In this document: one piece after another, positions 1 to 64,000 of the stretch
Layout: each line of letters begins with the position of its first letter
How positions within the stretch are numbered: the stretch's first letter is position 1
Assembly (NCBI GenBank): GCA_958296135.2
Contig: CATQHZ020000001.1
Span: 3,488,001 to 3,552,000 of the forward strand
Direction: 5' to 3'
Origin: an uncultured Poribacteria bacterium
Lineage (GTDB): Bacteria > Poribacteria > WGA-4E > WGA-3G
DNA length: 64,000 nucleotides
Made by a program: the position numbers and the translations under genes
Notes under the pieces: generated by a model
The model's input: only the letters and a program-made list of their open reading frames with translations
Databases searched by the model: none
What the model was told of the DNA's origin: nothing

Positions 1-1347
1 TTTTACCGGTTGCGAGACTTCGCCGCCGCGCATAAAGTCATCGCATCGGTGCTGAGTCTGATTGTCCTCTCCGGGCTCGCATGGGGCACTTATCAACTTG
101 TCACGATGTCATTACAACCAGCATCGACTGCGCGCTTACACGTTACACAGCGCACCGTGCATACCGGCACAGAGGCAATGCATCCATGGATAACATTCCG
201 CGGCAGCGCAGGACGCACAGGGCATACTGATGAACGCCCCGGGCCGACTGGCGGCAACTTCGTGTGGATTTGCACGGCACCCGGTTCAGTGGCAGTCGAT
301 TTTTCTTCATCGCCCGCGGTTGTCGGCAATCGGCTCTATATCGGGGCATCTCAAGGCTCAATTTTCTCAATCGGCGGCGCAACTTATTGCATCGACGCTG
401 ATACCGGTGAAGTGCTCTGGCGACACGATTCCGACATTCCCATTTTCTCTTCGCCTGCCGTCGCAGGCGGCCGCGTCTACATCGGCGAAGGATATCACCA
501 AGATAGCGGGTGTCACCTCAGCTGCCTCGATGCGAAGAACGGGGAACTGATATGGCGTTTTCAGACACAAAGTCACGTGGAGTCAACGCCTTTCATCAGT
601 CAAGGAAAACTCTACTTCACCGCCGGCGCGGATGGCGTGTATTGCATCGATGCACTGGAAGGAAAGAAAATTTGGCATTATCCCGATGTCCACGCCGACA
701 TGTCGCCTGTCGTCCACAGCGGAAAAGCCTACTTCGGGACCGGCTACGGCGATTATCGCGTGTACGCCCTTGATGCACAGACAGGCGAAGAAATCTGGAC
801 GAAACCGATGGCGTACCCGGTGTGGGGAAGCCCAAGTGTCCACGAAAACCTCGTTCTCTTTGGGATGGGAACTGGAAATTTCTCTGAAAGCGCGCCGGTG
901 CCGAAGGGGAAAGTCGTCGCCGTTAACGCCGAGACAGGGGAAACCGCGTGGGAATACGAAGCAAAAGATGCTGTCCACACAGCCATCGCTAGCCGCAACG
1001 GGAAAACGGTTTTCGGCTCACGCGATGGACACGTCTACACACTCTCGGCAACCGACGGAGAACTCCTCTGGAAAACCACCCTTGGAAGTCCTATTGTCTC
1101 CTCGCCAGCTGTCACAATGGATACGGTTTACGTGGGGAGCACCCATGGACGTGTCTACGCGCTTTCCGTTGATACCGGCAAAGTGCAATGGGAATTTGAT
1201 GTCCGGCATTTTGACGGTGCTACGCGCGGCATTCAACTTTATTCATCCCCTGCTATTGCCAACGGGCGGCTCTACATCGGCTCAAGTAGCCGGTATATTT
1301 TTTGTTTGGGAGACACGGCACCCACGCAAATCCCCGCCGACCGGTAG
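1..1347 (+). CDS. PQQ-like beta-propeller repeat protein (BamB-like), membrane-anchored; 5'-truncated by the window edge
   Basis: Repeated 'SSPAV-G-VY-G...Y(C/A)LDA-TG--LW' blades. A hydrophobic helix lies near the N-terminus, and the frame is open from base 1. Confidence 0.85.
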   Translation, partial: FYRLRDFAAAHKVIASVLSLIVLSGLAWGTYQLVTMSLQPASTARLHVTQRTVHTGTEAMHPWITFRGSAGRTGHTDERPGPTGGNFVWICTAPGSVAVDFSSSPAVVGNRLYIGASQGSIFSIGGATYCIDADTGEVLWRHDSDIPIFSSPAVAGGRVYIGEGYHQDSGCHLSCLDAKNGELIWRFQTQSHVESTPFISQGKLYFTAGADGVYCIDALEGKKIWHYPDVHADMSPVVHSGKAYFGTGYGDYRVYALDAQTGEEIWTKPMAYPVWGSPSVHENLVLFGMGTGNFSESAPVPKGKVVAVNAETGETAWEYEAKDAVHTAIASRNGKTVFGSRDGHVYTLSATDGELLWKTTLGSPIVSSPAVTMDTVYVGSTHGRVYALSVDTGKVQWEFDVRHFDGATRGIQLYSSPAIANGRLYIGSSSRYIFCLGDTAPTQIPADR

Positions 1348-1397
1348 AGAGCCTAGGTAACAGGCAGGCTATTATCCAAAACCCAGCCGCTCAGTCC

Positions 1398-1590
1398 CGT
1401 AGGGCGAGGGAAAACCCGGCGACGCGAATCGCCGAGGGTGTCCCTCGCCATCGTGAAACATCGCGGGGGACAGTGGACATCTCTGCAGCGAGGCGGCAGA
1501 GAGGACAACGTTAAAGGTGGCGTGTTTACGCGGGGCGACACACGCACGTTTGCTGTAGGCGTGACCGTAACGGCCCCCGCGCTACGGCAG
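1398..1590. repeat. Inverted pair of GTAG-type REP elements, both with extra sequence in the loop
   Basis: GTAG-GGCGAGGG...CCCTCGCC followed by CGCGGGGGACA...GGCCCCCGCG-CTAC. Confidence 0.8.
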
Positions 1591-1704
1591 GCGCACGCTG
1601 GCGGCGAGGCCGTCACGGTCATGCCTACAGAAAACTACCTTATCCCACCCCGTTCTAAGCGGGTTATCTGAACTCAAACAGGCCAAAATCAAAGGAGCAT
1701 CAAA

Positions 1705-2532
1705 ATGAAAAACTTAATTTTTCTCATGGCACTCGTCATGATTACCGCCGCCTCTGTCAATGCGCAGTGGCGGAGCAAAACGCACGATGTCTACAACGCG
1801 CTCACAGGCGTAGAAGTCGAAATTGACGGCGACCTGGGCGAATGGGACGGCATCATGGAATCCGTCACCGGCACCGATGGAACCCCATTCTGTGGTGTGG
1901 AATATCAAGGCAATGTCTTCCAAGAACACGACGGCGGCAAGTGGAAAGGTGCCGATGACCACGAGACGTGTTTCATGATAGTCTGGGATGAAAAGGCAGT
2001 TTATCTCGGCCTCATCGTTACCGATGACGAGCATGAACACGCAGCGGATGACGCATGGAACGGCGATGGCGCGCAACTCGCTTTTGAAATGAGTGGCAAC
2101 CGGAAGCCCGGACTGCCCATGTGGCTCTACAACATCGGCTTAGACGATAAAGCCGAGAACATCCTCCCGGGCGCGTTGAACGAAAACCCCGGCGGCGCAG
2201 GTATCGTCCCAGACGATGACATCGTCATCATCCGAGACGAAGCGGAGAAGAAAACCTACTACGAACTTCGGTTCACCGCAGAGGAATTGCAGGTGAAAGG
2301 CAAAAAGTTCAGCGCAGGGTTTGAATTCGGACTCGGCATCTGCGTCAACGATGGCGACAAAGGTGCCGGACAAGACGGCCAGAAGGGATGGAGCGGGTGG
2401 TATACGCACGCCATCGTCTTCGGGAAAAACTCCGAACATACGGGGCTCGTCAAACTCACCGCTGAGAAAGCCGCCGTTGAACTGAGGGACAAACTAACGA
2501 CGACGTGGGCATTGCTAAAATCCGCGCGATAA
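1705..2532 (+). CDS. Secreted CBM9/DOMON-like sugar-binding domain protein with C-terminal KLTTTW tail
   Basis: RBS AAGGAG and a signal peptide. Motifs 'IDGDLGEW', 'WDEKAVYLGLIVTDD', 'WNGDGAQL' and 'GICVNDGD'. Ends AVELRDKLTTTWALLKSAR. Confidence 0.75.
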   Translation: MKNLIFLMALVMITAASVNAQWRSKTHDVYNALTGVEVEIDGDLGEWDGIMESVTGTDGTPFCGVEYQGNVFQEHDGGKWKGADDHETCFMIVWDEKAVYLGLIVTDDEHEHAADDAWNGDGAQLAFEMSGNRKPGLPMWLYNIGLDDKAENILPGALNENPGGAGIVPDDDIVIIRDEAEKKTYYELRFTAEELQVKGKKFSAGFEFGLGICVNDGDKGAGQDGQKGWSGWYTHAIVFGKNSEHTGLVKLTAEKAAVELRDKLTTTWALLKSAR

Positions 2533-2540
2533 AGGAAACC

Positions 2541-2576
2541 CTCTTTAGGTCCTAGCGGACCTAAAGAGACGTTTTT
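2541..2576 (+). terminator. Intrinsic terminator-like hairpin
   Basis: Perfect 12-bp stem CTCTTTAGGTCC-tagc-GGACCTAAAGAG with a T-run, between convergent genes. Confidence 0.65.
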
Positions 2577-2630
2577 CAAGCAAGGCATGGCTGCCATGTG
2601 GCCGCGCCAAAATGCCCCGCCGACTGAAAC

Positions 2631-3662
2631 CTAATGCGCATGATGCGCCGCCTTGTGGTAATGCAACCGCAGCAAATCCACCCCAAAATCATCGGCGATG
2701 TGCCGCCAAACCGAGTGGATATGGTTCGCATCGTTCTGCGTGTTATCGTATTCCACAAAGAAAAACGGGCCGTGGAGACGGTAATAGTGCGGCATCCCGC
2801 GCGCCTCGCCGCCTGCCCACGCAAAATGAATATCGTTGACGCTGCCCTCGCGCAGCTTGCGATGCTCAATCGCCGCTACCTCGTCAGGGAGCCGGTCGAT
2901 GTATTCATGCACCAACTTCATCAAAACCTCGCGCTGATGCGTCTCCATGGAGTCAGCGGGCAGTCCCTCCACCGCGTCAAACGCAACTTTCGGCACATCG
3001 CGCGTCAAAATATCGGACGGTGCATCCGCATCGATGATGCTCCGCTCCTTCTGCTCAGTACTGAGCGTGCCGAGAAGTTCCCGCGCGATATCTTCTTCCG
3101 CCGCAAGCACCCGCAATCCCTTCTTGTCGCCGGACGGTACCTCCGCCGGGTTAGAACCGAAGAAGAACGGGTTCGGCGAAATCAACTCGCGATTGACGAC
3201 AGTGAAATTGAGAGAAACGTGATGCCCCTCGGCGCGCCAACCCCAAGCACCATTGCCGCCCGGGTCACCGAACACCGTAAAAAAGTAGGATGCCGGATCG
3301 CGAGCAAGTCTCGCCTGCCCAGCCGCTCGCTCAATCTCCCCAAGCGTCGTCTCCAAATTGATAATCGCGCGTGCTTTCTTATACCCACCCGCGCTGAGCC
3401 CGCTCTCCAGCAGCGCAAAGGCGGCTCCCTGCTGTGTCGCGTTCAATTCCTTGAGCGAGACACCCTTCCGTTCCCACATCTCAACCGGAATATAGTGCCA
3501 CCGGAACCGTTCGTTCCCATCAAACGAAAGAGCCGCCTGTTCGCGGAGAGGCGGTGTCAGCGTATCCAAAAAATGCATCGCCGCTTGTGCCATCTGCGCG
3601 GCGGTTTCCGATGCCGGAATCACCAGCGGTGCGGGCATCGCATGCGTATGTGTCTGTGCCAT
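2631..3662 (-). CDS. DUF3500 family protein
   Basis: Motifs 'WGWRAEGHHVSLNFT', 'PFFFGSNP', 'FAWAG...HYYRLHGP' and 'EYDNTQNDANHIHSVWR'. Confidence 0.85.
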   Translation of the reverse strand: MAQTHTHAMPAPLVIPASETAAQMAQAAMHFLDTLTPPLREQAALSFDGNERFRWHYIPVEMWERKGVSLKELNATQQGAAFALLESGLSAGGYKKARAIINLETTLGEIERAAGQARLARDPASYFFTVFGDPGGNGAWGWRAEGHHVSLNFTVVNRELISPNPFFFGSNPAEVPSGDKKGLRVLAAEEDIARELLGTLSTEQKERSIIDADAPSDILTRDVPKVAFDAVEGLPADSMETHQREVLMKLVHEYIDRLPDEVAAIEHRKLREGSVNDIHFAWAGGEARGMPHYYRLHGPFFFVEYDNTQNDANHIHSVWRHIADDFGVDLLRLHYHKAAHHAH

Positions 3663-3764
3663 GATGAAAGATCTCCTTTAATAGTATTTTTTATTGTAAA
3701 CGAAAGCCGTTTGCAAATCAAGAAAATTTCTGTCTGAATCAGGATGTAGAGCCAGAATGGCGAA

Positions 3765-4705
3765 AGCGGGCCCTTTTCACCGTAGCCCGGTGGGCCCTTT
3801 TCACCGTAGCGCGAGGGCCTGTCGGCCGCGAGCGGTTCCTAGCACCGTCGCGCGAGGGCCTGTCCCTCGCGATCGCTCGACCGACAAGAAAGGCACCTTT
3901 TCACCGTCGCGCGAGGGCTTGTGCCTCGCGATCCCTCGACCGTGAAGGGGGGGGGCGGTTTTTTCCTTGCGCGGGGCTTCGCGAGGGACAGTGGACATCT
4001 CTGCAGCGAGGCGGCAGAGATGACAACGTTTCGGCGTAACGGCCCTCGCGCTACGGTTCAAAGGGGCCGTCGGTGAAAAGGGCCCCTTAGTCCGTAGGGC
4101 GCGGTCCTGTGCCGCGCCATGCATCGGTCTATCAAAAGAGATCGCGAGGCACAAGACCTCGCGCTACGGTGAAAGGGGCCGTTTTGTGTGGTCGAGAGAT
4201 CGCGAGGGACAGGCCCTCGCGCTACGGTAGAAGGGGCCCCTCAGTCCGTAGGGCGAGGTCCTGTGCCGCGCCATGCTTCGGTCTATCAAAAGAGATCGCG
4301 AGGGACAGGCCCTCGCGCTACGGTAGAAGGGGCCCCTGAGTCCGTAGGGCGAGGGCCTGTGCCGCGCCATGCATCGGTCAATCAAGGGGCTTCGCGAGGC
4401 ACAGGTTGTCCAGCGCGCGATGGTGAAAAAGCCCCTTAGTCCGTAGGGCGCGGTCCTGTGCCGCGCCATGCATCGGTCAATCAAGGGGCTTCGCGAGGGA
4501 CAGGCCCTCGCGCGACGGTGAAAGGGGCCGGTTTGTGTGGGTCGAGAGATCGCGAGGGACAGGCCCTCGCGCTACGGTTCAAAGGGGCCGTCGGTGAAAA
4601 GGGCCCCTTAGTCCGTAGGGCGCGGTCCTGTGCCGCGCCATGCCGCGGTCTATCAAGGGGCTTCGCGAGGCACAAGACCTCGCGCTACGATGAAAGGGGC
4701 CCAAC
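3765..4705. repeat. Large REP/BIME-like array (more than 12 GTAG REP units in alternating orientation)
   Basis: CGTAGGGCG(A/C)GGTCCTGTGCCGCGCC and CGCGAGGGACAGGCCCTCGCGCTACG recur with conserved linkers (ATCAAAAGAGAT, AAAGGGGCC). Confidence 0.9.
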
Positions 4706-4724
4706 GGGAAAACAGATTTTTAAT

Positions 4725-4753
4725 TGGACAAAAACGCGAAAATAGGGTACTAT
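4725..4753 (+). promoter_or_regulatory. Putative sigma70 promoter
   Basis: TGGACA-17 nt-TACTAT upstream of RBS AAGGAG and the ATG at 4812. Confidence 0.5.
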
Positions 4754-4811
4754 ATAGATAATGTTTTATGTCGCTCTCATTTTCACTCCGAAACAATAAG
4801 GAGAAAAACTC

Positions 4812-7800
4812 ATGAAATATCTATCAACTCTCACCCTAGCGGCACCCATTGGCCGCTTGAAGACTGCTGTCACCGCGTTGCTGCCAAAGCTGTGCGCGTT
4901 TGCGCGTTGCGGTGCTGATGCCACCCGATTTACCCCCCCCCTTGCTCTACGTCCGTTAACCTATGAGCCGCACGGCGGCACGGACACGCCACGCTTACCG
5001 CGAAACCGACACGTTTCCACGGGGAGCCTGCTGCTTTGGTTCGCACTGCTCACATTGTTTGCACTCCCGATGGAGACAGCGGCGCAATCCTGGTCCTTCA
5101 AAATCAATTGGATCCGGGTCTATAAAAATCCGAAGACTACGCCTTACGCCACGCTGCTAGCAGAAAAGAAGGTGCTCGGTAGATCGCGGTTGGGAAAGCT
5201 TATGAGTGGCACCAGAGTCAATTCTTTCCCGTTCCCTCATGTTATCAATCCGGGTGACGGTTTTGCAGGAAAGAACGCGCCGCTTCTTCCTTCTTTGCAT
5301 CGGGTGAGTGTGCCTAGTAATGCGGATGTGCTTAGCGATAATGTGCAGGACCCGGATGCCCTTTTCTGGGTGGATTTCGATCCGTATGAGGGCTCCCTAT
5401 TTGATACCGGTGCCAACAGTGGGCTTGTCACCGCCACGGAAAACACCGTGGTGCGCCCTGGGGATCTAGTCGCGATTGCGGTGAACATCGAGACATCGGA
5501 TGGGGGTGGTAGCGTCTTCGCAGACATGGTACTCATGAAGGGCAAGCCGGAAGCGATGCGCCTCAACCCCAACTATATGCTGGATCACTATCTGCAGCGG
5601 GTTGGTGTGGATGCTGAAACTCTGGCGGATTTCACTGCACCTAATCGCCAGAATCCTGTACTCAGCGGCCATACCCACCCTGAGGTCTATAATGCCTACC
5701 TCTGGGGCCTCAGCATCTCCGGAAACCTTCGGGATACTCGCCAGCATACGCTCGTCTACCAGTTTCGGGTGGAAGCGAAGCATGTCGCGCTGAATGCAGA
5801 AGGTGCTTGGATGAAAGGCGGACCCGAGAACGTGAATCCGTTTAATGTCCCCTGGACTGGTAATGATACTTTTGGAGTGTTCACCTCCGCCGCGCTATTC
5901 AACAGCCGCTGCAACACCCAAGCCCCGGATATTGAGGATGAACCCATCAATGATCCTTGCCGGCCCACGTTTGACACCACCGATGCCGGGAAGGGGGGCC
6001 CTGTCTATTATCCGCGGATAGGTGACTACGAGGCGATAACGGAGATACTTGATGTCCCCACGGAGACCCAGACGGGGCCGTTTACCGTGACGCTGCGCTT
6101 CTATGAGGACTACGGTGACTACGGGCGCGTGTATGTGCGCCATGAGAGGAGTGATGCCTTTTTGGCGGCGTTTCAAACCAAACTGGCAGCCGGCGTGCAG
6201 CAAGGCACGGTGACTGATATTGAGCGACTGAGCGGGCAGTTCTCCGCTGATGGCGAGCTGCAGGAGTATACCCGCTACAAAGTCACCCTGACGCCGGGCT
6301 TAGCGCGCCGCGAGATGACAATAGAGGTGCCTGCTGACACGGTGTTTGACACTGGCGGCCGGGGCAATCAGGCCTCACGCCGCGTCACGGTGCCGGTAGA
6401 TACGGTGTTGCCGGCGTTGGTAGTGGTCCAGCCGCGGATAGCACCGGCGGCGGGCGTGTCTAGCCGCGTGGTCCAGCCGCGGATAGTTGCACCGGCGGCG
6501 GCGGGCGTGTATACCCGCGGGGACAAGATCACCGTTGAGGTGCCGTTTGCGACGGATGGGCTGACGTATGAAGGCGAGCATCCGCCGTATGTGAGGTTAT
6601 ATCTGGGCGAGCGGGTGCCGGCGAATGCGCGGGATGCCGTATGGCAGCGAGGCGAAGAGCGCTCGGGTTCCACGATTGTGCCGTTCGTGTATGTGGTGCA
6701 AGAGACAGATCCCTTTGCGTCTTCGGTGCATGCTGATGTGAGTCGGTTAGCGATTCCTCTAGGAACGCTGTTAGTTGTTCGTGATGCGGGTCGCGCGCGG
6801 CGGGGCGAAGACCGGCTGCCGGTAGGTGCGGGTGTTGTTGCGCCGCCGCTGTCCGATGCTGCAGGGGATGCTGCGTTTTTACTGACAGATGCGTTGGGTG
6901 GTGCGCCGCTGTCTGTGACGGCTGAGTATCCGGTTTGGCCGGTTTTTCCACCTGTCGTGGAGGAGACGGCACCGAAGTCAGCTGCGTCGGATGTGCCTCG
7001 CAGTCCGCTGGTTTTCAACGAGTTCGGCAATGGCAGTGGTGCTGCAAATGACTGGTTGGAGCTGCGGAATGTCACGGGTTCGGCGGTATCCCTAAAAGAC
7101 TATGAGCTCTCAATTGTGACCGATGGGCAAAAGGCAGACACGTCGCTCCTCGTTTTCGCGGATGTGAGTGTGCCTGCAAACGGCCTGCTGTTGGTAACAA
7201 ACAGCGCGCCGGAGAAAACGCCGCTGGCAGGCGGTGAGAAGAGAGGGTTGTCGCATGCGTTTTTGGCGGATGCGGGGCTCTCGCTGCCCGATGATGGGAA
7301 GTTCCTGTTGATTCTGCGGAATGCGAAGGAGAAACTCGGCATGAACGAGGCATTTGTCGATGTCGCCGGTGGCGGTGGCAGTGACACGGATGCGTTCGTT
7401 CGCGAGCAGACGGGCGACTACGATACGCACGTCTGGCCCCTGCAAGTCCTACAAGCTCCCGGTGGTGATACGGAAGACGCGCTGAGTTCGGGCAAGGTCT
7501 GGTTGCGCGCAAAAGCGGATATCGTTGGGTATCATAAAGATGCATGGGCAGCGGCGGCGTTTACCGGTATCGGCTATGATAGGAAGGTGACGAAGTCTGC
7601 TGCCACCGCAGGCACGCCGGGGTATCCGAATGGTGCCATGAAAACGGCAGCAGCTACGCCGAAGGGCAGTATCACTATCAGCGAAGTGATGTTTGATTCG
7701 GGTGGTGGCACGCTGCCGCAGTGGATAGAACTCTATAATGCCTCGAAAACGGAGGCACTGAATCTGAACCGGTGGCAGCTGGAGTTCCAGAACGTCGATT

Positions 7801-8657
7801 CGGAAGATTTGGTAGGCAGACCTATTGTGGCGTTGACGTTGCAGGAGAAGGTGATTCAGCCGAATCAGACGCTGCTGCTCGTCGCGGGTGCTGCGCGTGC
7901 CTCGTCGGCGGATGTTTTCCCGGCCGATAGGGTTTACAACCTGTTGGCACTGCATCAGAGGAACCTGCGCATCAAAACAGCGCGGGATACGTTCCTGAGC
8001 GCGGAAGGCTTCTACCTGAAGTTGACAGACAGCAACGGTAACCTCGTAGATGAAGTTGGCAACACCGATGGCAATCGTCGGACGAAGGATGCGCCGGCGT
8101 GGGCGTTACCGGTGAGCGTTGAGGCAGGCGTTCGGAGTTCGCTCATCCGCCGTTACAAGGATAACGTGGCGCGAGATGGGAAGGAGAAGGCCAGCTGGGT
8201 CTTGTCTGCGAACGTCCGGCAGGTTGCCACGGGCGAACTCCATTATGGGCATGCTGACGATATCGGCACGCCGGGGTATCGGAAAGGCGGTGCCTTGCCG
8301 GTGGAGTTATCAAGTTTCACCGTGGCGCGCACGGAGGCAGGTGCGGTTGTCGTGACATGGACGACTGAGTCTGAGGTGGATAACGCCGGGTTTAATCTGC
8401 GTCGGAGTGAGCGGCGCGATAGTGGATTTACGCTCTTGAATGCTGCGCTGATTGCGGGTGCCGGCACGACGGGTGAACGGCAAACGTATACGTTTACGGA
8501 TACGTCTGCGAAGCCGGGTGTTGCGTATTACTATCAGATTGAGGAGGTCGCGTTTGATGGCCGGCCGGAGACGTTAGTGACGCGTCGGTTGCGGGGCCCT
8601 GTGTCTGCGGCGCATCGGCAGTTGACGACGTTTGGTGCTGTGAAGCAGCAGAAATAA
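4812..8657 (+). CDS. Large secreted/surface protein with an Ig-like domain, two lamin-tail domains and a C-terminal LPVELSSF beta-sandwich
   Basis: 'LVFNEFG...DWLELRN' and 'ITISEVMFD...QWIELYN...GTPGY' (lamin-tail domains). Also 'LPVELSSF...WTTESEVDNAGFNLRRS...YTFTD'. Confidence 0.8.
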   Translation: MKYLSTLTLAAPIGRLKTAVTALLPKLCAFARCGADATRFTPPLALRPLTYEPHGGTDTPRLPRNRHVSTGSLLLWFALLTLFALPMETAAQSWSFKINWIRVYKNPKTTPYATLLAEKKVLGRSRLGKLMSGTRVNSFPFPHVINPGDGFAGKNAPLLPSLHRVSVPSNADVLSDNVQDPDALFWVDFDPYEGSLFDTGANSGLVTATENTVVRPGDLVAIAVNIETSDGGGSVFADMVLMKGKPEAMRLNPNYMLDHYLQRVGVDAETLADFTAPNRQNPVLSGHTHPEVYNAYLWGLSISGNLRDTRQHTLVYQFRVEAKHVALNAEGAWMKGGPENVNPFNVPWTGNDTFGVFTSAALFNSRCNTQAPDIEDEPINDPCRPTFDTTDAGKGGPVYYPRIGDYEAITEILDVPTETQTGPFTVTLRFYEDYGDYGRVYVRHERSDAFLAAFQTKLAAGVQQGTVTDIERLSGQFSADGELQEYTRYKVTLTPGLARREMTIEVPADTVFDTGGRGNQASRRVTVPVDTVLPALVVVQPRIAPAAGVSSRVVQPRIVAPAAAGVYTRGDKITVEVPFATDGLTYEGEHPPYVRLYLGERVPANARDAVWQRGEERSGSTIVPFVYVVQETDPFASSVHADVSRLAIPLGTLLVVRDAGRARRGEDRLPVGAGVVAPPLSDAAGDAAFLLTDALGGAPLSVTAEYPVWPVFPPVVEETAPKSAASDVPRSPLVFNEFGNGSGAANDWLELRNVTGSAVSLKDYELSIVTDGQKADTSLLVFADVSVPANGLLLVTNSAPEKTPLAGGEKRGLSHAFLADAGLSLPDDGKFLLILRNAKEKLGMNEAFVDVAGGGGSDTDAFVREQTGDYDTHVWPLQVLQAPGGDTEDALSSGKVWLRAKADIVGYHKDAWAAAAFTGIGYDRKVTKSAATAGTPGYPNGAMKTAAATPKGSITISEVMFDSGGGTLPQWIELYNASKTEALNLNRWQLEFQNVDSEDLVGRPIVALTLQEKVIQPNQTLLLVAGAARASSADVFPADRVYNLLALHQRNLRIKTARDTFLSAEGFYLKLTDSNGNLVDEVGNTDGNRRTKDAPAWALPVSVEAGVRSSLIRRYKDNVARDGKEKASWVLSANVRQVATGELHYGHADDIGTPGYRKGGALPVELSSFTVARTEAGAVVVTWTTESEVDNAGFNLRRSERRDSGFTLLNAALIAGAGTTGERQTYTFTDTSAKPGVAYYYQIEEVAFDGRPETLVTRRLRGPVSAAHRQLTTFGAVKQQK

Positions 8658-8659
8658 AC

Positions 8660-9215
8660 GGCGCGCGGGTTCTGTGCCTGAACGATCGCGGCGGACAGGC
8701 CGCCGCGCTACGGTGAAATGCTCCCTCGTCCGTAGGGCGAGGTCCTGTGCCGCGCCGTGCATCGCGCGAACGATCTCTGGCGCGATGGTAAAAAGGGGCC
8801 TTTCTTGTCGCGTGGACGATCGCGGCGGACAGGCCGCCGCGCTACGGTGAAAAGGGGCCGTCGGTGAAAAGGGGCCCTTCGTCCGTAGGGCGAGGGCCTG
8901 TCCCTCGCCGTGCCTCGGTCTGAAGATAAAATCGGTTTTTCTGGGTGTTGGTGTTTTTTTGTTTTGCAGGTGAGATCGCGAGGGGAACCCTCGGCGATTA
9001 GTGATCGCCGGGCCCTCGCGCTACGGTGAAAAGGGGCCTCTTTCGCGCTACGGTGAAAAGGGGCCTCTTTCGCGCTACGGTGAAAGGGGCCTTTCTTGTC
9101 GCGTGGACGATCGCGAGGGACAGGCCCTCGCGCTACGGTGAAAAGGGGCCTCTTTCGCGCTACGGTGAAAAGGGTCTCTCTCGCGATCGCCGGGTTTTCC
9201 CTCGCCCTACGGAAA
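8660..9215. repeat. REP/BIME-like array with tandem ~27-bp half-REP units
   Basis: CGCGCTACGGTGAAAAGGGGCC is repeated several times among full REP palindromes. Confidence 0.85.
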
Positions 9216-9342
9216 AACACGCAAACGCTTCGCAAACGCGCGCCCCCTCTCCCCAAACCCCCTCTAGCCGCTTGACGAACCCTCCTCCTATAATCCTGGA
9301 AGTCCCGCTCCAAATGCAATAAAATCAGCACATATAAATTTC

Positions 9343-9371
9343 TTGACAATTTATCGCAACTCCTGTAAACT
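9343..9371 (+). promoter_or_regulatory. sigma70 promoter of the ECF sigma gene
   Basis: TTGACA-17 nt-TAAACT. Confidence 0.65.
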
Positions 9372-9436
9372 TATTGGAAGTGCATCCGTTAAAAAAAACG
9401 TTGCTTGCATTTTATTTTTGTTACCCACAGGACGTT

Positions 9437-10018
9437 ATGGACTCATTGATTGATGATGAAACGCTCGTCGCTCAGTTTCAAGCAGGGCAACAAGATGCCT
9501 TTGATGAGTTGATGAGACGCTACAAATCCAAAATTTTCGCGTATCTACAGCGTTCCGTTGGGAATTATGAAGACGCGGAAGACCTCACCATCGATGTCTT
9601 TGTCAAGGTGTACCGTGCGCTTGACACATGGCAGCCGAAGGCGAAGTTTTCAACGTGGCTCTACAAAATCGCGGCGAATCTCGCGATCGACCATCATCGT
9701 GCTAAAGCGCGCAACCCTATCCAGCCGTGGGATGATGAAGAGATTCCTGAATCACGGCTCGCCGCAACAGATCTCGCGAGCAATCCGGTCAAATCGTTGG
9801 AAGAAAAAGAGCGCGGCCGCATCATTCGCGAAGCCGTAGACCAGCTATCACCGAAGCAAAAAGCGGTGTTTATGCTCTGCCGATACGAAGGCCTCCCGAT
9901 TAAAGAGGTTTCCGAAACGCTTGGAATTGCAGAAGGCACCGTCAAGATTCATCTCCATCGCGCCGTGAAACGGTTGCAGGACATACTTCGTCCGCTGTGG
10001 GAGAATAGAGACATCTAA
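9437..10018 (+). CDS. ECF (RpoE/SigW-like) RNA polymerase sigma factor
   Basis: Region 2 'DAEDLTIDVFVKVY...FSTWLYKIAANLAIDHHR' and region 4 'LSPKQKAVFML...GTVKIHLHRA'. Confidence 0.92.
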   Translation: MDSLIDDETLVAQFQAGQQDAFDELMRRYKSKIFAYLQRSVGNYEDAEDLTIDVFVKVYRALDTWQPKAKFSTWLYKIAANLAIDHHRAKARNPIQPWDDEEIPESRLAATDLASNPVKSLEEKERGRIIREAVDQLSPKQKAVFMLCRYEGLPIKEVSETLGIAEGTVKIHLHRAVKRLQDILRPLWENRDI

Positions 10019-10108
10019 TTCAAATCCAACGTCTGTAGTTTGGGCTCGGGCGAACTCAAACGGCAGACACGGAGAACTGAATCGCTCCAGGTTTTAGGAG
10101 GATGTTTG

Positions 10109-10720
10109 ATGCCAAAATGTAAAAAGTCCGAAGGACATGCCATCGACTATGTTTATACCCTTCTGCCGAAATCAGAAGTGGATACCTTTGAACAACATCT
10201 CAAGACGTGCGCCGATTGCACCGAAGAGGTTCAGAGCCTCACAACTGTGCTGCGTCTGACAGACGACGCGCAGGCAGAGGTAACGCTACCCGCACGCGCG
10301 CTACAAGACATTGAGATGAACGTCTACAAACGGCTTACCGCCGCGCAACCTGCGCGTTCGCGCGTCCGTTCCTGGAGTGCCATATTCACCCAAATGTGGG
10401 AGAGGCATCGCATCGCCGCAGTGGGTTCCCTGGCCACAGCACTCATCGCAATCGCTGTTTTCGTTAGCACCCCCTTCCAACCCGGAAAAACGGTGCAGTT
10501 AGACGCAGCCCAATCCGCGGATGCCCGGATGGAGCAATACAGACAGCAGGATATCCAACGCAGCTTAGAGGAGGCACTGATCACGCATCACCTCCGCAAC
10601 GACGCATGGGAGACAGCGAGCCAGTTCCAACGAATGAAGGAGCAGGCACAAGGCACGAATTGGGTGAAGGTGGCGAATACGCATCTGCAGAACCTCCCCG
10701 CCAACGTCGCAGGATACTAG
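10109..10720 (+). CDS. Zinc-binding (ZAS, zf-HC2) transmembrane anti-sigma factor
   Basis: HxxxCxxC motif (HLKTCADC), one TM helix, RBS AGGAGG, directly downstream of the ECF sigma gene. Confidence 0.85.
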   Translation: MPKCKKSEGHAIDYVYTLLPKSEVDTFEQHLKTCADCTEEVQSLTTVLRLTDDAQAEVTLPARALQDIEMNVYKRLTAAQPARSRVRSWSAIFTQMWERHRIAAVGSLATALIAIAVFVSTPFQPGKTVQLDAAQSADARMEQYRQQDIQRSLEEALITHHLRNDAWETASQFQRMKEQAQGTNWVKVANTHLQNLPANVAGY

Positions 10721-10749
10721 CCGTAAACTACGCATCCCCCTGAAGGGGG

Positions 10750-11030
10750 GCGGGAAACTTTTGACCGCGGGTTCAGCCACGAAGTCGGGCAGCGTCGGTA
10801 TTCAGTCGCCATCCGGTGAGATACCGTGTCAGGACAGCATGCCAACGTGCGAACTAGAAGGAAAGAGCGGCACACTTCCCTGGTGTTCAAGCCGCCGATG
10901 TTGCGTGTGGATGGGGCAGCAGATACCCGCTCCGGCGGGAGTTAGCCCAGGGGACAGCTTAAGTCCCCCCTAACCTATAGGAGAAGAAACTGGCTGAGGT
11001 TTCCGCCAAGCAGCAAGGCTTGGGTTTCTT
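10750..11030 (+). ncRNA. Candidate structured non-coding RNA, family not recognised
   Basis: Nested long-range helices with G-U pairs, several hairpins and a terminal stem with a T-rich tail; no credible ORF. Confidence 0.5.
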
Positions 11031-11042
11031 AAACTTTCTTAA

Positions 11043-13061
11043 ATGAGCACACGAAAATCACTCGTTTTCTATCAGCGTTTGATGCGGCACTCTTGCCGCA
11101 AGAAGCGAATAGTGCACGCGCTGCTGATGTTCCTCTTCAGCATGACGCTGCTCACCGGCGCGCGCGCGCAATTTGACGAAGTCAACGCCTTAATTCAAGC
11201 AAAACGCTACCCAGAGGCAGTTACGAAACTGGAAGCACTTGCAAGGGCCGCTGTAAACGTCGACGCGCAAAGCTGGTGCTACTACCAGACCGGCGAAATC
11301 TACTACCACTACACGCAGCAGTACGTCAAAGCGGTGGCGGCTTACGACAACATCTTGAAACTTGAGAGAAAGGGACTTTCAACCGACGAACTCTTCCTCG
11401 CCGCCATTAAGAAGGGCGATGTCTACAGCCGAATGGGCAAATACGAGGAAGCAATCCAGACTTACCATACCCTCGTTGAATTGGCACCCGCAACGCATTT
11501 CGTGCATAAAACCGGCTTACAGAAAATTCGGGATATCCGCAACGCATTGGCTTCTCTCCACGTGCAACAGGAACTTGTCCGAACACACCACGGCACACCG
11601 CTCGCCGCCATCGCGCAATTTCAGATAGCCGAACTTTATCGCAATCCTTACCAACTCAATCGGCCAGAAAAGGCGATTGAGGCGTACGAGGGACTGCTGC
11701 AGGCGCACCCGGATGCCATCGTCGCGCCGGAAGCCCAATGGCGCATCGCGCATTTAAAGCACACCGCGCTCAATCAATTGCCATCGGCTATCGTCGCATA
11801 CCAGAAAGTCGCCGATACCTATCCTACCAGCAATTTCGCAGCGGAAGCACTTTACCAACTTGCAAACATCTATCGCACCTCCGGGGAGATAGCACAGGCA
11901 CTCCCCGTTTTCAAGACACTCCAACAGAAATATCCAAACTTCTGGAATATGCACGCCATCCTCTATTGGACCGGCGTGTGTCATGAAAAAAACAGGAACT
12001 ATCCAAAGGCGGTAGCGGCGTTCAAAACCTTCCTTCATGCCTATTTGCCACACCTTGAACCGGGCTATTTGGGCAAAATCTCCATGTATGACAAGAGCGT
12101 CGCCGAGGTGAAGGCATTCCTCCGTGCCAAGATTGAGAAACTTGAGGCGGAAATGTCCAAAGCAGAATCCGAACGGCTAGAGAAGGCAATCGCGGATGGC
12201 AACTTTAACGGGGCATTGACTATCGCTCGGAACCTCATCGCCACGGCCCCCAATACTGCTGACGCAGCGGCGGCCGCCGCACAACTCCATTCTATCGAAC
12301 ACCGCGCCGCCATCCAAAACCTGCGCGCGCAGATGCAGAACAACACGCTGCGCGATGCTGAAAACGCGAGGGCCCTGTTACAAATCGGCACCATCTATGA
12401 ACGGCAGTTGGCGGATTACCCGAAAGCGATTCAGGCATACCGAGAAGTGGCCGAGACATACGCCGAATTGCCTCACGCCGCTGAGGCACTCTATCGCACC
12501 GGGCTCGTTTATGCCGAACAACTCGCCGCACCCAACGAAGCACTAGCGGCTTACGAAAAGGTTATTCAGCAACACCCACACACGCTGCAGGCGATGATGG
12601 CAAACTTTCAGTTGGGCGAACTCTACAGAAAACTGCACCGCTACCCAGAAGCACTGCAGGCATACCAGACGACAATCGCGTATCCTGAGCGCGACCGGTA
12701 TCTCGCCGGCGGGTATAAGGATAGTTTCGCGGATCGCGCTCAATTTCGCATCGGCCGCGTCCACTACGATGACAGGCATTACCCAAAAGCGCGCTTCGCT
12801 TTCGAGGAGTTTATCCAGATTCGGCCACAGTCACCACGACTCGCCGCCGCTTATATTTACCTCGCCGTTATCCATCAAGAGCAAAATGAAAAGGGACTCG
12901 CAGTGACATCTTACGAAAAAGCAAAGGGACTGCTCACAAACAACCCCGTGCAAATGGCAATGCTCATTGACGAAGCGGGCACCCTCGGCTTCCAAGCCAC
13001 CGACGCGGCGGCGGTGACGCGTTTCCTTGATGAACAGTTGAAACGCCTTAATGATAAGTAG
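11043..13061 (+). CDS. Secreted tetratricopeptide repeat protein (YfiO/CpoB-like TPRs); start uncertain
   Basis: Repeated 'YP-S--A-EALY-LG--Y' TPR pairs and a signal peptide ending ARA-Q. Confidence 0.85.
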   Translation: MSTRKSLVFYQRLMRHSCRKKRIVHALLMFLFSMTLLTGARAQFDEVNALIQAKRYPEAVTKLEALARAAVNVDAQSWCYYQTGEIYYHYTQQYVKAVAAYDNILKLERKGLSTDELFLAAIKKGDVYSRMGKYEEAIQTYHTLVELAPATHFVHKTGLQKIRDIRNALASLHVQQELVRTHHGTPLAAIAQFQIAELYRNPYQLNRPEKAIEAYEGLLQAHPDAIVAPEAQWRIAHLKHTALNQLPSAIVAYQKVADTYPTSNFAAEALYQLANIYRTSGEIAQALPVFKTLQQKYPNFWNMHAILYWTGVCHEKNRNYPKAVAAFKTFLHAYLPHLEPGYLGKISMYDKSVAEVKAFLRAKIEKLEAEMSKAESERLEKAIADGNFNGALTIARNLIATAPNTADAAAAAAQLHSIEHRAAIQNLRAQMQNNTLRDAENARALLQIGTIYERQLADYPKAIQAYREVAETYAELPHAAEALYRTGLVYAEQLAAPNEALAAYEKVIQQHPHTLQAMMANFQLGELYRKLHRYPEALQAYQTTIAYPERDRYLAGGYKDSFADRAQFRIGRVHYDDRHYPKARFAFEEFIQIRPQSPRLAAAYIYLAVIHQEQNEKGLAVTSYEKAKGLLTNNPVQMAMLIDEAGTLGFQATDAAAVTRFLDEQLKRLNDK

Positions 13062-13223
13062 GGGGCGACAAGTAGGGGGCGACAAGTAGGGTGTCTTAGC
13101 GCAAACCGTTCCTCAGCCGCATGCGCCGCTGTTGCATGCTAATTCCCTGGTGGCATTTCTTTAAAACTTAACATCAAAAACGTAGTCATTGACAACGTCA
13201 ATGACAGATATACGGAGGAAGAC

Positions 13224-14132
13224 GTGATTGCACCAGAACCGTTATCAAACGCATTGCGAAAGACAGAAAACGTGTCAGCGACGCTCCTGAACGGCACTCT
13301 TCTCGCAAAGCGCATCCGCAGCCAGATTCGCAGCAAACTGAAAAAACTCACGTTCACCCCGGGCCTCGCCGTCGTGCAAGTCGGCGAAGACCCGGCATCT
13401 ACCATCTATATCAGACACAAACAGCGCGATTGTGAGAAGGTGCATTTCCATTCAGAAGTCCATCGTTTGCCGGCGGAGATTACCCAAGAGCGGCTCATTC
13501 AGCACGTCGAAGGCCTCAACGCCCGGCAGGATATTCACGGCATACTGGTGCAAATGCCGCTGCCCGATAGCATAGCGGCACAGCCGGTCATCGATGCCAT
13601 CGCGCCCGATAAAGATGCCGATGGCCTCACGCCTGTCAATTTAGGAAATTTGCTCATCAACCGGGAAAGGATTACGCCATGCACCCCAGCCGGGATTATT
13701 CATCTCATTGAATCTACAGGAAAGCCGGTCGCCGGTAAACAAGCAGTTTGTGTCGGTAGGAGTCAACTCGTCGGGAAGCCGGTCGGCTTGATGCTCCTCA
13801 ATCGCCACGCCACTGTCACCTATTGCCATTCACGGACAAAAAATCTGACAGAGGTGACACAATCCGCAGACATCCTCGTTGTTGCTGTCGGCAAACCTGA
13901 AATTGTCACCGCCGACATGGTGAAGCCGGGCGCGCTCGTCATTGATGTCGGCATTAACGCCATCGGACATCGCCTCGTCGGCGATGTCAAATTTGACGAA
14001 GTGAAAGAAGTCGCCGGGTTTATCACGCCGGTACCGGGCGGTGTCGGCCCGATGACTCGCGCAATGTTATTAGAAAACACGTTGAAATTAGCAAGGGCGC
14101 GCTCCCAAAGCGCGCCGAACCGAAGTATTTAA
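13224..14132 (+). CDS. folD: Bifunctional methylenetetrahydrofolate dehydrogenase/cyclohydrolase
   Basis: 'VQVGEDPAS-IYIRHK', 'GILVQMPLP', 'PCTPAG', 'GRSQLVGKP' and 'ITPVPGGVGPMT'. Confidence 0.96.
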   Translation: MIAPEPLSNALRKTENVSATLLNGTLLAKRIRSQIRSKLKKLTFTPGLAVVQVGEDPASTIYIRHKQRDCEKVHFHSEVHRLPAEITQERLIQHVEGLNARQDIHGILVQMPLPDSIAAQPVIDAIAPDKDADGLTPVNLGNLLINRERITPCTPAGIIHLIESTGKPVAGKQAVCVGRSQLVGKPVGLMLLNRHATVTYCHSRTKNLTEVTQSADILVVAVGKPEIVTADMVKPGALVIDVGINAIGHRLVGDVKFDEVKEVAGFITPVPGGVGPMTRAMLLENTLKLARARSQSAPNRSI

Positions 14133-14191
14133 GAATCTACCGGTAGGCGCAGTTTCTCACCGCGCACCACTACCGAAAAATGAGGACGATT

Positions 14192-14956
14192 ATGGCATTT
14201 CCAGGATTTGAATTGAAGGATAAGGTGATGTTAATCACTGGCTCCGGCAAAGGCATCGGCAGAGGCATCGCCCTCGCCGCAGCGCAGATGGGCGCGAAGG
14301 TTATCTTGAATAGCCGAACTCTCGCAGACTTGGAAGAAGTCGCCGGGGAGATTCACACGAACGGCGGCGAAGCGGAACCTGTGGTGTTTGATGTGAGCAA
14401 AATGGACGAGCTTGCGCGCGGCGCACAAGCCGCTATTGACGTATGGGGACGCATTGATATCCTCGTCAACAATGCGGGGACTAACCGCCCTAAACCTGCG
14501 CTTGAACTCAGCGAGGAAGATTGGGATGCAATCTATGATCTCAATCTCAAAGGGTTGTTCTTTTTGACGCAGACGCTGGTGAAACCGATGATAGCGCGGA
14601 AGAACGGGAAGATTATCAACATCTCCTCAACGATGGGATTGGTAGGCGGGCCGCTGCGCACGGCGTATTCGGGCAGTAAGGGCGGCGTTGTGCTATTAAC
14701 CAAAGGGCTCGCCGTGGAGTGGGCACCGCATAACGTCACCGTGAATGCCGTAGCACCGGCGTTCACTCGCACGCCGCTCGCAGATGTCCTCTTGCAACGC
14801 AAGGAATTTTATGAGGATGTCGTCCGCCGCATCCCGATGGGCCGCGTCGGCGAAGTCGACGAAGTCGTCGGGGCTGTCCTATTTTTAGCATCGGAAGCGG
14901 CAAACTGGGTAACAGGGCAAACCATTGCGGTTGACGGCGGTTGGGTGGCGTGGTAG
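14192..14956 (+). CDS. SDR family oxidoreductase (gluconate 5-dehydrogenase/KduD-like)
   Basis: TGSGKGIG, NNAG, YSGSK, TGQTIAVDGG. Confidence 0.9.
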   Translation: MAFPGFELKDKVMLITGSGKGIGRGIALAAAQMGAKVILNSRTLADLEEVAGEIHTNGGEAEPVVFDVSKMDELARGAQAAIDVWGRIDILVNNAGTNRPKPALELSEEDWDAIYDLNLKGLFFLTQTLVKPMIARKNGKIINISSTMGLVGGPLRTAYSGSKGGVVLLTKGLAVEWAPHNVTVNAVAPAFTRTPLADVLLQRKEFYEDVVRRIPMGRVGEVDEVVGAVLFLASEAANWVTGQTIAVDGGWVAW

Positions 14957-14963
14957 TTAGGCT

Positions 14964-15200
14964 CGTAGGGCGAGGGCCTGGTCCTCATTAGGCAGCATTC
15001 GTCCCTTTCACCGGAGGGCGAGGGAAAACCCGGCGAGCGCGAATCGCCGAGGGGAACCCTCGCCATCTTTCGACCGGGTCGAAAAATACCCGAGGCCCAA
15101 GGGCAGAAAACGTTTGATTTGTCTCCCTTCTGTAGGGAAACCAGCTCGCCTGAGCTTGACCTGTTGGGCCGGGCGGTAGACGGGCCCGAACTACAGAGCG
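14964..15200. repeat. REP cluster
   Basis: GTAGGGCGAGGG units with loop cargo, plus other GTAG/CTAC-flanked palindromes. Confidence 0.65.
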
Positions 15201-15341
15201 GAATCGCGTGTAAGATTTTCGCGCCGAAAGGTCTTTTTCTTGGCAATCCCGAAAAAAAGTGGTATCCTATTAAAGAATACCCAAGTGATGTGCCAATAAG
15301 GCACATAAATAGAAACGTCCACAAATTTAGGAGACAGAAAA

Positions 15342-17234
15342 ATGAAACGCTTTTTTGTTTTTGCAAGCCTTGCCCTCGCGCTGCTATTTCAATTCGGCTG
15401 CGCCACGGATGAACAACCCGAAATCCCGACAACCGCCGATTCATCGGTTATCAGCGCGCCACCGTTCGCAGGCGACGTTCACCTAGAAGATATGTCCGAG
15501 GACGAGGTGAGGGCTCTCTCGCAAAAAACACCCCTCGAAATGATTACCGTGCTGGAAGGCACAGCCAAAGTCAAACTTCAGGTGCGGTTCCGCGGGTTGC
15601 GAGATATCGGCTTAGGCTTCCCGGTCTACGAGTGTGAATTCATCGATCCTTCGGCAGATGCCTTAGGCGGTGTCTCCGCGGGAATGTCTGGAAGTCCAGT
15701 CGGCCCACCGGGGCGTGTCATGGGCGCGCTCGCTTATGGCCGCGGTTTCGCTAAAGCACCCTATCCGTTCTTAGTCACGCCGATTGACGCGATGAAGGCC
15801 GCGATCGACCATCGTACGCTGGGGGAATTCTTGGAAGAAGCTCCTGCTGCACCGATGCACAGTCTCTACGCGCCGGTAAAAACACCGGTGATGGTTAGCG
15901 GCATTCAGGCGCACCGCCTCCGAGAAATCTCGACGTATCTGGAAGGTAGCGCATTCGATTTTGTTGAATTCCATGCCACCTTTGATGGCGCGCCCGCCGC
16001 ACCGCCTGCTGGTTTCTCACCGCAACTTTCCGCAGGCGATATGATCGGTGTCGCACTCGTCACGGGCGATGTTACGAACGTCATCGGCTTCGGCACCGTC
16101 ACGCAGGTCTACGGCGATAAATTCGTGGCATTCGGGCACCCGATGTCTACCACGGGGTACGCTGCACTACCTGTCTACAAGGCCGGCGTTCGTGGCATCG
16201 AGACGAGCCTACAGTCATCAGCGAAATCCTCATACGCCATCGGCAACCCCATCGGCACCATAACCAAAGATCTCACGCCAACGATTGTCGGAGAGTTGGG
16301 GCCGGGGCCGGAAACCATTCCTGTAACGATTGTCTATCACCCTGTTAACAACAGTGCCATAGAGACACATCACGCTGTCGCTTACGGCAACGAACAACTC
16401 ATTGCAATCACTGTAGCAACTACCATTGACGCATTACGGATGGAGCGCAGCCCCGGCACGACAGAAGGCACTGTAACGCTTGCCTTTAAAGAGAGTGACA
16501 GCGTTTATACCGAGTCGTTCCGGATTGCGTCGGCCAATCCATTTAAGGAGGTGGTAGACACAGTGACTGCCATTGGCGCATCCTTCACAGACCTGCTTAC
16601 CAATAGCACCGGCAAGGCTACACTGAAATCGGTGTCCATCACTGTTACGGACAGACCACAGATTGTCCAAGCCGCAATCGATGAGATTATCGTTCCCGAT
16701 GAAATCACTTCGGGTGAGAGTGTCAACGTCACGGTAGTCTTGCTACCACATTGGAGTGTCGCGCCTGATGATGGCCGGACGATACAGAGAGACGTTGTGC
16801 TTGAAATCCCCGAGGGTTTCCCGGTGGGAGAGGCAACTATTACCGTTTCTGCCGCTGCAGGAGGGGGAACTCCCGAAGGCATTCCGCCTGAAGCCTTAGG
16901 GCAAGGACCGCCGCCGAATCCAGGCATTGGCTTCGATTTAGGTGAGCCAGCGGAACCTGCCCCTAAGAATTTGGACGAACTCATTGCGCAAAAGCTGGAA
17001 GAGCAAGTCGATCCCGGGTTAATCACGGTGACGCTGATGCCAGCAGGTTTCGGTCCAAACGTACCGCCGGTACCAGAGGAGGCTGCGCTGCCGCCACAAA
17101 ACGCGCCACCGCCCCTGCCTGTCGATATGGAGGAACTGCCGGATGTCGGGACTGAACTTGTGATTGATGGTTTTATCGTGACAGGCTCTCAAAGCGCGCC
17201 GATCATGATTTTACCGGCAGCGGATGGCGAATAA
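15342..17234 (+). CDS. SpoIVB peptidase S55 domain lipoprotein
   Basis: Lipobox FGC. Motifs 'GGVSAGMSGSPV...MGALAY' and 'GTVTQV...VAFGHP'. Pro-rich C-terminus. Confidence 0.8.
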   Translation: MKRFFVFASLALALLFQFGCATDEQPEIPTTADSSVISAPPFAGDVHLEDMSEDEVRALSQKTPLEMITVLEGTAKVKLQVRFRGLRDIGLGFPVYECEFIDPSADALGGVSAGMSGSPVGPPGRVMGALAYGRGFAKAPYPFLVTPIDAMKAAIDHRTLGEFLEEAPAAPMHSLYAPVKTPVMVSGIQAHRLREISTYLEGSAFDFVEFHATFDGAPAAPPAGFSPQLSAGDMIGVALVTGDVTNVIGFGTVTQVYGDKFVAFGHPMSTTGYAALPVYKAGVRGIETSLQSSAKSSYAIGNPIGTITKDLTPTIVGELGPGPETIPVTIVYHPVNNSAIETHHAVAYGNEQLIAITVATTIDALRMERSPGTTEGTVTLAFKESDSVYTESFRIASANPFKEVVDTVTAIGASFTDLLTNSTGKATLKSVSITVTDRPQIVQAAIDEIIVPDEITSGESVNVTVVLLPHWSVAPDDGRTIQRDVVLEIPEGFPVGEATITVSAAAGGGTPEGIPPEALGQGPPPNPGIGFDLGEPAEPAPKNLDELIAQKLEEQVDPGLITVTLMPAGFGPNVPPVPEEAALPPQNAPPPLPVDMEELPDVGTELVIDGFIVTGSQSAPIMILPAADGE

Positions 17235-17299
17235 ATATGTCAGGGCGGATGTCGTTAATTATCCGCCCTTTTCCATTTTTCTCTCTGAATCCTCGCCAG

Positions 17300-17840
17300 G
17301 CACCGGTCGTCACAGAAACCGTCCTTAGGCACCTCAGCCAAGGACGATTCTCGCATAAGTCGGGAGATCGCGGGGGACAGGCCCCCGCGCTACGGGCAAA
17401 GAAGGCGGTTTTCTTCGCGAGCGCGGGGGACAGTGGACATCTCTGCAGCGAGGCTGCAGAAAGGACAACGTTTCGGCGTAACGGCCCTCGCGCTACGGGC
17501 AAAGAAGGCGGTTTTCTTCGCGAGCGCGAGGGATAGTGGACATCTCTGCAGCGAGGCGGCAGAGAGGACAACGTTTCGGCGTAACGGCCCTCGCGCTACG
17601 GGCAAAGAAGGCGGTTTTCTTCGGAATCGCGGGGGACAGGCCCCCGCGCTACGGCTAAGTCCCGCTCCTGCCACCGTAGGGCGAGGGCCTGTCCCTCGCC
17701 ATGCACCGGTCGTCACAGAAACCGTCCGCGGCTTCTGGGCTGCGGACGTTTTTCGTGTCGGTCGAGAGATCGCGGGGGACAGGCCCCCGCGCTATGATGC
17801 GGCGGTAGGTTTCGCCGGGGACGCAGCACCGCGCTACGCT
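17300..17840. repeat. REP array including two tandem ~103-bp units, each carrying the 50-bp loop insert
   Basis: Units at about 17386-17488 and 17489-17591. Direct repeat GCACCGGTCGTCACAGAAACCGTCC at 17300 and 17703. Confidence 0.85.
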
Positions 17841-17854
17841 CAAAGAAGCGAATT

Positions 17855-18931
17855 TCATTTCCCTTCCATATAACACCGCACAATATCAATAATCAGCGCG
17901 ATGTCATGCCGAGCCGATTCCAAGGACGTATAACACGCCGCGCCTTCAGTGATACACTCGTGGAAATGCCGCAACTCCCGCACGAACGCGCTCTCCCATT
18001 CCACCGCAGGATTTTTGCTATAGGTTACCCCATCCGCATCGATGCCGTGTATCGTCACCTCCGACAGAATGCCGCGCGAGAAGCCAGTGGGATAGGAGAC
18101 CAGCACCCGTTTGTCATCGCCGTAAATCTCCAACGTCTCTTTGAAGTCCCACAGGTCAGGTAGATCTACCCAGGTCGCGATGCAGCGCGCCCCGTTCGGA
18201 TACGCAAACACGATGCTCACGCCGCGGCCATCAGCCCAGACTTCCGCGCTCACCACCTCACTCGGCGAACCGAGCATCACGCGCAGGCTATAGATGTCAT
18301 GAATCATGCTGCCGGCCAGCAAGAAGAAAGCGCGTTGGGCATCCGGGGATATCTCACCAATTGCTTGGGCGAGTGCCTTTTCGCGCGCCGCGCCCGCAGG
18401 TTTAAACGCCTCCGGCGGCACATCGTTGAACCGCTCCACGTCAAACTGACTCAAGTGCAAACTATTGTTCGGATGCAGGTGGTTAATCTGAACGAAGCGA
18501 TAACTCTTCATGGTATCCACTTCGCGCTTGGCAAGTTGAAAGGCAGGATCATGCACTTTCATATAGCCTGCCTGCGCAACGGTGCCAGCCTTCCGTTGGG
18601 CAGCGAGCATTGCATCCATCTCTTCAAGCGAAAAGCAGACCGGTTTCTCAATGAAGACATGTTTTCCTGCCTCAAACGCGGCGAGTGCTACTTCTGTCTT
18701 CGGGTCCCCGTGGCAGAGCAGCACTGCCTCTACGTCTGTTTTGAGCAATTCGGTGTAATCTGTGACGAAGTCGGGGATATGGAATCGCTGCGCCACTGCC
18801 TTCGCCGCACCGGGCGACAGGTCACAGACAATCGGCACCTCAAATTCACGATGTAGTTCAGCAAGGTTGGGAAGGTGTTGGACCTGCGCAATCGCTCCAC
18901 ACCCGATAATCCCAATACGGACACGGCTCAT
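17855..18931 (-). CDS. Gfo/Idh/MocA family oxidoreductase
   Basis: 'RIGIIGCGAIA' and 'AGKHVFIEKP'. Confidence 0.9.
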   Translation of the reverse strand: MSRVRIGIIGCGAIAQVQHLPNLAELHREFEVPIVCDLSPGAAKAVAQRFHIPDFVTDYTELLKTDVEAVLLCHGDPKTEVALAAFEAGKHVFIEKPVCFSLEEMDAMLAAQRKAGTVAQAGYMKVHDPAFQLAKREVDTMKSYRFVQINHLHPNNSLHLSQFDVERFNDVPPEAFKPAGAAREKALAQAIGEISPDAQRAFFLLAGSMIHDIYSLRVMLGSPSEVVSAEVWADGRGVSIVFAYPNGARCIATWVDLPDLWDFKETLEIYGDDKRVLVSYPTGFSRGILSEVTIHGIDADGVTYSKNPAVEWESAFVRELRHFHECITEGAACYTSLESARHDIALIIDIVRCYMEGK

Positions 18932-19012
18932 AGTTTCTAACCTCTAGCAAATCATCTTGATTCTGTGTGCCTATCGTATCATATCCATGAAATTGATGCA
19001 ATTTTTCCACCG

Positions 19013-19072
19013 GTAGGAGGGACATCCTTGTCCCGATTCGGTATGCATCGAGACCGGGAGGTCTCTCCTACG
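19013..19072. repeat. Inverted pair of second-class REPs (GTAGGAGAGAC type)
   Basis: GTAGGAGGGACATCCTTGTCCCGAT...ATCGAGACCGGGAGGTCTCTCCTAC. Confidence 0.7.
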
Positions 19073-19154
19073 GGTGGGGTTTCGCTGCACCCGAATTACC
19101 CGTTTATTTCTTCAAACCTCATCCGGTCTTGACTTACAACGCAGCCGATTTTCA

Positions 19155-19183
19155 TTGACAACGAAACCGAAATCTTGCATAAT
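19155..19183 (+). promoter_or_regulatory. sigma70 promoter
   Basis: TTGACA-17 nt-CATAAT. Confidence 0.6.
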
Positions 19184-19217
19184 AATGGAAACAGACACTC
19201 TTCCGGAGGCAGTAGAT

Positions 19218-20858
19218 ATGGAACTGATAACTTTTCCGTGGCAAATGGTGATTTTGTGCGGTTTATCCCTCTGTGTGGGATGGGGGATCCGCGGCAATTT
19301 TGGGCATGAATACGGGGCGGCACTGCCTGGGGCTCTCGCCGCAATAGCAATTGTCCTTCTCTCCGGGCGCGAAGATTGGTGGCGATATGTCCACTATTTT
19401 GCGATGTTCGGTGCGATCGGCTGGTCCTTCGGCGGCAGCATGTCCTACATGCAGGTAGTCGGCTATACGCATTCGCCCCACTCGCCAACGGTGCTTTACG
19501 GCTTCGCGAATCTCTTCGTCATCGGTTTCTTATGGGCGGCACTCGGCGGCGCGGGGACAGCCCTGCCCGCGTTCCTCACCAGCGAACAGTTATCTCTCTT
19601 CTTCGTGCCGACGTGCGCGGTTTTTATCGCCTGGTCTGTCCAGGCTATTGTGATTGACTACCTTTCATCCCCAAAAACCGACAGATCTGGAAATCCATCC
19701 TTACATGCCAGACGGATGCAACGACACGAGAGCCCCCTCTATTGGTATGATACCGATTGGGTAGCTGCCCTCGGTGCGATAGTTGCCGCGCTGATTGTCG
19801 CGTTTTTCCGGGGCGGCTTGGATATGGGAATCTCACTCGTTCTCTATATGAGTATCGGTTGGTTCGCAGCGTTCCTGCTCCTGGTCAACGTCTTTAGGCT
19901 GCGCATGACTCCGCCGCGTGGTGATAATTGGGCAGGGTGCATCGGGCTTGTTATCGGCGTATTAGCATACTGCTGGCGGTATCAACTCGGCGGCGTTGCT
20001 TTCGCCACCTTGATGACAGGCTTCGCCGGTGGCATTGCGTTTTCGTTCGGGCAATTGCTGAAACTGCTCTGTATCCGAACAGGCCTCCAAACGAATTGGC
20101 ACAGCGTCATGGAACAAACGCAAGGGTTCCTTTTCGGCATAGGTATCGCCGTGACGTTCTGCCTGCTGCGCACTCGCGCGCCAGAGTTGGAAGTTGCGCC
20201 GAATGTACCGCAATGGATGGAAATCACCGCAGTCTTCTTCGTACTCATCGCTTTGACATATCTAAACTACCGCAAGGCAACGACGACATGGGTTGAACAA
20301 GTATCGCCGTTGCCGGAACGGTTTTTCGGCTTGCCTGTGGCGGGCTGGTTTCGGCATTCACGCGGCTGGATAGGATGGTTTGAAATTTTCTATATCGGGC
20401 TCGGCGCTGCCTGCATCGGGCTCTTGTCAATTCATCTCCGCGAACCTCTCGCCTTCATTCCGACAAGTTGGCTTGGGAAAGGACAACTCCTCTACTTCGT
20501 CTTTTTGTGGTGGATGGTGATTTTCAATTTTGAGCGCGCGCTCGTGGGATTTAGTCCGCATCGGTTAGTGACAGAAGGCACAATTACCCTCAACGCGATT
20601 ATCTGCACCGTGCTAATGGCACTCGGCGCACTAGTAATTCCAAAACAGACAAGCAGTCTCTTCTCATTTACCGAGTGGCTCTGGAAAACGTCACTTTGGG
20701 GAACCGCGGTGATGATAGGCAGTACGTTGGTGTTTTGGGGTATCAAACACGCGCTCTACGGGAAGGAACATGCCCCAGGTGCATCGCTGCACATCCGTTT
20801 CGGGAAAGACTCTAACGCACCGAAGGAGAAACCGAAAGCAGGGCAGCCACACCCTTAA
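19218..20858 (+). CDS. Polytopic membrane protein of unknown function
   Basis: More than 12 hydrophobic segments, RBS GGAGG, and a conserved-looking 'GWGIRGNFGHEYGAALPG' motif. Confidence 0.8.
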   Translation: MELITFPWQMVILCGLSLCVGWGIRGNFGHEYGAALPGALAAIAIVLLSGREDWWRYVHYFAMFGAIGWSFGGSMSYMQVVGYTHSPHSPTVLYGFANLFVIGFLWAALGGAGTALPAFLTSEQLSLFFVPTCAVFIAWSVQAIVIDYLSSPKTDRSGNPSLHARRMQRHESPLYWYDTDWVAALGAIVAALIVAFFRGGLDMGISLVLYMSIGWFAAFLLLVNVFRLRMTPPRGDNWAGCIGLVIGVLAYCWRYQLGGVAFATLMTGFAGGIAFSFGQLLKLLCIRTGLQTNWHSVMEQTQGFLFGIGIAVTFCLLRTRAPELEVAPNVPQWMEITAVFFVLIALTYLNYRKATTTWVEQVSPLPERFFGLPVAGWFRHSRGWIGWFEIFYIGLGAACIGLLSIHLREPLAFIPTSWLGKGQLLYFVFLWWMVIFNFERALVGFSPHRLVTEGTITLNAIICTVLMALGALVIPKQTSSLFSFTEWLWKTSLWGTAVMIGSTLVFWGIKHALYGKEHAPGASLHIRFGKDSNAPKEKPKAGQPHP

Positions 20859-20874
20859 TACGATTTTTTATAGG

Positions 20875-20903
20875 TTGACATACGTTTGGAATTGTGGTAT
20901 TCT
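20875..20903 (+). promoter_or_regulatory. sigma70 promoter with extended -10
   Basis: TTGACA-17 nt-TATTCT, preceded by TGG. Confidence 0.65.
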
Positions 20904-20936
20904 ACTGCTATCTATTTCAATAAAGGAGGATACCTC

Positions 20937-21230
20937 ATGACTAACGAAGAACTCATACTCAAAAAACTTGAGGAAATGGCTTCTGAGATTAAGGAAGTCC
21001 GATCGGAAGTCTATTCCGAGTTCAGGAAGGTCCGCGAAGACAGTGCTGAAATGAAGGTGAACCAAGCCAAACTTGAAGGCAACTTGAACACCTTGGTGGC
21101 GAAGTTCGAGGACTACATCGCCGATGTGCGCGAACGAAAAACCGATACCAACGAGCGGTGGAAAATCGCCGGCATCATCGCATCCGGATGCCTCGCGCTT
21201 GTATCGTTGTTCCTCTCGATCTTCAAATAA
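20937..21230 (+). CDS. Small coiled-coil protein with C-terminal TM anchor (XhlA/CCDC90-like architecture)
   Basis: RBS AAGGAGG, heptad-rich body, terminal hydrophobic helix. Confidence 0.75.
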   Translation: MTNEELILKKLEEMASEIKEVRSEVYSEFRKVREDSAEMKVNQAKLEGNLNTLVAKFEDYIADVRERKTDTNERWKIAGIIASGCLALVSLFLSIFK

Positions 21231-21240
21231 CCTGCCGTGG

Positions 21241-21280
21241 CAGCCGCGAGGGTAAAGCCTCGCGGCTGTTTCATTGTTTC
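21241..21280 (+). terminator. Intrinsic terminator
   Basis: CAGCCGCGAGG-gtaaag-CCTCGCGGCTG followed by TTTCATTGTTT. Confidence 0.75.
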
Positions 21281-21293
21281 CATCTCCAAACCC

Positions 21294-22448
21294 TTAACTG
21301 CCTTCTCGCTTCTGCCGATAAACCTGGCCGCTTTTGACGACAACAATCGGCTCCAGCTTCTGTTTGCCAATGCGGACTTGACCGCGGGCATCCATCAACT
21401 CAAACGCGCCTTCGCGCAGTTCAAAAACCACTGCATCCCCCCACGCGCCAACAGCCAGCGTGCCGACTTGCCCCGGCAGCAATATCGTGTCCGCTGGCAC
21501 ACTTGTCACTTTTTCCAACGCCGCGTCAACCGACATACCGAGGTACAGAAATTTGTTGACGACATTCACCAGGTCATAGACTGGCCCCTCCACGTTGTAG
21601 ACGTGCAAGTCCGAGGAGATTGTCGTCGGTTCAACGCCTTGCGCCATTGCCTTGTCCACGACATCCCAACTGAAAGAGCCCGCGCCGTGCCCAACGTCAA
21701 AGATAACGCCGCGTTCAAGGGCTGCATGCACAGCGTCGCGGACTTTGCCGTTTTCATCCAAGATACCGCAGGGCATATCGTGAAAACAGTGCGTGAGAAT
21801 ATCGCGTTTGCCCATTACCGCTAAGATGTCGTCAATGGATTGACACCATGCGTCTTGCGGATGAACCATCAACGGTAGCCCCGCCGCATCGGCGGCTTCC
21901 CGCGCCCGGTGCAAGGGTAACATGCCGGCTCTCGCGCCGACGATGCTCTCCCGTGTCAAACGCACTTTGACACCCAGGATAATATCGCGATGCGCTTCTA
22001 TCATTCGGCACGCCTTGCCGACATCCGCGTAATCCGGGTTCTCCAATTCGCCGATCTCCTGCGTCAGCATGCCTTGCGAAGAGATGTTCAGTTGCGCGAG
22101 AACCCGCGTGCCGCTCACATCAATGACGTATTTGCGGAAGCCAGGGAACGTATCCGCACCTGCCGAGCCGGCATCAACGACTGTCGTCGCGCCGCGCGCC
22201 AAACAGGTAGAGTCGGGTTCAATCCCAAAATGGCTGACTCCGTAGAAAACATGCACGTGCAAATCGATGAGCCCCGGCGTGACGAGGCATCCGTCTGCGT
22301 CAAGCACCTCACGCGCTTCGGAGGCAGGAATGTCGTCGCTAACCGCGGCGACGTGGCCGCTAGCAAATCCCACATCCTTGCGCGCGTGGATACCCTGCGC
22401 GGCATCGATGAGCATCCCGTTTTTGATGAGCAGTTCATAATTGCGCAT
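21294..22448 (-). CDS. Amidohydrolase/deacetylase, dihydroorotase-like (EF_0837 type)
   Basis: 'PGLIDLHVH', 'TTVVDAGSAG', 'GVKVR', 'THCFH', 'DVGHGAGSF' and 'ISSDLH'. Confidence 0.88.
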   Translation of the reverse strand: MRNYELLIKNGMLIDAAQGIHARKDVGFASGHVAAVSDDIPASEAREVLDADGCLVTPGLIDLHVHVFYGVSHFGIEPDSTCLARGATTVVDAGSAGADTFPGFRKYVIDVSGTRVLAQLNISSQGMLTQEIGELENPDYADVGKACRMIEAHRDIILGVKVRLTRESIVGARAGMLPLHRAREAADAAGLPLMVHPQDAWCQSIDDILAVMGKRDILTHCFHDMPCGILDENGKVRDAVHAALERGVIFDVGHGAGSFSWDVVDKAMAQGVEPTTISSDLHVYNVEGPVYDLVNVVNKFLYLGMSVDAALEKVTSVPADTILLPGQVGTLAVGAWGDAVVFELREGAFELMDARGQVRIGKQKLEPIVVVKSGQVYRQKREGS

Positions 22449-22466
22449 GTTGATTTCACCTTAACC

Positions 22467-23972
22467 TTAATGCGTGCTTCCGCTATGCGTCACCGGACAC
22501 CACCGGGACATGAGCAGATAATCAAACAATGCCGATTCCGCTGCCGGCGTGCCGATGCGTTTCAATGCAAGGACAGAGTTGTCCCGCACATACCGATTGC
22601 CATCGCGCAAGGCATCTGCCAATACGGGGATTGCGTCGCTTGAAGAGGGACCGAGCTGTGCCAACGCCAATGCCGCGTCAAACCGCACCTGCTCATCGTC
22701 ATCGGAGGCAAGCATCTCAGTTAACACTGGCACAGCCTCGGCAGCAGCTGGGCCTATACTTCCGAACGCGTCAACGCTATTGCGACGCACCTCAACGACG
22801 TTGTCCCTCGCGCATTCCATGAGTGCGCGGACAGCTTTGTGCGCCGAGCCACCAATCTGTGCTAGCGCATAGGCTGCCTCAACTCGCACCGTGTCTTCTG
22901 CATGGCCTAACGCTTCGCTCAACGCAGGCACGGCAGGCTCACCTACTGCCCCCAATGCATACGCCGCCATCCGTCGCGTCTGCTCGTTTTCAGCACCGAG
23001 CGTCTCTATCAATTTCGGCACGGCAGGTTCGCCGATGGCACCTAACGCGTAAGCGGCGTTTAAACGCACCGGTTCATAAGTATCATGCAACGCCGAGATG
23101 AGCAGCGGGACTGCCTCTGCAGCCGATTCTTCCAACAATCCTAGTTCGTCCGCTGCGCGCAAACGCACTGCCGGATTCTCATCGCGCAATGCTGCGACGT
23201 GAGCCGCAAGGTTCCCGTTGGCAGTGGCAGAAAATTGCCCATTTTTCTCTCCTGCCATCCAATTCCAAACGTGCCGCCACGTTCCCTCGTGCGTCAACGA
23301 TGCAGCGTCACCGTGCTCATGAAGTTCCACCGTATCCCAACGCGGATTCTTCACGTTCCACTCAGGGCCTGTGGGCTCGTCCATTCGGATGAACTGAAAC
23401 TTCATCATATACCGCGTTTTGTCGGTGCGGTTCGCCATGGCGCGGTGCCACAGATCGAAGTGAATCAGCGTCACCGTGCCTGCCTCACCACTCATCGGCA
23501 ATTCACCCTCGTTATTTTCCGTGGCGCGAGTGTTGTAATACTGCGTGCCGGGCAGAATCGCCGACGGGCCGATTGCCTCTGGCGCATCCTGCGGATAGTA
23601 AAACGCCATCGCCCAGCGCGGACAGTGGTGCCGCACCTTGTGGTAACCCCAATAACTATCCTTGTGAAATCCCTGCCCATCGCTGTGCGGACGGTTCTGA
23701 TGCGGATGCCGATGCGAATGCATGACGTAATTCTCGCCGAGAATGCTCGTCAGTGCACCGCGCACGGCAGGCTCCTCAAAAACCGCTTGCAACTCAGGGA
23801 CGCGCGGCAAAATGTTATTGCCCAAATTCCCCTCTTTGGCAGTCAACTCCTGCGTTTTGCGATAGATAGTCTCGTGAAAACCGCGCGATAACTCTGCCTT
23901 CACCGTAACATAACCGTTGACGATGAAATCGCGCATCTGTGCGTCTGTGAAAAGATGTGAATTGGCCTGCAT
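22467..23972 (-). CDS. Phytanoyl-CoA dioxygenase (PhyH) domain fused to HEAT/PBS-lyase repeats
   Basis: 'FHKD' HxD motif and 'DLWHRA'. Multiple 'VR--AA-ALG-IG' repeats at the C-terminus. Confidence 0.88.
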   Translation of the reverse strand: MQANSHLFTDAQMRDFIVNGYVTVKAELSRGFHETIYRKTQELTAKEGNLGNNILPRVPELQAVFEEPAVRGALTSILGENYVMHSHRHPHQNRPHSDGQGFHKDSYWGYHKVRHHCPRWAMAFYYPQDAPEAIGPSAILPGTQYYNTRATENNEGELPMSGEAGTVTLIHFDLWHRAMANRTDKTRYMMKFQFIRMDEPTGPEWNVKNPRWDTVELHEHGDAASLTHEGTWRHVWNWMAGEKNGQFSATANGNLAAHVAALRDENPAVRLRAADELGLLEESAAEAVPLLISALHDTYEPVRLNAAYALGAIGEPAVPKLIETLGAENEQTRRMAAYALGAVGEPAVPALSEALGHAEDTVRVEAAYALAQIGGSAHKAVRALMECARDNVVEVRRNSVDAFGSIGPAAAEAVPVLTEMLASDDDEQVRFDAALALAQLGPSSSDAIPVLADALRDGNRYVRDNSVLALKRIGTPAAESALFDYLLMSRWCPVTHSGSTH

Positions 23973-24135
23973 GATGGAATCTCCTTTTCTCGAACTCCGC
24001 TCCTATCCATAATCAAAATGGGTGGAATTCAACCATTCACTATTTTACTTGACTTTAACTTAATTGTCATGTATTTTTTTAATATCAGATTTTTCTCTAT
24101 TTTGAACGCACCTTCCGAGGAGAATACGTCAAAAA

Positions 24136-24927
24136 ATGGAAAGCCTAACGCCACTTCAGAAACAGCAATAGCAGGAGCAGGGATACCTCGTTTTGGAAGA
24201 GGTGCTCGCCGCCGAGGAAGTTCAAGCACTCACCGAAACGGTAGATAAACTGGACGCGGAATTCCGACAAGGTGAGAATATCAACGCCGACACGGTTTTT
24301 GACAAACGCAATGTCATGGAAGACAACGATATTTTCGTCGCGCTGATAACTCATCCCATCACCTTCCCAATAGTGCTTGAGCTGCTGGGGCCCTATATCC
24401 AACTGAGCATGTCCGAAGTCATCGTGCGCCCGCCGAACCCGAAGGATAAAGGTTATCTGCACACCGACGGGGGCCAAGCAATGCAAGGCATCCGCGTCAG
24501 TGAGACGAGTTGGCCGCTCCAACTCAAGATTCACTATTTCTTGACAGACCTGGGTAACCCGGACAGCGGAAATTTCACCGTTGTGCCAGGGAGCCACAAT
24601 CGCCCGTTTCCAGAGGAAGGCATCCCAGATGGCCCCTACATCCCCGAGGCGGTGCAATTGTGCGTCAAAGCCGGAGATGCCGCGGTCTTCCCACATGCGT
24701 TATGGCATGGTGTCGTGGGAAATAAATCGGCACAGCCGCGCAAAACGCTCATCTACTGCTATAGTCACCACTGCTTCCGGCCGTTTGACTACGAAAAAGC
24801 ATCGCCAGAACTTTTAGCGCGCTGCACACCGCGCCAACGCCGATTAATCGGAGATATCGGCACCTGGAAACCGGGAGCCTATTTCTATTCACCGGCAGAC
24901 CAGGCGGAGTTAATCTGCGGAGAGTGA
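24136..24927 (+). pseudogene. PhyH family dioxygenase with an in-frame TAG at codon 12
   Basis: Reads MESLTPLQKQQ*QEQGYLVLEEVL. 'LHTD', 'GNFTVVPGSH' and 'LWHG' are intact downstream. Confidence 0.7.
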
Positions 24928-25042
24928 TTTTCAACTGCATCCATCACAGTCGGCAGAGGAGAGCGCGAGGGCCTGTCCCTCGCGGCGCACCAGCTCAGGC
25001 GAACGAGAAAACGAAATGGCCCTGAAACACCCCAAAAAGTTG

Positions 25043-25071
25043 TTGACAAAAAACGGGGCTTATCGTAAAAT
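25043..25071 (+). promoter_or_regulatory. sigma70 promoter
   Basis: TTGACA-17 nt-TAAAAT. Confidence 0.65.
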
Positions 25072-25112
25072 CTATGGAAATTGGCGAGGTGATGGCCAAA
25101 GGATAACTTACA

Positions 25113-27029
25113 TTGATTCAACAACGCACCCCTACCAGCCTTTCCGCGCGAGCCGTGATTATCGGGCTCGTCTGCGCAACAACCGAATGCCTGCTCGCGC
25201 CCTATAACGATTACGTCATCCGCAACATCTTCCTCGCTGGCGGACATTTTCCGGTCGCGCCCTTCTTTGTGCTAACCGTTTTCGTACTCGGTATCAACGT
25301 CGTCTTAAAACAGGTGCACCCGAATTCCGCGCTGTCGCCCGGCGAACTCGTCACGATTTGGTGTATCATGCTCGCACCGGCTGGCATCCCGTCTTCCGGC
25401 ATGATGCGCTACGCCCTCAGCCCGATGGTAGCTTACCAATATCTCGCAACCCCGGAGAATGACTGGGAGGCACTCTTCTCTCATTACATTCCGCAGTGGC
25501 GTATCGTGCAAAATCCGACAGCGGCGCGCTCCTTCTATGAGGGATTGTTCGCCGGTGAATCCGTGCCGTGGGGCGCGTGGATAACCCCTATCCTCATCTG
25601 GAGTGCCTACGTCCTCGTTATCTATTTCGTGATGATCTGCCTCTCGGTGCTTCTCCGCAAGCAGTGGGTGGAATATGAACGCTGCGCTTTTCCACTCGTC
25701 AAACTGCCGGTAGAAATGGCAGCGCAAGGCACCGGCAGACTCGGCCCAGTTTTTAAGAACAGCGCGCTCTGGTTCGGATTCGCGTTCCCAGTATTCCTGC
25801 ACACTATGAACGGACTCCACACGTTCTTCCCCTCCATGCCGCACGTCCCACGCGATTTTTGGCTGAACCCCTACCTCTCCGAAAGACCTTGGAGCGCGCT
25901 CCGCCCATTCCAAATCGTCATCTTCTGGTCGATGGTAGGATTTAGCTACCTGCTGACCTTGGAGGTATCGTTTAGCATCTGGTTCTTCTTCGTCTTTTAC
26001 AAACTCCAATGCCTCACCGGCGCGATACTCGGATTTCAACTCAGTTCAGGACCGGGCGTTCAGTGGACAGGAAAGTCCTTTAGCGCAGCGCAGGAGGCAG
26101 GCGCATGCCTCGCGTTTGTCGCCATCGCGCTGTGGAAAACGCGACCCCACATTAAAAACATGCTCCGATTCCGACCATCCGATGAAGCACTGCCGCACAG
26201 CGTCACCATCATCGGACTCCTCCTCGGCATTTGCGTCCTCGCTTTTTTCAATACTATGATGGGGATGTCACTTGTCTTCGCATTCGGGTTTGTGCTGTTC
26301 CTGCTAGCGATGTATGTCGTGCTGACGTGGCAGGTGATTAACGGCGGCATCCCCTTCATTAATCCATCCTTCTCGCCGCAGAGCTTCTTCCTCACCACAC
26401 TCGGTACCTCAAGAATTCATCCTTCAACGGTAACCTCGCTCATGATGCACCCAGTCTGCCTCACGCTCGATCTACGTGAATTCATGATGCCGAATATCAT
26501 GAACGGGCTGAAAGCGGCGGACGATGCGCGCATCAAACGGCGACAACTGCTCATCGCCATGGCCGCTGCGATGGTTATCGGGCTCGCTGTCTCCTATTAC
26601 TCGGCGATAAAAATCAGTTACGCCCACGGCGCACCCTATACCGGCGGCAGCTGGTTCATGCGGCAGCTAGAAGGGCTCCTCACGAGTCCAAAAACAAGCA
26701 CGAACTGGACTAACACCGGGTTTATCTTTTTAGGAAGCGGTTTTACGCTGTGGCTGATGTGGATGCGCCAGACCTTCGTGTGGTGGCCCCTCCATCCTCT
26801 CGGCTATACGATGCTGAGCTCGTGGGCAACGTTTAAGTTGTGGTTTTCAATCTTTTTAGGGTGGGGATTGAAGTTTACCATCGTCAAATACGGCGGACTG
26901 AAGGCATACCGTCAAGCGCGCCCCGTCTTTCTCGGCTTAGTCATCGGGGAGATGGTGTGCGCCGGGCTCTGGGCAATCATCGGGATGGTTACGGGGATTA
27001 GCACGGGATATCGCATCCTGCCGGATTAA
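25113..27029 (+). CDS. Polytopic membrane protein, DUF6785/DUF6784-like (putative peptide transporter)
   Basis: 'LRKQWVEYER--FPLVKLP', 'WWPLHPLGY' and 'KYGGLKAYRQARPVFLGLVIGE'. Confidence 0.75.
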   Translation: MIQQRTPTSLSARAVIIGLVCATTECLLAPYNDYVIRNIFLAGGHFPVAPFFVLTVFVLGINVVLKQVHPNSALSPGELVTIWCIMLAPAGIPSSGMMRYALSPMVAYQYLATPENDWEALFSHYIPQWRIVQNPTAARSFYEGLFAGESVPWGAWITPILIWSAYVLVIYFVMICLSVLLRKQWVEYERCAFPLVKLPVEMAAQGTGRLGPVFKNSALWFGFAFPVFLHTMNGLHTFFPSMPHVPRDFWLNPYLSERPWSALRPFQIVIFWSMVGFSYLLTLEVSFSIWFFFVFYKLQCLTGAILGFQLSSGPGVQWTGKSFSAAQEAGACLAFVAIALWKTRPHIKNMLRFRPSDEALPHSVTIIGLLLGICVLAFFNTMMGMSLVFAFGFVLFLLAMYVVLTWQVINGGIPFINPSFSPQSFFLTTLGTSRIHPSTVTSLMMHPVCLTLDLREFMMPNIMNGLKAADDARIKRRQLLIAMAAAMVIGLAVSYYSAIKISYAHGAPYTGGSWFMRQLEGLLTSPKTSTNWTNTGFIFLGSGFTLWLMWMRQTFVWWPLHPLGYTMLSSWATFKLWFSIFLGWGLKFTIVKYGGLKAYRQARPVFLGLVIGEMVCAGLWAIIGMVTGISTGYRILPD

Positions 27030-27061
27030 TGCAGCAAACGGACAGCTATAGAAATCCATCC

Positions 27062-27883
27062 TCACGCGGACAGAATGCGCTCCATCCGCTCTTGCACCTG
27101 CCCTTTCATCTCAGGGTGTGTGAAAATGTAGAAATCACCGTTCTGGATGGCGCGATAGACATGTGCCGCCACTTCTGCAGGCGACATTCCTGCCCCCATT
27201 TCGGCGCGGACATCCCGAGAATTGCCTGTCCGTGGAATATGTTGTGGCTGCGGTAACCCCTGGGGACGGTTCCGTTCTGAATCCAGAATACCGGTGCGCA
27301 CCCAGCCGGGGCACAGCACATGCACCTGAATCTTCGCACCTTTTTGTGCCAATTCAGCGGCGAGGGTTTCGGAAAGCACGACTACGCCGTGTTTGCTGAC
27401 TTTATAGATGCCTTCGCCTGCACCGCCGATTAACCCCAAAATCGAGGCGGTGTTAACGATATGACATTCAGTCTCTTGCGCAAGCATGCGCGGAACGAAC
27501 GCGCGGATACCGTGAATTACGCCCCACAGGTTCACGCCCAGCACCCAGTCCCAATCGGCGAGGGAATGCTCCCACACCGGGCGGCTGCAAACGACACCGG
27601 CGTTGTTGCACAGAATATGCACCGCGCCGAAAGCCTCCAATGTTTGCTGTGCAAGGTTTTCGACATCAGCCGCGTTTGAGACATCCGTTCTGACAGCAAT
27701 AACTGAGGCTCCAGCAGACTTGAGAGAAGCCGTCACTGCTGCCAACGGTCCCTCTTCCACATCGGCGAGGACAACTCTCATGCTGTCGGCGGCGAATCGT
27801 TCCGCCATCGCCCGGCCGATGCCACTCGCGGCACCGGTGACGACAGCAACGTTCCCTTTCTTACAAACGGGTGTGTGATTCAT
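27062..27883 (-). CDS. SDR family oxidoreductase
   Basis: TGAASGIG, CNNAGV, YKVSKH. Confidence 0.9.
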   Translation of the reverse strand: MNHTPVCKKGNVAVVTGAASGIGRAMAERFAADSMRVVLADVEEGPLAAVTASLKSAGASVIAVRTDVSNAADVENLAQQTLEAFGAVHILCNNAGVVCSRPVWEHSLADWDWVLGVNLWGVIHGIRAFVPRMLAQETECHIVNTASILGLIGGAGEGIYKVSKHGVVVLSETLAAELAQKGAKIQVHVLCPGWVRTGILDSERNRPQGLPQPQHIPRTGNSRDVRAEMGAGMSPAEVAAHVYRAIQNGDFYIFTHPEMKGQVQERMERILSA

Positions 27884-28450
27884 TTATTCAAAAAATTTGG
27901 CGACTTCACAAGAGAAGCCTTCCACGACATTTTCGCCGGTCAGGGTATCTCCGCGCGTAAGCAGTTTGAAGTCTTCGTTCGACCGGTACACCGTTACCGT
28001 TTTCATGACTGATTCAACAATCCATACCATCTGTGTTCCTGCATCAAGATACACTTGGACCTTTTCCAAAACGTTCCACAGCGCATCTGTGGGAGAAATC
28101 ACTTCAACGGCAAGCTCGGGTGGTGCCGGTGAAGGATGCCTTCCTTCATCAGGCAGCCGGGCAGTGGAAAGAAACGCGACATCCGGTTTGAGGACGCGCT
28201 CACCGACTCGGAAACCGCCTTCAGCGACAACGCTGCCCAATTGATTCTCACGAACGTGCCGCTGCAAATACCAAGAAACGTTGCTACTGATTTTCGCGTG
28301 CTCCCACGATGGAGACGACATCGGCACTAATGCTCCTTTTACGTATTCGTAGCCCTCTAAATCACTCGCAAGAAATTCATCCAACGTCATCGTGATGTGT
28401 GCGGGAGGCGGCACCTCTGGCGCAAAGGGATACAACTCAGGGGAATTCAT
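27884..28450 (-). CDS. Uma2 family (PD-(D/E)xK-like) endonuclease, copy 1
   Basis: 'YEYVKG-LV-M', 'PDVAF', 'PELAVEVISP' and 'YLDAGTQMVWIV'. Confidence 0.9.
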   Translation of the reverse strand: MNSPELYPFAPEVPPPAHITMTLDEFLASDLEGYEYVKGALVPMSSPSWEHAKISSNVSWYLQRHVRENQLGSVVAEGGFRVGERVLKPDVAFLSTARLPDEGRHPSPAPPELAVEVISPTDALWNVLEKVQVYLDAGTQMVWIVESVMKTVTVYRSNEDFKLLTRGDTLTGENVVEGFSCEVAKFFE

Positions 28451-28491
28451 TCGCTCGGCCCTCCTTAGCCTTGCAGGACTGTTTTTTCACC

Positions 28492-28520
28492 ATTATACTC
28501 GAAAGTTCAACGCATGTCAA
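28492..28520 (-). promoter_or_regulatory. Consensus sigma70 promoter of Uma2 copy 1
   Basis: TTGACA-17 nt-TATAAT on the minus strand. Confidence 0.8.
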
Positions 28521-28601
28521 CTGTCTTTTAATGTTTCTCTATCAAGACCGGGGGGCCCTGCTACCGGCGAAAACGAAATCGGCTTGCGGAATGAGACATA
28601 C

Positions 28602-29171
28602 CTATTCAAAAAGTTTGGCAACATCACAAGAAAAGCCTTCCACGACATTTTCTCCGGTGAGCGTATCCCCGTGCATGAGGAGGTTGAAGGGTTCATCGGC
28701 GCGATACACCGTCACGGTTTCTAACACCGGGTCGAGCACCCAAACCATCAACGTGCCAGCCTCAAGATAGGCTCGCACCTTCTCCGAAACGCGCGAGTGC
28801 ACATCTGTAGGGGAGACTACCTCAACCGCCAGATCTGGGGGCACAGGAGACGCTTTCTTTCTGTTTTCAGGCAGCCGCGCTGTTGAAACAAACGCGACAT
28901 CTGGCATCAGCACCCGTTCGCCGACTTGGAAACCCGTGTCTGATGTATAGACGCGCCCAAGTTGATTTTCATGGACATGCCGGTCCAAATACCGAACGAC
29001 GCAGATACCAATCTCACCGTGTTCTAGTGACGTAGGGGGCATTGGCACTAATTCTCCTTTCACGTATTCGTAGCCCTCTAAATCGCTGGCAAGAAATTCA
29101 TCCAACGTCATCGTGACAGATTCAGGAGGCGGCACTTCTTGCGCGAAGGGGTGCAGCTCAGGGGAATTCAT
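28602..29171 (-). CDS. Uma2 family endonuclease, copy 2
   Basis: Same motifs as copy 1 ('PDVAFVS', 'PDLAVEVVSP', 'YLEAG'). Confidence 0.9.
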   Translation of the reverse strand: MNSPELHPFAQEVPPPESVTMTLDEFLASDLEGYEYVKGELVPMPPTSLEHGEIGICVVRYLDRHVHENQLGRVYTSDTGFQVGERVLMPDVAFVSTARLPENRKKASPVPPDLAVEVVSPTDVHSRVSEKVRAYLEAGTLMVWVLDPVLETVTVYRADEPFNLLMHGDTLTGENVVEGFSCDVAKLFE

Positions 29172-29212
29172 TTTCTCCTCCCTCCTTAGCCTTGCAGGAC
29201 TGTTTTTTCACA

Positions 29213-29241
29213 ATTATACCCGAAAGTTCAACGCATGTCAA
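29213..29241 (-). promoter_or_regulatory. Consensus sigma70 promoter of Uma2 copy 2
   Basis: TTGACA-17 nt-TATAAT on the minus strand. Confidence 0.8.
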
Positions 29242-29273
29242 TATTTTTTTCGCTCAAGGCATGGCGAGGAACA

Positions 29274-29428
29274 GTGGACATCTCGGCAGCGAGGCTGCAG
29301 AGAGGACAAAGTTAAAGTCAGGTAGTTTGCTTATGCGAAGCAACAGTCACGTCTATCAAGACAGTCGATCTGCCTTGTCAGATCGACTGTCCTACCGTAA
29401 ACACGTTTTCTGTAGACGTGCCCGTAAC
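29274..29428. mobile_element. Longest (155 bp) copy of the REP-loop-inserted miniature element
   Basis: Ends GTGGACATCT...CGTAAC lie between REP arms. Other copies are at 1473, 3991, 17433 and 17536. Confidence 0.6.
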
Positions 29429-29518
29429 GGCCCTCGCCCTACGGAATGCAGCAGTTAAAAGTGCATCCATCTTGGCGTACGGTTATAGCATTCGCGACCT
29501 AACCCGGAAACAAAGACG

Positions 29519-30976
29519 ATGTGGACACTAATTCAACGCGAAATTTTGACGAACCTGATGACATTCCGCTTTTTTGTGGCAGTAGTTGCCTGCGTGGCAC
29601 TCGTGCTTGCGACTACCGTCGTTTTAACGAACGATTACGCGCGGCGACTCGCGAACTATAACGCCGCTGTCACAAAACACAGCCAACGGAACTTCAGTGC
29701 CAAAACCTATTCCTATCAGTCCCTGTGGCTTGATAGAGCCCCCAATCCGCTGAGCATCTTTAGCCAAGGGCTCGACAAACGCGCCGCGAATACCCTCAAA
29801 CTGGCCCGGGGTAGAGTCCCTCACCTGTGGGAAGATAACTACTTCAGCACCGATTACGACAATCCCTTTCGGCACCTTCTCGCCGAATTGGACATCGTCG
29901 CGATTTTCCAGCTCTTGCTCAGTCTGCTCGCGCTCGTTTTCGCCTATGATGCGATAGCCGGAGAACGTGAGGCGGGCACCTTACGTCTGATGCTCGCAAA
30001 TCCGGTGAGCCGCGGCACCATTCTCTTCTCAAAATATGTCGGCGCGATGGTGTGCCTCCTGCTACCGTTTCTGCTCAGCTTCCTGTTGGCACTGCTCTGC
30101 CAGATGCTCATCGGTGTCATCCAGTGGACGGTAGACGACTACCTCCGCATCGGCGGCATCTTTGCCACCTCCCTCGTCTATGTCTCAACCTTCTACCTCA
30201 TCGGATTGCTCATCTCAAGTGCGACGCGCCACGCAGCGACATCGCTCATCTTATCGGTTTTCGTCTGGATAGTCTTTACGCTCATTTATCCGAACGTGAG
30301 CCTCTTCATGGTGAACCGCCTCATCAAGACAGAAGAAAAGGTAGAACAAGCGAATCGTAAAATCGAACAACTTTGGGAACACTTCCATCGGGAGAGAAAG
30401 AAACAGCACAACCCGCTTGAAGGACGAAATCCGCTTGTGCACAGTAGCGGGTGGCATGGAACTGACGCAGGCAAAAACTGCACCTATATCGCCCCAGAAT
30501 TTGAGCCGCAGATCCCTGCTGTTAAGGCATATTACCAATCTGTGGTGACACGCCGCATCCAGACAGCAGAAAAAACTTGGCGCGAGAGAAAGCAGGTGCT
30601 TGCCGATACCTACATCCGTAAATCCAACATAGCACGAAATGCACTGCGATTCTCACCCGCGGGATTGTATCAGTTGACAACGGAGGCATGGGCAGGCACC
30701 GGACTCCGCGGCGTAGAGGATTTTTTTACACACATGCGTCACTATCGGCAAACGGTGCTGAACTATTTCGATGACAAAAAGGCGTTCAGTTCACGGCAGT
30801 GGTTCGCGAGCGACCGGGGAGAAGTGCGTTGGGACGACATGCCGCGATGTTCCTATCGCCGGCCGAGGGCTGTGGAAAATGCCACCCAGGCCTTGCCAGA
30901 TTTGCTCCTGCTTGTGGTTCTCAATCCGCTGCTGTTTTTGGCAACGTTCCTGATTTTCATCAAGAAGGAGATGTGA
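29519..30976 (+). CDS. ABC-2 type transporter permease
   Basis: 'AYDAIAGEREAGTLRLMLANPVSR--ILFSK' and multiple TM helices. Confidence 0.88.
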   Translation: MWTLIQREILTNLMTFRFFVAVVACVALVLATTVVLTNDYARRLANYNAAVTKHSQRNFSAKTYSYQSLWLDRAPNPLSIFSQGLDKRAANTLKLARGRVPHLWEDNYFSTDYDNPFRHLLAELDIVAIFQLLLSLLALVFAYDAIAGEREAGTLRLMLANPVSRGTILFSKYVGAMVCLLLPFLLSFLLALLCQMLIGVIQWTVDDYLRIGGIFATSLVYVSTFYLIGLLISSATRHAATSLILSVFVWIVFTLIYPNVSLFMVNRLIKTEEKVEQANRKIEQLWEHFHRERKKQHNPLEGRNPLVHSSGWHGTDAGKNCTYIAPEFEPQIPAVKAYYQSVVTRRIQTAEKTWRERKQVLADTYIRKSNIARNALRFSPAGLYQLTTEAWAGTGLRGVEDFFTHMRHYRQTVLNYFDDKKAFSSRQWFASDRGEVRWDDMPRCSYRRPRAVENATQALPDLLLLVVLNPLLFLATFLIFIKKEM

Positions 30977-30977
30977 G

Positions 30978-32426
30978 ATGACATGGCACCTCATTAAACG
31001 TGAACTTTTTGAACAACTCAGCAGCCTCCGGTTCTGCCTTGCAACTCTCCTCACCGTCGGCCTGATGGTTGTCAACGCCATCGGGTATATTGACGCGCAT
31101 CGGACGCAACAGACCGATTACCGGCAGAAGACTACCGCCGCGTTGCAAGAGATGGAAAGACGGTGCGATACGCTTTACAATCTCGTCATCTCCGGGCCAG
31201 GGCAGCTTTACAAAAAGCCATCAAACCTCTCTTTTTGCGCGGCCGGCAGCGAAGATAAACTGCCGGATGCCGCAGCCGGTAGAGGCGCAGGCTGGGGAAT
31301 GGGACCGAAGATAAACGGAGTTGTCTACTCAACATCCGGGTTATGGCGGATGGACTACAACATCCAACCGCCGCTCACGGGTAAAGACATCTTTCCAACC
31401 TTCCTGAAAATCGACTGGGTGCTTATCCTCACCGTCGTCTTCAGCTGCCTCGCGCTTGTCTTCACCTTCGATGCCATTTCCGGCGAGATTGAGAGCGGCA
31501 CGCTGCGATTGACGTTGTCCAACGCCGTGCCGAGAAGGACACTGCTAACGGCGAAGTTTCTCAGCGCGTTCGTGAGCCTCAGTCTCTTATTTTTTATCGG
31601 CGCGTTGATGAACCTGTTGTTACTTTATCTCTCCGGCACACTTCAACTCACCACCGAGGAATGTAGCCGAATCGCGGGAATTTTCGTCGTCGTGCCCATC
31701 TATCTCTCGGTTTTTATCGCGCTCGGTTTGCTGGTGTCTTCCCGTGCTAACAGTGCCGCCCCGAGTCTCGTCATCTTGCTCCTTTTATGGACAATCTGGG
31801 TTATCTTAATTCCCGCCGCACTCGGAAACATTGTGAGTGGGCTTAATCCTGCCCAAAGCCGCCGAGATTCTTCGCGCCGGCACATCGTAAAGAATCAAAC
31901 CAGGGAACGTTACCTCGCACGCGGCCTGCTAGCGGCGGCACCGAGTCGCACGCATCCACCGACATCCGCCACACAACTCTGGGCAGAATTCCTGAACGAA
32001 GACAGGCACGCCGCTGAACGCTCCAATCGTGAACTGCTCCAAACGCAAATTCGTGAAATTCAGCGTGCACAAAACGTCAACCGCATTTCTCCCACAGCGA
32101 TTGCGCAGTCTGCACTAGAAGCACTCGCCGGGACAGGATTCCAGCGGCACCTCCAATTCCTGAAAAATGTGGATAACTATGGGAAACAATTCAACGATTT
32201 TCTCCTTGACACCGACCGGGCTGATCTGGACAGTTTGCACGTGCCTTTCGTCAGGGAGGGAATGTCCGACAAACCTGTTACCTTTGCAAGCATCCCCAAA
32301 TTTGAGGACAAGACACGGTTAGAGGATGCATTCTCAGTGGCGATGCAGGAAGGGATGCTGTTGTTGCTCTTTTTTTTAGTGCTGTTCGTGGCGGCGCATG
32401 TTTCGTTTCAGAATCGGGATATATGA
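30978..32426 (+). CDS. ABC-2 type transporter permease (paralog)
   Basis: 'FDAISGEIESGTLRLTLSNAVPR--LLTAK'; begins 1 nt after the previous stop codon. Confidence 0.88.
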   Translation: MTWHLIKRELFEQLSSLRFCLATLLTVGLMVVNAIGYIDAHRTQQTDYRQKTTAALQEMERRCDTLYNLVISGPGQLYKKPSNLSFCAAGSEDKLPDAAAGRGAGWGMGPKINGVVYSTSGLWRMDYNIQPPLTGKDIFPTFLKIDWVLILTVVFSCLALVFTFDAISGEIESGTLRLTLSNAVPRRTLLTAKFLSAFVSLSLLFFIGALMNLLLLYLSGTLQLTTEECSRIAGIFVVVPIYLSVFIALGLLVSSRANSAAPSLVILLLLWTIWVILIPAALGNIVSGLNPAQSRRDSSRRHIVKNQTRERYLARGLLAAAPSRTHPPTSATQLWAEFLNEDRHAAERSNRELLQTQIREIQRAQNVNRISPTAIAQSALEALAGTGFQRHLQFLKNVDNYGKQFNDFLLDTDRADLDSLHVPFVREGMSDKPVTFASIPKFEDKTRLEDAFSVAMQEGMLLLLFFLVLFVAAHVSFQNRDI

Positions 32427-32440
32427 ACCCTTATTTCGTA

Positions 32441-33991
32441 TTACTCGCGCCACCGCAATAAAATTTCCACCAACCGTTCCACGAGCGGCTGGATGTCACT
32501 CGCTTTTCGGGCCGCCTCTAGCCGGGCGACGAGACGGCAAACGTCTGGGACATCTCGACTCAGATGCTGGGACAGACTCCGAAACTTCGCCTTTGCAATC
32601 TCTGCAGGTTTATCCGTGGCGGCGGCGTAGATAGCATCCAATTGGTTCATTAAGTCAAGCAAATCCCCTTTGTTGATGCCAAGTTGCGAGACATCAGATG
32701 CCGAAATATCCTGCAGTCTCTCCCACACCCACCCTTCCGGCGCGCCACCACTGGGGAGGAATAACACAGGAACGGCGCGCCTTGCCGAGCCCTGGATTTT
32801 TTCCTCAATTCCGCTATGACGCTGGTCTCCATCAAGAACAAAGACTGTGTTTTGAATCTGTCCGAATTTTCGGAGTGCCTCTGCATGCATTGGAAACGCG
32901 CTCGCCCCGGTGTCGCGTCCGACGTGAATCGACTCCCGTCGCATCCCCGCTTTAGGTATGAGAAAATCAAGCACACCTTGCAGAATGCCTTCTGCTGCCT
33001 CATCCTCACAAAGCAGGTTCAGTGCCTCCATCGCGCGCCCATAGAGCGCATTCTGAATGATGTCGCGATAAGGTTCGCGCACAACAACTTGGCCCAATGA
33101 CTCATCCCTGTCCAGAAAAACCCGGCCGTGGCGCGGCACCGAGTCTAGGACGACCGGACTATGCGTCGTAACAATAATCTGAAGGCTGTTACGCAGTGCC
33201 AGTTGCTGTAACTGCAACATGAGCAGTTGCTGCACCCAAGGATGGAGCCCGGCCTCCACTTCATCAATCAGCACCAGCGCGTTTTTAAGTTGCGCAATCT
33301 CTTGCGACAACCGCAGCAAGGCACGTTCGCCTGCCGCCATGTGCAACTCGGAATACTTCGCACCGCCTTCCTGGGTTGCAAAGAGAAGGTTTTTGTTGCC
33401 GCTTGACAATTTGATAACCTCCGCATATCGGAACGGTAGCATCTGATGGGCGAACTCAATCTGTGATGCCGTTAAGGGGTTCTCTTCCGGTGCAGCGCTT
33501 AGCCGCGACATGTTGAGCACACCACGTACCTCCGCGGGGTTACTGATATTGCTGAGGGTCCGGAGATACACCTGCCGCTCGGGCTGACTCGCGTTTTCGC
33601 GCCTGAAAAAGCTGCGACTCCACCCCTTGGAACGGCGCCATTGCATGGAACCCTGCCCACCGGCGTTCAGGTAATAGAAAACTATAGTAATCTCTTGCCG
33701 CATATCCTCGCGCTCACCGTGTTTCGGACGATAATCAGGAAATAACCGAGACGGCACGAAATCCTTAACGCCGGCACCTGGTCCCTTGTAGGCGCACGCC
33801 GCGGCGAAAAGCACCGTGGACTTCCCCGTCGCATTGCCGCCAGCGATAACGCTCACCGGGTAATCAAACGTCACCTGTAAATTATGGAACCCCCGAATCC
33901 CATCCAGGTGAATCTCCGACAGAAAGTGCGCTAAATGCGGTTTCTTGCCTTGCAACTGTTCCCAGAGCTCTAGTAAGCGTCTCTCAAGCAT
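32441..33991 (-). CDS. ABC/AAA_21-type ATPase fused to a TOPRIM domain (OLD-like ATP-dependent nuclease)
   Basis: Walker A GGNATGKS, signature MAAGE, Walker B LIDEVEAGLHP, H-loop TTHS, and TOPRIM 'CEDE' and 'LDGD'. Confidence 0.8.
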   Translation of the reverse strand: MLERRLLELWEQLQGKKPHLAHFLSEIHLDGIRGFHNLQVTFDYPVSVIAGGNATGKSTVLFAAACAYKGPGAGVKDFVPSRLFPDYRPKHGEREDMRQEITIVFYYLNAGGQGSMQWRRSKGWSRSFFRRENASQPERQVYLRTLSNISNPAEVRGVLNMSRLSAAPEENPLTASQIEFAHQMLPFRYAEVIKLSSGNKNLLFATQEGGAKYSELHMAAGERALLRLSQEIAQLKNALVLIDEVEAGLHPWVQQLLMLQLQQLALRNSLQIIVTTHSPVVLDSVPRHGRVFLDRDESLGQVVVREPYRDIIQNALYGRAMEALNLLCEDEAAEGILQGVLDFLIPKAGMRRESIHVGRDTGASAFPMHAEALRKFGQIQNTVFVLDGDQRHSGIEEKIQGSARRAVPVLFLPSGGAPEGWVWERLQDISASDVSQLGINKGDLLDLMNQLDAIYAAATDKPAEIAKAKFRSLSQHLSRDVPDVCRLVARLEAARKASDIQPLVERLVEILLRWRE

Positions 33992-34227
33992 AAATGACAA
34001 CCTCTTTCCTGCCAAAAACTGAATCGTCCCGATATTTTATCATGATCGCTTGTATTAATCAAGCGCGTTATGGCTGCCAACCAGAGGCATGCAGTTGGCC
34101 CAACATCTGTCGGTGGAGCTCGCCCCATCGCAAACGGGGCCGGATCGGGCGAATCCCAACCCATAAGGCGGGGGCCATCGTGGATTTTTACGGGTGACAT
34201 CAACAACGGAAAACTAAATCGTTTGAT

Positions 34228-34320
34228 TAGGAGAAACCTCCCGGTCTCAATAGAGTGCAGTAGGAGAGACATCCCGGTCTCAATAGAGTGCAGTAGGAGA
34301 GACATCCCGCGTCTCGATGC
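34228..34320 (+). repeat. Three tandem ~33-bp second-class REP units
   Basis: TAGGAGA(A/G)AC(C/A)TCCCGGTCTCAATAGAGTGCAG twice, plus a third variant unit. Confidence 0.75.
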
Positions 34321-34496
34321 CCCGTAGATGAAAGGGAAAGGCAAGGATTATCCTTATTGGCGATGCAAATTCAAGCTGGACCTCCCGGTCCCGATGTGTT
34401 TTTTTGGTGTGCCTGCATAGATAGGGATTAAAAATAAAACCCGGGGCGTGATGGCTGGTAGGCATTTTGCCGAAGACCCTCACGCCCCTTTTTCTT

Positions 34497-35846
34497 TTAT
34501 TCCGCCAACCGCCGAAGCACATTATGTGTTATCCTTTCAACGACAGCATCCCCACCTGCCAAGCCGTGAGCCCAGTCTGTCGTCGCCGCAGTGAAGACAG
34601 TGCCGCCTTTGGTATAGACACCCATCGTCGCAGCACCCGTGCGCCCCTTTTCCCACCGCTCATACCATTCACAATCATCTGGATGCCAGCGGACCGGGGC
34701 AGTCGCAACGATAGTAAACCCCCCCGGGGTGCCATCGCGATAAGTAGGCACCGGGAGGCCGTCTGCATCTGTTAACTCGCACCCATCGCACTCATAGCCG
34801 ACAATCGTGTCATCCCCGCCGAACGTGTCGTCCCGCGACAGGTTTGTCCCTTCAAATACCCAGTGCTCGGGCCGATGCACCGTGTATGCCGCCGGGCCAT
34901 CCATGAATTGCCCATGGCTACGGTGATAGCCGCCGTAGAGAAACCCAACCCCTGTCAACTCGTTTTCCGGCCTGCCAACGAGGTGGTGACTCCACAACGT
35001 GCTGAGCGTGCTGTAATCACCGGTTTTGTAAACCGGATCTTGGTGGAAGTTCTGTTTCCAGCAGACCAGGGCGCGACCGGCATCTTCAGAACGCACCTGC
35101 CAACAGACTGAATTGCCGCTAAAAAACGCCGCGTTTCCGCCGTTGGCAATAAACGTCTCCAGATTATCGCGCATCGGCGCAGACCAGTATTCATCATGCC
35201 CAACGCTCAACACCAACCGATAGTTCTCCAAAAGTTCTGGACAGAATTCCAAATCAGAATTCGCGGCGTAATCCAGCGCGTAGCCGTTTTGCTCTGCCCA
35301 AACAATAAAAGGCAACTCCCACTGCTTGAAGATGCCGACGGTGGGTCTGTCAAAAGAGACGCGATTGCCCTGCAACTGGCTTTGTCCGTGAAATCCATAC
35401 AAACTGAAGCCGCCCCAGTTGTTATACGCGTTATAGGTATTCGTAGAGAGTTGGAGTAAGATAGGGGTGTTCGCCGCTGGCATCGCCGGACGCACAATAA
35501 AAAAGAGGGTGCTTTCGGCGATGCGGCGATTTCTATAGACGTAAGTGCCGCCGCTATCCATCGCGCGGAGTGTGCCTTCATAATAGCCGCTCTGCCACGT
35601 CTCTGGCACAGCAAGCGTGAAGGATGTCGGCCAGCCGCATCCGTGCGATGAGGCTGTTTCGGGGATAGGATGCGCCGCACCGGGGAGTTCAGCTTGACTG
35701 AAAACGACTTCGCGCGTCGCCCCGACGCGCGCAATCTCAAGCGAATAGTGCGCCGCACTCGTGGAAATACGGAACTCGATCTCCTCACCGGGCGCGTAAC
35801 TGAGCTGTTGCGGGTATCCATCAATATAGAGCGGTCTGATTTCCAT
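34497..35846 (-). CDS. N,N-dimethylformamidase beta-subunit family protein
   Basis: 'NTYNAYNNWGG-SLY', 'SFDRP', 'SVGHDEYWS' and 'VGYECD'. Confidence 0.85.
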   Translation of the reverse strand: MEIRPLYIDGYPQQLSYAPGEEIEFRISTSAAHYSLEIARVGATREVVFSQAELPGAAHPIPETASSHGCGWPTSFTLAVPETWQSGYYEGTLRAMDSGGTYVYRNRRIAESTLFFIVRPAMPAANTPILLQLSTNTYNAYNNWGGFSLYGFHGQSQLQGNRVSFDRPTVGIFKQWELPFIVWAEQNGYALDYAANSDLEFCPELLENYRLVLSVGHDEYWSAPMRDNLETFIANGGNAAFFSGNSVCWQVRSEDAGRALVCWKQNFHQDPVYKTGDYSTLSTLWSHHLVGRPENELTGVGFLYGGYHRSHGQFMDGPAAYTVHRPEHWVFEGTNLSRDDTFGGDDTIVGYECDGCELTDADGLPVPTYRDGTPGGFTIVATAPVRWHPDDCEWYERWEKGRTGAATMGVYTKGGTVFTAATTDWAHGLAGGDAVVERITHNVLRRLAE

Positions 35847-36127
35847 GGGTATCCTCTCTATAAACATTGCAGTTGGGCTCAGGCTAACCCAACCTATACG
35901 GGGTTTAAAAGTAGGGTATCTTTTTTACTTTGAGATTAGCATATCATTTTGCCGATAGAATGTCAAGTGAGAGAAATTTCTTGCATTTTTCTGCAAAATC
36001 AGGGATAATAATAAAAACAGATTTTTCGTCTTTCGTTCCGCCCTTATTTCCCCTGTGACGGATGACGCGAGAAGACATGATTGAACCCAGCACCCTAATC
36101 GAACGCTTTGCGCCAGGACGAAGAAAC

Positions 36128-37141
36128 ATGAAACGTGTACCTTTCCAAACGCTGTCTGACCAGCTTTACCGTGTGCTTGCCAGCGTCGGATTTGCCGATG
36201 AGCGTGCGCTGTTATGCGCACGGCTGTTCGCCGAGAATCAACGCGACGGCGTTTACTCGCACGGCCTCAACCGATTCCCAGGATTCGTTGAAGGACTCCG
36301 TAACAAAAAAATCGATTTTCACGCGATGCCCGAGAAAACCGAGAGCTTCGGCGCGCTCGAACGATGGAACGGCAAAATGGGAGTCGGGCTCGTCAACGCG
36401 CAATGCTGTATGCAACGCGCGATGGCACTCGCCGAAGCACACGGTATCGGCTGCGTTGGCCTCTCTAATACGAACCACTGGATGCGCGGGGGCACCTACG
36501 CGTTACAGGCAGCCGAAGCAGGTTACATCGGCATCTGCTGGACGAATACCACCACGCTGATGCCACCGTGGGGCTCCACAGAAAAGAAAATCGGGAATAA
36601 TCCGATGGCACTCGCCGTGCCGCGCACCGAAGGACATATTCTGTTAGATATGGCGATGAGCCAGTATTCAAACGGAAAGTTGGAGGTACTGAAACTGCAA
36701 GGCAAACAACTTCCGCTACCCGGTGGATACGATTCCGATGGAAACCTTACGCTGGAACCCGGCGAGATTCTCGATTCGGAAAGACCACTACCAGTCGGCT
36801 ATTGGAAGGGCTCCGGGCTAGCGTTGGTGCTAGATGCAATGGCAGCCATCATTTCGGGTGGGCAGTCAACGCACAACATCGCGCAGCAAGATTCAGAATA
36901 CGCAGTCTCCCAAGTCTACATCGCCATTGATGCCACGAGACTGATGGGACAGGCGGCGTTAGATGAAATGGTAGCGGCAATCCTCGCGGATTTCCACACG
37001 GCTAAGCCTTTAGATGAAAACGAAGGCGTGCGGTATCCGGGCGAGGGAATGTTGCGGACACGACGCGAGAGTCTAGAAAAAGGTGTCAGCGTGGACGAAA
37101 AGCAGTGGCAGGCGTTGTTGGAAATGCACACAATGCCATAA
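36128..37141 (+). CDS. yiaK: 3-dehydro-L-gulonate 2-dehydrogenase (YiaK/DlgD, Ldh_2 family)
   Basis: 'DGVYSHGLNRFP', 'NTNHWMRGG-Y', 'CWTNT', 'LDMAMSQYS' and 'GYWKGSGL'. Confidence 0.88.
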   Translation: MKRVPFQTLSDQLYRVLASVGFADERALLCARLFAENQRDGVYSHGLNRFPGFVEGLRNKKIDFHAMPEKTESFGALERWNGKMGVGLVNAQCCMQRAMALAEAHGIGCVGLSNTNHWMRGGTYALQAAEAGYIGICWTNTTTLMPPWGSTEKKIGNNPMALAVPRTEGHILLDMAMSQYSNGKLEVLKLQGKQLPLPGGYDSDGNLTLEPGEILDSERPLPVGYWKGSGLALVLDAMAAIISGGQSTHNIAQQDSEYAVSQVYIAIDATRLMGQAALDEMVAAILADFHTAKPLDENEGVRYPGEGMLRTRRESLEKGVSVDEKQWQALLEMHTMP

Positions 37142-37165
37142 TTCTGCAGGACGAGGATTAAACCG

Positions 37166-37353
37166 ATGGAAACTCAACGGATACAATCACACCCGTCAAT
37201 CATGATGGGAAAACCCGTTATCGCAGGAACACGCATTCCTGTTGAATTAATTTTAGAGAAATCCGCAGCAGGGGAGACTATGAGGCACATCCCCGTTTGA
37301 CTGAAGAAGGTATCCTCGCGGCTTTTCGTTTTGCGGCGCAAGCAACCGCATAG
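37166..37353 (+). pseudogene. Frameshifted DUF433 family (antitoxin-like HTH) gene
   Basis: METQRIQSHPSIMMGKPVIAGTRIPVELILEKSAAGET, then EAHPRLTEEGILAAFRFAAQA in another frame. Confidence 0.8.
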
Positions 37354-37427
37354 TTTTTGCATTTCTCGCTTGCAGACTTTTTGAATAAGCGTATAATAGC
37401 ATCAGACACAAACCAGACCGGAGAAAA

Positions 37428-38558
37428 ATGATGACACTACGTGCAGGCATCGTCGGATGTGGTGGGATTAGCCGGAGCCACGCCGCCGCTTATGCAAACC
37501 TGGAAGATGTCCACTTCGTCGCACTGTGCGACATCAATCGCGAAGCACTCAATACCCGAGCCGATGAATACGATGTAGCAAACCGATACCTCAACTACGA
37601 GGAAATGTTCGCCCGCGAGGATTTGGATATCGTGAGCGTCTGCACGCACGCGCCACTGCACGCACCGATTGCCATCGCCGCAGCAAACGCCGGGATTCAC
37701 GTCCTATCCGAAAAGCCGTTGTCCATCGATTTAGAAACCGCCGATCGGATGCTCGCGGCGTGTGAAAACGCAGCAGTGCATCTGGCAGTCAGCCACCAGT
37801 TTCGGTTTACGCCGCTGTTCCGCCATGCGAAGGAGTGGATTGACGAGGGACGCATCGGTGAACTTCGTTCCATCCGAGAGGTGGGCAAAGGACGCGAGGC
37901 AGGATTTGAACTGATGGAGATGGGTGTCCACTACTTTGACGAGATGGCCTTCTTCCTAGAGGGCATCGCGTGGATTCAGGCGCATATCACCTATCAGGAA
38001 CGCGATGTCACGGAAGCAGACATTATGCACAGCAGTGAACTCTGCAAAACCGACCGGCGTGACAACGGTATCGTCGCGGGCGATACGATGCTGGTGCATA
38101 TCGGCGGCGCGCAAGGAAGCTACGGCATTATCGAACTCTACCGCCGCCACCGCACACAGAATTGGATGATGGGCCCGCATATTCTCGGCTCGGAGGGGCA
38201 ACTTATAATTAAGCCGCACCCCCAAACCGGCATCGATGAAATGTGGCACTGCCCCTCTGATGTCTCGTTTGCAGCGCATACACCGGCATGGAAGCGGGTA
38301 GAACTTGCCCCAGAAGCCTTCCGCATCTCCGGGAAAGCGTGGCCGCTGCGGCACACTATCTGGAGCGCGAAAAATATGCGCGACGCAATTCTCAACGGAA
38401 CTGAGCCCGAACTCGGCGGACGCAACGCACTCACGTCGCTTGAGTGCGTCAGCGCAACCTACGTCTCCCATTTCAGTGGACAAAAGGTGAAACTGCCGTT
38501 GGAGGAACGGAGTCACCCACTCATGGCTATCGCCAGCAAAAGGACGACAGCATCCTGA
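37428..38558 (+). CDS. Gfo/Idh/MocA family oxidoreductase
   Basis: 'GIVGCGGI' and 'GIHVLSEKP'. Confidence 0.9.
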   Translation: MMTLRAGIVGCGGISRSHAAAYANLEDVHFVALCDINREALNTRADEYDVANRYLNYEEMFAREDLDIVSVCTHAPLHAPIAIAAANAGIHVLSEKPLSIDLETADRMLAACENAAVHLAVSHQFRFTPLFRHAKEWIDEGRIGELRSIREVGKGREAGFELMEMGVHYFDEMAFFLEGIAWIQAHITYQERDVTEADIMHSSELCKTDRRDNGIVAGDTMLVHIGGAQGSYGIIELYRRHRTQNWMMGPHILGSEGQLIIKPHPQTGIDEMWHCPSDVSFAAHTPAWKRVELAPEAFRISGKAWPLRHTIWSAKNMRDAILNGTEPELGGRNALTSLECVSATYVSHFSGQKVKLPLEERSHPLMAIASKRTTAS

Positions 38559-38578
38559 ATATCTATAGGAGGACATGC

Positions 38579-39427
38579 ATGAAACTTGCTTTCTTTAACG
38601 ACTATCAACTCGGTGTGATAACGGAAGGAGGCATTGTTGACATCAGCAATGCACTCAGTGGAATCTCGTATCATACCCCGCAAGAATTGATGAAAATGGT
38701 CATCGAAGATTTCGATAACCTGCAGCCAACGATTGAGGATGCGGCCGCAAGCGGCGAGGCAACCGCTCTTGAAAGCGTCCGGCTTAAGCCGCCGCTGCCG
38801 CGTCCGGGACAACTCGTCTGTTTGGCGGGCAATTACATTGAACCCGATAGCCCATCGCGCGGCGATTTCAACGCCTTCCTCAAATCACCGACCGGCATCA
38901 TCGCCACCAACGAGACAGTCCAACTGCCAAAGGCAGATGTCACCGTGTTTCACTTCGAGCCGGAACTCGCAATTGTCATCGGCAAAACGGCGAAGCACCT
39001 CTCCGAAGCAAACGCGCTGGAACACGTGTTCGGTTACACGCAGTTTATTGACGTGTCAGCACGCGGATTGCCGGGCGGCTTCTTTTTAGGGAAGAGTTGG
39101 CACACGTTCGCGCCAATGGGCCCCGCGCTCGTCACCGCTGACGAAGTTGACGATGGAAACGCCCTCAGCGTGAAACTCTGGATTAACGATGCCCTGCAAC
39201 ACGATTTCTCTACGAACTCCATGGCACGCTTCATACCCGAATTGCTGGCGGAGGTTACCAACGTCCTCACGCTAGAACCGGGGGATGTCGTGTCAACAGG
39301 AACGCATCACGAAGCACTCACCGCCATCGGCGACAGCGATACGGTGAAGTTGTCAATAGAAGGCTTCGGACCGGAACTCGCAGTTGTCGTTCGCGACCCG
39401 CTCAAACGGACGGCGTGGCGCGGCTAA
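38579..39427 (+). CDS. Fumarylacetoacetate hydrolase family protein
   Basis: 'CLAGNY', 'FLKS', 'HFEPELAIVIGK', 'DVSAR', 'GKSW' and 'LEPGDVVSTGT'; RBS AGGAGG. Confidence 0.9.
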   Translation: MKLAFFNDYQLGVITEGGIVDISNALSGISYHTPQELMKMVIEDFDNLQPTIEDAAASGEATALESVRLKPPLPRPGQLVCLAGNYIEPDSPSRGDFNAFLKSPTGIIATNETVQLPKADVTVFHFEPELAIVIGKTAKHLSEANALEHVFGYTQFIDVSARGLPGGFFLGKSWHTFAPMGPALVTADEVDDGNALSVKLWINDALQHDFSTNSMARFIPELLAEVTNVLTLEPGDVVSTGTHHEALTAIGDSDTVKLSIEGFGPELAVVVRDPLKRTAWRG

Positions 39428-39435
39428 GAAAAAAC

Positions 39436-39465
39436 TTGACAACAGCACCGATTTTTGTATATAAT
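39436..39465 (+). promoter_or_regulatory. sigma70 promoter
   Basis: TTGACA-18 nt-TATAAT. Confidence 0.6.
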
Positions 39466-39500
39466 AACAGAATGGACGCAAATGCCGGAATTTTCCACCG

Positions 39501-39527
39501 GTAGGCGCGGTTTGAAACCGCGCCTAC
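39501..39527. repeat. Third-class REP palindrome
   Basis: GTAGGCGCGGTTT-G-AAACCGCGCCTAC, with related copies near 14143, 40597 and 44585. Confidence 0.65.
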
Positions 39528-39654
39528 GGCGTTCAATTCGTAAGTCTTAAATAATTTGAAACGCTTTGTCTCTCGCAACGCGTTTGGCGAGTGTTTCTTG
39601 TGGTGTGTCGTTTGACGGACCAGTTTGTTTCTTGACAATAAGGAGAATTCATCG

Positions 39655-40581
39655 ATGAAAAAACCCAGAAATATCGTCGCTCTCGCACTCTTCGCGGCTT
39701 TCTGCGCGTGGATAGCCGGATGCGGCGGCTGTAATCCGGAACCTATGCCGACAGGGATGAATCCCACGCAGGGACCCGAGACAGGCGGCACAACCGTCCG
39801 GATTACCGGCGAAAAATTTGATATGAAAAACGGCGTGAGCGTCACATTCGGCGGGAAAGCCGCCCAAAGCGTGACAGTACCGAGCAAGATGGAAATCACC
39901 GCCGTAACACCCCCTGGCATGGCAGGACAATCTGTCGCCATTGTCGTCACGAATAAAGGGAAACCTGAGGTGCCAGCCACGGTGCCGCAGCAGTTCACCT
40001 ACACCGATGCAACACCACCGACGGTGACAATGACAGACCCGGGGGATGGCACCATGTTCTCTGACTACGAAGACTCGCTGAATGTGCGGAATAGCCTCAC
40101 GGTTACGTTCAGCGAACCGGTTAGCAGCGATAGCGTCTCGGTTAGCGTGGCTGTTGCCAAAACGACGGACTCCATGAGCGAACCGATGGAGGCGATGCTA
40201 CCCGGCACGGTGAGCGGCAGCGGTGACACCGTAACGTTCACCTCCGATATGCCGATGCGCGCCGGGCGCATGTATACCGTCACTGTCTCTGGTGCTACCG
40301 ACATGGCGGGCAATGCTCTTGCAAACTCGCATAGCTTCAGTTTTAGCGTGACGAGCCCAGAGGTAATCTATAAGTATTACGTGCAGGAAGAAGATATGCG
40401 GGACGGCAACGGCGAACCTGCGCTCAAACGCATCGCCGCGCGCCCTGAGATTTTCGACAATGCTGAAAAGTGGGAACGGTTGGTAACCGCAAATCAGGAC
40501 TATTACGTCCTCGATCGGACGAGACTGAGCGTTGGGCAATTGCTGCTCATTCCACGTGGTTCCGCCTGGGGTGATAAATAG
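39655..40581 (+). CDS. Lipoprotein with IPT/TIG, Ig-like (Big_5/SbsA) and C-terminal LysM-like domains
   Basis: Lipobox IAGC. 'PTQGPETGGTTVRITG' (IPT), 'VTFSEPV...DMAGNAL' (Ig) and 'YYVQ...IA...WERLVTAN...LSVGQLLLIP' (LysM-like). Confidence 0.8.
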   Translation: MKKPRNIVALALFAAFCAWIAGCGGCNPEPMPTGMNPTQGPETGGTTVRITGEKFDMKNGVSVTFGGKAAQSVTVPSKMEITAVTPPGMAGQSVAIVVTNKGKPEVPATVPQQFTYTDATPPTVTMTDPGDGTMFSDYEDSLNVRNSLTVTFSEPVSSDSVSVSVAVAKTTDSMSEPMEAMLPGTVSGSGDTVTFTSDMPMRAGRMYTVTVSGATDMAGNALANSHSFSFSVTSPEVIYKYYVQEEDMRDGNGEPALKRIAARPEIFDNAEKWERLVTANQDYYVLDRTRLSVGQLLLIPRGSAWGDK

Positions 40582-40818
40582 CAGGGCCCCTATCCGGTAG
40601 GCGCGCTTTGTCCTATACCTCTGTCGTTTGGGCGCGCCTGCAAATCCAATGAATAAAGAGATGATTTCCGTAGGAGGGCCCCCTGGTCCCGATACCGCTG
40701 AATAAACGGATAATTTCCGTAGGAGGGCCCTCTAATTGGGCGAAGCTTGATTTTGAAGCGACGAAAATCATGACGCTGACGGTGTAAAGGGCCGTATGCG
40801 ACACGTTTGGAGGTTTTT

Positions 40819-41400
40819 ATGCTGGTGATACGAATCGTGCTGATTGCTTTCTTTGCGGTGGCATGCTTGGGTATTGAGAAGTGCGATCTCTCCTTGCTGC
40901 CGCCGGTGGAGGTGCAAGAGGCACCGGTGTATGTGCCGTTGGCAGAAGAGCAATTGTTGACGGTAGAGGAGCTCCGCGACTGGGTACTCTTCGCCGCTCT
41001 GACGGATTCAGACGGGTTGCCGCCGTTTCTCCATGACCGGGGTTTCCGTATCGGTTATGGGCCGACGGTCCCGGACTATGAGGGATCCGGTGTGACGCTC
41101 CATTCCTTTTATGTAGAGCCTTCGGAGGGGCGCGTTATGGATTACTGGCTCTGTCATCGAGCGGTGGAGTCGCCAGTGACACGTGTGGAGTTGAGGGCGA
41201 ATCTGATGCGTGTCATCCTATTGACACCGCCGGCGGTTCAATCTGATGTGGAGGGTTTTGAGGACCGGGTGGTCGCCACTTATGAGCTCGTTGAGGGAGA
41301 TTTCACGATGTTTGCTTTGGAACGGGTGGACGTTATTGCACCGTTGGAACTTTCGGACCCCGAAGTTGATGGAAATGTCCTCTACTTTGAGGTAGAGTGA
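40819..41400 (+). CDS. Hypothetical exported protein
   Basis: RBS GGAGG and an N-terminal hydrophobic stretch with Cys; no recognised domain. Confidence 0.55.
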   Translation: MLVIRIVLIAFFAVACLGIEKCDLSLLPPVEVQEAPVYVPLAEEQLLTVEELRDWVLFAALTDSDGLPPFLHDRGFRIGYGPTVPDYEGSGVTLHSFYVEPSEGRVMDYWLCHRAVESPVTRVELRANLMRVILLTPPAVQSDVEGFEDRVVATYELVEGDFTMFALERVDVIAPLELSDPEVDGNVLYFEVE

Positions 41401-41808
41401 CGTTGGATGTGTGAAATGGCGGTGTCCTGGCGAAATATCCCACTTCAGCATTTGCACGGTGGGCAGGTTTTCCGTTTGGCCCTGAAGCCTTACCTCATTG
41501 ACCGGGGTACCGCCATTCCCACGGTGGCTGTGCAGCCGACAGGCAACTGGTTGTTGATTGATTCTACCGGCGACAAGATCGATACACATCGAGACAGGGA
41601 GGACTCTCCTACCGGGCGTTTGGCGCGGCGAAATTACTGCGACTTCAGACGAGTCTGCACAGATCAATTTCGGTCGGCGGGCCATCCCTGTTCCGATACC
41701 GCATGCATCAAGACCGGGAGGGCTCTCCTACCGGTTTGGTATCACCAGAAGAACGAAGAAGCCGTGTAGCCACTACACGGCTTTCTTCATGAAAGGAACA
41801 CGAAAACG

Positions 41809-43548
41809 ATGTTTGGCACGCAAACCCATCCTGACAAACGCCTCGCCGAATACCGAAGTAATTTGATAGGCATCCAGCACCTACACCGATTAACACCCAG
41901 GCACCCACTGCCGAATCGACCGGTTACGGTGCATGTCACAACATCTGGCGGGCTCCCTTTTGATACTCTCCGATGTTGGATAAATGCAAACGGAACCGAG
42001 ACAGCGTTTGACCTTGCTCCTCCTTGCAAGCATGCTGAGTGGCATACGCTTGAATGGCGGTACGTGCGTCATTGGAGCGGCCAGATGCCGCCGCAACCAA
42101 ACGGCACAATTCTCAACTATCACATCGGCGGCCGCGTCGCTGGTTCGGATACATGGATTTTCGCGGATAACCAAGCGCGCACGAAAGCCACCGCAACCGA
42201 ATTTTCCATCCCAATTGACGCATACGAAATGCCCGAATGGGCACGCGCCGCCGTTATCTACCACATCTTCCTCGACCGGTTTTATCCAGGCACCGGGGTA
42301 CCGTGGAAGAAACCGACGAACCTCTCCGGGTTTTTCGGTGGCACGTTACGCGGCGCGATTCAGAAACTGGACTACATTCAATCGCTTGGATGCAACGCGC
42401 TGTGGCTCTCACCGCTCTTCGCAAGTCCATCGCACCACGGCTACGACGCAACAGATTACGACACGGTGGAACCGCGGCTCGGCACGAATGCGGAACTCCA
42501 CGAATTGATTGACGAGGCACATCGCCGCGAGATGCGCATCATTATGGATTTCGTCGCCAATCACTGGTCCAACGAGCATCCGACGTTCCAAGAAGCACAG
42601 CGGAACACGGACAGCGAGTATCGGGAGTGGTATACATGGCAGCGATGGCCGGACGAATACGCGAGTTTTTTCGGTGTGAAGGGGATGCCGCAGCTGAATC
42701 TGAAGCACAAACCGGCGCGCGACGCTTTGCTGGCGTGCGCACAGCGATGGTTACGCGCGGGTATTGATGGATATCGGCTGGATTATGCCCCCGGCCCGCC
42801 GCATACGTTCTGGGCAGAATTCCGCCACGCGTGCAAATCGGTGAATCCTAACGCTTTTCTGTTCGGAGAGGTGGTGAGTCATTCGGAAGTAGTCGCATCG
42901 TATCTGCCGCATTTTGACGGGTGTCTCGATTTTCTGCTGGCAGACGCACTGCGGAAAACGTTCGCGCTGGAAACGTGGACACTGGGAGAGTTTGAGGCGT
43001 TCCTCGCCGCACACGAGCACTACTTTCCAGAGGGATTCGCGCTCCCAGCGTTTTTGGACAATCACGACATGACGCGCATCCTCTACTTAGCAAAGGAAGA
43101 CAAGGCGAAGGTAAAGTTGGCGGCTTTAGTGCTTTTCACACTCCCCGGCGCACCTATCCTTTACAACGGAACGGAGGTAGGGCTCTCACAGCGGAACCCA
43201 CTCGGCCGTTTTGAGGAGGCGCGATTGCCGACTCCATGGGGCGAAGAACAAGATAAAAATCTGTTGGCTTATTTCCAACGCTTGGGAGAATTGCGCAATC
43301 AGTTTCCAGAACTGGCCTCCAATAAAAGGGAGGTTGTTCACCTCAACATAGGCACCGGCACCTATGCTTACCGCCGCGGGCAGGTGTTGGTTGCGCTCAA
43401 CACGAGTCGCGTTCCTCGCACACTGAATGTGACAGCTCCAAACCTTTCCGATGCTGCTCAAGAACTTCTGAATAGGCATCCGGTGGAAGTGAGCGGAGAT
43501 GTTGTGCGAATTTCGCTCCCAGCACAGAGTAGTGCCTTTATTGCCTAG
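41809..43548 (+). CDS. GH13 alpha-amylase family (cyclomaltodextrinase/neopullulanase-like)
   Basis: 'DFVANH', 'DGYRLD', 'FGEV' and 'FLDNHD'. Confidence 0.92.
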   Translation: MFGTQTHPDKRLAEYRSNLIGIQHLHRLTPRHPLPNRPVTVHVTTSGGLPFDTLRCWINANGTETAFDLAPPCKHAEWHTLEWRYVRHWSGQMPPQPNGTILNYHIGGRVAGSDTWIFADNQARTKATATEFSIPIDAYEMPEWARAAVIYHIFLDRFYPGTGVPWKKPTNLSGFFGGTLRGAIQKLDYIQSLGCNALWLSPLFASPSHHGYDATDYDTVEPRLGTNAELHELIDEAHRREMRIIMDFVANHWSNEHPTFQEAQRNTDSEYREWYTWQRWPDEYASFFGVKGMPQLNLKHKPARDALLACAQRWLRAGIDGYRLDYAPGPPHTFWAEFRHACKSVNPNAFLFGEVVSHSEVVASYLPHFDGCLDFLLADALRKTFALETWTLGEFEAFLAAHEHYFPEGFALPAFLDNHDMTRILYLAKEDKAKVKLAALVLFTLPGAPILYNGTEVGLSQRNPLGRFEEARLPTPWGEEQDKNLLAYFQRLGELRNQFPELASNKREVVHLNIGTGTYAYRRGQVLVALNTSRVPRTLNVTAPNLSDAAQELLNRHPVEVSGDVVRISLPAQSSAFIA

Positions 43549-43562
43549 CAAACGACAGACAA

Positions 43563-43600
43563 AAGCACTGTGCAACTAAGCGCGTCGTTACACAGTGCTT
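43563..43600. terminator. Hairpin between convergent genes
   Basis: AAGCACTGTG...CACAGTGCTT. Confidence 0.55.
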
Positions 43601-43641
43601 CTGGTTATCAACACCTGCAATAAAGGTGTCAAGTTTATAGA

Positions 43642-44547
43642 CTAGTTCCCACCCTCTGGAGGGGGCGGATCAGCTGGCGGATCAGCTGGAGGGGGCGTAT
43701 CAGCATCCTCGTCTGCCATGTCATCGGCACCGCCGGTCATGTCATCGGCACCGTCACCAGTCATATCACCGGCACCGTCGCCAGTCATGTCATCGGCACC
43801 GTCACCAGTCATATCATCGGCACCGTCGCCAGTCATGTCATCGGCACCGTCGCCAGTCATATCACCATCCATGCCGTCAGTATCACCGTCTGTCATGTCA
43901 TCGGCACCGTCGCCGGTCATGTCATCGGCACCGTCTGTCATGTCACCGGTCTCGCCATCTGTCATCTCCTCCATCATTTCGGCGGGGAGTTTGACAAAGA
44001 CGCTGTCGGTTTCGGCTTTGGCGTGACATCCGTGGCAGCCCTCGCTACTTCCGCCAGGGATATCCCCGGCTTGCGGCATGAGTTCAGCATCCGCGGTCTC
44101 GCGGTGATATTGGACGTACTGCCACCCGTTGTGGGCTGCATACATTTCGTCGTCTGTCTTCATCATCATCGCGAGACGTAGAACGAAGGCGTTGGTGTCA
44201 TCCATGATTTCCTTGGCAATCGCTGTCCCAACGGGGAAGGTTGCCATCGTCGCGTCTTTCAATGCGGTAACCCCGGCTTCGTTGATATAAACCGTCCGGG
44301 TGCCCATGCCGTGCGCGGCACCTGTTTCAGCAGGACTCATAGCGTCTTCAATAGCACTAGGCGCGGGAAGTGCGACGCTGGTCCAGGACGCGTACTCAGC
44401 CCCTGAGGCCATCATGGCTGTCATGTCGGCTGGCATCGTCTCTTCGCTGGGCTCTGCCGGTGGCAGCATTTGCTGTGTCCGCTCGCAGGAAACGAAGGCG
44501 ACACAACAGATGAGCACAGCAATCAAAGCAAATTGAAATTTCAGCAT
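43642..44547 (-). CDS. Cytochrome P460-like c-type heme lipoprotein with an acidic repeat tail
   Basis: Lipobox VSC. 'VYINEAG', 'FPVGTAIAKE', 'GWQY' and 'CHGCH...DSVF'. Confidence 0.75.
   Translation of the reverse strand: MLKFQFALIAVLICCVAFVSCERTQQMLPPAEPSEETMPADMTAMMASGAEYASWTSVALPAPSAIEDAMSPAETGAAHGMGTRTVYINEAGVTALKDATMATFPVGTAIAKEIMDDTNAFVLRLAMMMKTDDEMYAAHNGWQYVQYHRETADAELMPQAGDIPGGSSEGCHGCHAKAETDSVFVKLPAEMMEEMTDGETGDMTDGADDMTGDGADDMTDGDTDGMDGDMTGDGADDMTGDGADDMTGDGADDMTGDGAGDMTGDGADDMTGGADDMADEDADTPPPADPPADPPPPEGGN
43716..43960 (-). repeat. Coding tandem repeat, ~24-bp unit (DMTGDGAD)
   Basis: About 9-10 imperfect units visible in both DNA and protein. Confidence 0.9.
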
Positions 44548-44757
44548 TCTGAATGCTCCTTATCTTAAGGCCTTACGCAGCACGCGGCGACAAACTGCAC
44601 CTACCGGCACCGCGGAAGGCCTGTTCTATTTGAAATAAAAGTGACCAGAAGTTGCTAGGCAAAGCACCTATCAATCTTTCTGGTTGATTTCTTCACAACT
44701 TCATTAAACATGATACCATATTTGCAGTTAATTTGCAATAAAAAAAGATTTTTCCGC

Positions 44758-46347
44758 TCATTTTTCATCAATTTGTAAGATTTCTGAACGGATTTTTAGG
44801 ATCTCTCGGTTTTCTGGGGCTTGCGCAGCCGCCGCTTTAATTTCACGCCGTGCATCGGCGACACGGTTGAGCCGGTAATAGACGCGCGCGAGCGTGGCAC
44901 GGTGGACAGGCAGCCCATCTCGCGCAACAGCTGCTTCGGCAAGACTGAGTGCCTCGTCAAGGTTTCTGTTCTCCGCCGCGAGCATCGCGGCGAGGGCATC
45001 CTTCGGAAACGAGACATCCGGCGCGAGATGAATTGCACGGCGGAAGTCGCTTTCTGCACCTGCGGAATCCCCGCGCTTCCAGCGAATTTGTCCGCGCCAC
45101 CAATACCCCGGTGCCCACGTCGGTGCATGGCGGATACCCATCGTGAAGGCATCTTCAGCACCTTTCAAGTCCTCCGATGCTTCGCGGAGGTGTGCAAGCT
45201 GAGCGTAGGTATCCATGAAATCCGGCTCATGATGGATAAGCGCGAGGAAGTGCGACACCGCAACGGCGCGGTTCCCCAATTTCGCCTCTATCCTACCGAG
45301 GTGCAGCAGTGCCTGAGGCGAAGAAGGCTCTATCGTGAGAACGCGGCGATAGTTCTGCTTGGCTTCCGCCAACTTTCCGAGTTGCATCTGAACGTAGGCG
45401 TAATCTTTCAGCGCAGGCATAAATGTAGCATCCGCCTCCACTGCCTTATGAAGCAGTTCCAGCGCGTGCCGCGCCTGTTCTCCCTCAAGCAGTCGATGCG
45501 CTTGACGAAGGTAGCCTTCTGCGAGCGTGCGACGGTACCGCGCAAGCGCAGTTTCAGCACCAGTATTGTCACCGAGCTGGAAGAGAACATCCGCGAGCGC
45601 CTTGTGAAATCCGGGATTGCCCGGTGTGTGCAGGGTAGCGCGCTGATAAAAATCGCGGGCGACTGCAAACTGCCCGCGCTTTGCGGCGACTTCGCCTCGG
45701 CCAAAGGCCGCACTTGCAAGCGTGCCATCTTGCGTGAGGGCCTCCCGAAAAACGGCATCCGCCTCGTCAAGACGGTTAAGTTTAAGCAGGACATACCCAA
45801 GGTTGTTATAGGCGGCAGTTGCACTCGGTTCCAACTGCACAGCGACGAGATAGTATCGGCGTGCCTGTTCCAGATTGCCGCGCTCGGTTTCAATCTGTCC
45901 CAAGGCAATATACCATGCCACCGGCGCGCTTTCCCCCGCATTTTTAACCGCTTTTTGGAACCACGCGTCTGCCTTCTCCAACTGTTTATTACGATGATAC
46001 GCGGTGGCAAGTTTCGCCTGCAGATTCGCCTCAAGTGTCAAGCGTTCCGCTTGCGGCAGCGTGGAAAGCAGCTCCAAGGTGCGCTGAAAGGCGGCAATCG
46101 CGCGCGGATACTCTTGCAATTTCACGGCGGCATCGCCCACCCCGAGGTGCGCGGGGATAAACGCCGGCGCGCCCTTGGCAAGAGCGTCATACAACACAAG
46201 TGCCTCAGCCCATTGCTCTGCTTGGAATGCGCGCTGAGCATCCGCCAATTGCCGATGCGGCGCATCTGCAGACGCAAAAAGGAGCCCCAAGGCGAAAAGC
46301 AGCAAACACGCTCGTGTGAGATGCAACAAGTTAGTCATCGTCTTCAT
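44758..46347 (-). CDS. Tetratricopeptide repeat protein
   Basis: Signal peptide followed by continuous TPRs such as 'AYNNLGYVLLKLNRLDEA'. Confidence 0.85.
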   Translation of the reverse strand: MKTMTNLLHLTRACLLLFALGLLFASADAPHRQLADAQRAFQAEQWAEALVLYDALAKGAPAFIPAHLGVGDAAVKLQEYPRAIAAFQRTLELLSTLPQAERLTLEANLQAKLATAYHRNKQLEKADAWFQKAVKNAGESAPVAWYIALGQIETERGNLEQARRYYLVAVQLEPSATAAYNNLGYVLLKLNRLDEADAVFREALTQDGTLASAAFGRGEVAAKRGQFAVARDFYQRATLHTPGNPGFHKALADVLFQLGDNTGAETALARYRRTLAEGYLRQAHRLLEGEQARHALELLHKAVEADATFMPALKDYAYVQMQLGKLAEAKQNYRRVLTIEPSSPQALLHLGRIEAKLGNRAVAVSHFLALIHHEPDFMDTYAQLAHLREASEDLKGAEDAFTMGIRHAPTWAPGYWWRGQIRWKRGDSAGAESDFRRAIHLAPDVSFPKDALAAMLAAENRNLDEALSLAEAAVARDGLPVHRATLARVYYRLNRVADARREIKAAAAQAPENREILKIRSEILQIDEK

Positions 46348-47074
46348 CGTCCGAGGGCGCGTTCAGATTCGCCCCTGCCAATTCGGCATCTAAAATGTGC
46401 CAATTGCCCTCATCTTTCTGTTTGGCAAGCCACGCACCAAAATTGTCCTTCGCCTTTTGCTGGCGGAACCGTGCCAGAAGCTCTTCCTCTACGTCAGCAT
46501 ATTCTTTTCGGTTGCCATCAGCATCCTTAAATTCATCCGGATGCTTCTCAAAATATCCAAGGGCGAATTCCTCAATTTCAGCGGTGTTCACGGTGCCGAC
46601 AAATTTGCGGCGAAAGAAGGCATCGTCAATAAGGCGCGCATACACCCATGCCTCCACAGCGACGATTTCTAACCCGTTTTCCTGCAAAACTCGGTAGAAT
46701 GCTGCTCGGGACGAGAATTTTGCAGAGATAGCCGCCATCTGAGCCGCAACCTGCTCGCTGTAATTGCCGTATGGAGTGGACATGGTGCCGAGTTTCCCCG
46801 CGCCGCTGTCATCTTGTTTGACAACGCCGATGCGCACCGCTTCCAGAAACGCAAATTTCCGAGCGATGAGAATATCCAAGCCCGCGCGTTTGTCGAAGAC
46901 AGTTGGTTCCGGCGGATAGGGTATCCCCATAACAGCGGCGACGCGGAACTCGTTTTCTAGTTCAATTTGCGTGATGGCGTGTCCCTCCACAACGGCAATT
47001 ACCGCATCGATCCGCGTTTGCGCGTGCGCATTCCCGATAAACAGCAAAAGGAAAAAGGCAAGATAGCGTCTCAT
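46331..47074 (-). CDS. SurA N-terminal domain-like exported protein
   Basis: 'IDAVIAVVEGHAITQIEL' and C-terminal 'Y-DVEEEL...W---K'; no PPIase domain seen. Confidence 0.6.
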   Translation of the reverse strand: MRRYLAFFLLLFIGNAHAQTRIDAVIAVVEGHAITQIELENEFRVAAVMGIPYPPEPTVFDKRAGLDILIARKFAFLEAVRIGVVKQDDSGAGKLGTMSTPYGNYSEQVAAQMAAISAKFSSRAAFYRVLQENGLEIVAVEAWVYARLIDDAFFRRKFVGTVNTAEIEEFALGYFEKHPDEFKDADGNRKEYADVEEELLARFRQQKAKDNFGAWLAKQKDEGNWHILDAELAGANLNAPSDDEDDD

Positions 47075-47078
47075 GTTT

Positions 47079-48248
47079 TTAGCGTGGATGCCGCGGTGTC
47101 AGCCACGCCTCCTCAATTTTCAGCCCGAAGCCGGGGCCGTCGTTCGGCGAGATATAACTTGCCTCTGGAAAAGATTCACCCTCAAACACCCGGGTCTCCT
47201 CCAACGGCACGCCGGGTGGGGTACCGAGGTAGTATTCCACCCATGGGGTATTCGGCATAGCGGCAGAGAGATGCAGCCCCGACTGCCGTAACCCACCGCC
47301 GTGAAAAATGACGGTAAGTCCCGCCGCATCCGCCATGTGACAGATTTTGACACATTCGGTTATGCCCCCTACCCAAAATGTGTCGGGCTGAAGAATATCC
47401 AAGCATCGCTTCTCAATAATCTGCTGAAACGGGAAGCGTGTGTAGTGGTGCTCCCCACTTGCCAACGATACCCAATCAACAGCCGCTCTCACCTGGGCAA
47501 GCCCATCAATATCCTCTGGAATGAGGAACTCCTCAATCCACTTGAGGCGATAGGGACGAAGGCATCGTGCCAAGCGGATAGTGTAATCCACATCAAACGC
47601 CATGTAGCAATCCAGCATAATTTCAACATCGTCACCTACTGTCTCCCGGGTCTTCGCTACCAACTTCTCGTTCTCTTTCAGTCCCCATGCGCCATCCGCA
47701 GGGCCGTAGGGGCACGCCAATTTCACCGCTTTGAATCCCAACTCCAGCTGCCAGTCTGTATCGTTGCCGGTGGCGTAGGCGAAGAGTTTTTCGCGCAACG
47801 GGCCGCCCAGCAGTTCGTAAACCGGCTGGTGCTTGAGTTTGCCGTTCAGATCCCACAGCGCGATGTCAATGCCGCTCATCGCACAACTGGTGAGGCCCTG
47901 AGAACCGTAGGGTTTCGACATGCGGAACATCATGTCCCAGATCTTCTCGACAGCAAAGCAGTTCTCGCCTATCAGCATCGGCGCGAAATGTTCATCAATA
48001 ATCGCAGCGACAGGAGTGCCGAAGGAGGACTCGCCGAGGCCCCAGGTACCGTCTTCTGCCGTGACTTTCACGTAGACAGTGTCCCACTTCGGCATCCAAC
48101 TAGAACGGTGCCGCTTATATTTTGGGTAGCGCGACATCGGGTTCGCGACTTCGGCGTGCACGTTCCACGGTTCGCGCCGTGGGGGTGTGCGCTGTCCCTC
48201 GCGCGGAGGAACGTTAATTCGGACTGTTTGAATGTCTTTGATTTTCAT
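47079..48248 (-). CDS. L-rhamnonate dehydratase-like enolase superfamily protein
   Basis: 'VANPMSRYP', 'SGIDIALWDL', 'KLACPYGP', 'MLDCYMA', 'WIEE', 'GEH' and 'QPD'. Confidence 0.85.
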   Translation of the reverse strand: MKIKDIQTVRINVPPREGQRTPPRREPWNVHAEVANPMSRYPKYKRHRSSWMPKWDTVYVKVTAEDGTWGLGESSFGTPVAAIIDEHFAPMLIGENCFAVEKIWDMMFRMSKPYGSQGLTSCAMSGIDIALWDLNGKLKHQPVYELLGGPLREKLFAYATGNDTDWQLELGFKAVKLACPYGPADGAWGLKENEKLVAKTRETVGDDVEIMLDCYMAFDVDYTIRLARCLRPYRLKWIEEFLIPEDIDGLAQVRAAVDWVSLASGEHHYTRFPFQQIIEKRCLDILQPDTFWVGGITECVKICHMADAAGLTVIFHGGGLRQSGLHLSAAMPNTPWVEYYLGTPPGVPLEETRVFEGESFPEASYISPNDGPGFGLKIEEAWLTPRHPR

Positions 48249-48311
48249 GTTTGTCTTCCTGCTTTGTGAGAATACGGCACCGCTTGTGCCGGCACTATCT
48301 TTTTTTGCGGA

Positions 48312-50849
48312 TTATCCCCTGAAATGTAGAGAACGTCTCTGCACATCCGCTACGATTTCCTTCCGATAAAGCCCGCAAGGAAACCGCGAATCATTGAACC
48401 GAATACTGAGGGTATCCCTGACAGTAGGCCGGAAAAACATCGCCTGTCCCCTGATTTTTAGCAGCAGCGCAATGGACTCGCCCGCGACAAGCGTGAACGC
48501 CGGCGGAAGATGCGGCACGTAGGAAAACTGGTGATTTTCAAACCGAACCTCGAAAACCCTCAATTCCCTGTCGCCTACGTTGGTAATGACTAATTGCCTT
48601 CCATCAAGCTGAATATCAGCACGGCTCTCAACGATATCCATCGCAAACGGAAGAGGTAGCGTTATTTCCGAACGCCGGTCCTTCAGGCGTAAGACACACC
48701 GACACTCCTGGGCAGACAGTGGAACTTGTGGACGCAGCATAAACTGACATCCCCCCGCTTGCTCCTGAACCGTCAACAGTTGCTGCTGTGCTAGTTTTTC
48801 AGGAATTTCCGCCGCGGTGCATTCGATAGCCTCGCCATCGCTGCGGCGCACCCTTACCTCCGCATGTTGTGGCTCATCAAACAGAAAGACCTTGGGAAAA
48901 TAGAGAACCGGCGGTTCTGGCATGAGATGCACTATCTCGTATTTCGCAACGAAGGGCAGCACACGGCGGTTTGCAAGATAGCAATTCGTTACCAGCGACG
49001 CATCGCATTTTCTGCGATAGGCATTTGAGGATTTCTCACTCAAAACCTGCACGAGAGGCGCGGTGCTGATACGTTCAAACGGTGTTTTGTTCTGGATACG
49101 GAAATCGCCTTCCGCAAACCGAAGAACCGTGCTCGGCTGGATTGTCCCTTTCAGTTCCCCTTTTCCAAAAATATCAAGCGAGAGCGGAACGCCTTCGGAT
49201 TTTCCTTGCTGAATTTGCGGGAATGCTAATTCGGTATTTCGGAGAAAAGGGACAGCCCCATTCGTCATCCCCATCACGAAAATCGGCACACGGAACCCAC
49301 TAGGAGATTCTACCGCGCTCTCCATCTCAAGCCACCCTAAATTCAGCCCCGGTTGGAGCCCCCCAGGCGAAAACACTATCGTGATATCCGTTTTGTCCGA
49401 ACTCGGCAGACTCACAGTCTCAGGTTCAATTCGCATCCATTCAACCGAAGAACGGCACAGGAGTTTGTGTCTCTGTTTGGACTTATTTTGCAGGGTAACC
49501 TGCTGTCCATTCCTCGCGACGCGGATGCTAGATGCGACACCTTGGGAACAACAGACAATCTCATGCAAACGACTCGGGTCAAGGCGCGTTTCACCGTCAA
49601 TTTCAGCGCGGAAGAGATACGTGCCCTCCGGAATACTCAACGTGACTCCGAAACTATCGGCGCGCTTCTCTAGAAAAAGCGTCCGCGGTGTCCACTGATT
49701 AAAATCACCTATCAAATAACCAGCCCGGGTTTCCTCCGACGATGGAAATCGAAAATCCCTATCTTCAAAAATCATCACGGTTTGAGGGATTTTAGATGCC
49801 GGTAGGACTTCGACCGGCAGCGGTTTCCACTTTGTAGGGACATCGTAGACAGCCGGCGTATCCGCCCGGTCGGATTCAAACGTCAGTTCGGTTTTTCCGA
49901 TGATTTCATACCAACTCCAGACCGGAATTTTCTTATCCGACACGTCAATTTCCGCAAAATTACGTCCCTGTTCAAGTTTATCGACATTCACGGAAACAAG
50001 CAGACTGGCTGTGGCATACGGTTCAACACCGATTGTTCGTTGAGCAGATAGCCATGCAGCATCTGATTGAACGCGTCCCGAAAATGGATGTGACGTGATG
50101 TTTGCAATTTGGACTATCTGTTGAAGGAATTTTAATTTTGATGCCTCGGTGCTCGTTTTTGGCATCACGGCACCCGGCCGCCGCGAATTCAACTCATAGT
50201 GGAGCGCGCCTTGCGGGGTTTCAAGAACAGCGTCATAGGTAGGCACTCCCGGTTCCGATGTCTCTTGTGGTGTCACTGTAAGCCGTGTTGGCGGCGTGAG
50301 CCCGAAGTCGCCGAGCAGGGAAAAATCAAATGTTTCTGCTTGAGTGGAAACCAACGATACCTTCCATGCAGTGATTTCGCCAAAGTTGATGAACGCTGGC
50401 ACTGCCACTTTTGCACCCGAGTCTTCAGGAAGGCGAACCCCTAACAACACTTTGCTAAATGCTTTACTTCTCGCGTTGGAGACAAGGTTCAGCTCAGCGA
50501 TAGTGACGGTTGCAGCTTCCAACAATTTCTCTGGGACAAGCCTCAGTTCAATTTCTAGCGGCTCCGATGCTATCCTTAGTTCAGTCGGAGTCGGTTTTTG
50601 AGTCCTTTTCACCCAGCCACTGCACGCCCGAGGGATACGCACGCGTTCCACGCGCAGCGTCCTGCCGCCGACATTCCAAACGCGAATCTTTACCGTAGGC
50701 ATTGGATGCTCAAACTCATCCACGTAGATATCCGGTGCAGTGTAAAGATACGGTTCATCAATTGGCGTAACCGTGAACGGAAGTTCCGCTGCATCTGGGG
50801 CCGGCGGCAAATATAATTGACGATGGATTGCCTTTAGGTGGTGAATCAT
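48312..50849 (-). CDS. Multi-Ig (ASH/BACON-like) protein with a central CBM48/AMPK-beta glycogen-binding domain
   Basis: Repeated 'I-N-G---L-V' beta-sandwiches and 'YLIGDFNQW...TLSIPEGTYLFRAEIDG'; no signal peptide. Confidence 0.65.
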   Translation of the reverse strand: MIHHLKAIHRQLYLPPAPDAAELPFTVTPIDEPYLYTAPDIYVDEFEHPMPTVKIRVWNVGGRTLRVERVRIPRACSGWVKRTQKPTPTELRIASEPLEIELRLVPEKLLEAATVTIAELNLVSNARSKAFSKVLLGVRLPEDSGAKVAVPAFINFGEITAWKVSLVSTQAETFDFSLLGDFGLTPPTRLTVTPQETSEPGVPTYDAVLETPQGALHYELNSRRPGAVMPKTSTEASKLKFLQQIVQIANITSHPFSGRVQSDAAWLSAQRTIGVEPYATASLLVSVNVDKLEQGRNFAEIDVSDKKIPVWSWYEIIGKTELTFESDRADTPAVYDVPTKWKPLPVEVLPASKIPQTVMIFEDRDFRFPSSEETRAGYLIGDFNQWTPRTLFLEKRADSFGVTLSIPEGTYLFRAEIDGETRLDPSRLHEIVCCSQGVASSIRVARNGQQVTLQNKSKQRHKLLCRSSVEWMRIEPETVSLPSSDKTDITIVFSPGGLQPGLNLGWLEMESAVESPSGFRVPIFVMGMTNGAVPFLRNTELAFPQIQQGKSEGVPLSLDIFGKGELKGTIQPSTVLRFAEGDFRIQNKTPFERISTAPLVQVLSEKSSNAYRRKCDASLVTNCYLANRRVLPFVAKYEIVHLMPEPPVLYFPKVFLFDEPQHAEVRVRRSDGEAIECTAAEIPEKLAQQQLLTVQEQAGGCQFMLRPQVPLSAQECRCVLRLKDRRSEITLPLPFAMDIVESRADIQLDGRQLVITNVGDRELRVFEVRFENHQFSYVPHLPPAFTLVAGESIALLLKIRGQAMFFRPTVRDTLSIRFNDSRFPCGLYRKEIVADVQRRSLHFRG

Positions 50850-50880
50850 CAAAAATGCCTCATTAGGTGAATCTGACAAA

Positions 50881-50909
50881 ATCCTAAGCGAACGCCCGTT
50901 TTTTGTCAA
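50881..50909 (-). promoter_or_regulatory. Internal sigma70 promoter for the multi-Ig gene
   Basis: TTGACA-17 nt-TAGGAT on the minus strand. Confidence 0.55.
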
Positions 50910-50917
50910 GCCCCAAG

Positions 50918-51955
50918 TTATTCGTCTAACGGGCTCTTTGAAGACGAATCTTTTGACTGAAACACCCCATCATTCTCGGCATCCTCATCCGGCCAGTCAT
51001 CATCTCCATTCCCATTTCCGTCCGAACGCAGATAGCGGTAAACCAAATATACAATCGGAATAGCAACACCAACCAGAATGAAGATGATAGCAATCACTTG
51101 CCCGGCGACGTTGTCCGTGTCCGAGGCAGTTTGCCGTTCCGGCATCGGCTTTTCAGGGCGCGGTTTTACAGGCGGCGTTGTCGTTTTCGGTGTTGGGGTG
51201 GGCTGCACAGGCTCTGGGTGTCTTACCTGCTGCGGTTCAGGTGCAGGGCCTGTTTTGAAAGGCGTTAACGGCACAATGCTATCAACCTTGCGCGCATAAG
51301 CCGCAGGCACCGTTCCAACAGTCCATCCGGTGCCGGTTGTCTCGCAGTAGTAATAGTTCGTGCCATCGTAGGCAAAAGCGGTGCCTTTGAAATCTCCGCT
51401 GACTCCGAGTGCAATGTGTCCGGGAGCGAAAATCAGTGCCGTTGAATCGCCCAGGCCGCTGAGAATAGCCGCCACAAGGATAGTCGTATCTTCACAGTCG
51501 CCTCCCCCTTCAATGAGCGTTTCAATAGCGTATCGCCGGAACTCATCATACCCTGTTGTCACGTCATCAAGCGTATACGGCAGAGATTGCACAAAACTCA
51601 AGACGAAATCTACCCGTTCTTGCCGGGACCAGCTCCGATGTCGCCGGAAGGTTTTTTGAAACTCGCGTATCAGATTGCCAACCGTCCCTGTGCCTTCCGC
51701 CACCAACTTGGGAATATCGTAGCGTTCTTTCCCAGAGTAAGAATTATACCGCTCCACGTCAATTGTCATCAGCACAGTATAAGACTTTCCTTGGAAATTC
51801 CACACGTACCGCCGCCCAATTGTCTGGCGATTCTGTTGCGGACGTTGCTGGTTGATGCCTTCCACAATCAGCACCTCGCGGAGTGCATCCTCTGCAAAAC
51901 TATCCCCGCTGATAAGGCATCCGCTCAGAATGAGCAGTGCAAGAAAAAACCTCAT
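50918..51955 (-). CDS. Transglutaminase-like cysteine protease with signal peptide and C-terminal TM anchor
   Basis: 'FVQSLPY', 'GGDCEDTTIL', 'PGHIALGV' and 'YYCETT', then a Pro/Thr linker, a TM helix and an acidic tail. Confidence 0.8.
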   Translation of the reverse strand: MRFFLALLILSGCLISGDSFAEDALREVLIVEGINQQRPQQNRQTIGRRYVWNFQGKSYTVLMTIDVERYNSYSGKERYDIPKLVAEGTGTVGNLIREFQKTFRRHRSWSRQERVDFVLSFVQSLPYTLDDVTTGYDEFRRYAIETLIEGGGDCEDTTILVAAILSGLGDSTALIFAPGHIALGVSGDFKGTAFAYDGTNYYYCETTGTGWTVGTVPAAYARKVDSIVPLTPFKTGPAPEPQQVRHPEPVQPTPTPKTTTPPVKPRPEKPMPERQTASDTDNVAGQVIAIIFILVGVAIPIVYLVYRYLRSDGNGNGDDDWPDEDAENDGVFQSKDSSSKSPLDE

Positions 51956-51956
51956 A

Positions 51957-53090
51957 TCACTCTCCTCGGATTACCACCGGTTTTTGCACGATGGTGCCAT
52001 CTGCTATCCGTTGCAGTCCGGGTAAAACGACTTCTACAATGGTGCCAGGTTCCTCACCTGTCTGCCGTGAACCTTGGATCTCATGCGCCCGCGAATCGGA
52101 TTTTGTGTATCCCACCTCAATTGGAACGATTTCGTAGCCGACAAGATGTAGGAATTTATCCATGCGTTCGGATAGTGCCTCAAACGGCATGCATCTTGCC
52201 ACGCTGTTAAAAAGCCTGTCGGTGATGAACCGCGGAATAAAGGCATCGTATTCCGCAGAGTCTACCTCGCGTCCTTGTTCATAACCGATGAGCATCCCTT
52301 CAAACCGTGCCACATAAACGGCGCAAGTATTCCGGATGTCATCCAGTTCGGCATCCGTGATGCACTCAATTTCCACCGAGAGCGGCGGTGGCGACGGTGG
52401 TGACTCCCCGCGAATCGCGCTGAGTCTCGCTGTGATATCCTCTCTCCGACATGTCAAAGTCTCAATGACATTCGGGTTTGACTCACCCAAGCGTTCTAAT
52501 TCGGCTTTCCACGTTCCGAGCGCTCGCGCCATCAGATTGAGAAACTGAAGAACCCTCTGACTTGGCGTAGCGGTTTCCATCTCACCCAACTCAATCGGTT
52601 GCCCCTCATAATAGGCACGCGCCAATGCCAAGACCTGGGCCCGCGTTTTCCGGACAATTGCCACTGCCTCTGCTTTTAATCCCCCGGTCTCATTGATGCC
52701 TGTTTTTAGCGAATCCAAGGGGGCATCGCTTAACGGTTCTGGTTCGGGACTTGGAGGTGCGTTTACAAGCCGCGGCTGCTCAATAGCCGCTGGTGCCTTA
52801 GCCTCATCCAACAGTTTTCGTAAATCATCTATGGAATTTGGCCACTCTTTTTTGCCTATTCGGAAATAGAACTTCTCGTATTTTTCAAATCCCTTGGGCA
52901 ATTTCACCGTCCGTGAAACGCCAGCGAGCAACTGAAAATGTTTCAACGAATGATTTAATTTCCCCAGTTTCTGATAGCGAATGTCAATATATTTTCTGTC
53001 TTGACCACGGTTATTGAAGACCAGAATCGCCTGCTCATGTTCCCAGCCGGCTGAGATAGAAATATGCTCAATTATTGCCACTTGCCGCAT
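51957..53090 (-). CDS. GrpE-like nucleotide exchange factor domain protein, soluble N-terminus
   Basis: C-terminal 'G-EIVPIEVG---DSRAHEI...PGTIVEVVLPGL...QKPVV' matches the GrpE beta-head. Confidence 0.7.
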   Translation of the reverse strand: MRQVAIIEHISISAGWEHEQAILVFNNRGQDRKYIDIRYQKLGKLNHSLKHFQLLAGVSRTVKLPKGFEKYEKFYFRIGKKEWPNSIDDLRKLLDEAKAPAAIEQPRLVNAPPSPEPEPLSDAPLDSLKTGINETGGLKAEAVAIVRKTRAQVLALARAYYEGQPIELGEMETATPSQRVLQFLNLMARALGTWKAELERLGESNPNVIETLTCRREDITARLSAIRGESPPSPPPLSVEIECITDAELDDIRNTCAVYVARFEGMLIGYEQGREVDSAEYDAFIPRFITDRLFNSVARCMPFEALSERMDKFLHLVGYEIVPIEVGYTKSDSRAHEIQGSRQTGEEPGTIVEVVLPGLQRIADGTIVQKPVVIRGE

Positions 53091-53107
53091 TTTTCAACCT
53101 CATCCCA

Positions 53108-54289
53108 TTACTCCCCGCGAATCACCACCGGTTTTTGCACGGGGGTACCGTCTGCTATCCGTTGCAGTCCGGGTAACACCACCTCAACAATGGTGCCGGG
53201 TTCATCCCCCGTCTGCCGTGAACCTTGGATCTCATGCGCGCGCGAATCGGCTTTCGTGCGCCCTATCTCAATCGGAACGATTTCACAACCGACAAGCCCT
53301 AAGAATTTATGCAAGCGTTCAGACAGCTGCTCAAACGGCATCATCCGCGCTACGCCGTTGAAAAGCCTCTCGGTGATGAACTGAGGAATAAATGTGCTGT
53401 ATGCCTCTCTGTCTACCTCACGTCCCTGCTCGTAGCCGATGAGCATCCCTTGAAACTGAGCCACATAAACGGCGCACGCGTTCAGTATGTCATTCAATTC
53501 CAGTTCTGTCGTGGGCGAGGTTTCGACTTCAAGCGGCGGGGGCGCAGGCGGGGACTCCCCACGGATGGCTTGCAGTTTCGCGGTGATGTCCGATTCCCGG
53601 TATGTCAGAACGTCAACAAGCTCGGAATTCGCCTCATCCGATTGCACGACTTCCGTTTTCCATTTCCCGATGTCGCTTGCCAGCATATTTAAAAACCCTA
53701 ACACATTCTGACTCGGCGTGGGAGTTTCGAGCTCCCCTAGTTCAATCGGCTGTCCCTCGCGATAAGTGCGCGCCAAGGCCGATACCTGTTCCACTGCCTC
53801 TCGAACAGCCCTCTCGGCTTCTTGCTGGTAGGCAATCAAAGTATCTTTCGTCACCTCGCCCACTTCCAACTTCTCCAAATCCACCTCTAGATTGTGGACG
53901 CGCGTATTGGTTTGCGCAAGGGTATTTCGGAGATTCTCCTGTGCCTCTTTCGTCTCTTTTAATTCCTGGGTGTTGTCTCTGCCAACCTTTTCAACGCGCG
54001 CTAACCTTTGCGTCAAATCTTGTCTCAGTTGGCAGGATGTGGCGTTCCACCCTTCTTTCAGTTCTTGCAACTGCTTCTGCTGCCGGACCGCCTGGAAACC
54101 GAGGATAACAAGCGCGGCTATAACGATAAGCACACCGAGGATAACAAGGGAATCCCAGAACCAAGCTGCCAAAAAATTCGGTTCCGCAGGTGCTTGTTCA
54201 GCGTTATCTTGTGAATACCCTAACGAGGCACCCCCAAACAAGACGAAGGCGATAAGCATTGCCGCAGCTATAAAACGATACGTAGCCAT
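53108..54289 (-). CDS. Membrane-anchored coiled-coil GrpE-like protein
   Basis: Signal peptide, TM helix and coiled coil, followed by the same GrpE-like head as the neighbouring gene. Confidence 0.72.
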   Translation of the reverse strand: MATYRFIAAAMLIAFVLFGGASLGYSQDNAEQAPAEPNFLAAWFWDSLVILGVLIVIAALVILGFQAVRQQKQLQELKEGWNATSCQLRQDLTQRLARVEKVGRDNTQELKETKEAQENLRNTLAQTNTRVHNLEVDLEKLEVGEVTKDTLIAYQQEAERAVREAVEQVSALARTYREGQPIELGELETPTPSQNVLGFLNMLASDIGKWKTEVVQSDEANSELVDVLTYRESDITAKLQAIRGESPPAPPPLEVETSPTTELELNDILNACAVYVAQFQGMLIGYEQGREVDREAYSTFIPQFITERLFNGVARMMPFEQLSERLHKFLGLVGCEIVPIEIGRTKADSRAHEIQGSRQTGDEPGTIVEVVLPGLQRIADGTPVQKPVVIRGE

Positions 54290-54336
54290 TTTCTTTTCTC
54301 CAGAATCTGAAAAACTTCGTGTCTTGAACTTGTGCG

Positions 54337-55545
54337 TCAGTCCATCAGAACCGGCACGGTAAATTCAACAGTCCGCGGTTCGCGCGCTTCAGGCAAATGG
54401 ACTTCAAAGGTACCGTGGGCAGAATCTGACAAGGCGACTGAGAGAACAAACTCCCCGTTTTTGTTGTTTGCCCCCGCGTCTACCTCAAGCGTCGCGAGGT
54501 GATGCATATCGCTGCTGTCCGCCAAGGATAAGCCGCAGAAAAGATGCATATCAAATGGCGCAAGGGTTCCCTTGACACGAAAGGCTTTTTTCCGTTGATA
54601 CGGAGGTGTCCACTCTTTCGGGATGAGCTCAACCCAACGGCCACTGGGTAACCTCACACCGAAGCAGAAGCGATAGGTAAAGTGGATAGGCTTTTCAAGG
54701 CTATGCGTCTCAAATTGCCGCACCAATTCCGCGCCGCCCAGAAGCGTGGCATCCTCCTGTGGCTCAAGGAAGGTGGCACTGCAACGCGCCTGCAACGATT
54801 TCATGAGCGCACTGCCTGAATCCGAAATCGCGCCTGAAAAACCGATGACAATCGGGACATTTGCCGCAACCTTTTTTACAGTTTGGAGCAAATCCGAGAC
54901 AGGTTTCTCCGTATCCATGAAGAAGTCGGAATACCGCCGGATATCACACAACTCTAATTTTTCGCACGCTGCCTCTCGTTCACAAATCAGGTGATAGCGC
55001 GTTAAGTCGTGCCGCGAAAAATGGACGAGAAACGCCTGAAGTTCGTCTAAAGCGGCGAGTCTCTCCTGCCATGCATCCCGATAAGAGAAAGCGAGACACA
55101 GGCTCTGCGTGAGACAACTCCGAAGCACCGCGTTTGAGGCATTGAACCCCGGTTTCTCAATCCCCTTGAATGCCTTCCGAAGTTGCTGCCGATGCACCCC
55201 TTTCCACTGATACGGCGTGATAACATACACCGACATCGCTTCTTGCGGTAATTGCCGATGGAAAATTTCTTCCAGAAACGCGCGAAATAGGCACGCCAAA
55301 GTCGGTGCATCTGTCATCTCTTTAAGATGCAAATCCAACTCTGTAAACCGAACTTCTGTTGGGCGGTTTGAGTCAAGCCGATCGAACGCTTCCCCGAAGC
55401 ATGCCGATAAGGTGCCATCGGCTGCCTGCTGGAAACCTACTTCCCACGGCAGGTTCAGTTCAAGGGATTCAATCCCATCGTCGCTTATCATCCCACCTCG
55501 AATTTCGGGCGCAGAAAAATCGATGATGCATACGCGTTTCTGCAT
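54337..55545 (-). CDS. Degenerate Hsp70/actin-fold protein
   Basis: 'CIIDFS', 'VITPYQW---HRQQLRKAF', 'DATLLGGA' and 'ELIPK---PP' are collinear with Hsp70 landmarks, but the phosphate loops are lost. Confidence 0.55.
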   Translation of the reverse strand: MQKRVCIIDFSAPEIRGGMISDDGIESLELNLPWEVGFQQAADGTLSACFGEAFDRLDSNRPTEVRFTELDLHLKEMTDAPTLACLFRAFLEEIFHRQLPQEAMSVYVITPYQWKGVHRQQLRKAFKGIEKPGFNASNAVLRSCLTQSLCLAFSYRDAWQERLAALDELQAFLVHFSRHDLTRYHLICEREAACEKLELCDIRRYSDFFMDTEKPVSDLLQTVKKVAANVPIVIGFSGAISDSGSALMKSLQARCSATFLEPQEDATLLGGAELVRQFETHSLEKPIHFTYRFCFGVRLPSGRWVELIPKEWTPPYQRKKAFRVKGTLAPFDMHLFCGLSLADSSDMHHLATLEVDAGANNKNGEFVLSVALSDSAHGTFEVHLPEAREPRTVEFTVPVLMD

Positions 55546-55579
55546 GAGTCATCCTGTGTGTCATGAAGCCAACGGCAAA

Positions 55580-58366
55580 TCAGATTTCATCAACAAACGC
55601 AGGGGCCTCTCGCTGGACAGTTGATTTGTACTCCTGCCCATCGACGAGTGCAGTTAATTCAATCTCGCCGCTGGCTTTGACTGCCATTTTCAGGCGTGCC
55701 TTTCGTAGGGCCACATCGGGTACCCGCTTTGGCAACTCAAGTGTGTAACTGTCAATTTGCGAAGCGTTTGCGAGGCTGTTACCCCTGTCGAAATGCTCGT
55801 GGACACTAATAAGGGTTGTCAGCGAATTAAGCGGGAAATCCGTAATCTCCGAACTTTCGTCAGGAATGCGTTGCCCTTTCGGAATAATTTCACCAAATAC
55901 GGGTTTCCCGCGAGTTATCTGCAGGATACCGAGCCGCGAATGTGTTTTATTGGCCATGTCAACGGTTTTCACGGCATCTCCCGGTAACAGTTGGGTTACG
56001 CCATATTGTGCAGCACCAATGACGACACAGGCCTTGGGATGTTCAGCGAGGTGAATATCAACAACGTCTGTGGCATATTGTGAGCGGAAATGGGATGCCA
56101 TCATCTCCTTGACTATGGGCATTTTTGACGATTGCCCGGCGAGGACTACGGTATTCGGAATAACGCCGCCCGCTTCGGAAATCATGGTATCAATAGCAGC
56201 GAAGGTTTTGTCTAATGCAGGTTGGATAAGCGTCTGCAATTGCTCCCGTGAGAGTTCCACGGTCATTTCACGTTGTGTCGGCGTTTCAAGGGTGCTTCCG
56301 TCATTTCCAATGTGCGGGGCAGAACGTGTCGGCTGCTGCAGTAGCAAGCTTTCAAGAGTGCTTACGCCATCTCCTACCTTAACCTGCAGGTAACCTAAGA
56401 ACCGGGACTTTACTGCTGACTTCTCGCTGAGCGCCCTTTTCATATCCTCGGCAGCATCGTAAACGAAAGCGTTTTCCCGGGTCGCCCTATCAACGGCTGG
56501 CTCTCCAGAAGGCTGCAGGATTTTCCGCCGCTTCAGATACGGGATGTCAAACCGTATGCCAGGAGTGGCACTCCGAATCAGTTTCCCGCATTCATCCAGA
56601 ACGAAGTCAACGATTGCCTGCGTCACATCGTCTCCACCGTATTTCGGATTTCCGCCGCGGGCGAGCGGTTCAATCTTGATCTCGTTACTGTCGCTTGTTA
56701 CCTGCGACAGAACAATGTCAATGGTGCCACCCCCGAAATCGTAAACCATCAGTCTATAGTCGTCTGGCAGCGGTTCTTCACGTCCCCCCAAAATTGTGCC
56801 GATAGAAGCCGCTGAAGCTTCATCAATGAGGATGAGCTCGGTGATGCCGATGTTCTCAAACGCGAGTCTCAGATCTTCCTTCTGCTGCCAAGTGAACATC
56901 GTCGGGTGCGTAACTACACATTTCGTAACCTTCGATTTCGCCGTCAAGGTGTCCAAATGTGCTTCTGCCTGAACGACAAGGTATTTAAGAATCTCGGCAG
57001 CCACATCACGCGGTTGCAATTTCAATGCGCGCGGAAATTGGCGATTCCATTGATATCCCAACCAACGCTTCACAGAAGTGATGTAGTAAGGCCCATCGAT
57101 TTCGCTCGTCCGAAAATCTTCCGCAGCAGACCCGACAGAAGATGTTCCCTTATTTGCAGGGTGACTGTGGTAGACAATTGACGATGGCATAATCTCCGAA
57201 GAACCTGCTTCGCCTCGCAACGGAATAAGTTTCGGCTCGTAGGTAGCCTCATCGATGTAGGCACAGCAAGAATTCGTCGTGCCGAAGTCAATAGCGACGT
57301 AATGTGGATATGGCTCTAGCCGCTCGACCTTTACGTTCAGTAGGACATCTTCGTACCGTGGTGCGGTCTCACAATTAATAGTAAATCGAATCGGATACGC
57401 ACCCGGTTCGATATCAACCGCGGAAACCAATACATCTACGTTTCGGTGGCCACCCCCTTCAATTTCTATCGGATACTTGACATCTGGGAGGCTGACGAGG
57501 CCGGGAGGTCCTTCAATGTCAATCTCCTGAATTTTCAATAGAGACTCGCCTTGGTTCTGAAGCGTTAAGGTATGGGTTATCTCTCGTTCTTGCGTTATTT
57601 CCAGATTCGCTATGGGCACGAATAACTTCGGCGGTTCCGGTTCCAGCTCCGCTTGGATGCGAACCGTCTGTTCAATAGGTTCCGCAAGTCCGCGCAGTTC
57701 AAAACGCAAGGTTTCTTCATTAACCCCTTTGCGGAGTTTCCTGCAATCAACCTCAAGGCGAACGCGTTTCGCTGCGTCGCCTTCTTTATAGCGTCCTTTC
57801 ATGAAGCGGACGCTCTTGATTTTTCCCGGTGAGAACTGAACGCGGCTAATATCAAATTGGCTCCGCGTCACCTCAACACGGAGCTCTAGGTTCATCGTCT
57901 CCGTGCCTTTGCGGTAGCGCGCCACGCTCGGGCTCGGCAGCAGTTTAAAAGCGGGCTCTGGCAATGCCCGTAGGGTGAGTGATTCTGTGCCTTTGAGGTT
58001 GGGCAACGTTTCATGAACACGCACGCGGATGTTCTCGGGTTGCAGCGTTAACTTCCCCGGGTCTACCTGTATAGCAATCGCGGCGGATTGTCCCGCGTTC
58101 ACTTTAAACGGTTGCGCATACGCGGCATCCACAAGTTGATGCTTCGTCTTGAGCGGTTGAAAAGTCATCGGGCAGCTGCCGGTATTTTCGACAAGCAGCG
58201 TCGCCTCGCGGGTGGCCGTGTCATTCCTGATGGGGCTGTAAAACAGCGGGGCCTCCTTCCATCGCACCGAAAAATCGAAGGTTGAACAGCCACAATAGCC
58301 GCAATACCGCTCGTGCGCGAAGATTTCCCAACCGACGTTGCAGTTTGAACACACTGTGCCTGCCAT
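55580..58366 (-). CDS. Hsp70/DnaK-family ATPase with N-terminal Zn-ribbon and Ig-like domains
   Basis: 'CSNC...CGYCG', 'AIDFGTTNS', 'IDEASAA', 'YDFGGGTID', 'GGDDVT', 'LAGQSSKMP' and 'VVIGAA'. Confidence 0.88.
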   Translation of the reverse strand: MAGTVCSNCNVGWEIFAHERYCGYCGCSTFDFSVRWKEAPLFYSPIRNDTATREATLLVENTGSCPMTFQPLKTKHQLVDAAYAQPFKVNAGQSAAIAIQVDPGKLTLQPENIRVRVHETLPNLKGTESLTLRALPEPAFKLLPSPSVARYRKGTETMNLELRVEVTRSQFDISRVQFSPGKIKSVRFMKGRYKEGDAAKRVRLEVDCRKLRKGVNEETLRFELRGLAEPIEQTVRIQAELEPEPPKLFVPIANLEITQEREITHTLTLQNQGESLLKIQEIDIEGPPGLVSLPDVKYPIEIEGGGHRNVDVLVSAVDIEPGAYPIRFTINCETAPRYEDVLLNVKVERLEPYPHYVAIDFGTTNSCCAYIDEATYEPKLIPLRGEAGSSEIMPSSIVYHSHPANKGTSSVGSAAEDFRTSEIDGPYYITSVKRWLGYQWNRQFPRALKLQPRDVAAEILKYLVVQAEAHLDTLTAKSKVTKCVVTHPTMFTWQQKEDLRLAFENIGITELILIDEASAASIGTILGGREEPLPDDYRLMVYDFGGGTIDIVLSQVTSDSNEIKIEPLARGGNPKYGGDDVTQAIVDFVLDECGKLIRSATPGIRFDIPYLKRRKILQPSGEPAVDRATRENAFVYDAAEDMKRALSEKSAVKSRFLGYLQVKVGDGVSTLESLLLQQPTRSAPHIGNDGSTLETPTQREMTVELSREQLQTLIQPALDKTFAAIDTMISEAGGVIPNTVVLAGQSSKMPIVKEMMASHFRSQYATDVVDIHLAEHPKACVVIGAAQYGVTQLLPGDAVKTVDMANKTHSRLGILQITRGKPVFGEIIPKGQRIPDESSEITDFPLNSLTTLISVHEHFDRGNSLANASQIDSYTLELPKRVPDVALRKARLKMAVKASGEIELTALVDGQEYKSTVQREAPAFVDEI

Positions 58367-58372
58367 ACCCGA

Positions 58373-61300
58373 TTATTCCTTCTTCAACTTCCCGATGTCC
58401 ATATCCGCAAAAGAGAACGGCTTAGGTGTTCCTGCAGGCTTTTCCTGCGTCGGTTCAGGAGGCTGTGTCGGCGCGGACAGCGAGTCTTCAGCGGCAACTT
58501 CTTCAGTCGGTTCAGGTTCGCCTTCACCCCACACAGATTCGTCCTCGCTCCCGGTGCTCTCGTGTGATGCAGCTGTCTCGGCAGCGGCATGTCCCTGCAC
58601 GTTTTCGCTTACCGTTTCGGAGAAACCGCCAGAGGCATACTCAGCCTCTTCAGAGGAGACTTCTTCAAAGCCACTATCCGCTCCTGTTCCATCTGCCATG
58701 CCTCCACCGCCTGGATTCGGAGAAACTTGATGTCTTTCAGATGCTGCCGCAGGTTCCGCGCGGAAATGTGCATCGAATATACCATCTGCATCGGGCGGTT
58801 CCACATCGCCATTAGGATAGACTTCACCCAGAAATTTTCTGTAAAATTCACTCAGTCTACGGCGTGCGTCAAGGTTGGCAACATCCTCAAGCAGATGATT
58901 GATGACTCCAGTGACGGTCTCACGGCCCAGCTGCGCGAATGTTAACTGAACCGCCTCGATGAATTCATCGTAAGAGGACGCATTCTCTCGACGAGAGAGC
59001 CTCTTCATTCCCTCCAGGTCATCGGACAAGCCGAGCGTTTGAACGAGCCCATCAACATAATACTCAAACACATATCTGCCGTGATGCAGCCGAAACACGT
59101 CCGAAAACGCCTCGCGGGTGACATGGCAGATTTCAGGTACCAGACGCGCTAAAGCCCGACACCATCGCGCGAGCCTATCACTTTTGTGATAAAGCTCCAG
59201 GTCAAACAGATCCGGATTTTTATGGGTTCGGTGCCCGTAAGCCGCGCGGCTCTGTTCAAAATGTTGCTTAAGCGTTTCGTAGGACACCAAGTCATCCAAT
59301 GCAAAACCTGCCTCCTCTTCATAGAAAAAGAGGAGGTGGTCAACAGAAGATGGGCCTAGTCGCGGAAAGCCAAGTTGCTGCCCTAGGTCCGGTAACGCGT
59401 TCCCAATCGGATCGTGCCCGAAGATAATCTTCGGCAGTCTATCAAGCGCAAACACTTGATAATCAGGGTGGAACGTCTGATAGGGATTTGAGCGGCTCGC
59501 TAGATTCCCAATAATGTTGTTGCCTTGGTCGCGTAAAAGATTCTGCGCCTTTGTAACGACAGCCTCAACCTGAATTTGCTCTAACGCTAGCTGCCGATAG
59601 GTTTCCGTCATTTGACGCGTGATGTCTTCAGAACTTCGTTCTAAAAACTCGCGCATCGTTCTCCCACTGAGCAATCTACCGTCAGTGTCCATGCTGGCGA
59701 TTTGGTGGTGTAGCACGTCCGCATCTGTATCAATTCGGTTTTGCGGGTTGTTTGCGACGATTTTCACACACTCCGATTTGGGTGCATTGACAGCAGCGTC
59801 GTAATCGTCTTTGAATTTCTGCGCACAACTCCCCAGGTTCGCCGCAATCTGGTCTAACCGCTGTTTAATCGTCTGCCGGCGATTAGGCCCGTCGGTATTG
59901 CTCGGTTGAACCCCAAAACCGAGTTCTTCGCGAACTTCCTGCAAAACCGGCCGCAGAAAATAATTTCGCAAGCGCACATAAATACTGTTGGCGTTCCCGG
60001 AAATCAAGTTGCAATAGGTTTCGATTAACTCTGTGCGATGTGCCTTAACCGATTGGAGGTGCAGGCCGATGAGTTTCGTCCAGCGATTGTTCTCCGCGCC
60101 CTGCATCCGGTCGAAATCCAACTCGTTCAGGTTTAAAGTGGGCAAGCGTTCTGGACATGCATCAATCGTGTCCTTGATTTTTTCATCAAGTGCTTGAAAG
60201 AACGCGCGGACATCACCGAGGCCGTATGTGCCTTGGAAATCAATGCGTGCTAACTGGTTGTTCAAAGCAGCAGCAAGTACCTCGCGGAACTTCTTTTTGC
60301 ATTCAACCACCTGCATTTCCATTAATTCAAAATATTGGCCGCCCTGGTCAAACTTGTTCCGGAAAGGGCCGCCTTCGCCGCGTGGGAACGCTTGGATCAG
60401 GCTTTTCAGTTGCTGAGCAGTCGTGGTTTCCCTGCCGAATTCTTGTCGCGCTTGATTCAGACACGAATCAATTTGACTCTTGAGCGGTAACTGCCCTTCG
60501 GGATTGGTTAACACATCCATATTCCCGTTTAACATCTCATCCCACTCCTGGCTTGCGGCTGCCACAATCGTAGCCTCAGGCTCCTGCTGGCCTCGCCAAC
60601 TTTCGCATAAACTCTGGCTGATTAAACATGCAGATGCGTTGGCGATACGATATTTGGGGTACCAAACCGCTGTCAAGCCAAAACTCGCGAGACATTTCAC
60701 CATCGTAGGAATCTCACCTTCTGGCACAGGCTTTAAGTCCCCGTAACCAGGGTAACTTTTCCAATCGGTGCGGATGGCTTCTTTGTGGCCGCTAGTATCT
60801 CCGACAGCCTCGGCGAAGAGATTCAGGGCAACCATCAGGTTTAAGCCCTTCTCATCAAATCCGCCATCCGGTAGGGTAAACCTGAGGTTCGGGATTTTGC
60901 CGCTACGAGAGACAAGCATCGTGTAATCAAAGGGTTTTTGCTCCGGATTACGAACCCTGCGCCCACTTGGAAAGGTGACATCATACCTCGTATTTAGGCA
61001 GTTATAGTAGTTTAATTCGGAAAGGCTAGCGTAGCAATTTGCAGCCCGAGCAGCAGTATCCTCGTGTCCGGTCGCTTGATCGTTGTCGTACATGGTAAAA
61101 ATGCCATAAATCCTGTTGGCCTCGTTACCGCCAAGAAGATCTCTGAAAAAGTACGCCACGTCAATAAGCATGCCGCTACAAGAACCGCCACAGAGCGAGC
61201 CAACGACATAGACGTTGATAGCATTCGAGTCTACGAGTTCCCCCTCGGGCACCTGCCCCTTGGCCATATAGTGTTGGTGCAGAATATCAACTGTCTCCTG

Positions 61301-61747
61301 CGTGGTAGCCGGGGCGATAATGGCGTTGCGCGCCGCAAAGAGGGTCTGCTGCATCTCCTGCCAATTTTCCCAGAGACACAGCCTCCCTGCCATCCGAATA
61401 TTGCTGGCACCGGCTCGAAAACTTTGGGCAAAGTCCAAGAGCTGCGGATTGAGCCACTCCGCCAATTGCGGCCTGTGAAGGGGATGACCGGGAGTCAGCC
61501 GGAGGCGAATTGGGCCGATGTCATCAATCGTCGCGCTGACAACCTTGATTTGCTCGTAAGCCTGCTGCTGCTCCGTTGCCATCAGGTCCCAGTCTGCTCC
61601 GCGTACATCACCGTCTGTCTCAATGGCAATATAACGGAAGATAGGCAGCCCCGCGCGCGTATATTCCTCCGCCATGAGTTGGCGGAGGCTTTTTAGAATG
61701 TTTGTGCCGGTTGTTCCAAGGCCGACAAACAGTGTAGGTTTAATCAT
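58373..61747 (-). CDS. Tubulin-like (Tubulin_2/FtsZ-like) domain protein with a long helical extension
   Basis: 'PTLFVGLGTTG', 'IAIETD', 'GASNIRMAGRL', 'VVGSLCGGSCSGMLID', 'ANCYASLSEL' and 'PFD'. Confidence 0.88.
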   Translation of the reverse strand: MIKPTLFVGLGTTGTNILKSLRQLMAEEYTRAGLPIFRYIAIETDGDVRGADWDLMATEQQQAYEQIKVVSATIDDIGPIRLRLTPGHPLHRPQLAEWLNPQLLDFAQSFRAGASNIRMAGRLCLWENWQEMQQTLFAARNAIIAPATTQETVDILHQHYMAKGQVPEGELVDSNAINVYVVGSLCGGSCSGMLIDVAYFFRDLLGGNEANRIYGIFTMYDNDQATGHEDTAARAANCYASLSELNYYNCLNTRYDVTFPSGRRVRNPEQKPFDYTMLVSRSGKIPNLRFTLPDGGFDEKGLNLMVALNLFAEAVGDTSGHKEAIRTDWKSYPGYGDLKPVPEGEIPTMVKCLASFGLTAVWYPKYRIANASACLISQSLCESWRGQQEPEATIVAAASQEWDEMLNGNMDVLTNPEGQLPLKSQIDSCLNQARQEFGRETTTAQQLKSLIQAFPRGEGGPFRNKFDQGGQYFELMEMQVVECKKKFREVLAAALNNQLARIDFQGTYGLGDVRAFFQALDEKIKDTIDACPERLPTLNLNELDFDRMQGAENNRWTKLIGLHLQSVKAHRTELIETYCNLISGNANSIYVRLRNYFLRPVLQEVREELGFGVQPSNTDGPNRRQTIKQRLDQIAANLGSCAQKFKDDYDAAVNAPKSECVKIVANNPQNRIDTDADVLHHQIASMDTDGRLLSGRTMREFLERSSEDITRQMTETYRQLALEQIQVEAVVTKAQNLLRDQGNNIIGNLASRSNPYQTFHPDYQVFALDRLPKIIFGHDPIGNALPDLGQQLGFPRLGPSSVDHLLFFYEEEAGFALDDLVSYETLKQHFEQSRAAYGHRTHKNPDLFDLELYHKSDRLARWCRALARLVPEICHVTREAFSDVFRLHHGRYVFEYYVDGLVQTLGLSDDLEGMKRLSRRENASSYDEFIEAVQLTFAQLGRETVTGVINHLLEDVANLDARRRLSEFYRKFLGEVYPNGDVEPPDADGIFDAHFRAEPAAASERHQVSPNPGGGGMADGTGADSGFEEVSSEEAEYASGGFSETVSENVQGHAAAETAASHESTGSEDESVWGEGEPEPTEEVAAEDSLSAPTQPPEPTQEKPAGTPKPFSFADMDIGKLKKE

Positions 61748-61779
61748 CGTGTGCTCCTTCTCGAAGCATTATGAGATAA

Positions 61780-62175
61780 CTACCTCTTTTTAGGGTTAGG
61801 ATTTCCACCCTGAGGTCTTTGAGTGGGCGCAATCGGCTTGGTTCTCTTCCCACCCTGAGTTGATAGGGACACTAACAGACAAATGTCCACAATCAAGAAT
61901 AGCACATAGAGTGCCAGATAGATAGGGACATACCACCACTCGGCGAGCCGCGGGATGGCGCGGAGCCAAACCCAGATGGACAGCACCGCTCCTCCGAATA
62001 TGTGCGCCCCGAGCGCGATGCGCCACGCGAGCGTTGTCGCTCGTTCGATGCCGAACTTGTTCATGAATAACCGGGCGAGCACAAACGCAATCACCCCCAC
62101 GAAACTGTAAGCGGCGAAGTAGGCGTAAACAGGCAAAATCAACGGATCTACGAAAAAGTCAGCGATAATCTGCAT
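61780..62175 (-). CDS. Small three-TM membrane protein
   Basis: RBS AAGGAG, three hydrophobic helices and a basic tail. Confidence 0.7.
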   Translation of the reverse strand: MQIIADFFVDPLILPVYAYFAAYSFVGVIAFVLARLFMNKFGIERATTLAWRIALGAHIFGGAVLSIWVWLRAIPRLAEWWYVPIYLALYVLFLIVDICLLVSLSTQGGKRTKPIAPTQRPQGGNPNPKKR

Positions 62176-62209
62176 CTGAGCTCCTTGCGTTGAGATGAAA
62201 CTCGCTTTA

Positions 62210-62244
62210 AGTCTACCATATTCCCACCTTAATTTGCAAATTAA
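62210..62244 (-). promoter_or_regulatory. Putative promoter overlapped by a perfect 16-bp palindrome
   Basis: TTGCAA-18 nt-TAGACT, with TTAATTTGCAAATTAA at 62229-62244. Confidence 0.5.
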
Positions 62245-62281
62245 AATTCGCCGGATTAGAGACATTCAGTTCTCCCATTTC

Positions 62282-62339
62282 TGTAGGTTGAGATCGCCCG
62301 AGCTCAACCGGGGTCAAGATTGGACGATCTTGACCTACA
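62282..62339. repeat. Inverted pair of GTAG REP-like palindromes
   Basis: GTAGGTTGAGATCG...CTCAACC and GGTCAAGAT...ATCTTGACCTAC. Confidence 0.6.
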
Positions 62340-62444
62340 GAGAAGAGGCCCGGTGTTGATTTCAAGCGTGATATCAAAAACGGAAACTGAATCACTCTGT
62401 TCGCCGGCTTGGGTTTTGGGAACGTTCAGGCAACTTCACTGTTA

Positions 62445-62473
62445 ATTATAACATATTTTGCACATTTTTGCAA
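62445..62473 (-). promoter_or_regulatory. sigma70 promoter with extended -10, upstream of the tubulin operon
   Basis: TTGCAA-17 nt-TATAAT, preceded by TGT. Confidence 0.65.
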
Positions 62474-62505
62474 ATTAAAAATTTGCAGAAGAATTTGTGC
62501 AGATC

Positions 62506-64000
62506 CTACCGGGCAAGTGGATTGGGATTATTCTCCTGCTCACCACCGCCAGGAAAGGCATCCAAACCATCCACACCTACGCGACTAGAGGTATCTGTCA
62601 CGAATTCAAAATCGACGCGAACCTCCTCGGCCTCGTCCCCGCCGCGCCTTAAAACGAGCTGCTCCTGAGATGCTAGGAGCCGGCCCTCATCATCGGCATC
62701 CTCAAAAAGCCGAATCTCGGCTTTGTCGTCGCAATACAAGAAAGCGGAACTTCCCACATCAAAATGCAATCCGGCATTATCGTCCGCTCCAAACGCCAAG
62801 ATTGTCTCTTTCGTCAGTGTAAAGTATTGCTTCTCGCCGAGGAGCGTTCCTGCTGCAGAGACTTGTGCCAATCCAATCTGGTGCTCAATCTGCGTTGGCT
62901 TTATCCATTGGCGAATCAGAAAGAACAGCGCGCCGACGAGCAGAATGAACAACGGAATAACCACAAGCCACATCGGAAACCCGCCACCCCCGCCGTGGAG
63001 TTTAAAGGGCACACTGATTGTCGCAAATCTTGGGTTACCATCGTAGGTATACTCAATATCCAACACCAACTTGTTGCCGTACCAATCCAAGTCGTTCTCT
63101 TTCGGCACGACGACACTGAACTGCTTGTCTAAACTATCCGGTGTGTTTGACACGTTCGCAGCGCAAAGTTTCCGGCCATCTTTGTATTGGACGTGACAGC
63201 GGACTCGCCCGATTTGGAAGGCACCTCTGTTAGGACTCTCGCTCCGAACAACGAGCTCAACGAGATACGCGTCTTCCGCAAAAACCAGGTCCAGCCGTTT
63301 TGCCGGTTGATACGGATTCTCCAGATCGGAGATATAGACGCTATCAATCACCACCGTGTAGTTCATGAGCGGAGCAGGATGCACTTTGTCCACGCCGTCG
63401 TAGTTATAGGTGACTTCAAGCTTCAACTGATTGCCGGGCGTAGCGAGTTCCGGAGTGGCAGGGAACGGTATCCGGAGCTCGTAAGGCGGCGGACTTCCAC
63501 CCAGAGAAACCGGATCGACCTGGAGTACCTCAACTTCGTTCTCTTCGTTTACGATTTGAAGAGGCTTGCCGTTCTTGTCAATAACTTCCACTGCGACGCT
63601 GTCCAACTTAAATTTCGCTTTCTCGGAGTTCTTGGTGTCAACAACAAGGGTTTCGCTGATAAACTGTCCCGCGTCATCCTCTGAAAGAGACAACTTTGTG
63701 GCGGGCTCGTCCTGCTTCATCTGATTGGCGATGAAAATGGCATCAATGTCGCGTCGCTTTTGAATCTTGCGAACCTCAATTTTGACGTGCTTATTGACTA
63801 AGGTGCCCAGGATTAGCGGCGCGTAGTATGCCTCTTCGATTTCGGCGAGCCGCTTCAGGATGACGGCGATGCCAGAGTCACTTTTGCCGCTGTTATCAAT
63901 GTCGCCATCTGTCACGAAAATCCAATAGGTTCCATCGTCTGCTTCGCGATACAACTCGTCGTAGACCTCGGTTTCGGCGCGGAGAAGGTAAGAGACGAGG
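62506..64000 (-). CDS. Probable vWA domain membrane protein with two beta-sandwich repeats, a TM helix and a small C-terminal domain; 5'-truncated
   Basis: 'YWIFVTDGDID' resembles the vWA MIDAS TDG. Repeats end in 'NQLKLEVTYNYDG' and 'NKLVLDIEYTYDG'. A GGGG linker precedes the TM helix. The frame is open to the window end. Confidence 0.6.
   Translation of the reverse strand, partial: LVSYLLRAETEVYDELYREADDGTYWIFVTDGDIDNSGKSDSGIAVILKRLAEIEEAYYAPLILGTLVNKHVKIEVRKIQKRRDIDAIFIANQMKQDEPATKLSLSEDDAGQFISETLVVDTKNSEKAKFKLDSVAVEVIDKNGKPLQIVNEENEVEVLQVDPVSLGGSPPPYELRIPFPATPELATPGNQLKLEVTYNYDGVDKVHPAPLMNYTVVIDSVYISDLENPYQPAKRLDLVFAEDAYLVELVVRSESPNRGAFQIGRVRCHVQYKDGRKLCAANVSNTPDSLDKQFSVVVPKENDLDWYGNKLVLDIEYTYDGNPRFATISVPFKLHGGGGGFPMWLVVIPLFILLVGALFFLIRQWIKPTQIEHQIGLAQVSAAGTLLGEKQYFTLTKETILAFGADDNAGLHFDVGSSAFLYCDDKAEIRLFEDADDEGRLLASQEQLVLRRGGDEAEEVRVDFEFVTDTSSRVGVDGLDAFPGGGEQENNPNPLAR

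Follow-up and report, generated by a model that had tools for sequence, protein, structure and literature searches.

REPs are among the commonest repeats in bacteria, and RAYTs cut and join them in vitro; to our knowledge, nobody has yet observed the entry of a REP into new DNA inside a cell, either its manner or its site. Several insertion sequences, including IS1397, ISKpn1, ISPpu10, and IS621, insert specifically into REPs, and elements of the IS110 type carry neither inverted ends nor long duplications. ISPpu9, a member of the IS110 family, is likewise presented as REP-targeting. In the REP literature, REP tags are given as GTAG or GTGG, located 0 to 2 nt from the stem, and REPs are searched for by a rule that demands at least three G/C among the first four basal stem bases (PMC6006769). 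Y1 transposases are reported to cut and rejoin single-stranded DNA seamlessly at the lagging-strand template, and TnpA-REP is reported to require GTAG plus a hairpin and to perform strand transfers (PMC3333891). Among the closest precedents for what is described below are the GTAG-23 REPs of T. roseum and the REP dimers found in A. variabilis and H. neapolitanus; all of these are inserted within small palindromes, and the T. roseum genome also contains hundreds of unoccupied target palindromes (PMC3733652). The literature that we searched defined no REP insertion site at the nucleotide level and reported nothing relevant on nested REPs.

The window analyzed here is a stretch of 64,000 nucleotides of contig C1 from the genome of an uncultured Poribacteria bacterium. 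Its REP-1 repeats are classical GTAG-type REPs, which in the empty form read CGCG(A/G)GGGACAGGCCC(T/C)CGCGCTAC. In five copies, all on the forward strand, the loop of REP-1 carries an insert (the module); the host bases on its left are ..ACA, or ATA in the case of copy 4, and those on its right are GGCCC... Direct reading bore out the observations of the original prediction, which had placed these inserts at 1473-1571, 3991-4040, 17433-17482, 17536-17585, and 29274-29428: all five have the ends GTGGACATCT...CGTAAC, a joint that is ambiguous by 1 nt (G), no duplication, and the hairpin ATCTCTGCAGC-GAG-GC(T/G)GCAGAGAT. The exact limits of the module and its insertion point are demonstrated. A 22-mer of the left end occurs 5 times in the window, compared with 0 times in 100 shuffled sequences.

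Copy 1 (1462-1585) consists of the left arm CGCGGGGG plus ACA (1462-1472), a 99-bp long form of the module (1473-1571), and the right part GGCCCCCGCG plus CTAC (1572-1585), its host arms being CGCGGGGG/CCCCCGCG. In copy 2 (3980-4054), the arms CGCGAGGG/CCCTCGCG enclose a 50-bp module (3991-4040) with its hairpin at 3997-4021; the DNA fold of this copy has a z of -4.05, and a paralogous empty site, at C1:20944, shows 0 and 2 mismatches in flanks of 20+20 nt. Copies 3 and 4, located 103 bp apart, belong to a four-unit REP array with a spacer common to the units. The array comprises an empty REP-1, CGCGGGGGACAGGCCCCCGCGCTAC, at 17369-17393; copy 3 (17422-17496), with the non-matching arms CGCGGGGG/CCCTCGCG and a 50-bp module at 17433-17482; copy 4 (17525-17599), with arms CGCGAGGG/CCCTCGCG and a 50-bp module at 17536-17585; and another empty REP-1 at 17628-17652. 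The two filled units differ at two insert positions as well as in their arms. Copy 5 (29263-29442) has arms GGCGAGGA/CCCTCGCC and a 155-bp module (29274-29428) with a further nested palindromic unit. As predicted, host arms differ among the copies. Empty REP-1 repeats of the CGCGAGGGACAGGCCCTCGCGCTAC class, which served as the reference in the original prediction, are found by sequence reading at 4201-4225 and 4297-4321 on the forward strand.

The module is built to a single plan of GTGG, two bases, a stem of 11 to 12 bp that closes a loop of 3 nt, and a tail of 19 nt with a CGT(A/G)AC end. Its hairpin is separated from the left end by 6 nt and from the right end by 19 nt. A GTGG tag followed by AC and the stem is found in all five window copies and in 184 copies in the genome, and the stem of 11 bp with its GAG loop falls within the REP range of 7 to 20 paired bases and a 2- to 5-nt loop. 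Among these 184 stems, the commonest fully paired form accounts for 66 and a form with one A.G mismatch for 56; compensatory changes are seen at pair 9 (C-G in 174, A-T in 5), pair 17 (C-G in 156, G-C in 7), and pair 15 (A-T in 113, G-C in 2). In the DNA fold of a filled REP, the module hairpin is placed within the REP stem. With respect to the REP/BIME systems and their RAYTs (PMC3333891, PMC3733652, PMC6006769, PMC2817692), the module is similar in having a short stem-loop with a GTGG tag 2 bases 5' of it. The module is also gene-less, present in hundreds of copies, and clustered with REPs, with a single-copy RAYT among the copies, and its host REP-1 is itself a classical REP. Unlike these systems, it occupies one fixed point in the loop of another REP, carries a 3' tail of 19 nt whose end is conserved, and has its tag on the strand opposite to the GTAG strand of REP-1; it consists of a single hairpin, in contrast to the REPIN arrangement of two inverted REPs in one long hairpin, and forms no inverted doublets. 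Its basal stem, ATCT (CATC with the outer C-G pair), is AT-rich and has fewer than three G/C, which also sets it apart from the REPs of PMC6006769. The opposite tag strand and the AT-rich stem both weigh against the explanation favored below.

There are approximately 200 module copies genome-wide, of which 135 are 50 bp long and very uniform and the others are longer. Allowing up to 3 mismatches, the left end has 222 matches, every one on contig C1; the 192 copies for which both ends were located automatically form the catalogue used below, and the outer flanks are distinct in 179 of them. In the comparison among genomes, left-end matches number 208 in this genome, and the 30 relatives yielded one chance match, a lone 22-mer within a reading frame of G008. 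The left end is absent from the congeners G001 and G002, which carry 1128 and 4399 empty REP-1 repeats, respectively; REP-1 is genus-wide, and the insert was found only here. The exact left end had 0 matches in genome_contigs and 0 in metagenome_contigs, and a degenerate hairpin pattern had 0 matches in metagenome_contigs and in 172 other genomes of the class. Across these collections, the module is restricted to this genome.

The target is defined: among the 192 scored copies, ACA precedes the module in 185 and GG follows it in 188. Four permissive arm classes of REP-1 are 20 to 40% filled (CGCGAGGG, 87/264; GGCGAGGG, 26/108; CGCGGGGG, 17/83; and TGCGAGGG, 8/20), and the three main classes with C at position -4 are all unfilled (GGCGCGGC, 0/118; GGCGAGGC, 0/44; and CGCGAGGC, 0/22; 0/184 in total). 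The class GGCGGGGG/CCCCCGCC has the target, yet it is filled in 0 of 24 copies, which counts against the explanation favored below. The module requires a hairpin context at its target. The arm classes of filled REP-1 repeats are compensatory, GGGACA flanks 168 copies, of which 166 have arms that are complementary in at least 6 of 8 positions, and 502 GGGACAGG octamers are located outside hairpins in the genome. Among permissive REPs, those with ACAGG on the G-rich strand are filled in 31% of cases, compared with 16% of the others (p = 1e-4; filled, 90 co-oriented and 30 anti-oriented; empty, 198 and 161), a result that is approximate because the GC skew of the assembly flips sign several times and neighboring copies are not independent.

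The module is not confined to REP-1. Host-2, an unrelated repeat, carries it at ..AACA|GG, with AACA, AACG, or GACG as the flank; some Host-2 copies are empty, such as the one on the reverse strand of the window at 15106-15229 (nhmmer match C1:3503229-3503106), and others contain the module or diverged versions of it. In the diverged copies of Host-2, the hairpins end in tetraloops of a kind typical of RNA, GAAA or AAAA.

Comparison of filled and empty sites within the genome shows repeated gain or loss of the module at resident REPs. The filled site at C1:4017745 and the empty one at 4018005 differ by 1 of 90 flank bases and exactly 50 bp, as do those at C1:4473119 and 4473330, and arm classes B and C contain further filled/empty paralogous pairs. 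For the two pairs, the filled copies next in similarity have 43 and 27 mismatches of 90, so a homologous filled donor is absent. An empty counterpart with at most 4 mismatches in each of the two 20-nt flanks exists for 42 of the 192 filled copies. In the 500 kb of the congener G002 that were compared, 7 filled sites have both flanks collinear, with REP arrays that are not alignable copy by copy, and the class-C filled REP at C1:2850783 has as its equivalent a class-C empty REP, the last before the same gene end, which lends weak support. Among sequencing runs, only four, all from one sample and none listed as RNA, contain the window; their contigs are broken at the repeats and joined to other copies. 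No excision product, circle junction, or filled/empty polymorphism between strains was seen in these runs or in the public contig collections, which counts against the explanation favored below.

We consider it probable, if by no means assured, that the module is a gene-less mobile element built like a REP, which targets RACA/GG at hairpin tips and moves as single-stranded DNA by means of a Y1/HUH enzyme acting in trans. Such an element would integrate seamlessly between RACA and GG, in a single orientation and without duplication, and it would enter only where this sequence forms the hairpin tip of another repeat, at the loop of REP-1 or at the apex of Host-2. Its transfer would involve cutting and rejoining of the Y1/HUH kind, with RAYT or IS200/IS605 chemistry, preferably into the REP strand exposed as the lagging-strand template. 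The more specific proposal, that in this lineage a still-active RAYT-type Y1 enzyme pastes the GTGG-tagged mini-hairpin as single-stranded DNA into REP loops at RACA|GG, is possible and is offered here only tentatively. If true, the genome would record, at nucleotide resolution, an integration step of REP-type repeats that has long been sought, including the target, the need for a hairpin, the strand preference, and the seamless joints.

The main competitor is that the insert represents a variant in the loop structure of REP-1 with a single origin, for example, an accident of RAYT strand transfer, that spread with its host REP or a BIME-like unit while recombination or gene conversion shuffled the arms and loops. 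TnpA-REP has a loose cleavage specificity and its strand transfer has been proposed as a source of BIME variants (PMC3333891), and internally paired REP loops as long as 27 bp are known (PMC3733652). REP-1 is part of larger repeated units, the arms of copy 3 are mismatched, and the flank-similar empty counterparts of the 42 filled copies would also fit. So would the behavior of close paralogues, in which the fill state is mostly inherited (14 filled-filled and 5 filled-empty pairs), and that of a type 2 loop variant, which is present in 231 to 244 copies and is not a clean insertion: it likewise occurs across arm classes A, C, and B, so that mixing of arm classes is not unique to the module. 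However, a shuffled loop variant accounts poorly for near-identical paralogous flanks that are filled and empty with no flank-similar filled donor, for a unit with the same limits in the unrelated Host-2, which has empty copies too, and for the 179 distinct outer flanks. On the flank tree, the fill state is scattered, with 135 changes versus 146.6 +/- 4.1 in shuffles, and insert haplotype is not linked to arm class: of the 8 haplotypes possible with three common polymorphisms, class A contains all 8, class C contains 7, and class B contains 5. Descent of all filled copies from one ancestral filled REP, which the original prediction had named among the outcomes that would speak against it, does not hold because there are several arm classes, Host-2, paralogous differences limited to the insert, and absence from two REP-1-rich congeners. 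On balance, we regard the loop-variant account as unlikely, and the view of the module as a discrete non-autonomous unit at REPs that lacks a transposase is borne out by the arm classes, Host-2, and the paralogous filled and empty sites.

If the module is a mobile element of this kind, its enzyme would be supplied in trans. A genome-wide search of both ends found no long copy enclosing a transposase of the kind that the original prediction had anticipated, including among left-end matches that lack a right end or have one more than 320 bp away; these comprise truncated copies, variants missed by the pattern, self-matches of the palindromic hairpin on the reverse strand, and one chance match in a coding region. 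The genome has two Y1 genes, both RAYT-like, with products of 181 and 265 aa, and the proposed HUH mobilizer acting in trans is plausible; the IS110-type alternative offered alongside it found no gene to support it, and the original interpretation is, on the whole, partly supported. The best candidate for module mobilization is a RAYT of 181 aa (C1:4791065-4791610), a single-copy gene embedded among filled REPs, four of which lie within 1.3 kb, each with the module inside a REP-1 host. The protein scores 29.8 bits against Pfam Y1_Tnp (cutoff, 23), and among NCBIfam families it matches REP_Tyr_transpos best, with 57.3 bits, which is under the cutoff of 80. Its translation reads HFH and YIENNP, which we take to be the HUH motif and the catalytic Tyr motif, respectively. 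With a predicted Y1_Tnp fold, these putative motifs, a single copy, and flanking REPs, it has the expected attributes of a RAYT.

This REP-1-flanked gene was found only in the genome that carries the module, with no ortholog in G001 or G002 and no match to PDB sequences at E 0.01; relatives in public genomes do not exceed 32% identity across the greater part of its length, and shorter partial matches reach up to 51%. Its link to the module consists of co-occurrence in one genome and adjacency; adjacency alone would arise by chance with a probability estimated at roughly 8% given approximately 156 clusters. REP-1 is more likely than the module to be its cognate, and the enzyme probably serves primarily REP-1, because in genomes of the same order the repeats that flank its relatives are ordinary GTAG REPs, GC-rich as REP-1 is, and not module-like hairpins.

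Among other single-strand systems, IS200/IS605 elements and PATEs resemble the module in lacking inverted ends and duplications, in their single orientation 3' of a short fixed motif, in a subterminal hairpin, and in a bias to the lagging-strand template strand. They differ in that members of the family carry hairpins at both ends, whereas the module has only one, and no tnpA-carrying parent with module ends was found. The resemblance to IS200/IS605 right ends suggested originally is weak because of this hairpin difference and because the ends of the 34 TnpB elements in the genome are unrelated; these elements, which form two families, have no copy adjacent to the module and were rejected as partners.

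That the module is a miniature of an insertion sequence that targets REPs by double-strand chemistry (of the IS3 type, or of the IS110/IS1111 type with its bridge RNA), whose full-length partner was lost or left unassembled, is highly improbable. ISPpu9, IS1397, and IS621 provide precedents for REP-specific insertion, and the ends of IS110-type elements would suit. However, ISPpu9, IS1397, ISKpn1, ISPpu10, and IS621 are 1 to 1.5 kb long with DDE or DEDD transposases, and the 50-bp module has no such gene. The 94.7% complete genome gave no match to PF01548 (DEDD_Tnp_IS110) or PF02371 (Transposase_20), which did match in control genomes, and no long copy has module ends. A double-stranded circle of 50 bp would be physically implausible, and the strand bias suits single-strand chemistry. 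Equally improbable is retention for a cell function (as an RNA hairpin, terminator, or protein-binding site), with uniformity due to selection and not to recent mobility, a reading that does not exclude a mobile element and that draws on the conserved hairpin, its few compensatory changes, the RNA-like tetraloops of Host-2, and the very uniform 50-bp copies, but that has against it the lack of Rfam matches in window positions 1-30000 and in ten Host-2 loci, the absence of the module from both congeners and 172 other genomes of the class, and the identical units in approximately 200 loops, which it leaves unexplained.

A 50-base hairpin at a fixed loop point offers a rare natural view of the landing sites of a REP-like repeat. 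With approximately 200 filled and 480 permissive empty sites, sharp limits, a defined target, recent paralogous pairs, and a candidate enzyme that is likewise restricted to this genome, the question of REP entry becomes directly answerable. Hairpin loops of resident repeats may serve as landing pads, which would explain the buildup of mosaic, nested palindromes; repeats would then colonize repeats in up to three layers. The longer forms probably arise where a second GTAG-tagged hairpin unit with the same 3' end is placed in tandem behind the first 40 nt. In copy 1, these 40 nt (the GTGG tag, the hairpin at 1479-1503, and GACAACGTT) are followed by a GTGG/GTAG-tagged unit of 49 bp and the end ..CCGTAAC, and a form of exactly 99 bp accounts for 19 of the 192 catalogued copies and 20 of the 222 left-end matches. 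The 155-bp form of copy 5 recurs at C1:119115, and its nested core has 11 matches in the genome, 5 of them inside catalogued modules. As in T. roseum, A. variabilis, and H. neapolitanus, a REP-type hairpin lies within another palindrome; in contrast to those cases, whose hosts are simple target palindromes or long palindromes (PMC3733652), here a high-copy GTAG REP is host to a different tagged hairpin, and nesting reaches a third level, at C1:4557087 and 1144603.

Direct reading of the window placed all five inserts exactly where the original prediction had put them (1473-1571, 3991-4040, 17433-17482, 17536-17585, and 29274-29428), and the 22-base left end of the insert, hereafter the module, has 5 matches in the window compared with 0 in 100 shuffles. 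Each insert sits between ..ACA and GG.. of the 25-bp palindrome CGCG(A/G)GGG-ACAGG-CCC(T/C)CGCG-CTAC (REP-1), which on the opposite strand has the form of a classical REP, with a GC-rich hairpin after the GTAG; empty REP-1 copies, i.e., those lacking a module, lie at 17369-17393, 17628-17652, 4201-4225, and 4297-4321. The window corresponds to positions 3488001-3552000 of contig CATQHZ020000001.1 (C1). Across the 5.19-Mb assembly, the left end (≤3 mismatches) is matched 222 times, always on C1. In the 192 catalogued modules, those with both ends located automatically, the insert follows ACA in 185 cases and precedes GG in 188, and all 8 positions of the surrounding host arms are paired in 133 copies, 7 of the 8 in another 45. 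Outer flanks are distinct in 179 of the 192, which shows dispersal and not segmental duplication. Among the 222 left-end matches, the typical length is 50 bp (n = 135), followed by 99 bp (n = 20), 103 bp (n = 7), 148 bp (n = 9), 197 bp (n = 6), and a few others, with an increment of 49 bp.

The 50-bp module consists of GTGG-AC, the stem ATCTCTGCAGC, the loop GAG, the stem GC(T/G)GCAGAGAT, and the tail GACAA(A/C)GTTTCGGCGT(A/G)AC; folded as single-stranded DNA, the junction enclosed by the host stem contains the module hairpin (z = -4.05 and -3.56 for the two strands). A tally over 184 copies gives, for pair 9 of this hairpin, 174 C-G and 5 A-T; for pair 17, 156 C-G and 7 G-C; and for pair 15, 113 A-T, 62 with an A.G mismatch, and 2 G-C. 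With its GTGG tag, the two-base spacing to the stem, and stem and loop sizes within 7 to 20 bp and 2 to 5 nt, the module agrees with REPs as published (PMC6006769), whereas its AT-rich basal stem does not; replacement of GTAG by GTGG is on record for one REP family (PMC3733652). Long modules retain the first 40 nt, followed by one to five tandem 49-bp units, each with a GTAG and a hairpin of its own, and terminate in ..CCGTRAC. Units of the 49-bp type are found inside catalogued modules in 85 of 108 cases, all on the same strand as the module, and the second part of the long form also occurs alone after the same REP-1 ACA (C1:2666566 and 3404567), so at least two hairpin units have a common 3' end and landing point. 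Nesting reaches a third level at C1:4557087, 1144603, and 2785648, where a further palindromic GTAG unit lies within the 3' arm of the module hairpin, and one 338-bp module contains several nested units. In about 6 of 184 modules (e.g., C1:136684, 3770942, and 3462839) the hairpin loop is inverted (CTC for GAG) while the flanks keep their orientation. The 130 short modules are biallelic at positions 23 (G/T), 37 (A/C), and 48 (A/G), each near 50:50, and within these 50 bp the three sites are in complete linkage equilibrium.

The module could be an element in its own right, or a variant of REP-1 that was dispersed along with the host REP. Fill fractions are similar in four REP-1 arm classes, which are distinguished by compensatory changes (CGCGAGGG, 87/264; GGCGAGGG, 26/108; CGCGGGGG, 17/83; and TGCGAGGG, 8/20), whereas the classes whose arm ends in ..GGC before ACA are not filled at all (0/118, 0/44, and 0/22), which points to RACA-GG, split between RACA and GG, as the target form. 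The three common module polymorphisms give 8 haplotypes, with all 8 in arm class A, 7 in class C, and 5 in class B. Outside hairpins the octamer GGGACAGG is present 502 times, yet nearly all modules flanked by it, 166 of 168, lie in arms with a complementarity of at least 6/8. The variant explanation draws on the class GGCGGGGG/CCCCCGCC, where the target is present and 0 of 24 copies are filled, on the mismatched arm pair of the third window copy, and on the mostly inherited fill state of close paralogues. It also draws on the type-2 loop variant of REP-1 (231 copies on C1 by one pattern, 244 by another), which makes no clean insertion, yet is equally dispersed over the arm classes. The strongest of the five results on this question is provided by paralogous filled and empty sites. 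The filled copy at C1:4017745 and the empty one at 4018005 have 1 of 90 flank bases unlike and differ by exactly 50 bp, and so do the pair at C1:4473119 and 4473330; class B (C1:4299756 and 4299963 versus 2340990) and class C (C1:218224 and 218441 versus 218046) supply further pairs, with 7 and 8 to 9 flank mismatches of 90, respectively. For the two best pairs, the closest other filled copies have 43 and 27 mismatches of 90, and the genome contains no filled donor whose flanks are homologous, which means that a resident REP either acquired the module or lost it precisely. On a tree built from 90-nt flanks (647 rows, 164 filled), 135 changes of fill state are required, compared with 146.6 ± 4.1 when the labels are shuffled (3 of 500 shuffles gave the observed value or fewer); because most flanks are unrelated, the tree mainly shows that the filled copies are not one duplicated block. 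The core of the original prediction, a nonautonomous unit targeting REP loops, is supported.

In type-2 loops, ACAG is swapped for (G/A)AACCCTCGGCGATTCGCGATCGCCGG with its own hairpin (window 1399-1449, minus strand), at times accompanied by a GGTTTT loop extension; of the two same-genus genomes, G001 has 1 copy and G002 has none, and type-2 loops are otherwise confined to this genome. Empty REP-1 (≤3 mismatches) is found in 800 copies in this genome and in 1,128 and 4,399 copies in G001 and G002, respectively, and is virtually absent elsewhere among 30 relatives. The module left end (≤2 mismatches) is present in 208 copies here and in none in G001 or G002 (the latter assembly comprises 2 contigs and is 94% complete); the sole match among the 30 relatives is a lone 22-mer within a reading frame of G008. 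The exact left end is absent from 185,579 species genomes and from a metagenome collection; that collection and 172 further genomes of the class likewise gave no match to a degenerate pattern of the module hairpin. The second contig of the assembly (143,886 bp; G+C content of 36.8% versus 54.4% for C1) is free of modules and may be a foreign replicon or contamination.

Reading of all left-end matches with an absent or distant right end revealed no autonomous long copy enclosing a transposase gene, and no gene for an IS110-type enzyme, one of the mobilizing activities originally proposed, was found in the genome. The 34 TnpB (Cas12f1-like_TNB) genes belong to two IS families of ∼1,602 and ∼1,472 bp with 84 to 97% identity (e.g., C1:1930892-1932493 and C1:3815390-3816861, both outside the window); their ends bear no relation to those of the module, and none is next to a module. 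There is no canonical IS200/IS605 TnpA in the genome, only two Y1_Tnp genes, both similar to those for REP-associated Y1 transposases (RAYTs). The first (C1:4791065-4791610) codes for a 181-aa protein that scores 29.8 bits against Pfam Y1_Tnp; its top NCBIfam family is the REP-associated tyrosine transposase (57.3 bits, under the cut-off of 80), and its sequence contains the motifs HFH and YIENNP. This gene lies within a REP-1 cluster, with three filled REPs and one type-2 REP upstream and inverted REPs and one filled REP downstream, all the modules being on the coding strand. No ortholog of it was found in G001 or G002, even though both are rich in REP-1; the Y1 complement of G002 comprises only an ortholog of the second gene, adjoining a different REP, and one broken gene. 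Because more distant relatives in genomes of the same order adjoin GC-rich GTAG REPs like REP-1, the 181-aa protein is read as the putative RAYT of REP-1. The module may be a further substrate, the sole link being that gene and module are both confined to this genome, side by side. The second gene (a 265-aa ORF in locus L007, C1:3732978-3736307) adjoins a different REP, GTAGGCGGGACATCCTTGTCCCG, and the N-terminal part of the ORF is a read-through of those repeats.

By the sign of GC skew in 200-kb windows, in an assembly whose skew profile changes sign several times, the GTGG strand is on the G-rich strand in 112 of 147 modules versus 253 of 429 empty REPs (74% versus 58% after collapsing clusters). 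Among permissive REPs (GGGACAGGCCC) with absolute skew of >0.02, 90 filled copies are co-oriented and 30 anti-oriented, compared with 198 and 161 empty ones, i.e., fill fractions of 31% and 16% (P = 1e-4, clustered copies not being independent). In sequence, the G-rich strand corresponds to the lagging-strand template, on which the Y1 transposases of IS608 and ISDra2 work (PMC3333891, PMC6006769). The module is seamlessly present or absent between RACA and GG, keeps a single orientation, needs a hairpin tip, was gained or lost in many independent events, and shows a strand preference. A Y1/HUH enzyme could recognize its tag and hairpin and cut at both limits, each time 5' of G (after ACA and after RAC); the ends would be joined and the single strand then transferred into the loop of a second hairpin that is extruded or being replicated. 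Insertion sequences that target REPs include IS1397 and IS621. Other full-size ones, such as ISPpu9, were already known, and REPs with long self-pairing loops or inside other palindromes are also on record (PMC3733652). The Escherichia coli TnpA-REP depends on GTAG and on an irregularity in the stem; it cleaves single-stranded DNA to either side of the REP and carries out strand transfer, proposed by its authors to generate BIME variants (PMC3333891). The A.G mismatch in about one-third of the modules may recall that irregularity. The literature searched yielded no account of a high-copy tagged mini-hairpin landing at a fixed nucleotide within another REP's loop, and the words "nested" and "inserted into" are absent from PMC3116915.

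The module also occurs, with identical limits, in Host-2, a ∼140-bp repeat unrelated to REP-1 with outer inverted ends ATACCAAAT, where it is preceded by ..AACA, AACG, or GACG and followed by GG; Host-2 copies without it are present too. An nhmmer search gave 78 Host-2 matches on C1, 33 of them full-length and one in the window (15106-15229, minus strand), and a 35-mer search found the repeat in this genome only. In some copies the module has diverged, with stems CTGCAGG/CCTGCAG or CTGCGGG/CCCGCAG and either a GAAA or AAAA loop or an additional hairpin within the loop, and the alleles at module positions 23, 37, and 48 recur in Host-2 copies as well as in the long forms. The left part of Host-2 is a hairpin with a GTAG tag (GTAG-TTCGGGCTC..GAGCCCGAA), the apex of which varies greatly. 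Tandem arrays of two more short repeats are located between aquaporin-like and Hsp20-like genes in locus L001 (positions 1740-2100, C1 about 638640-639000).
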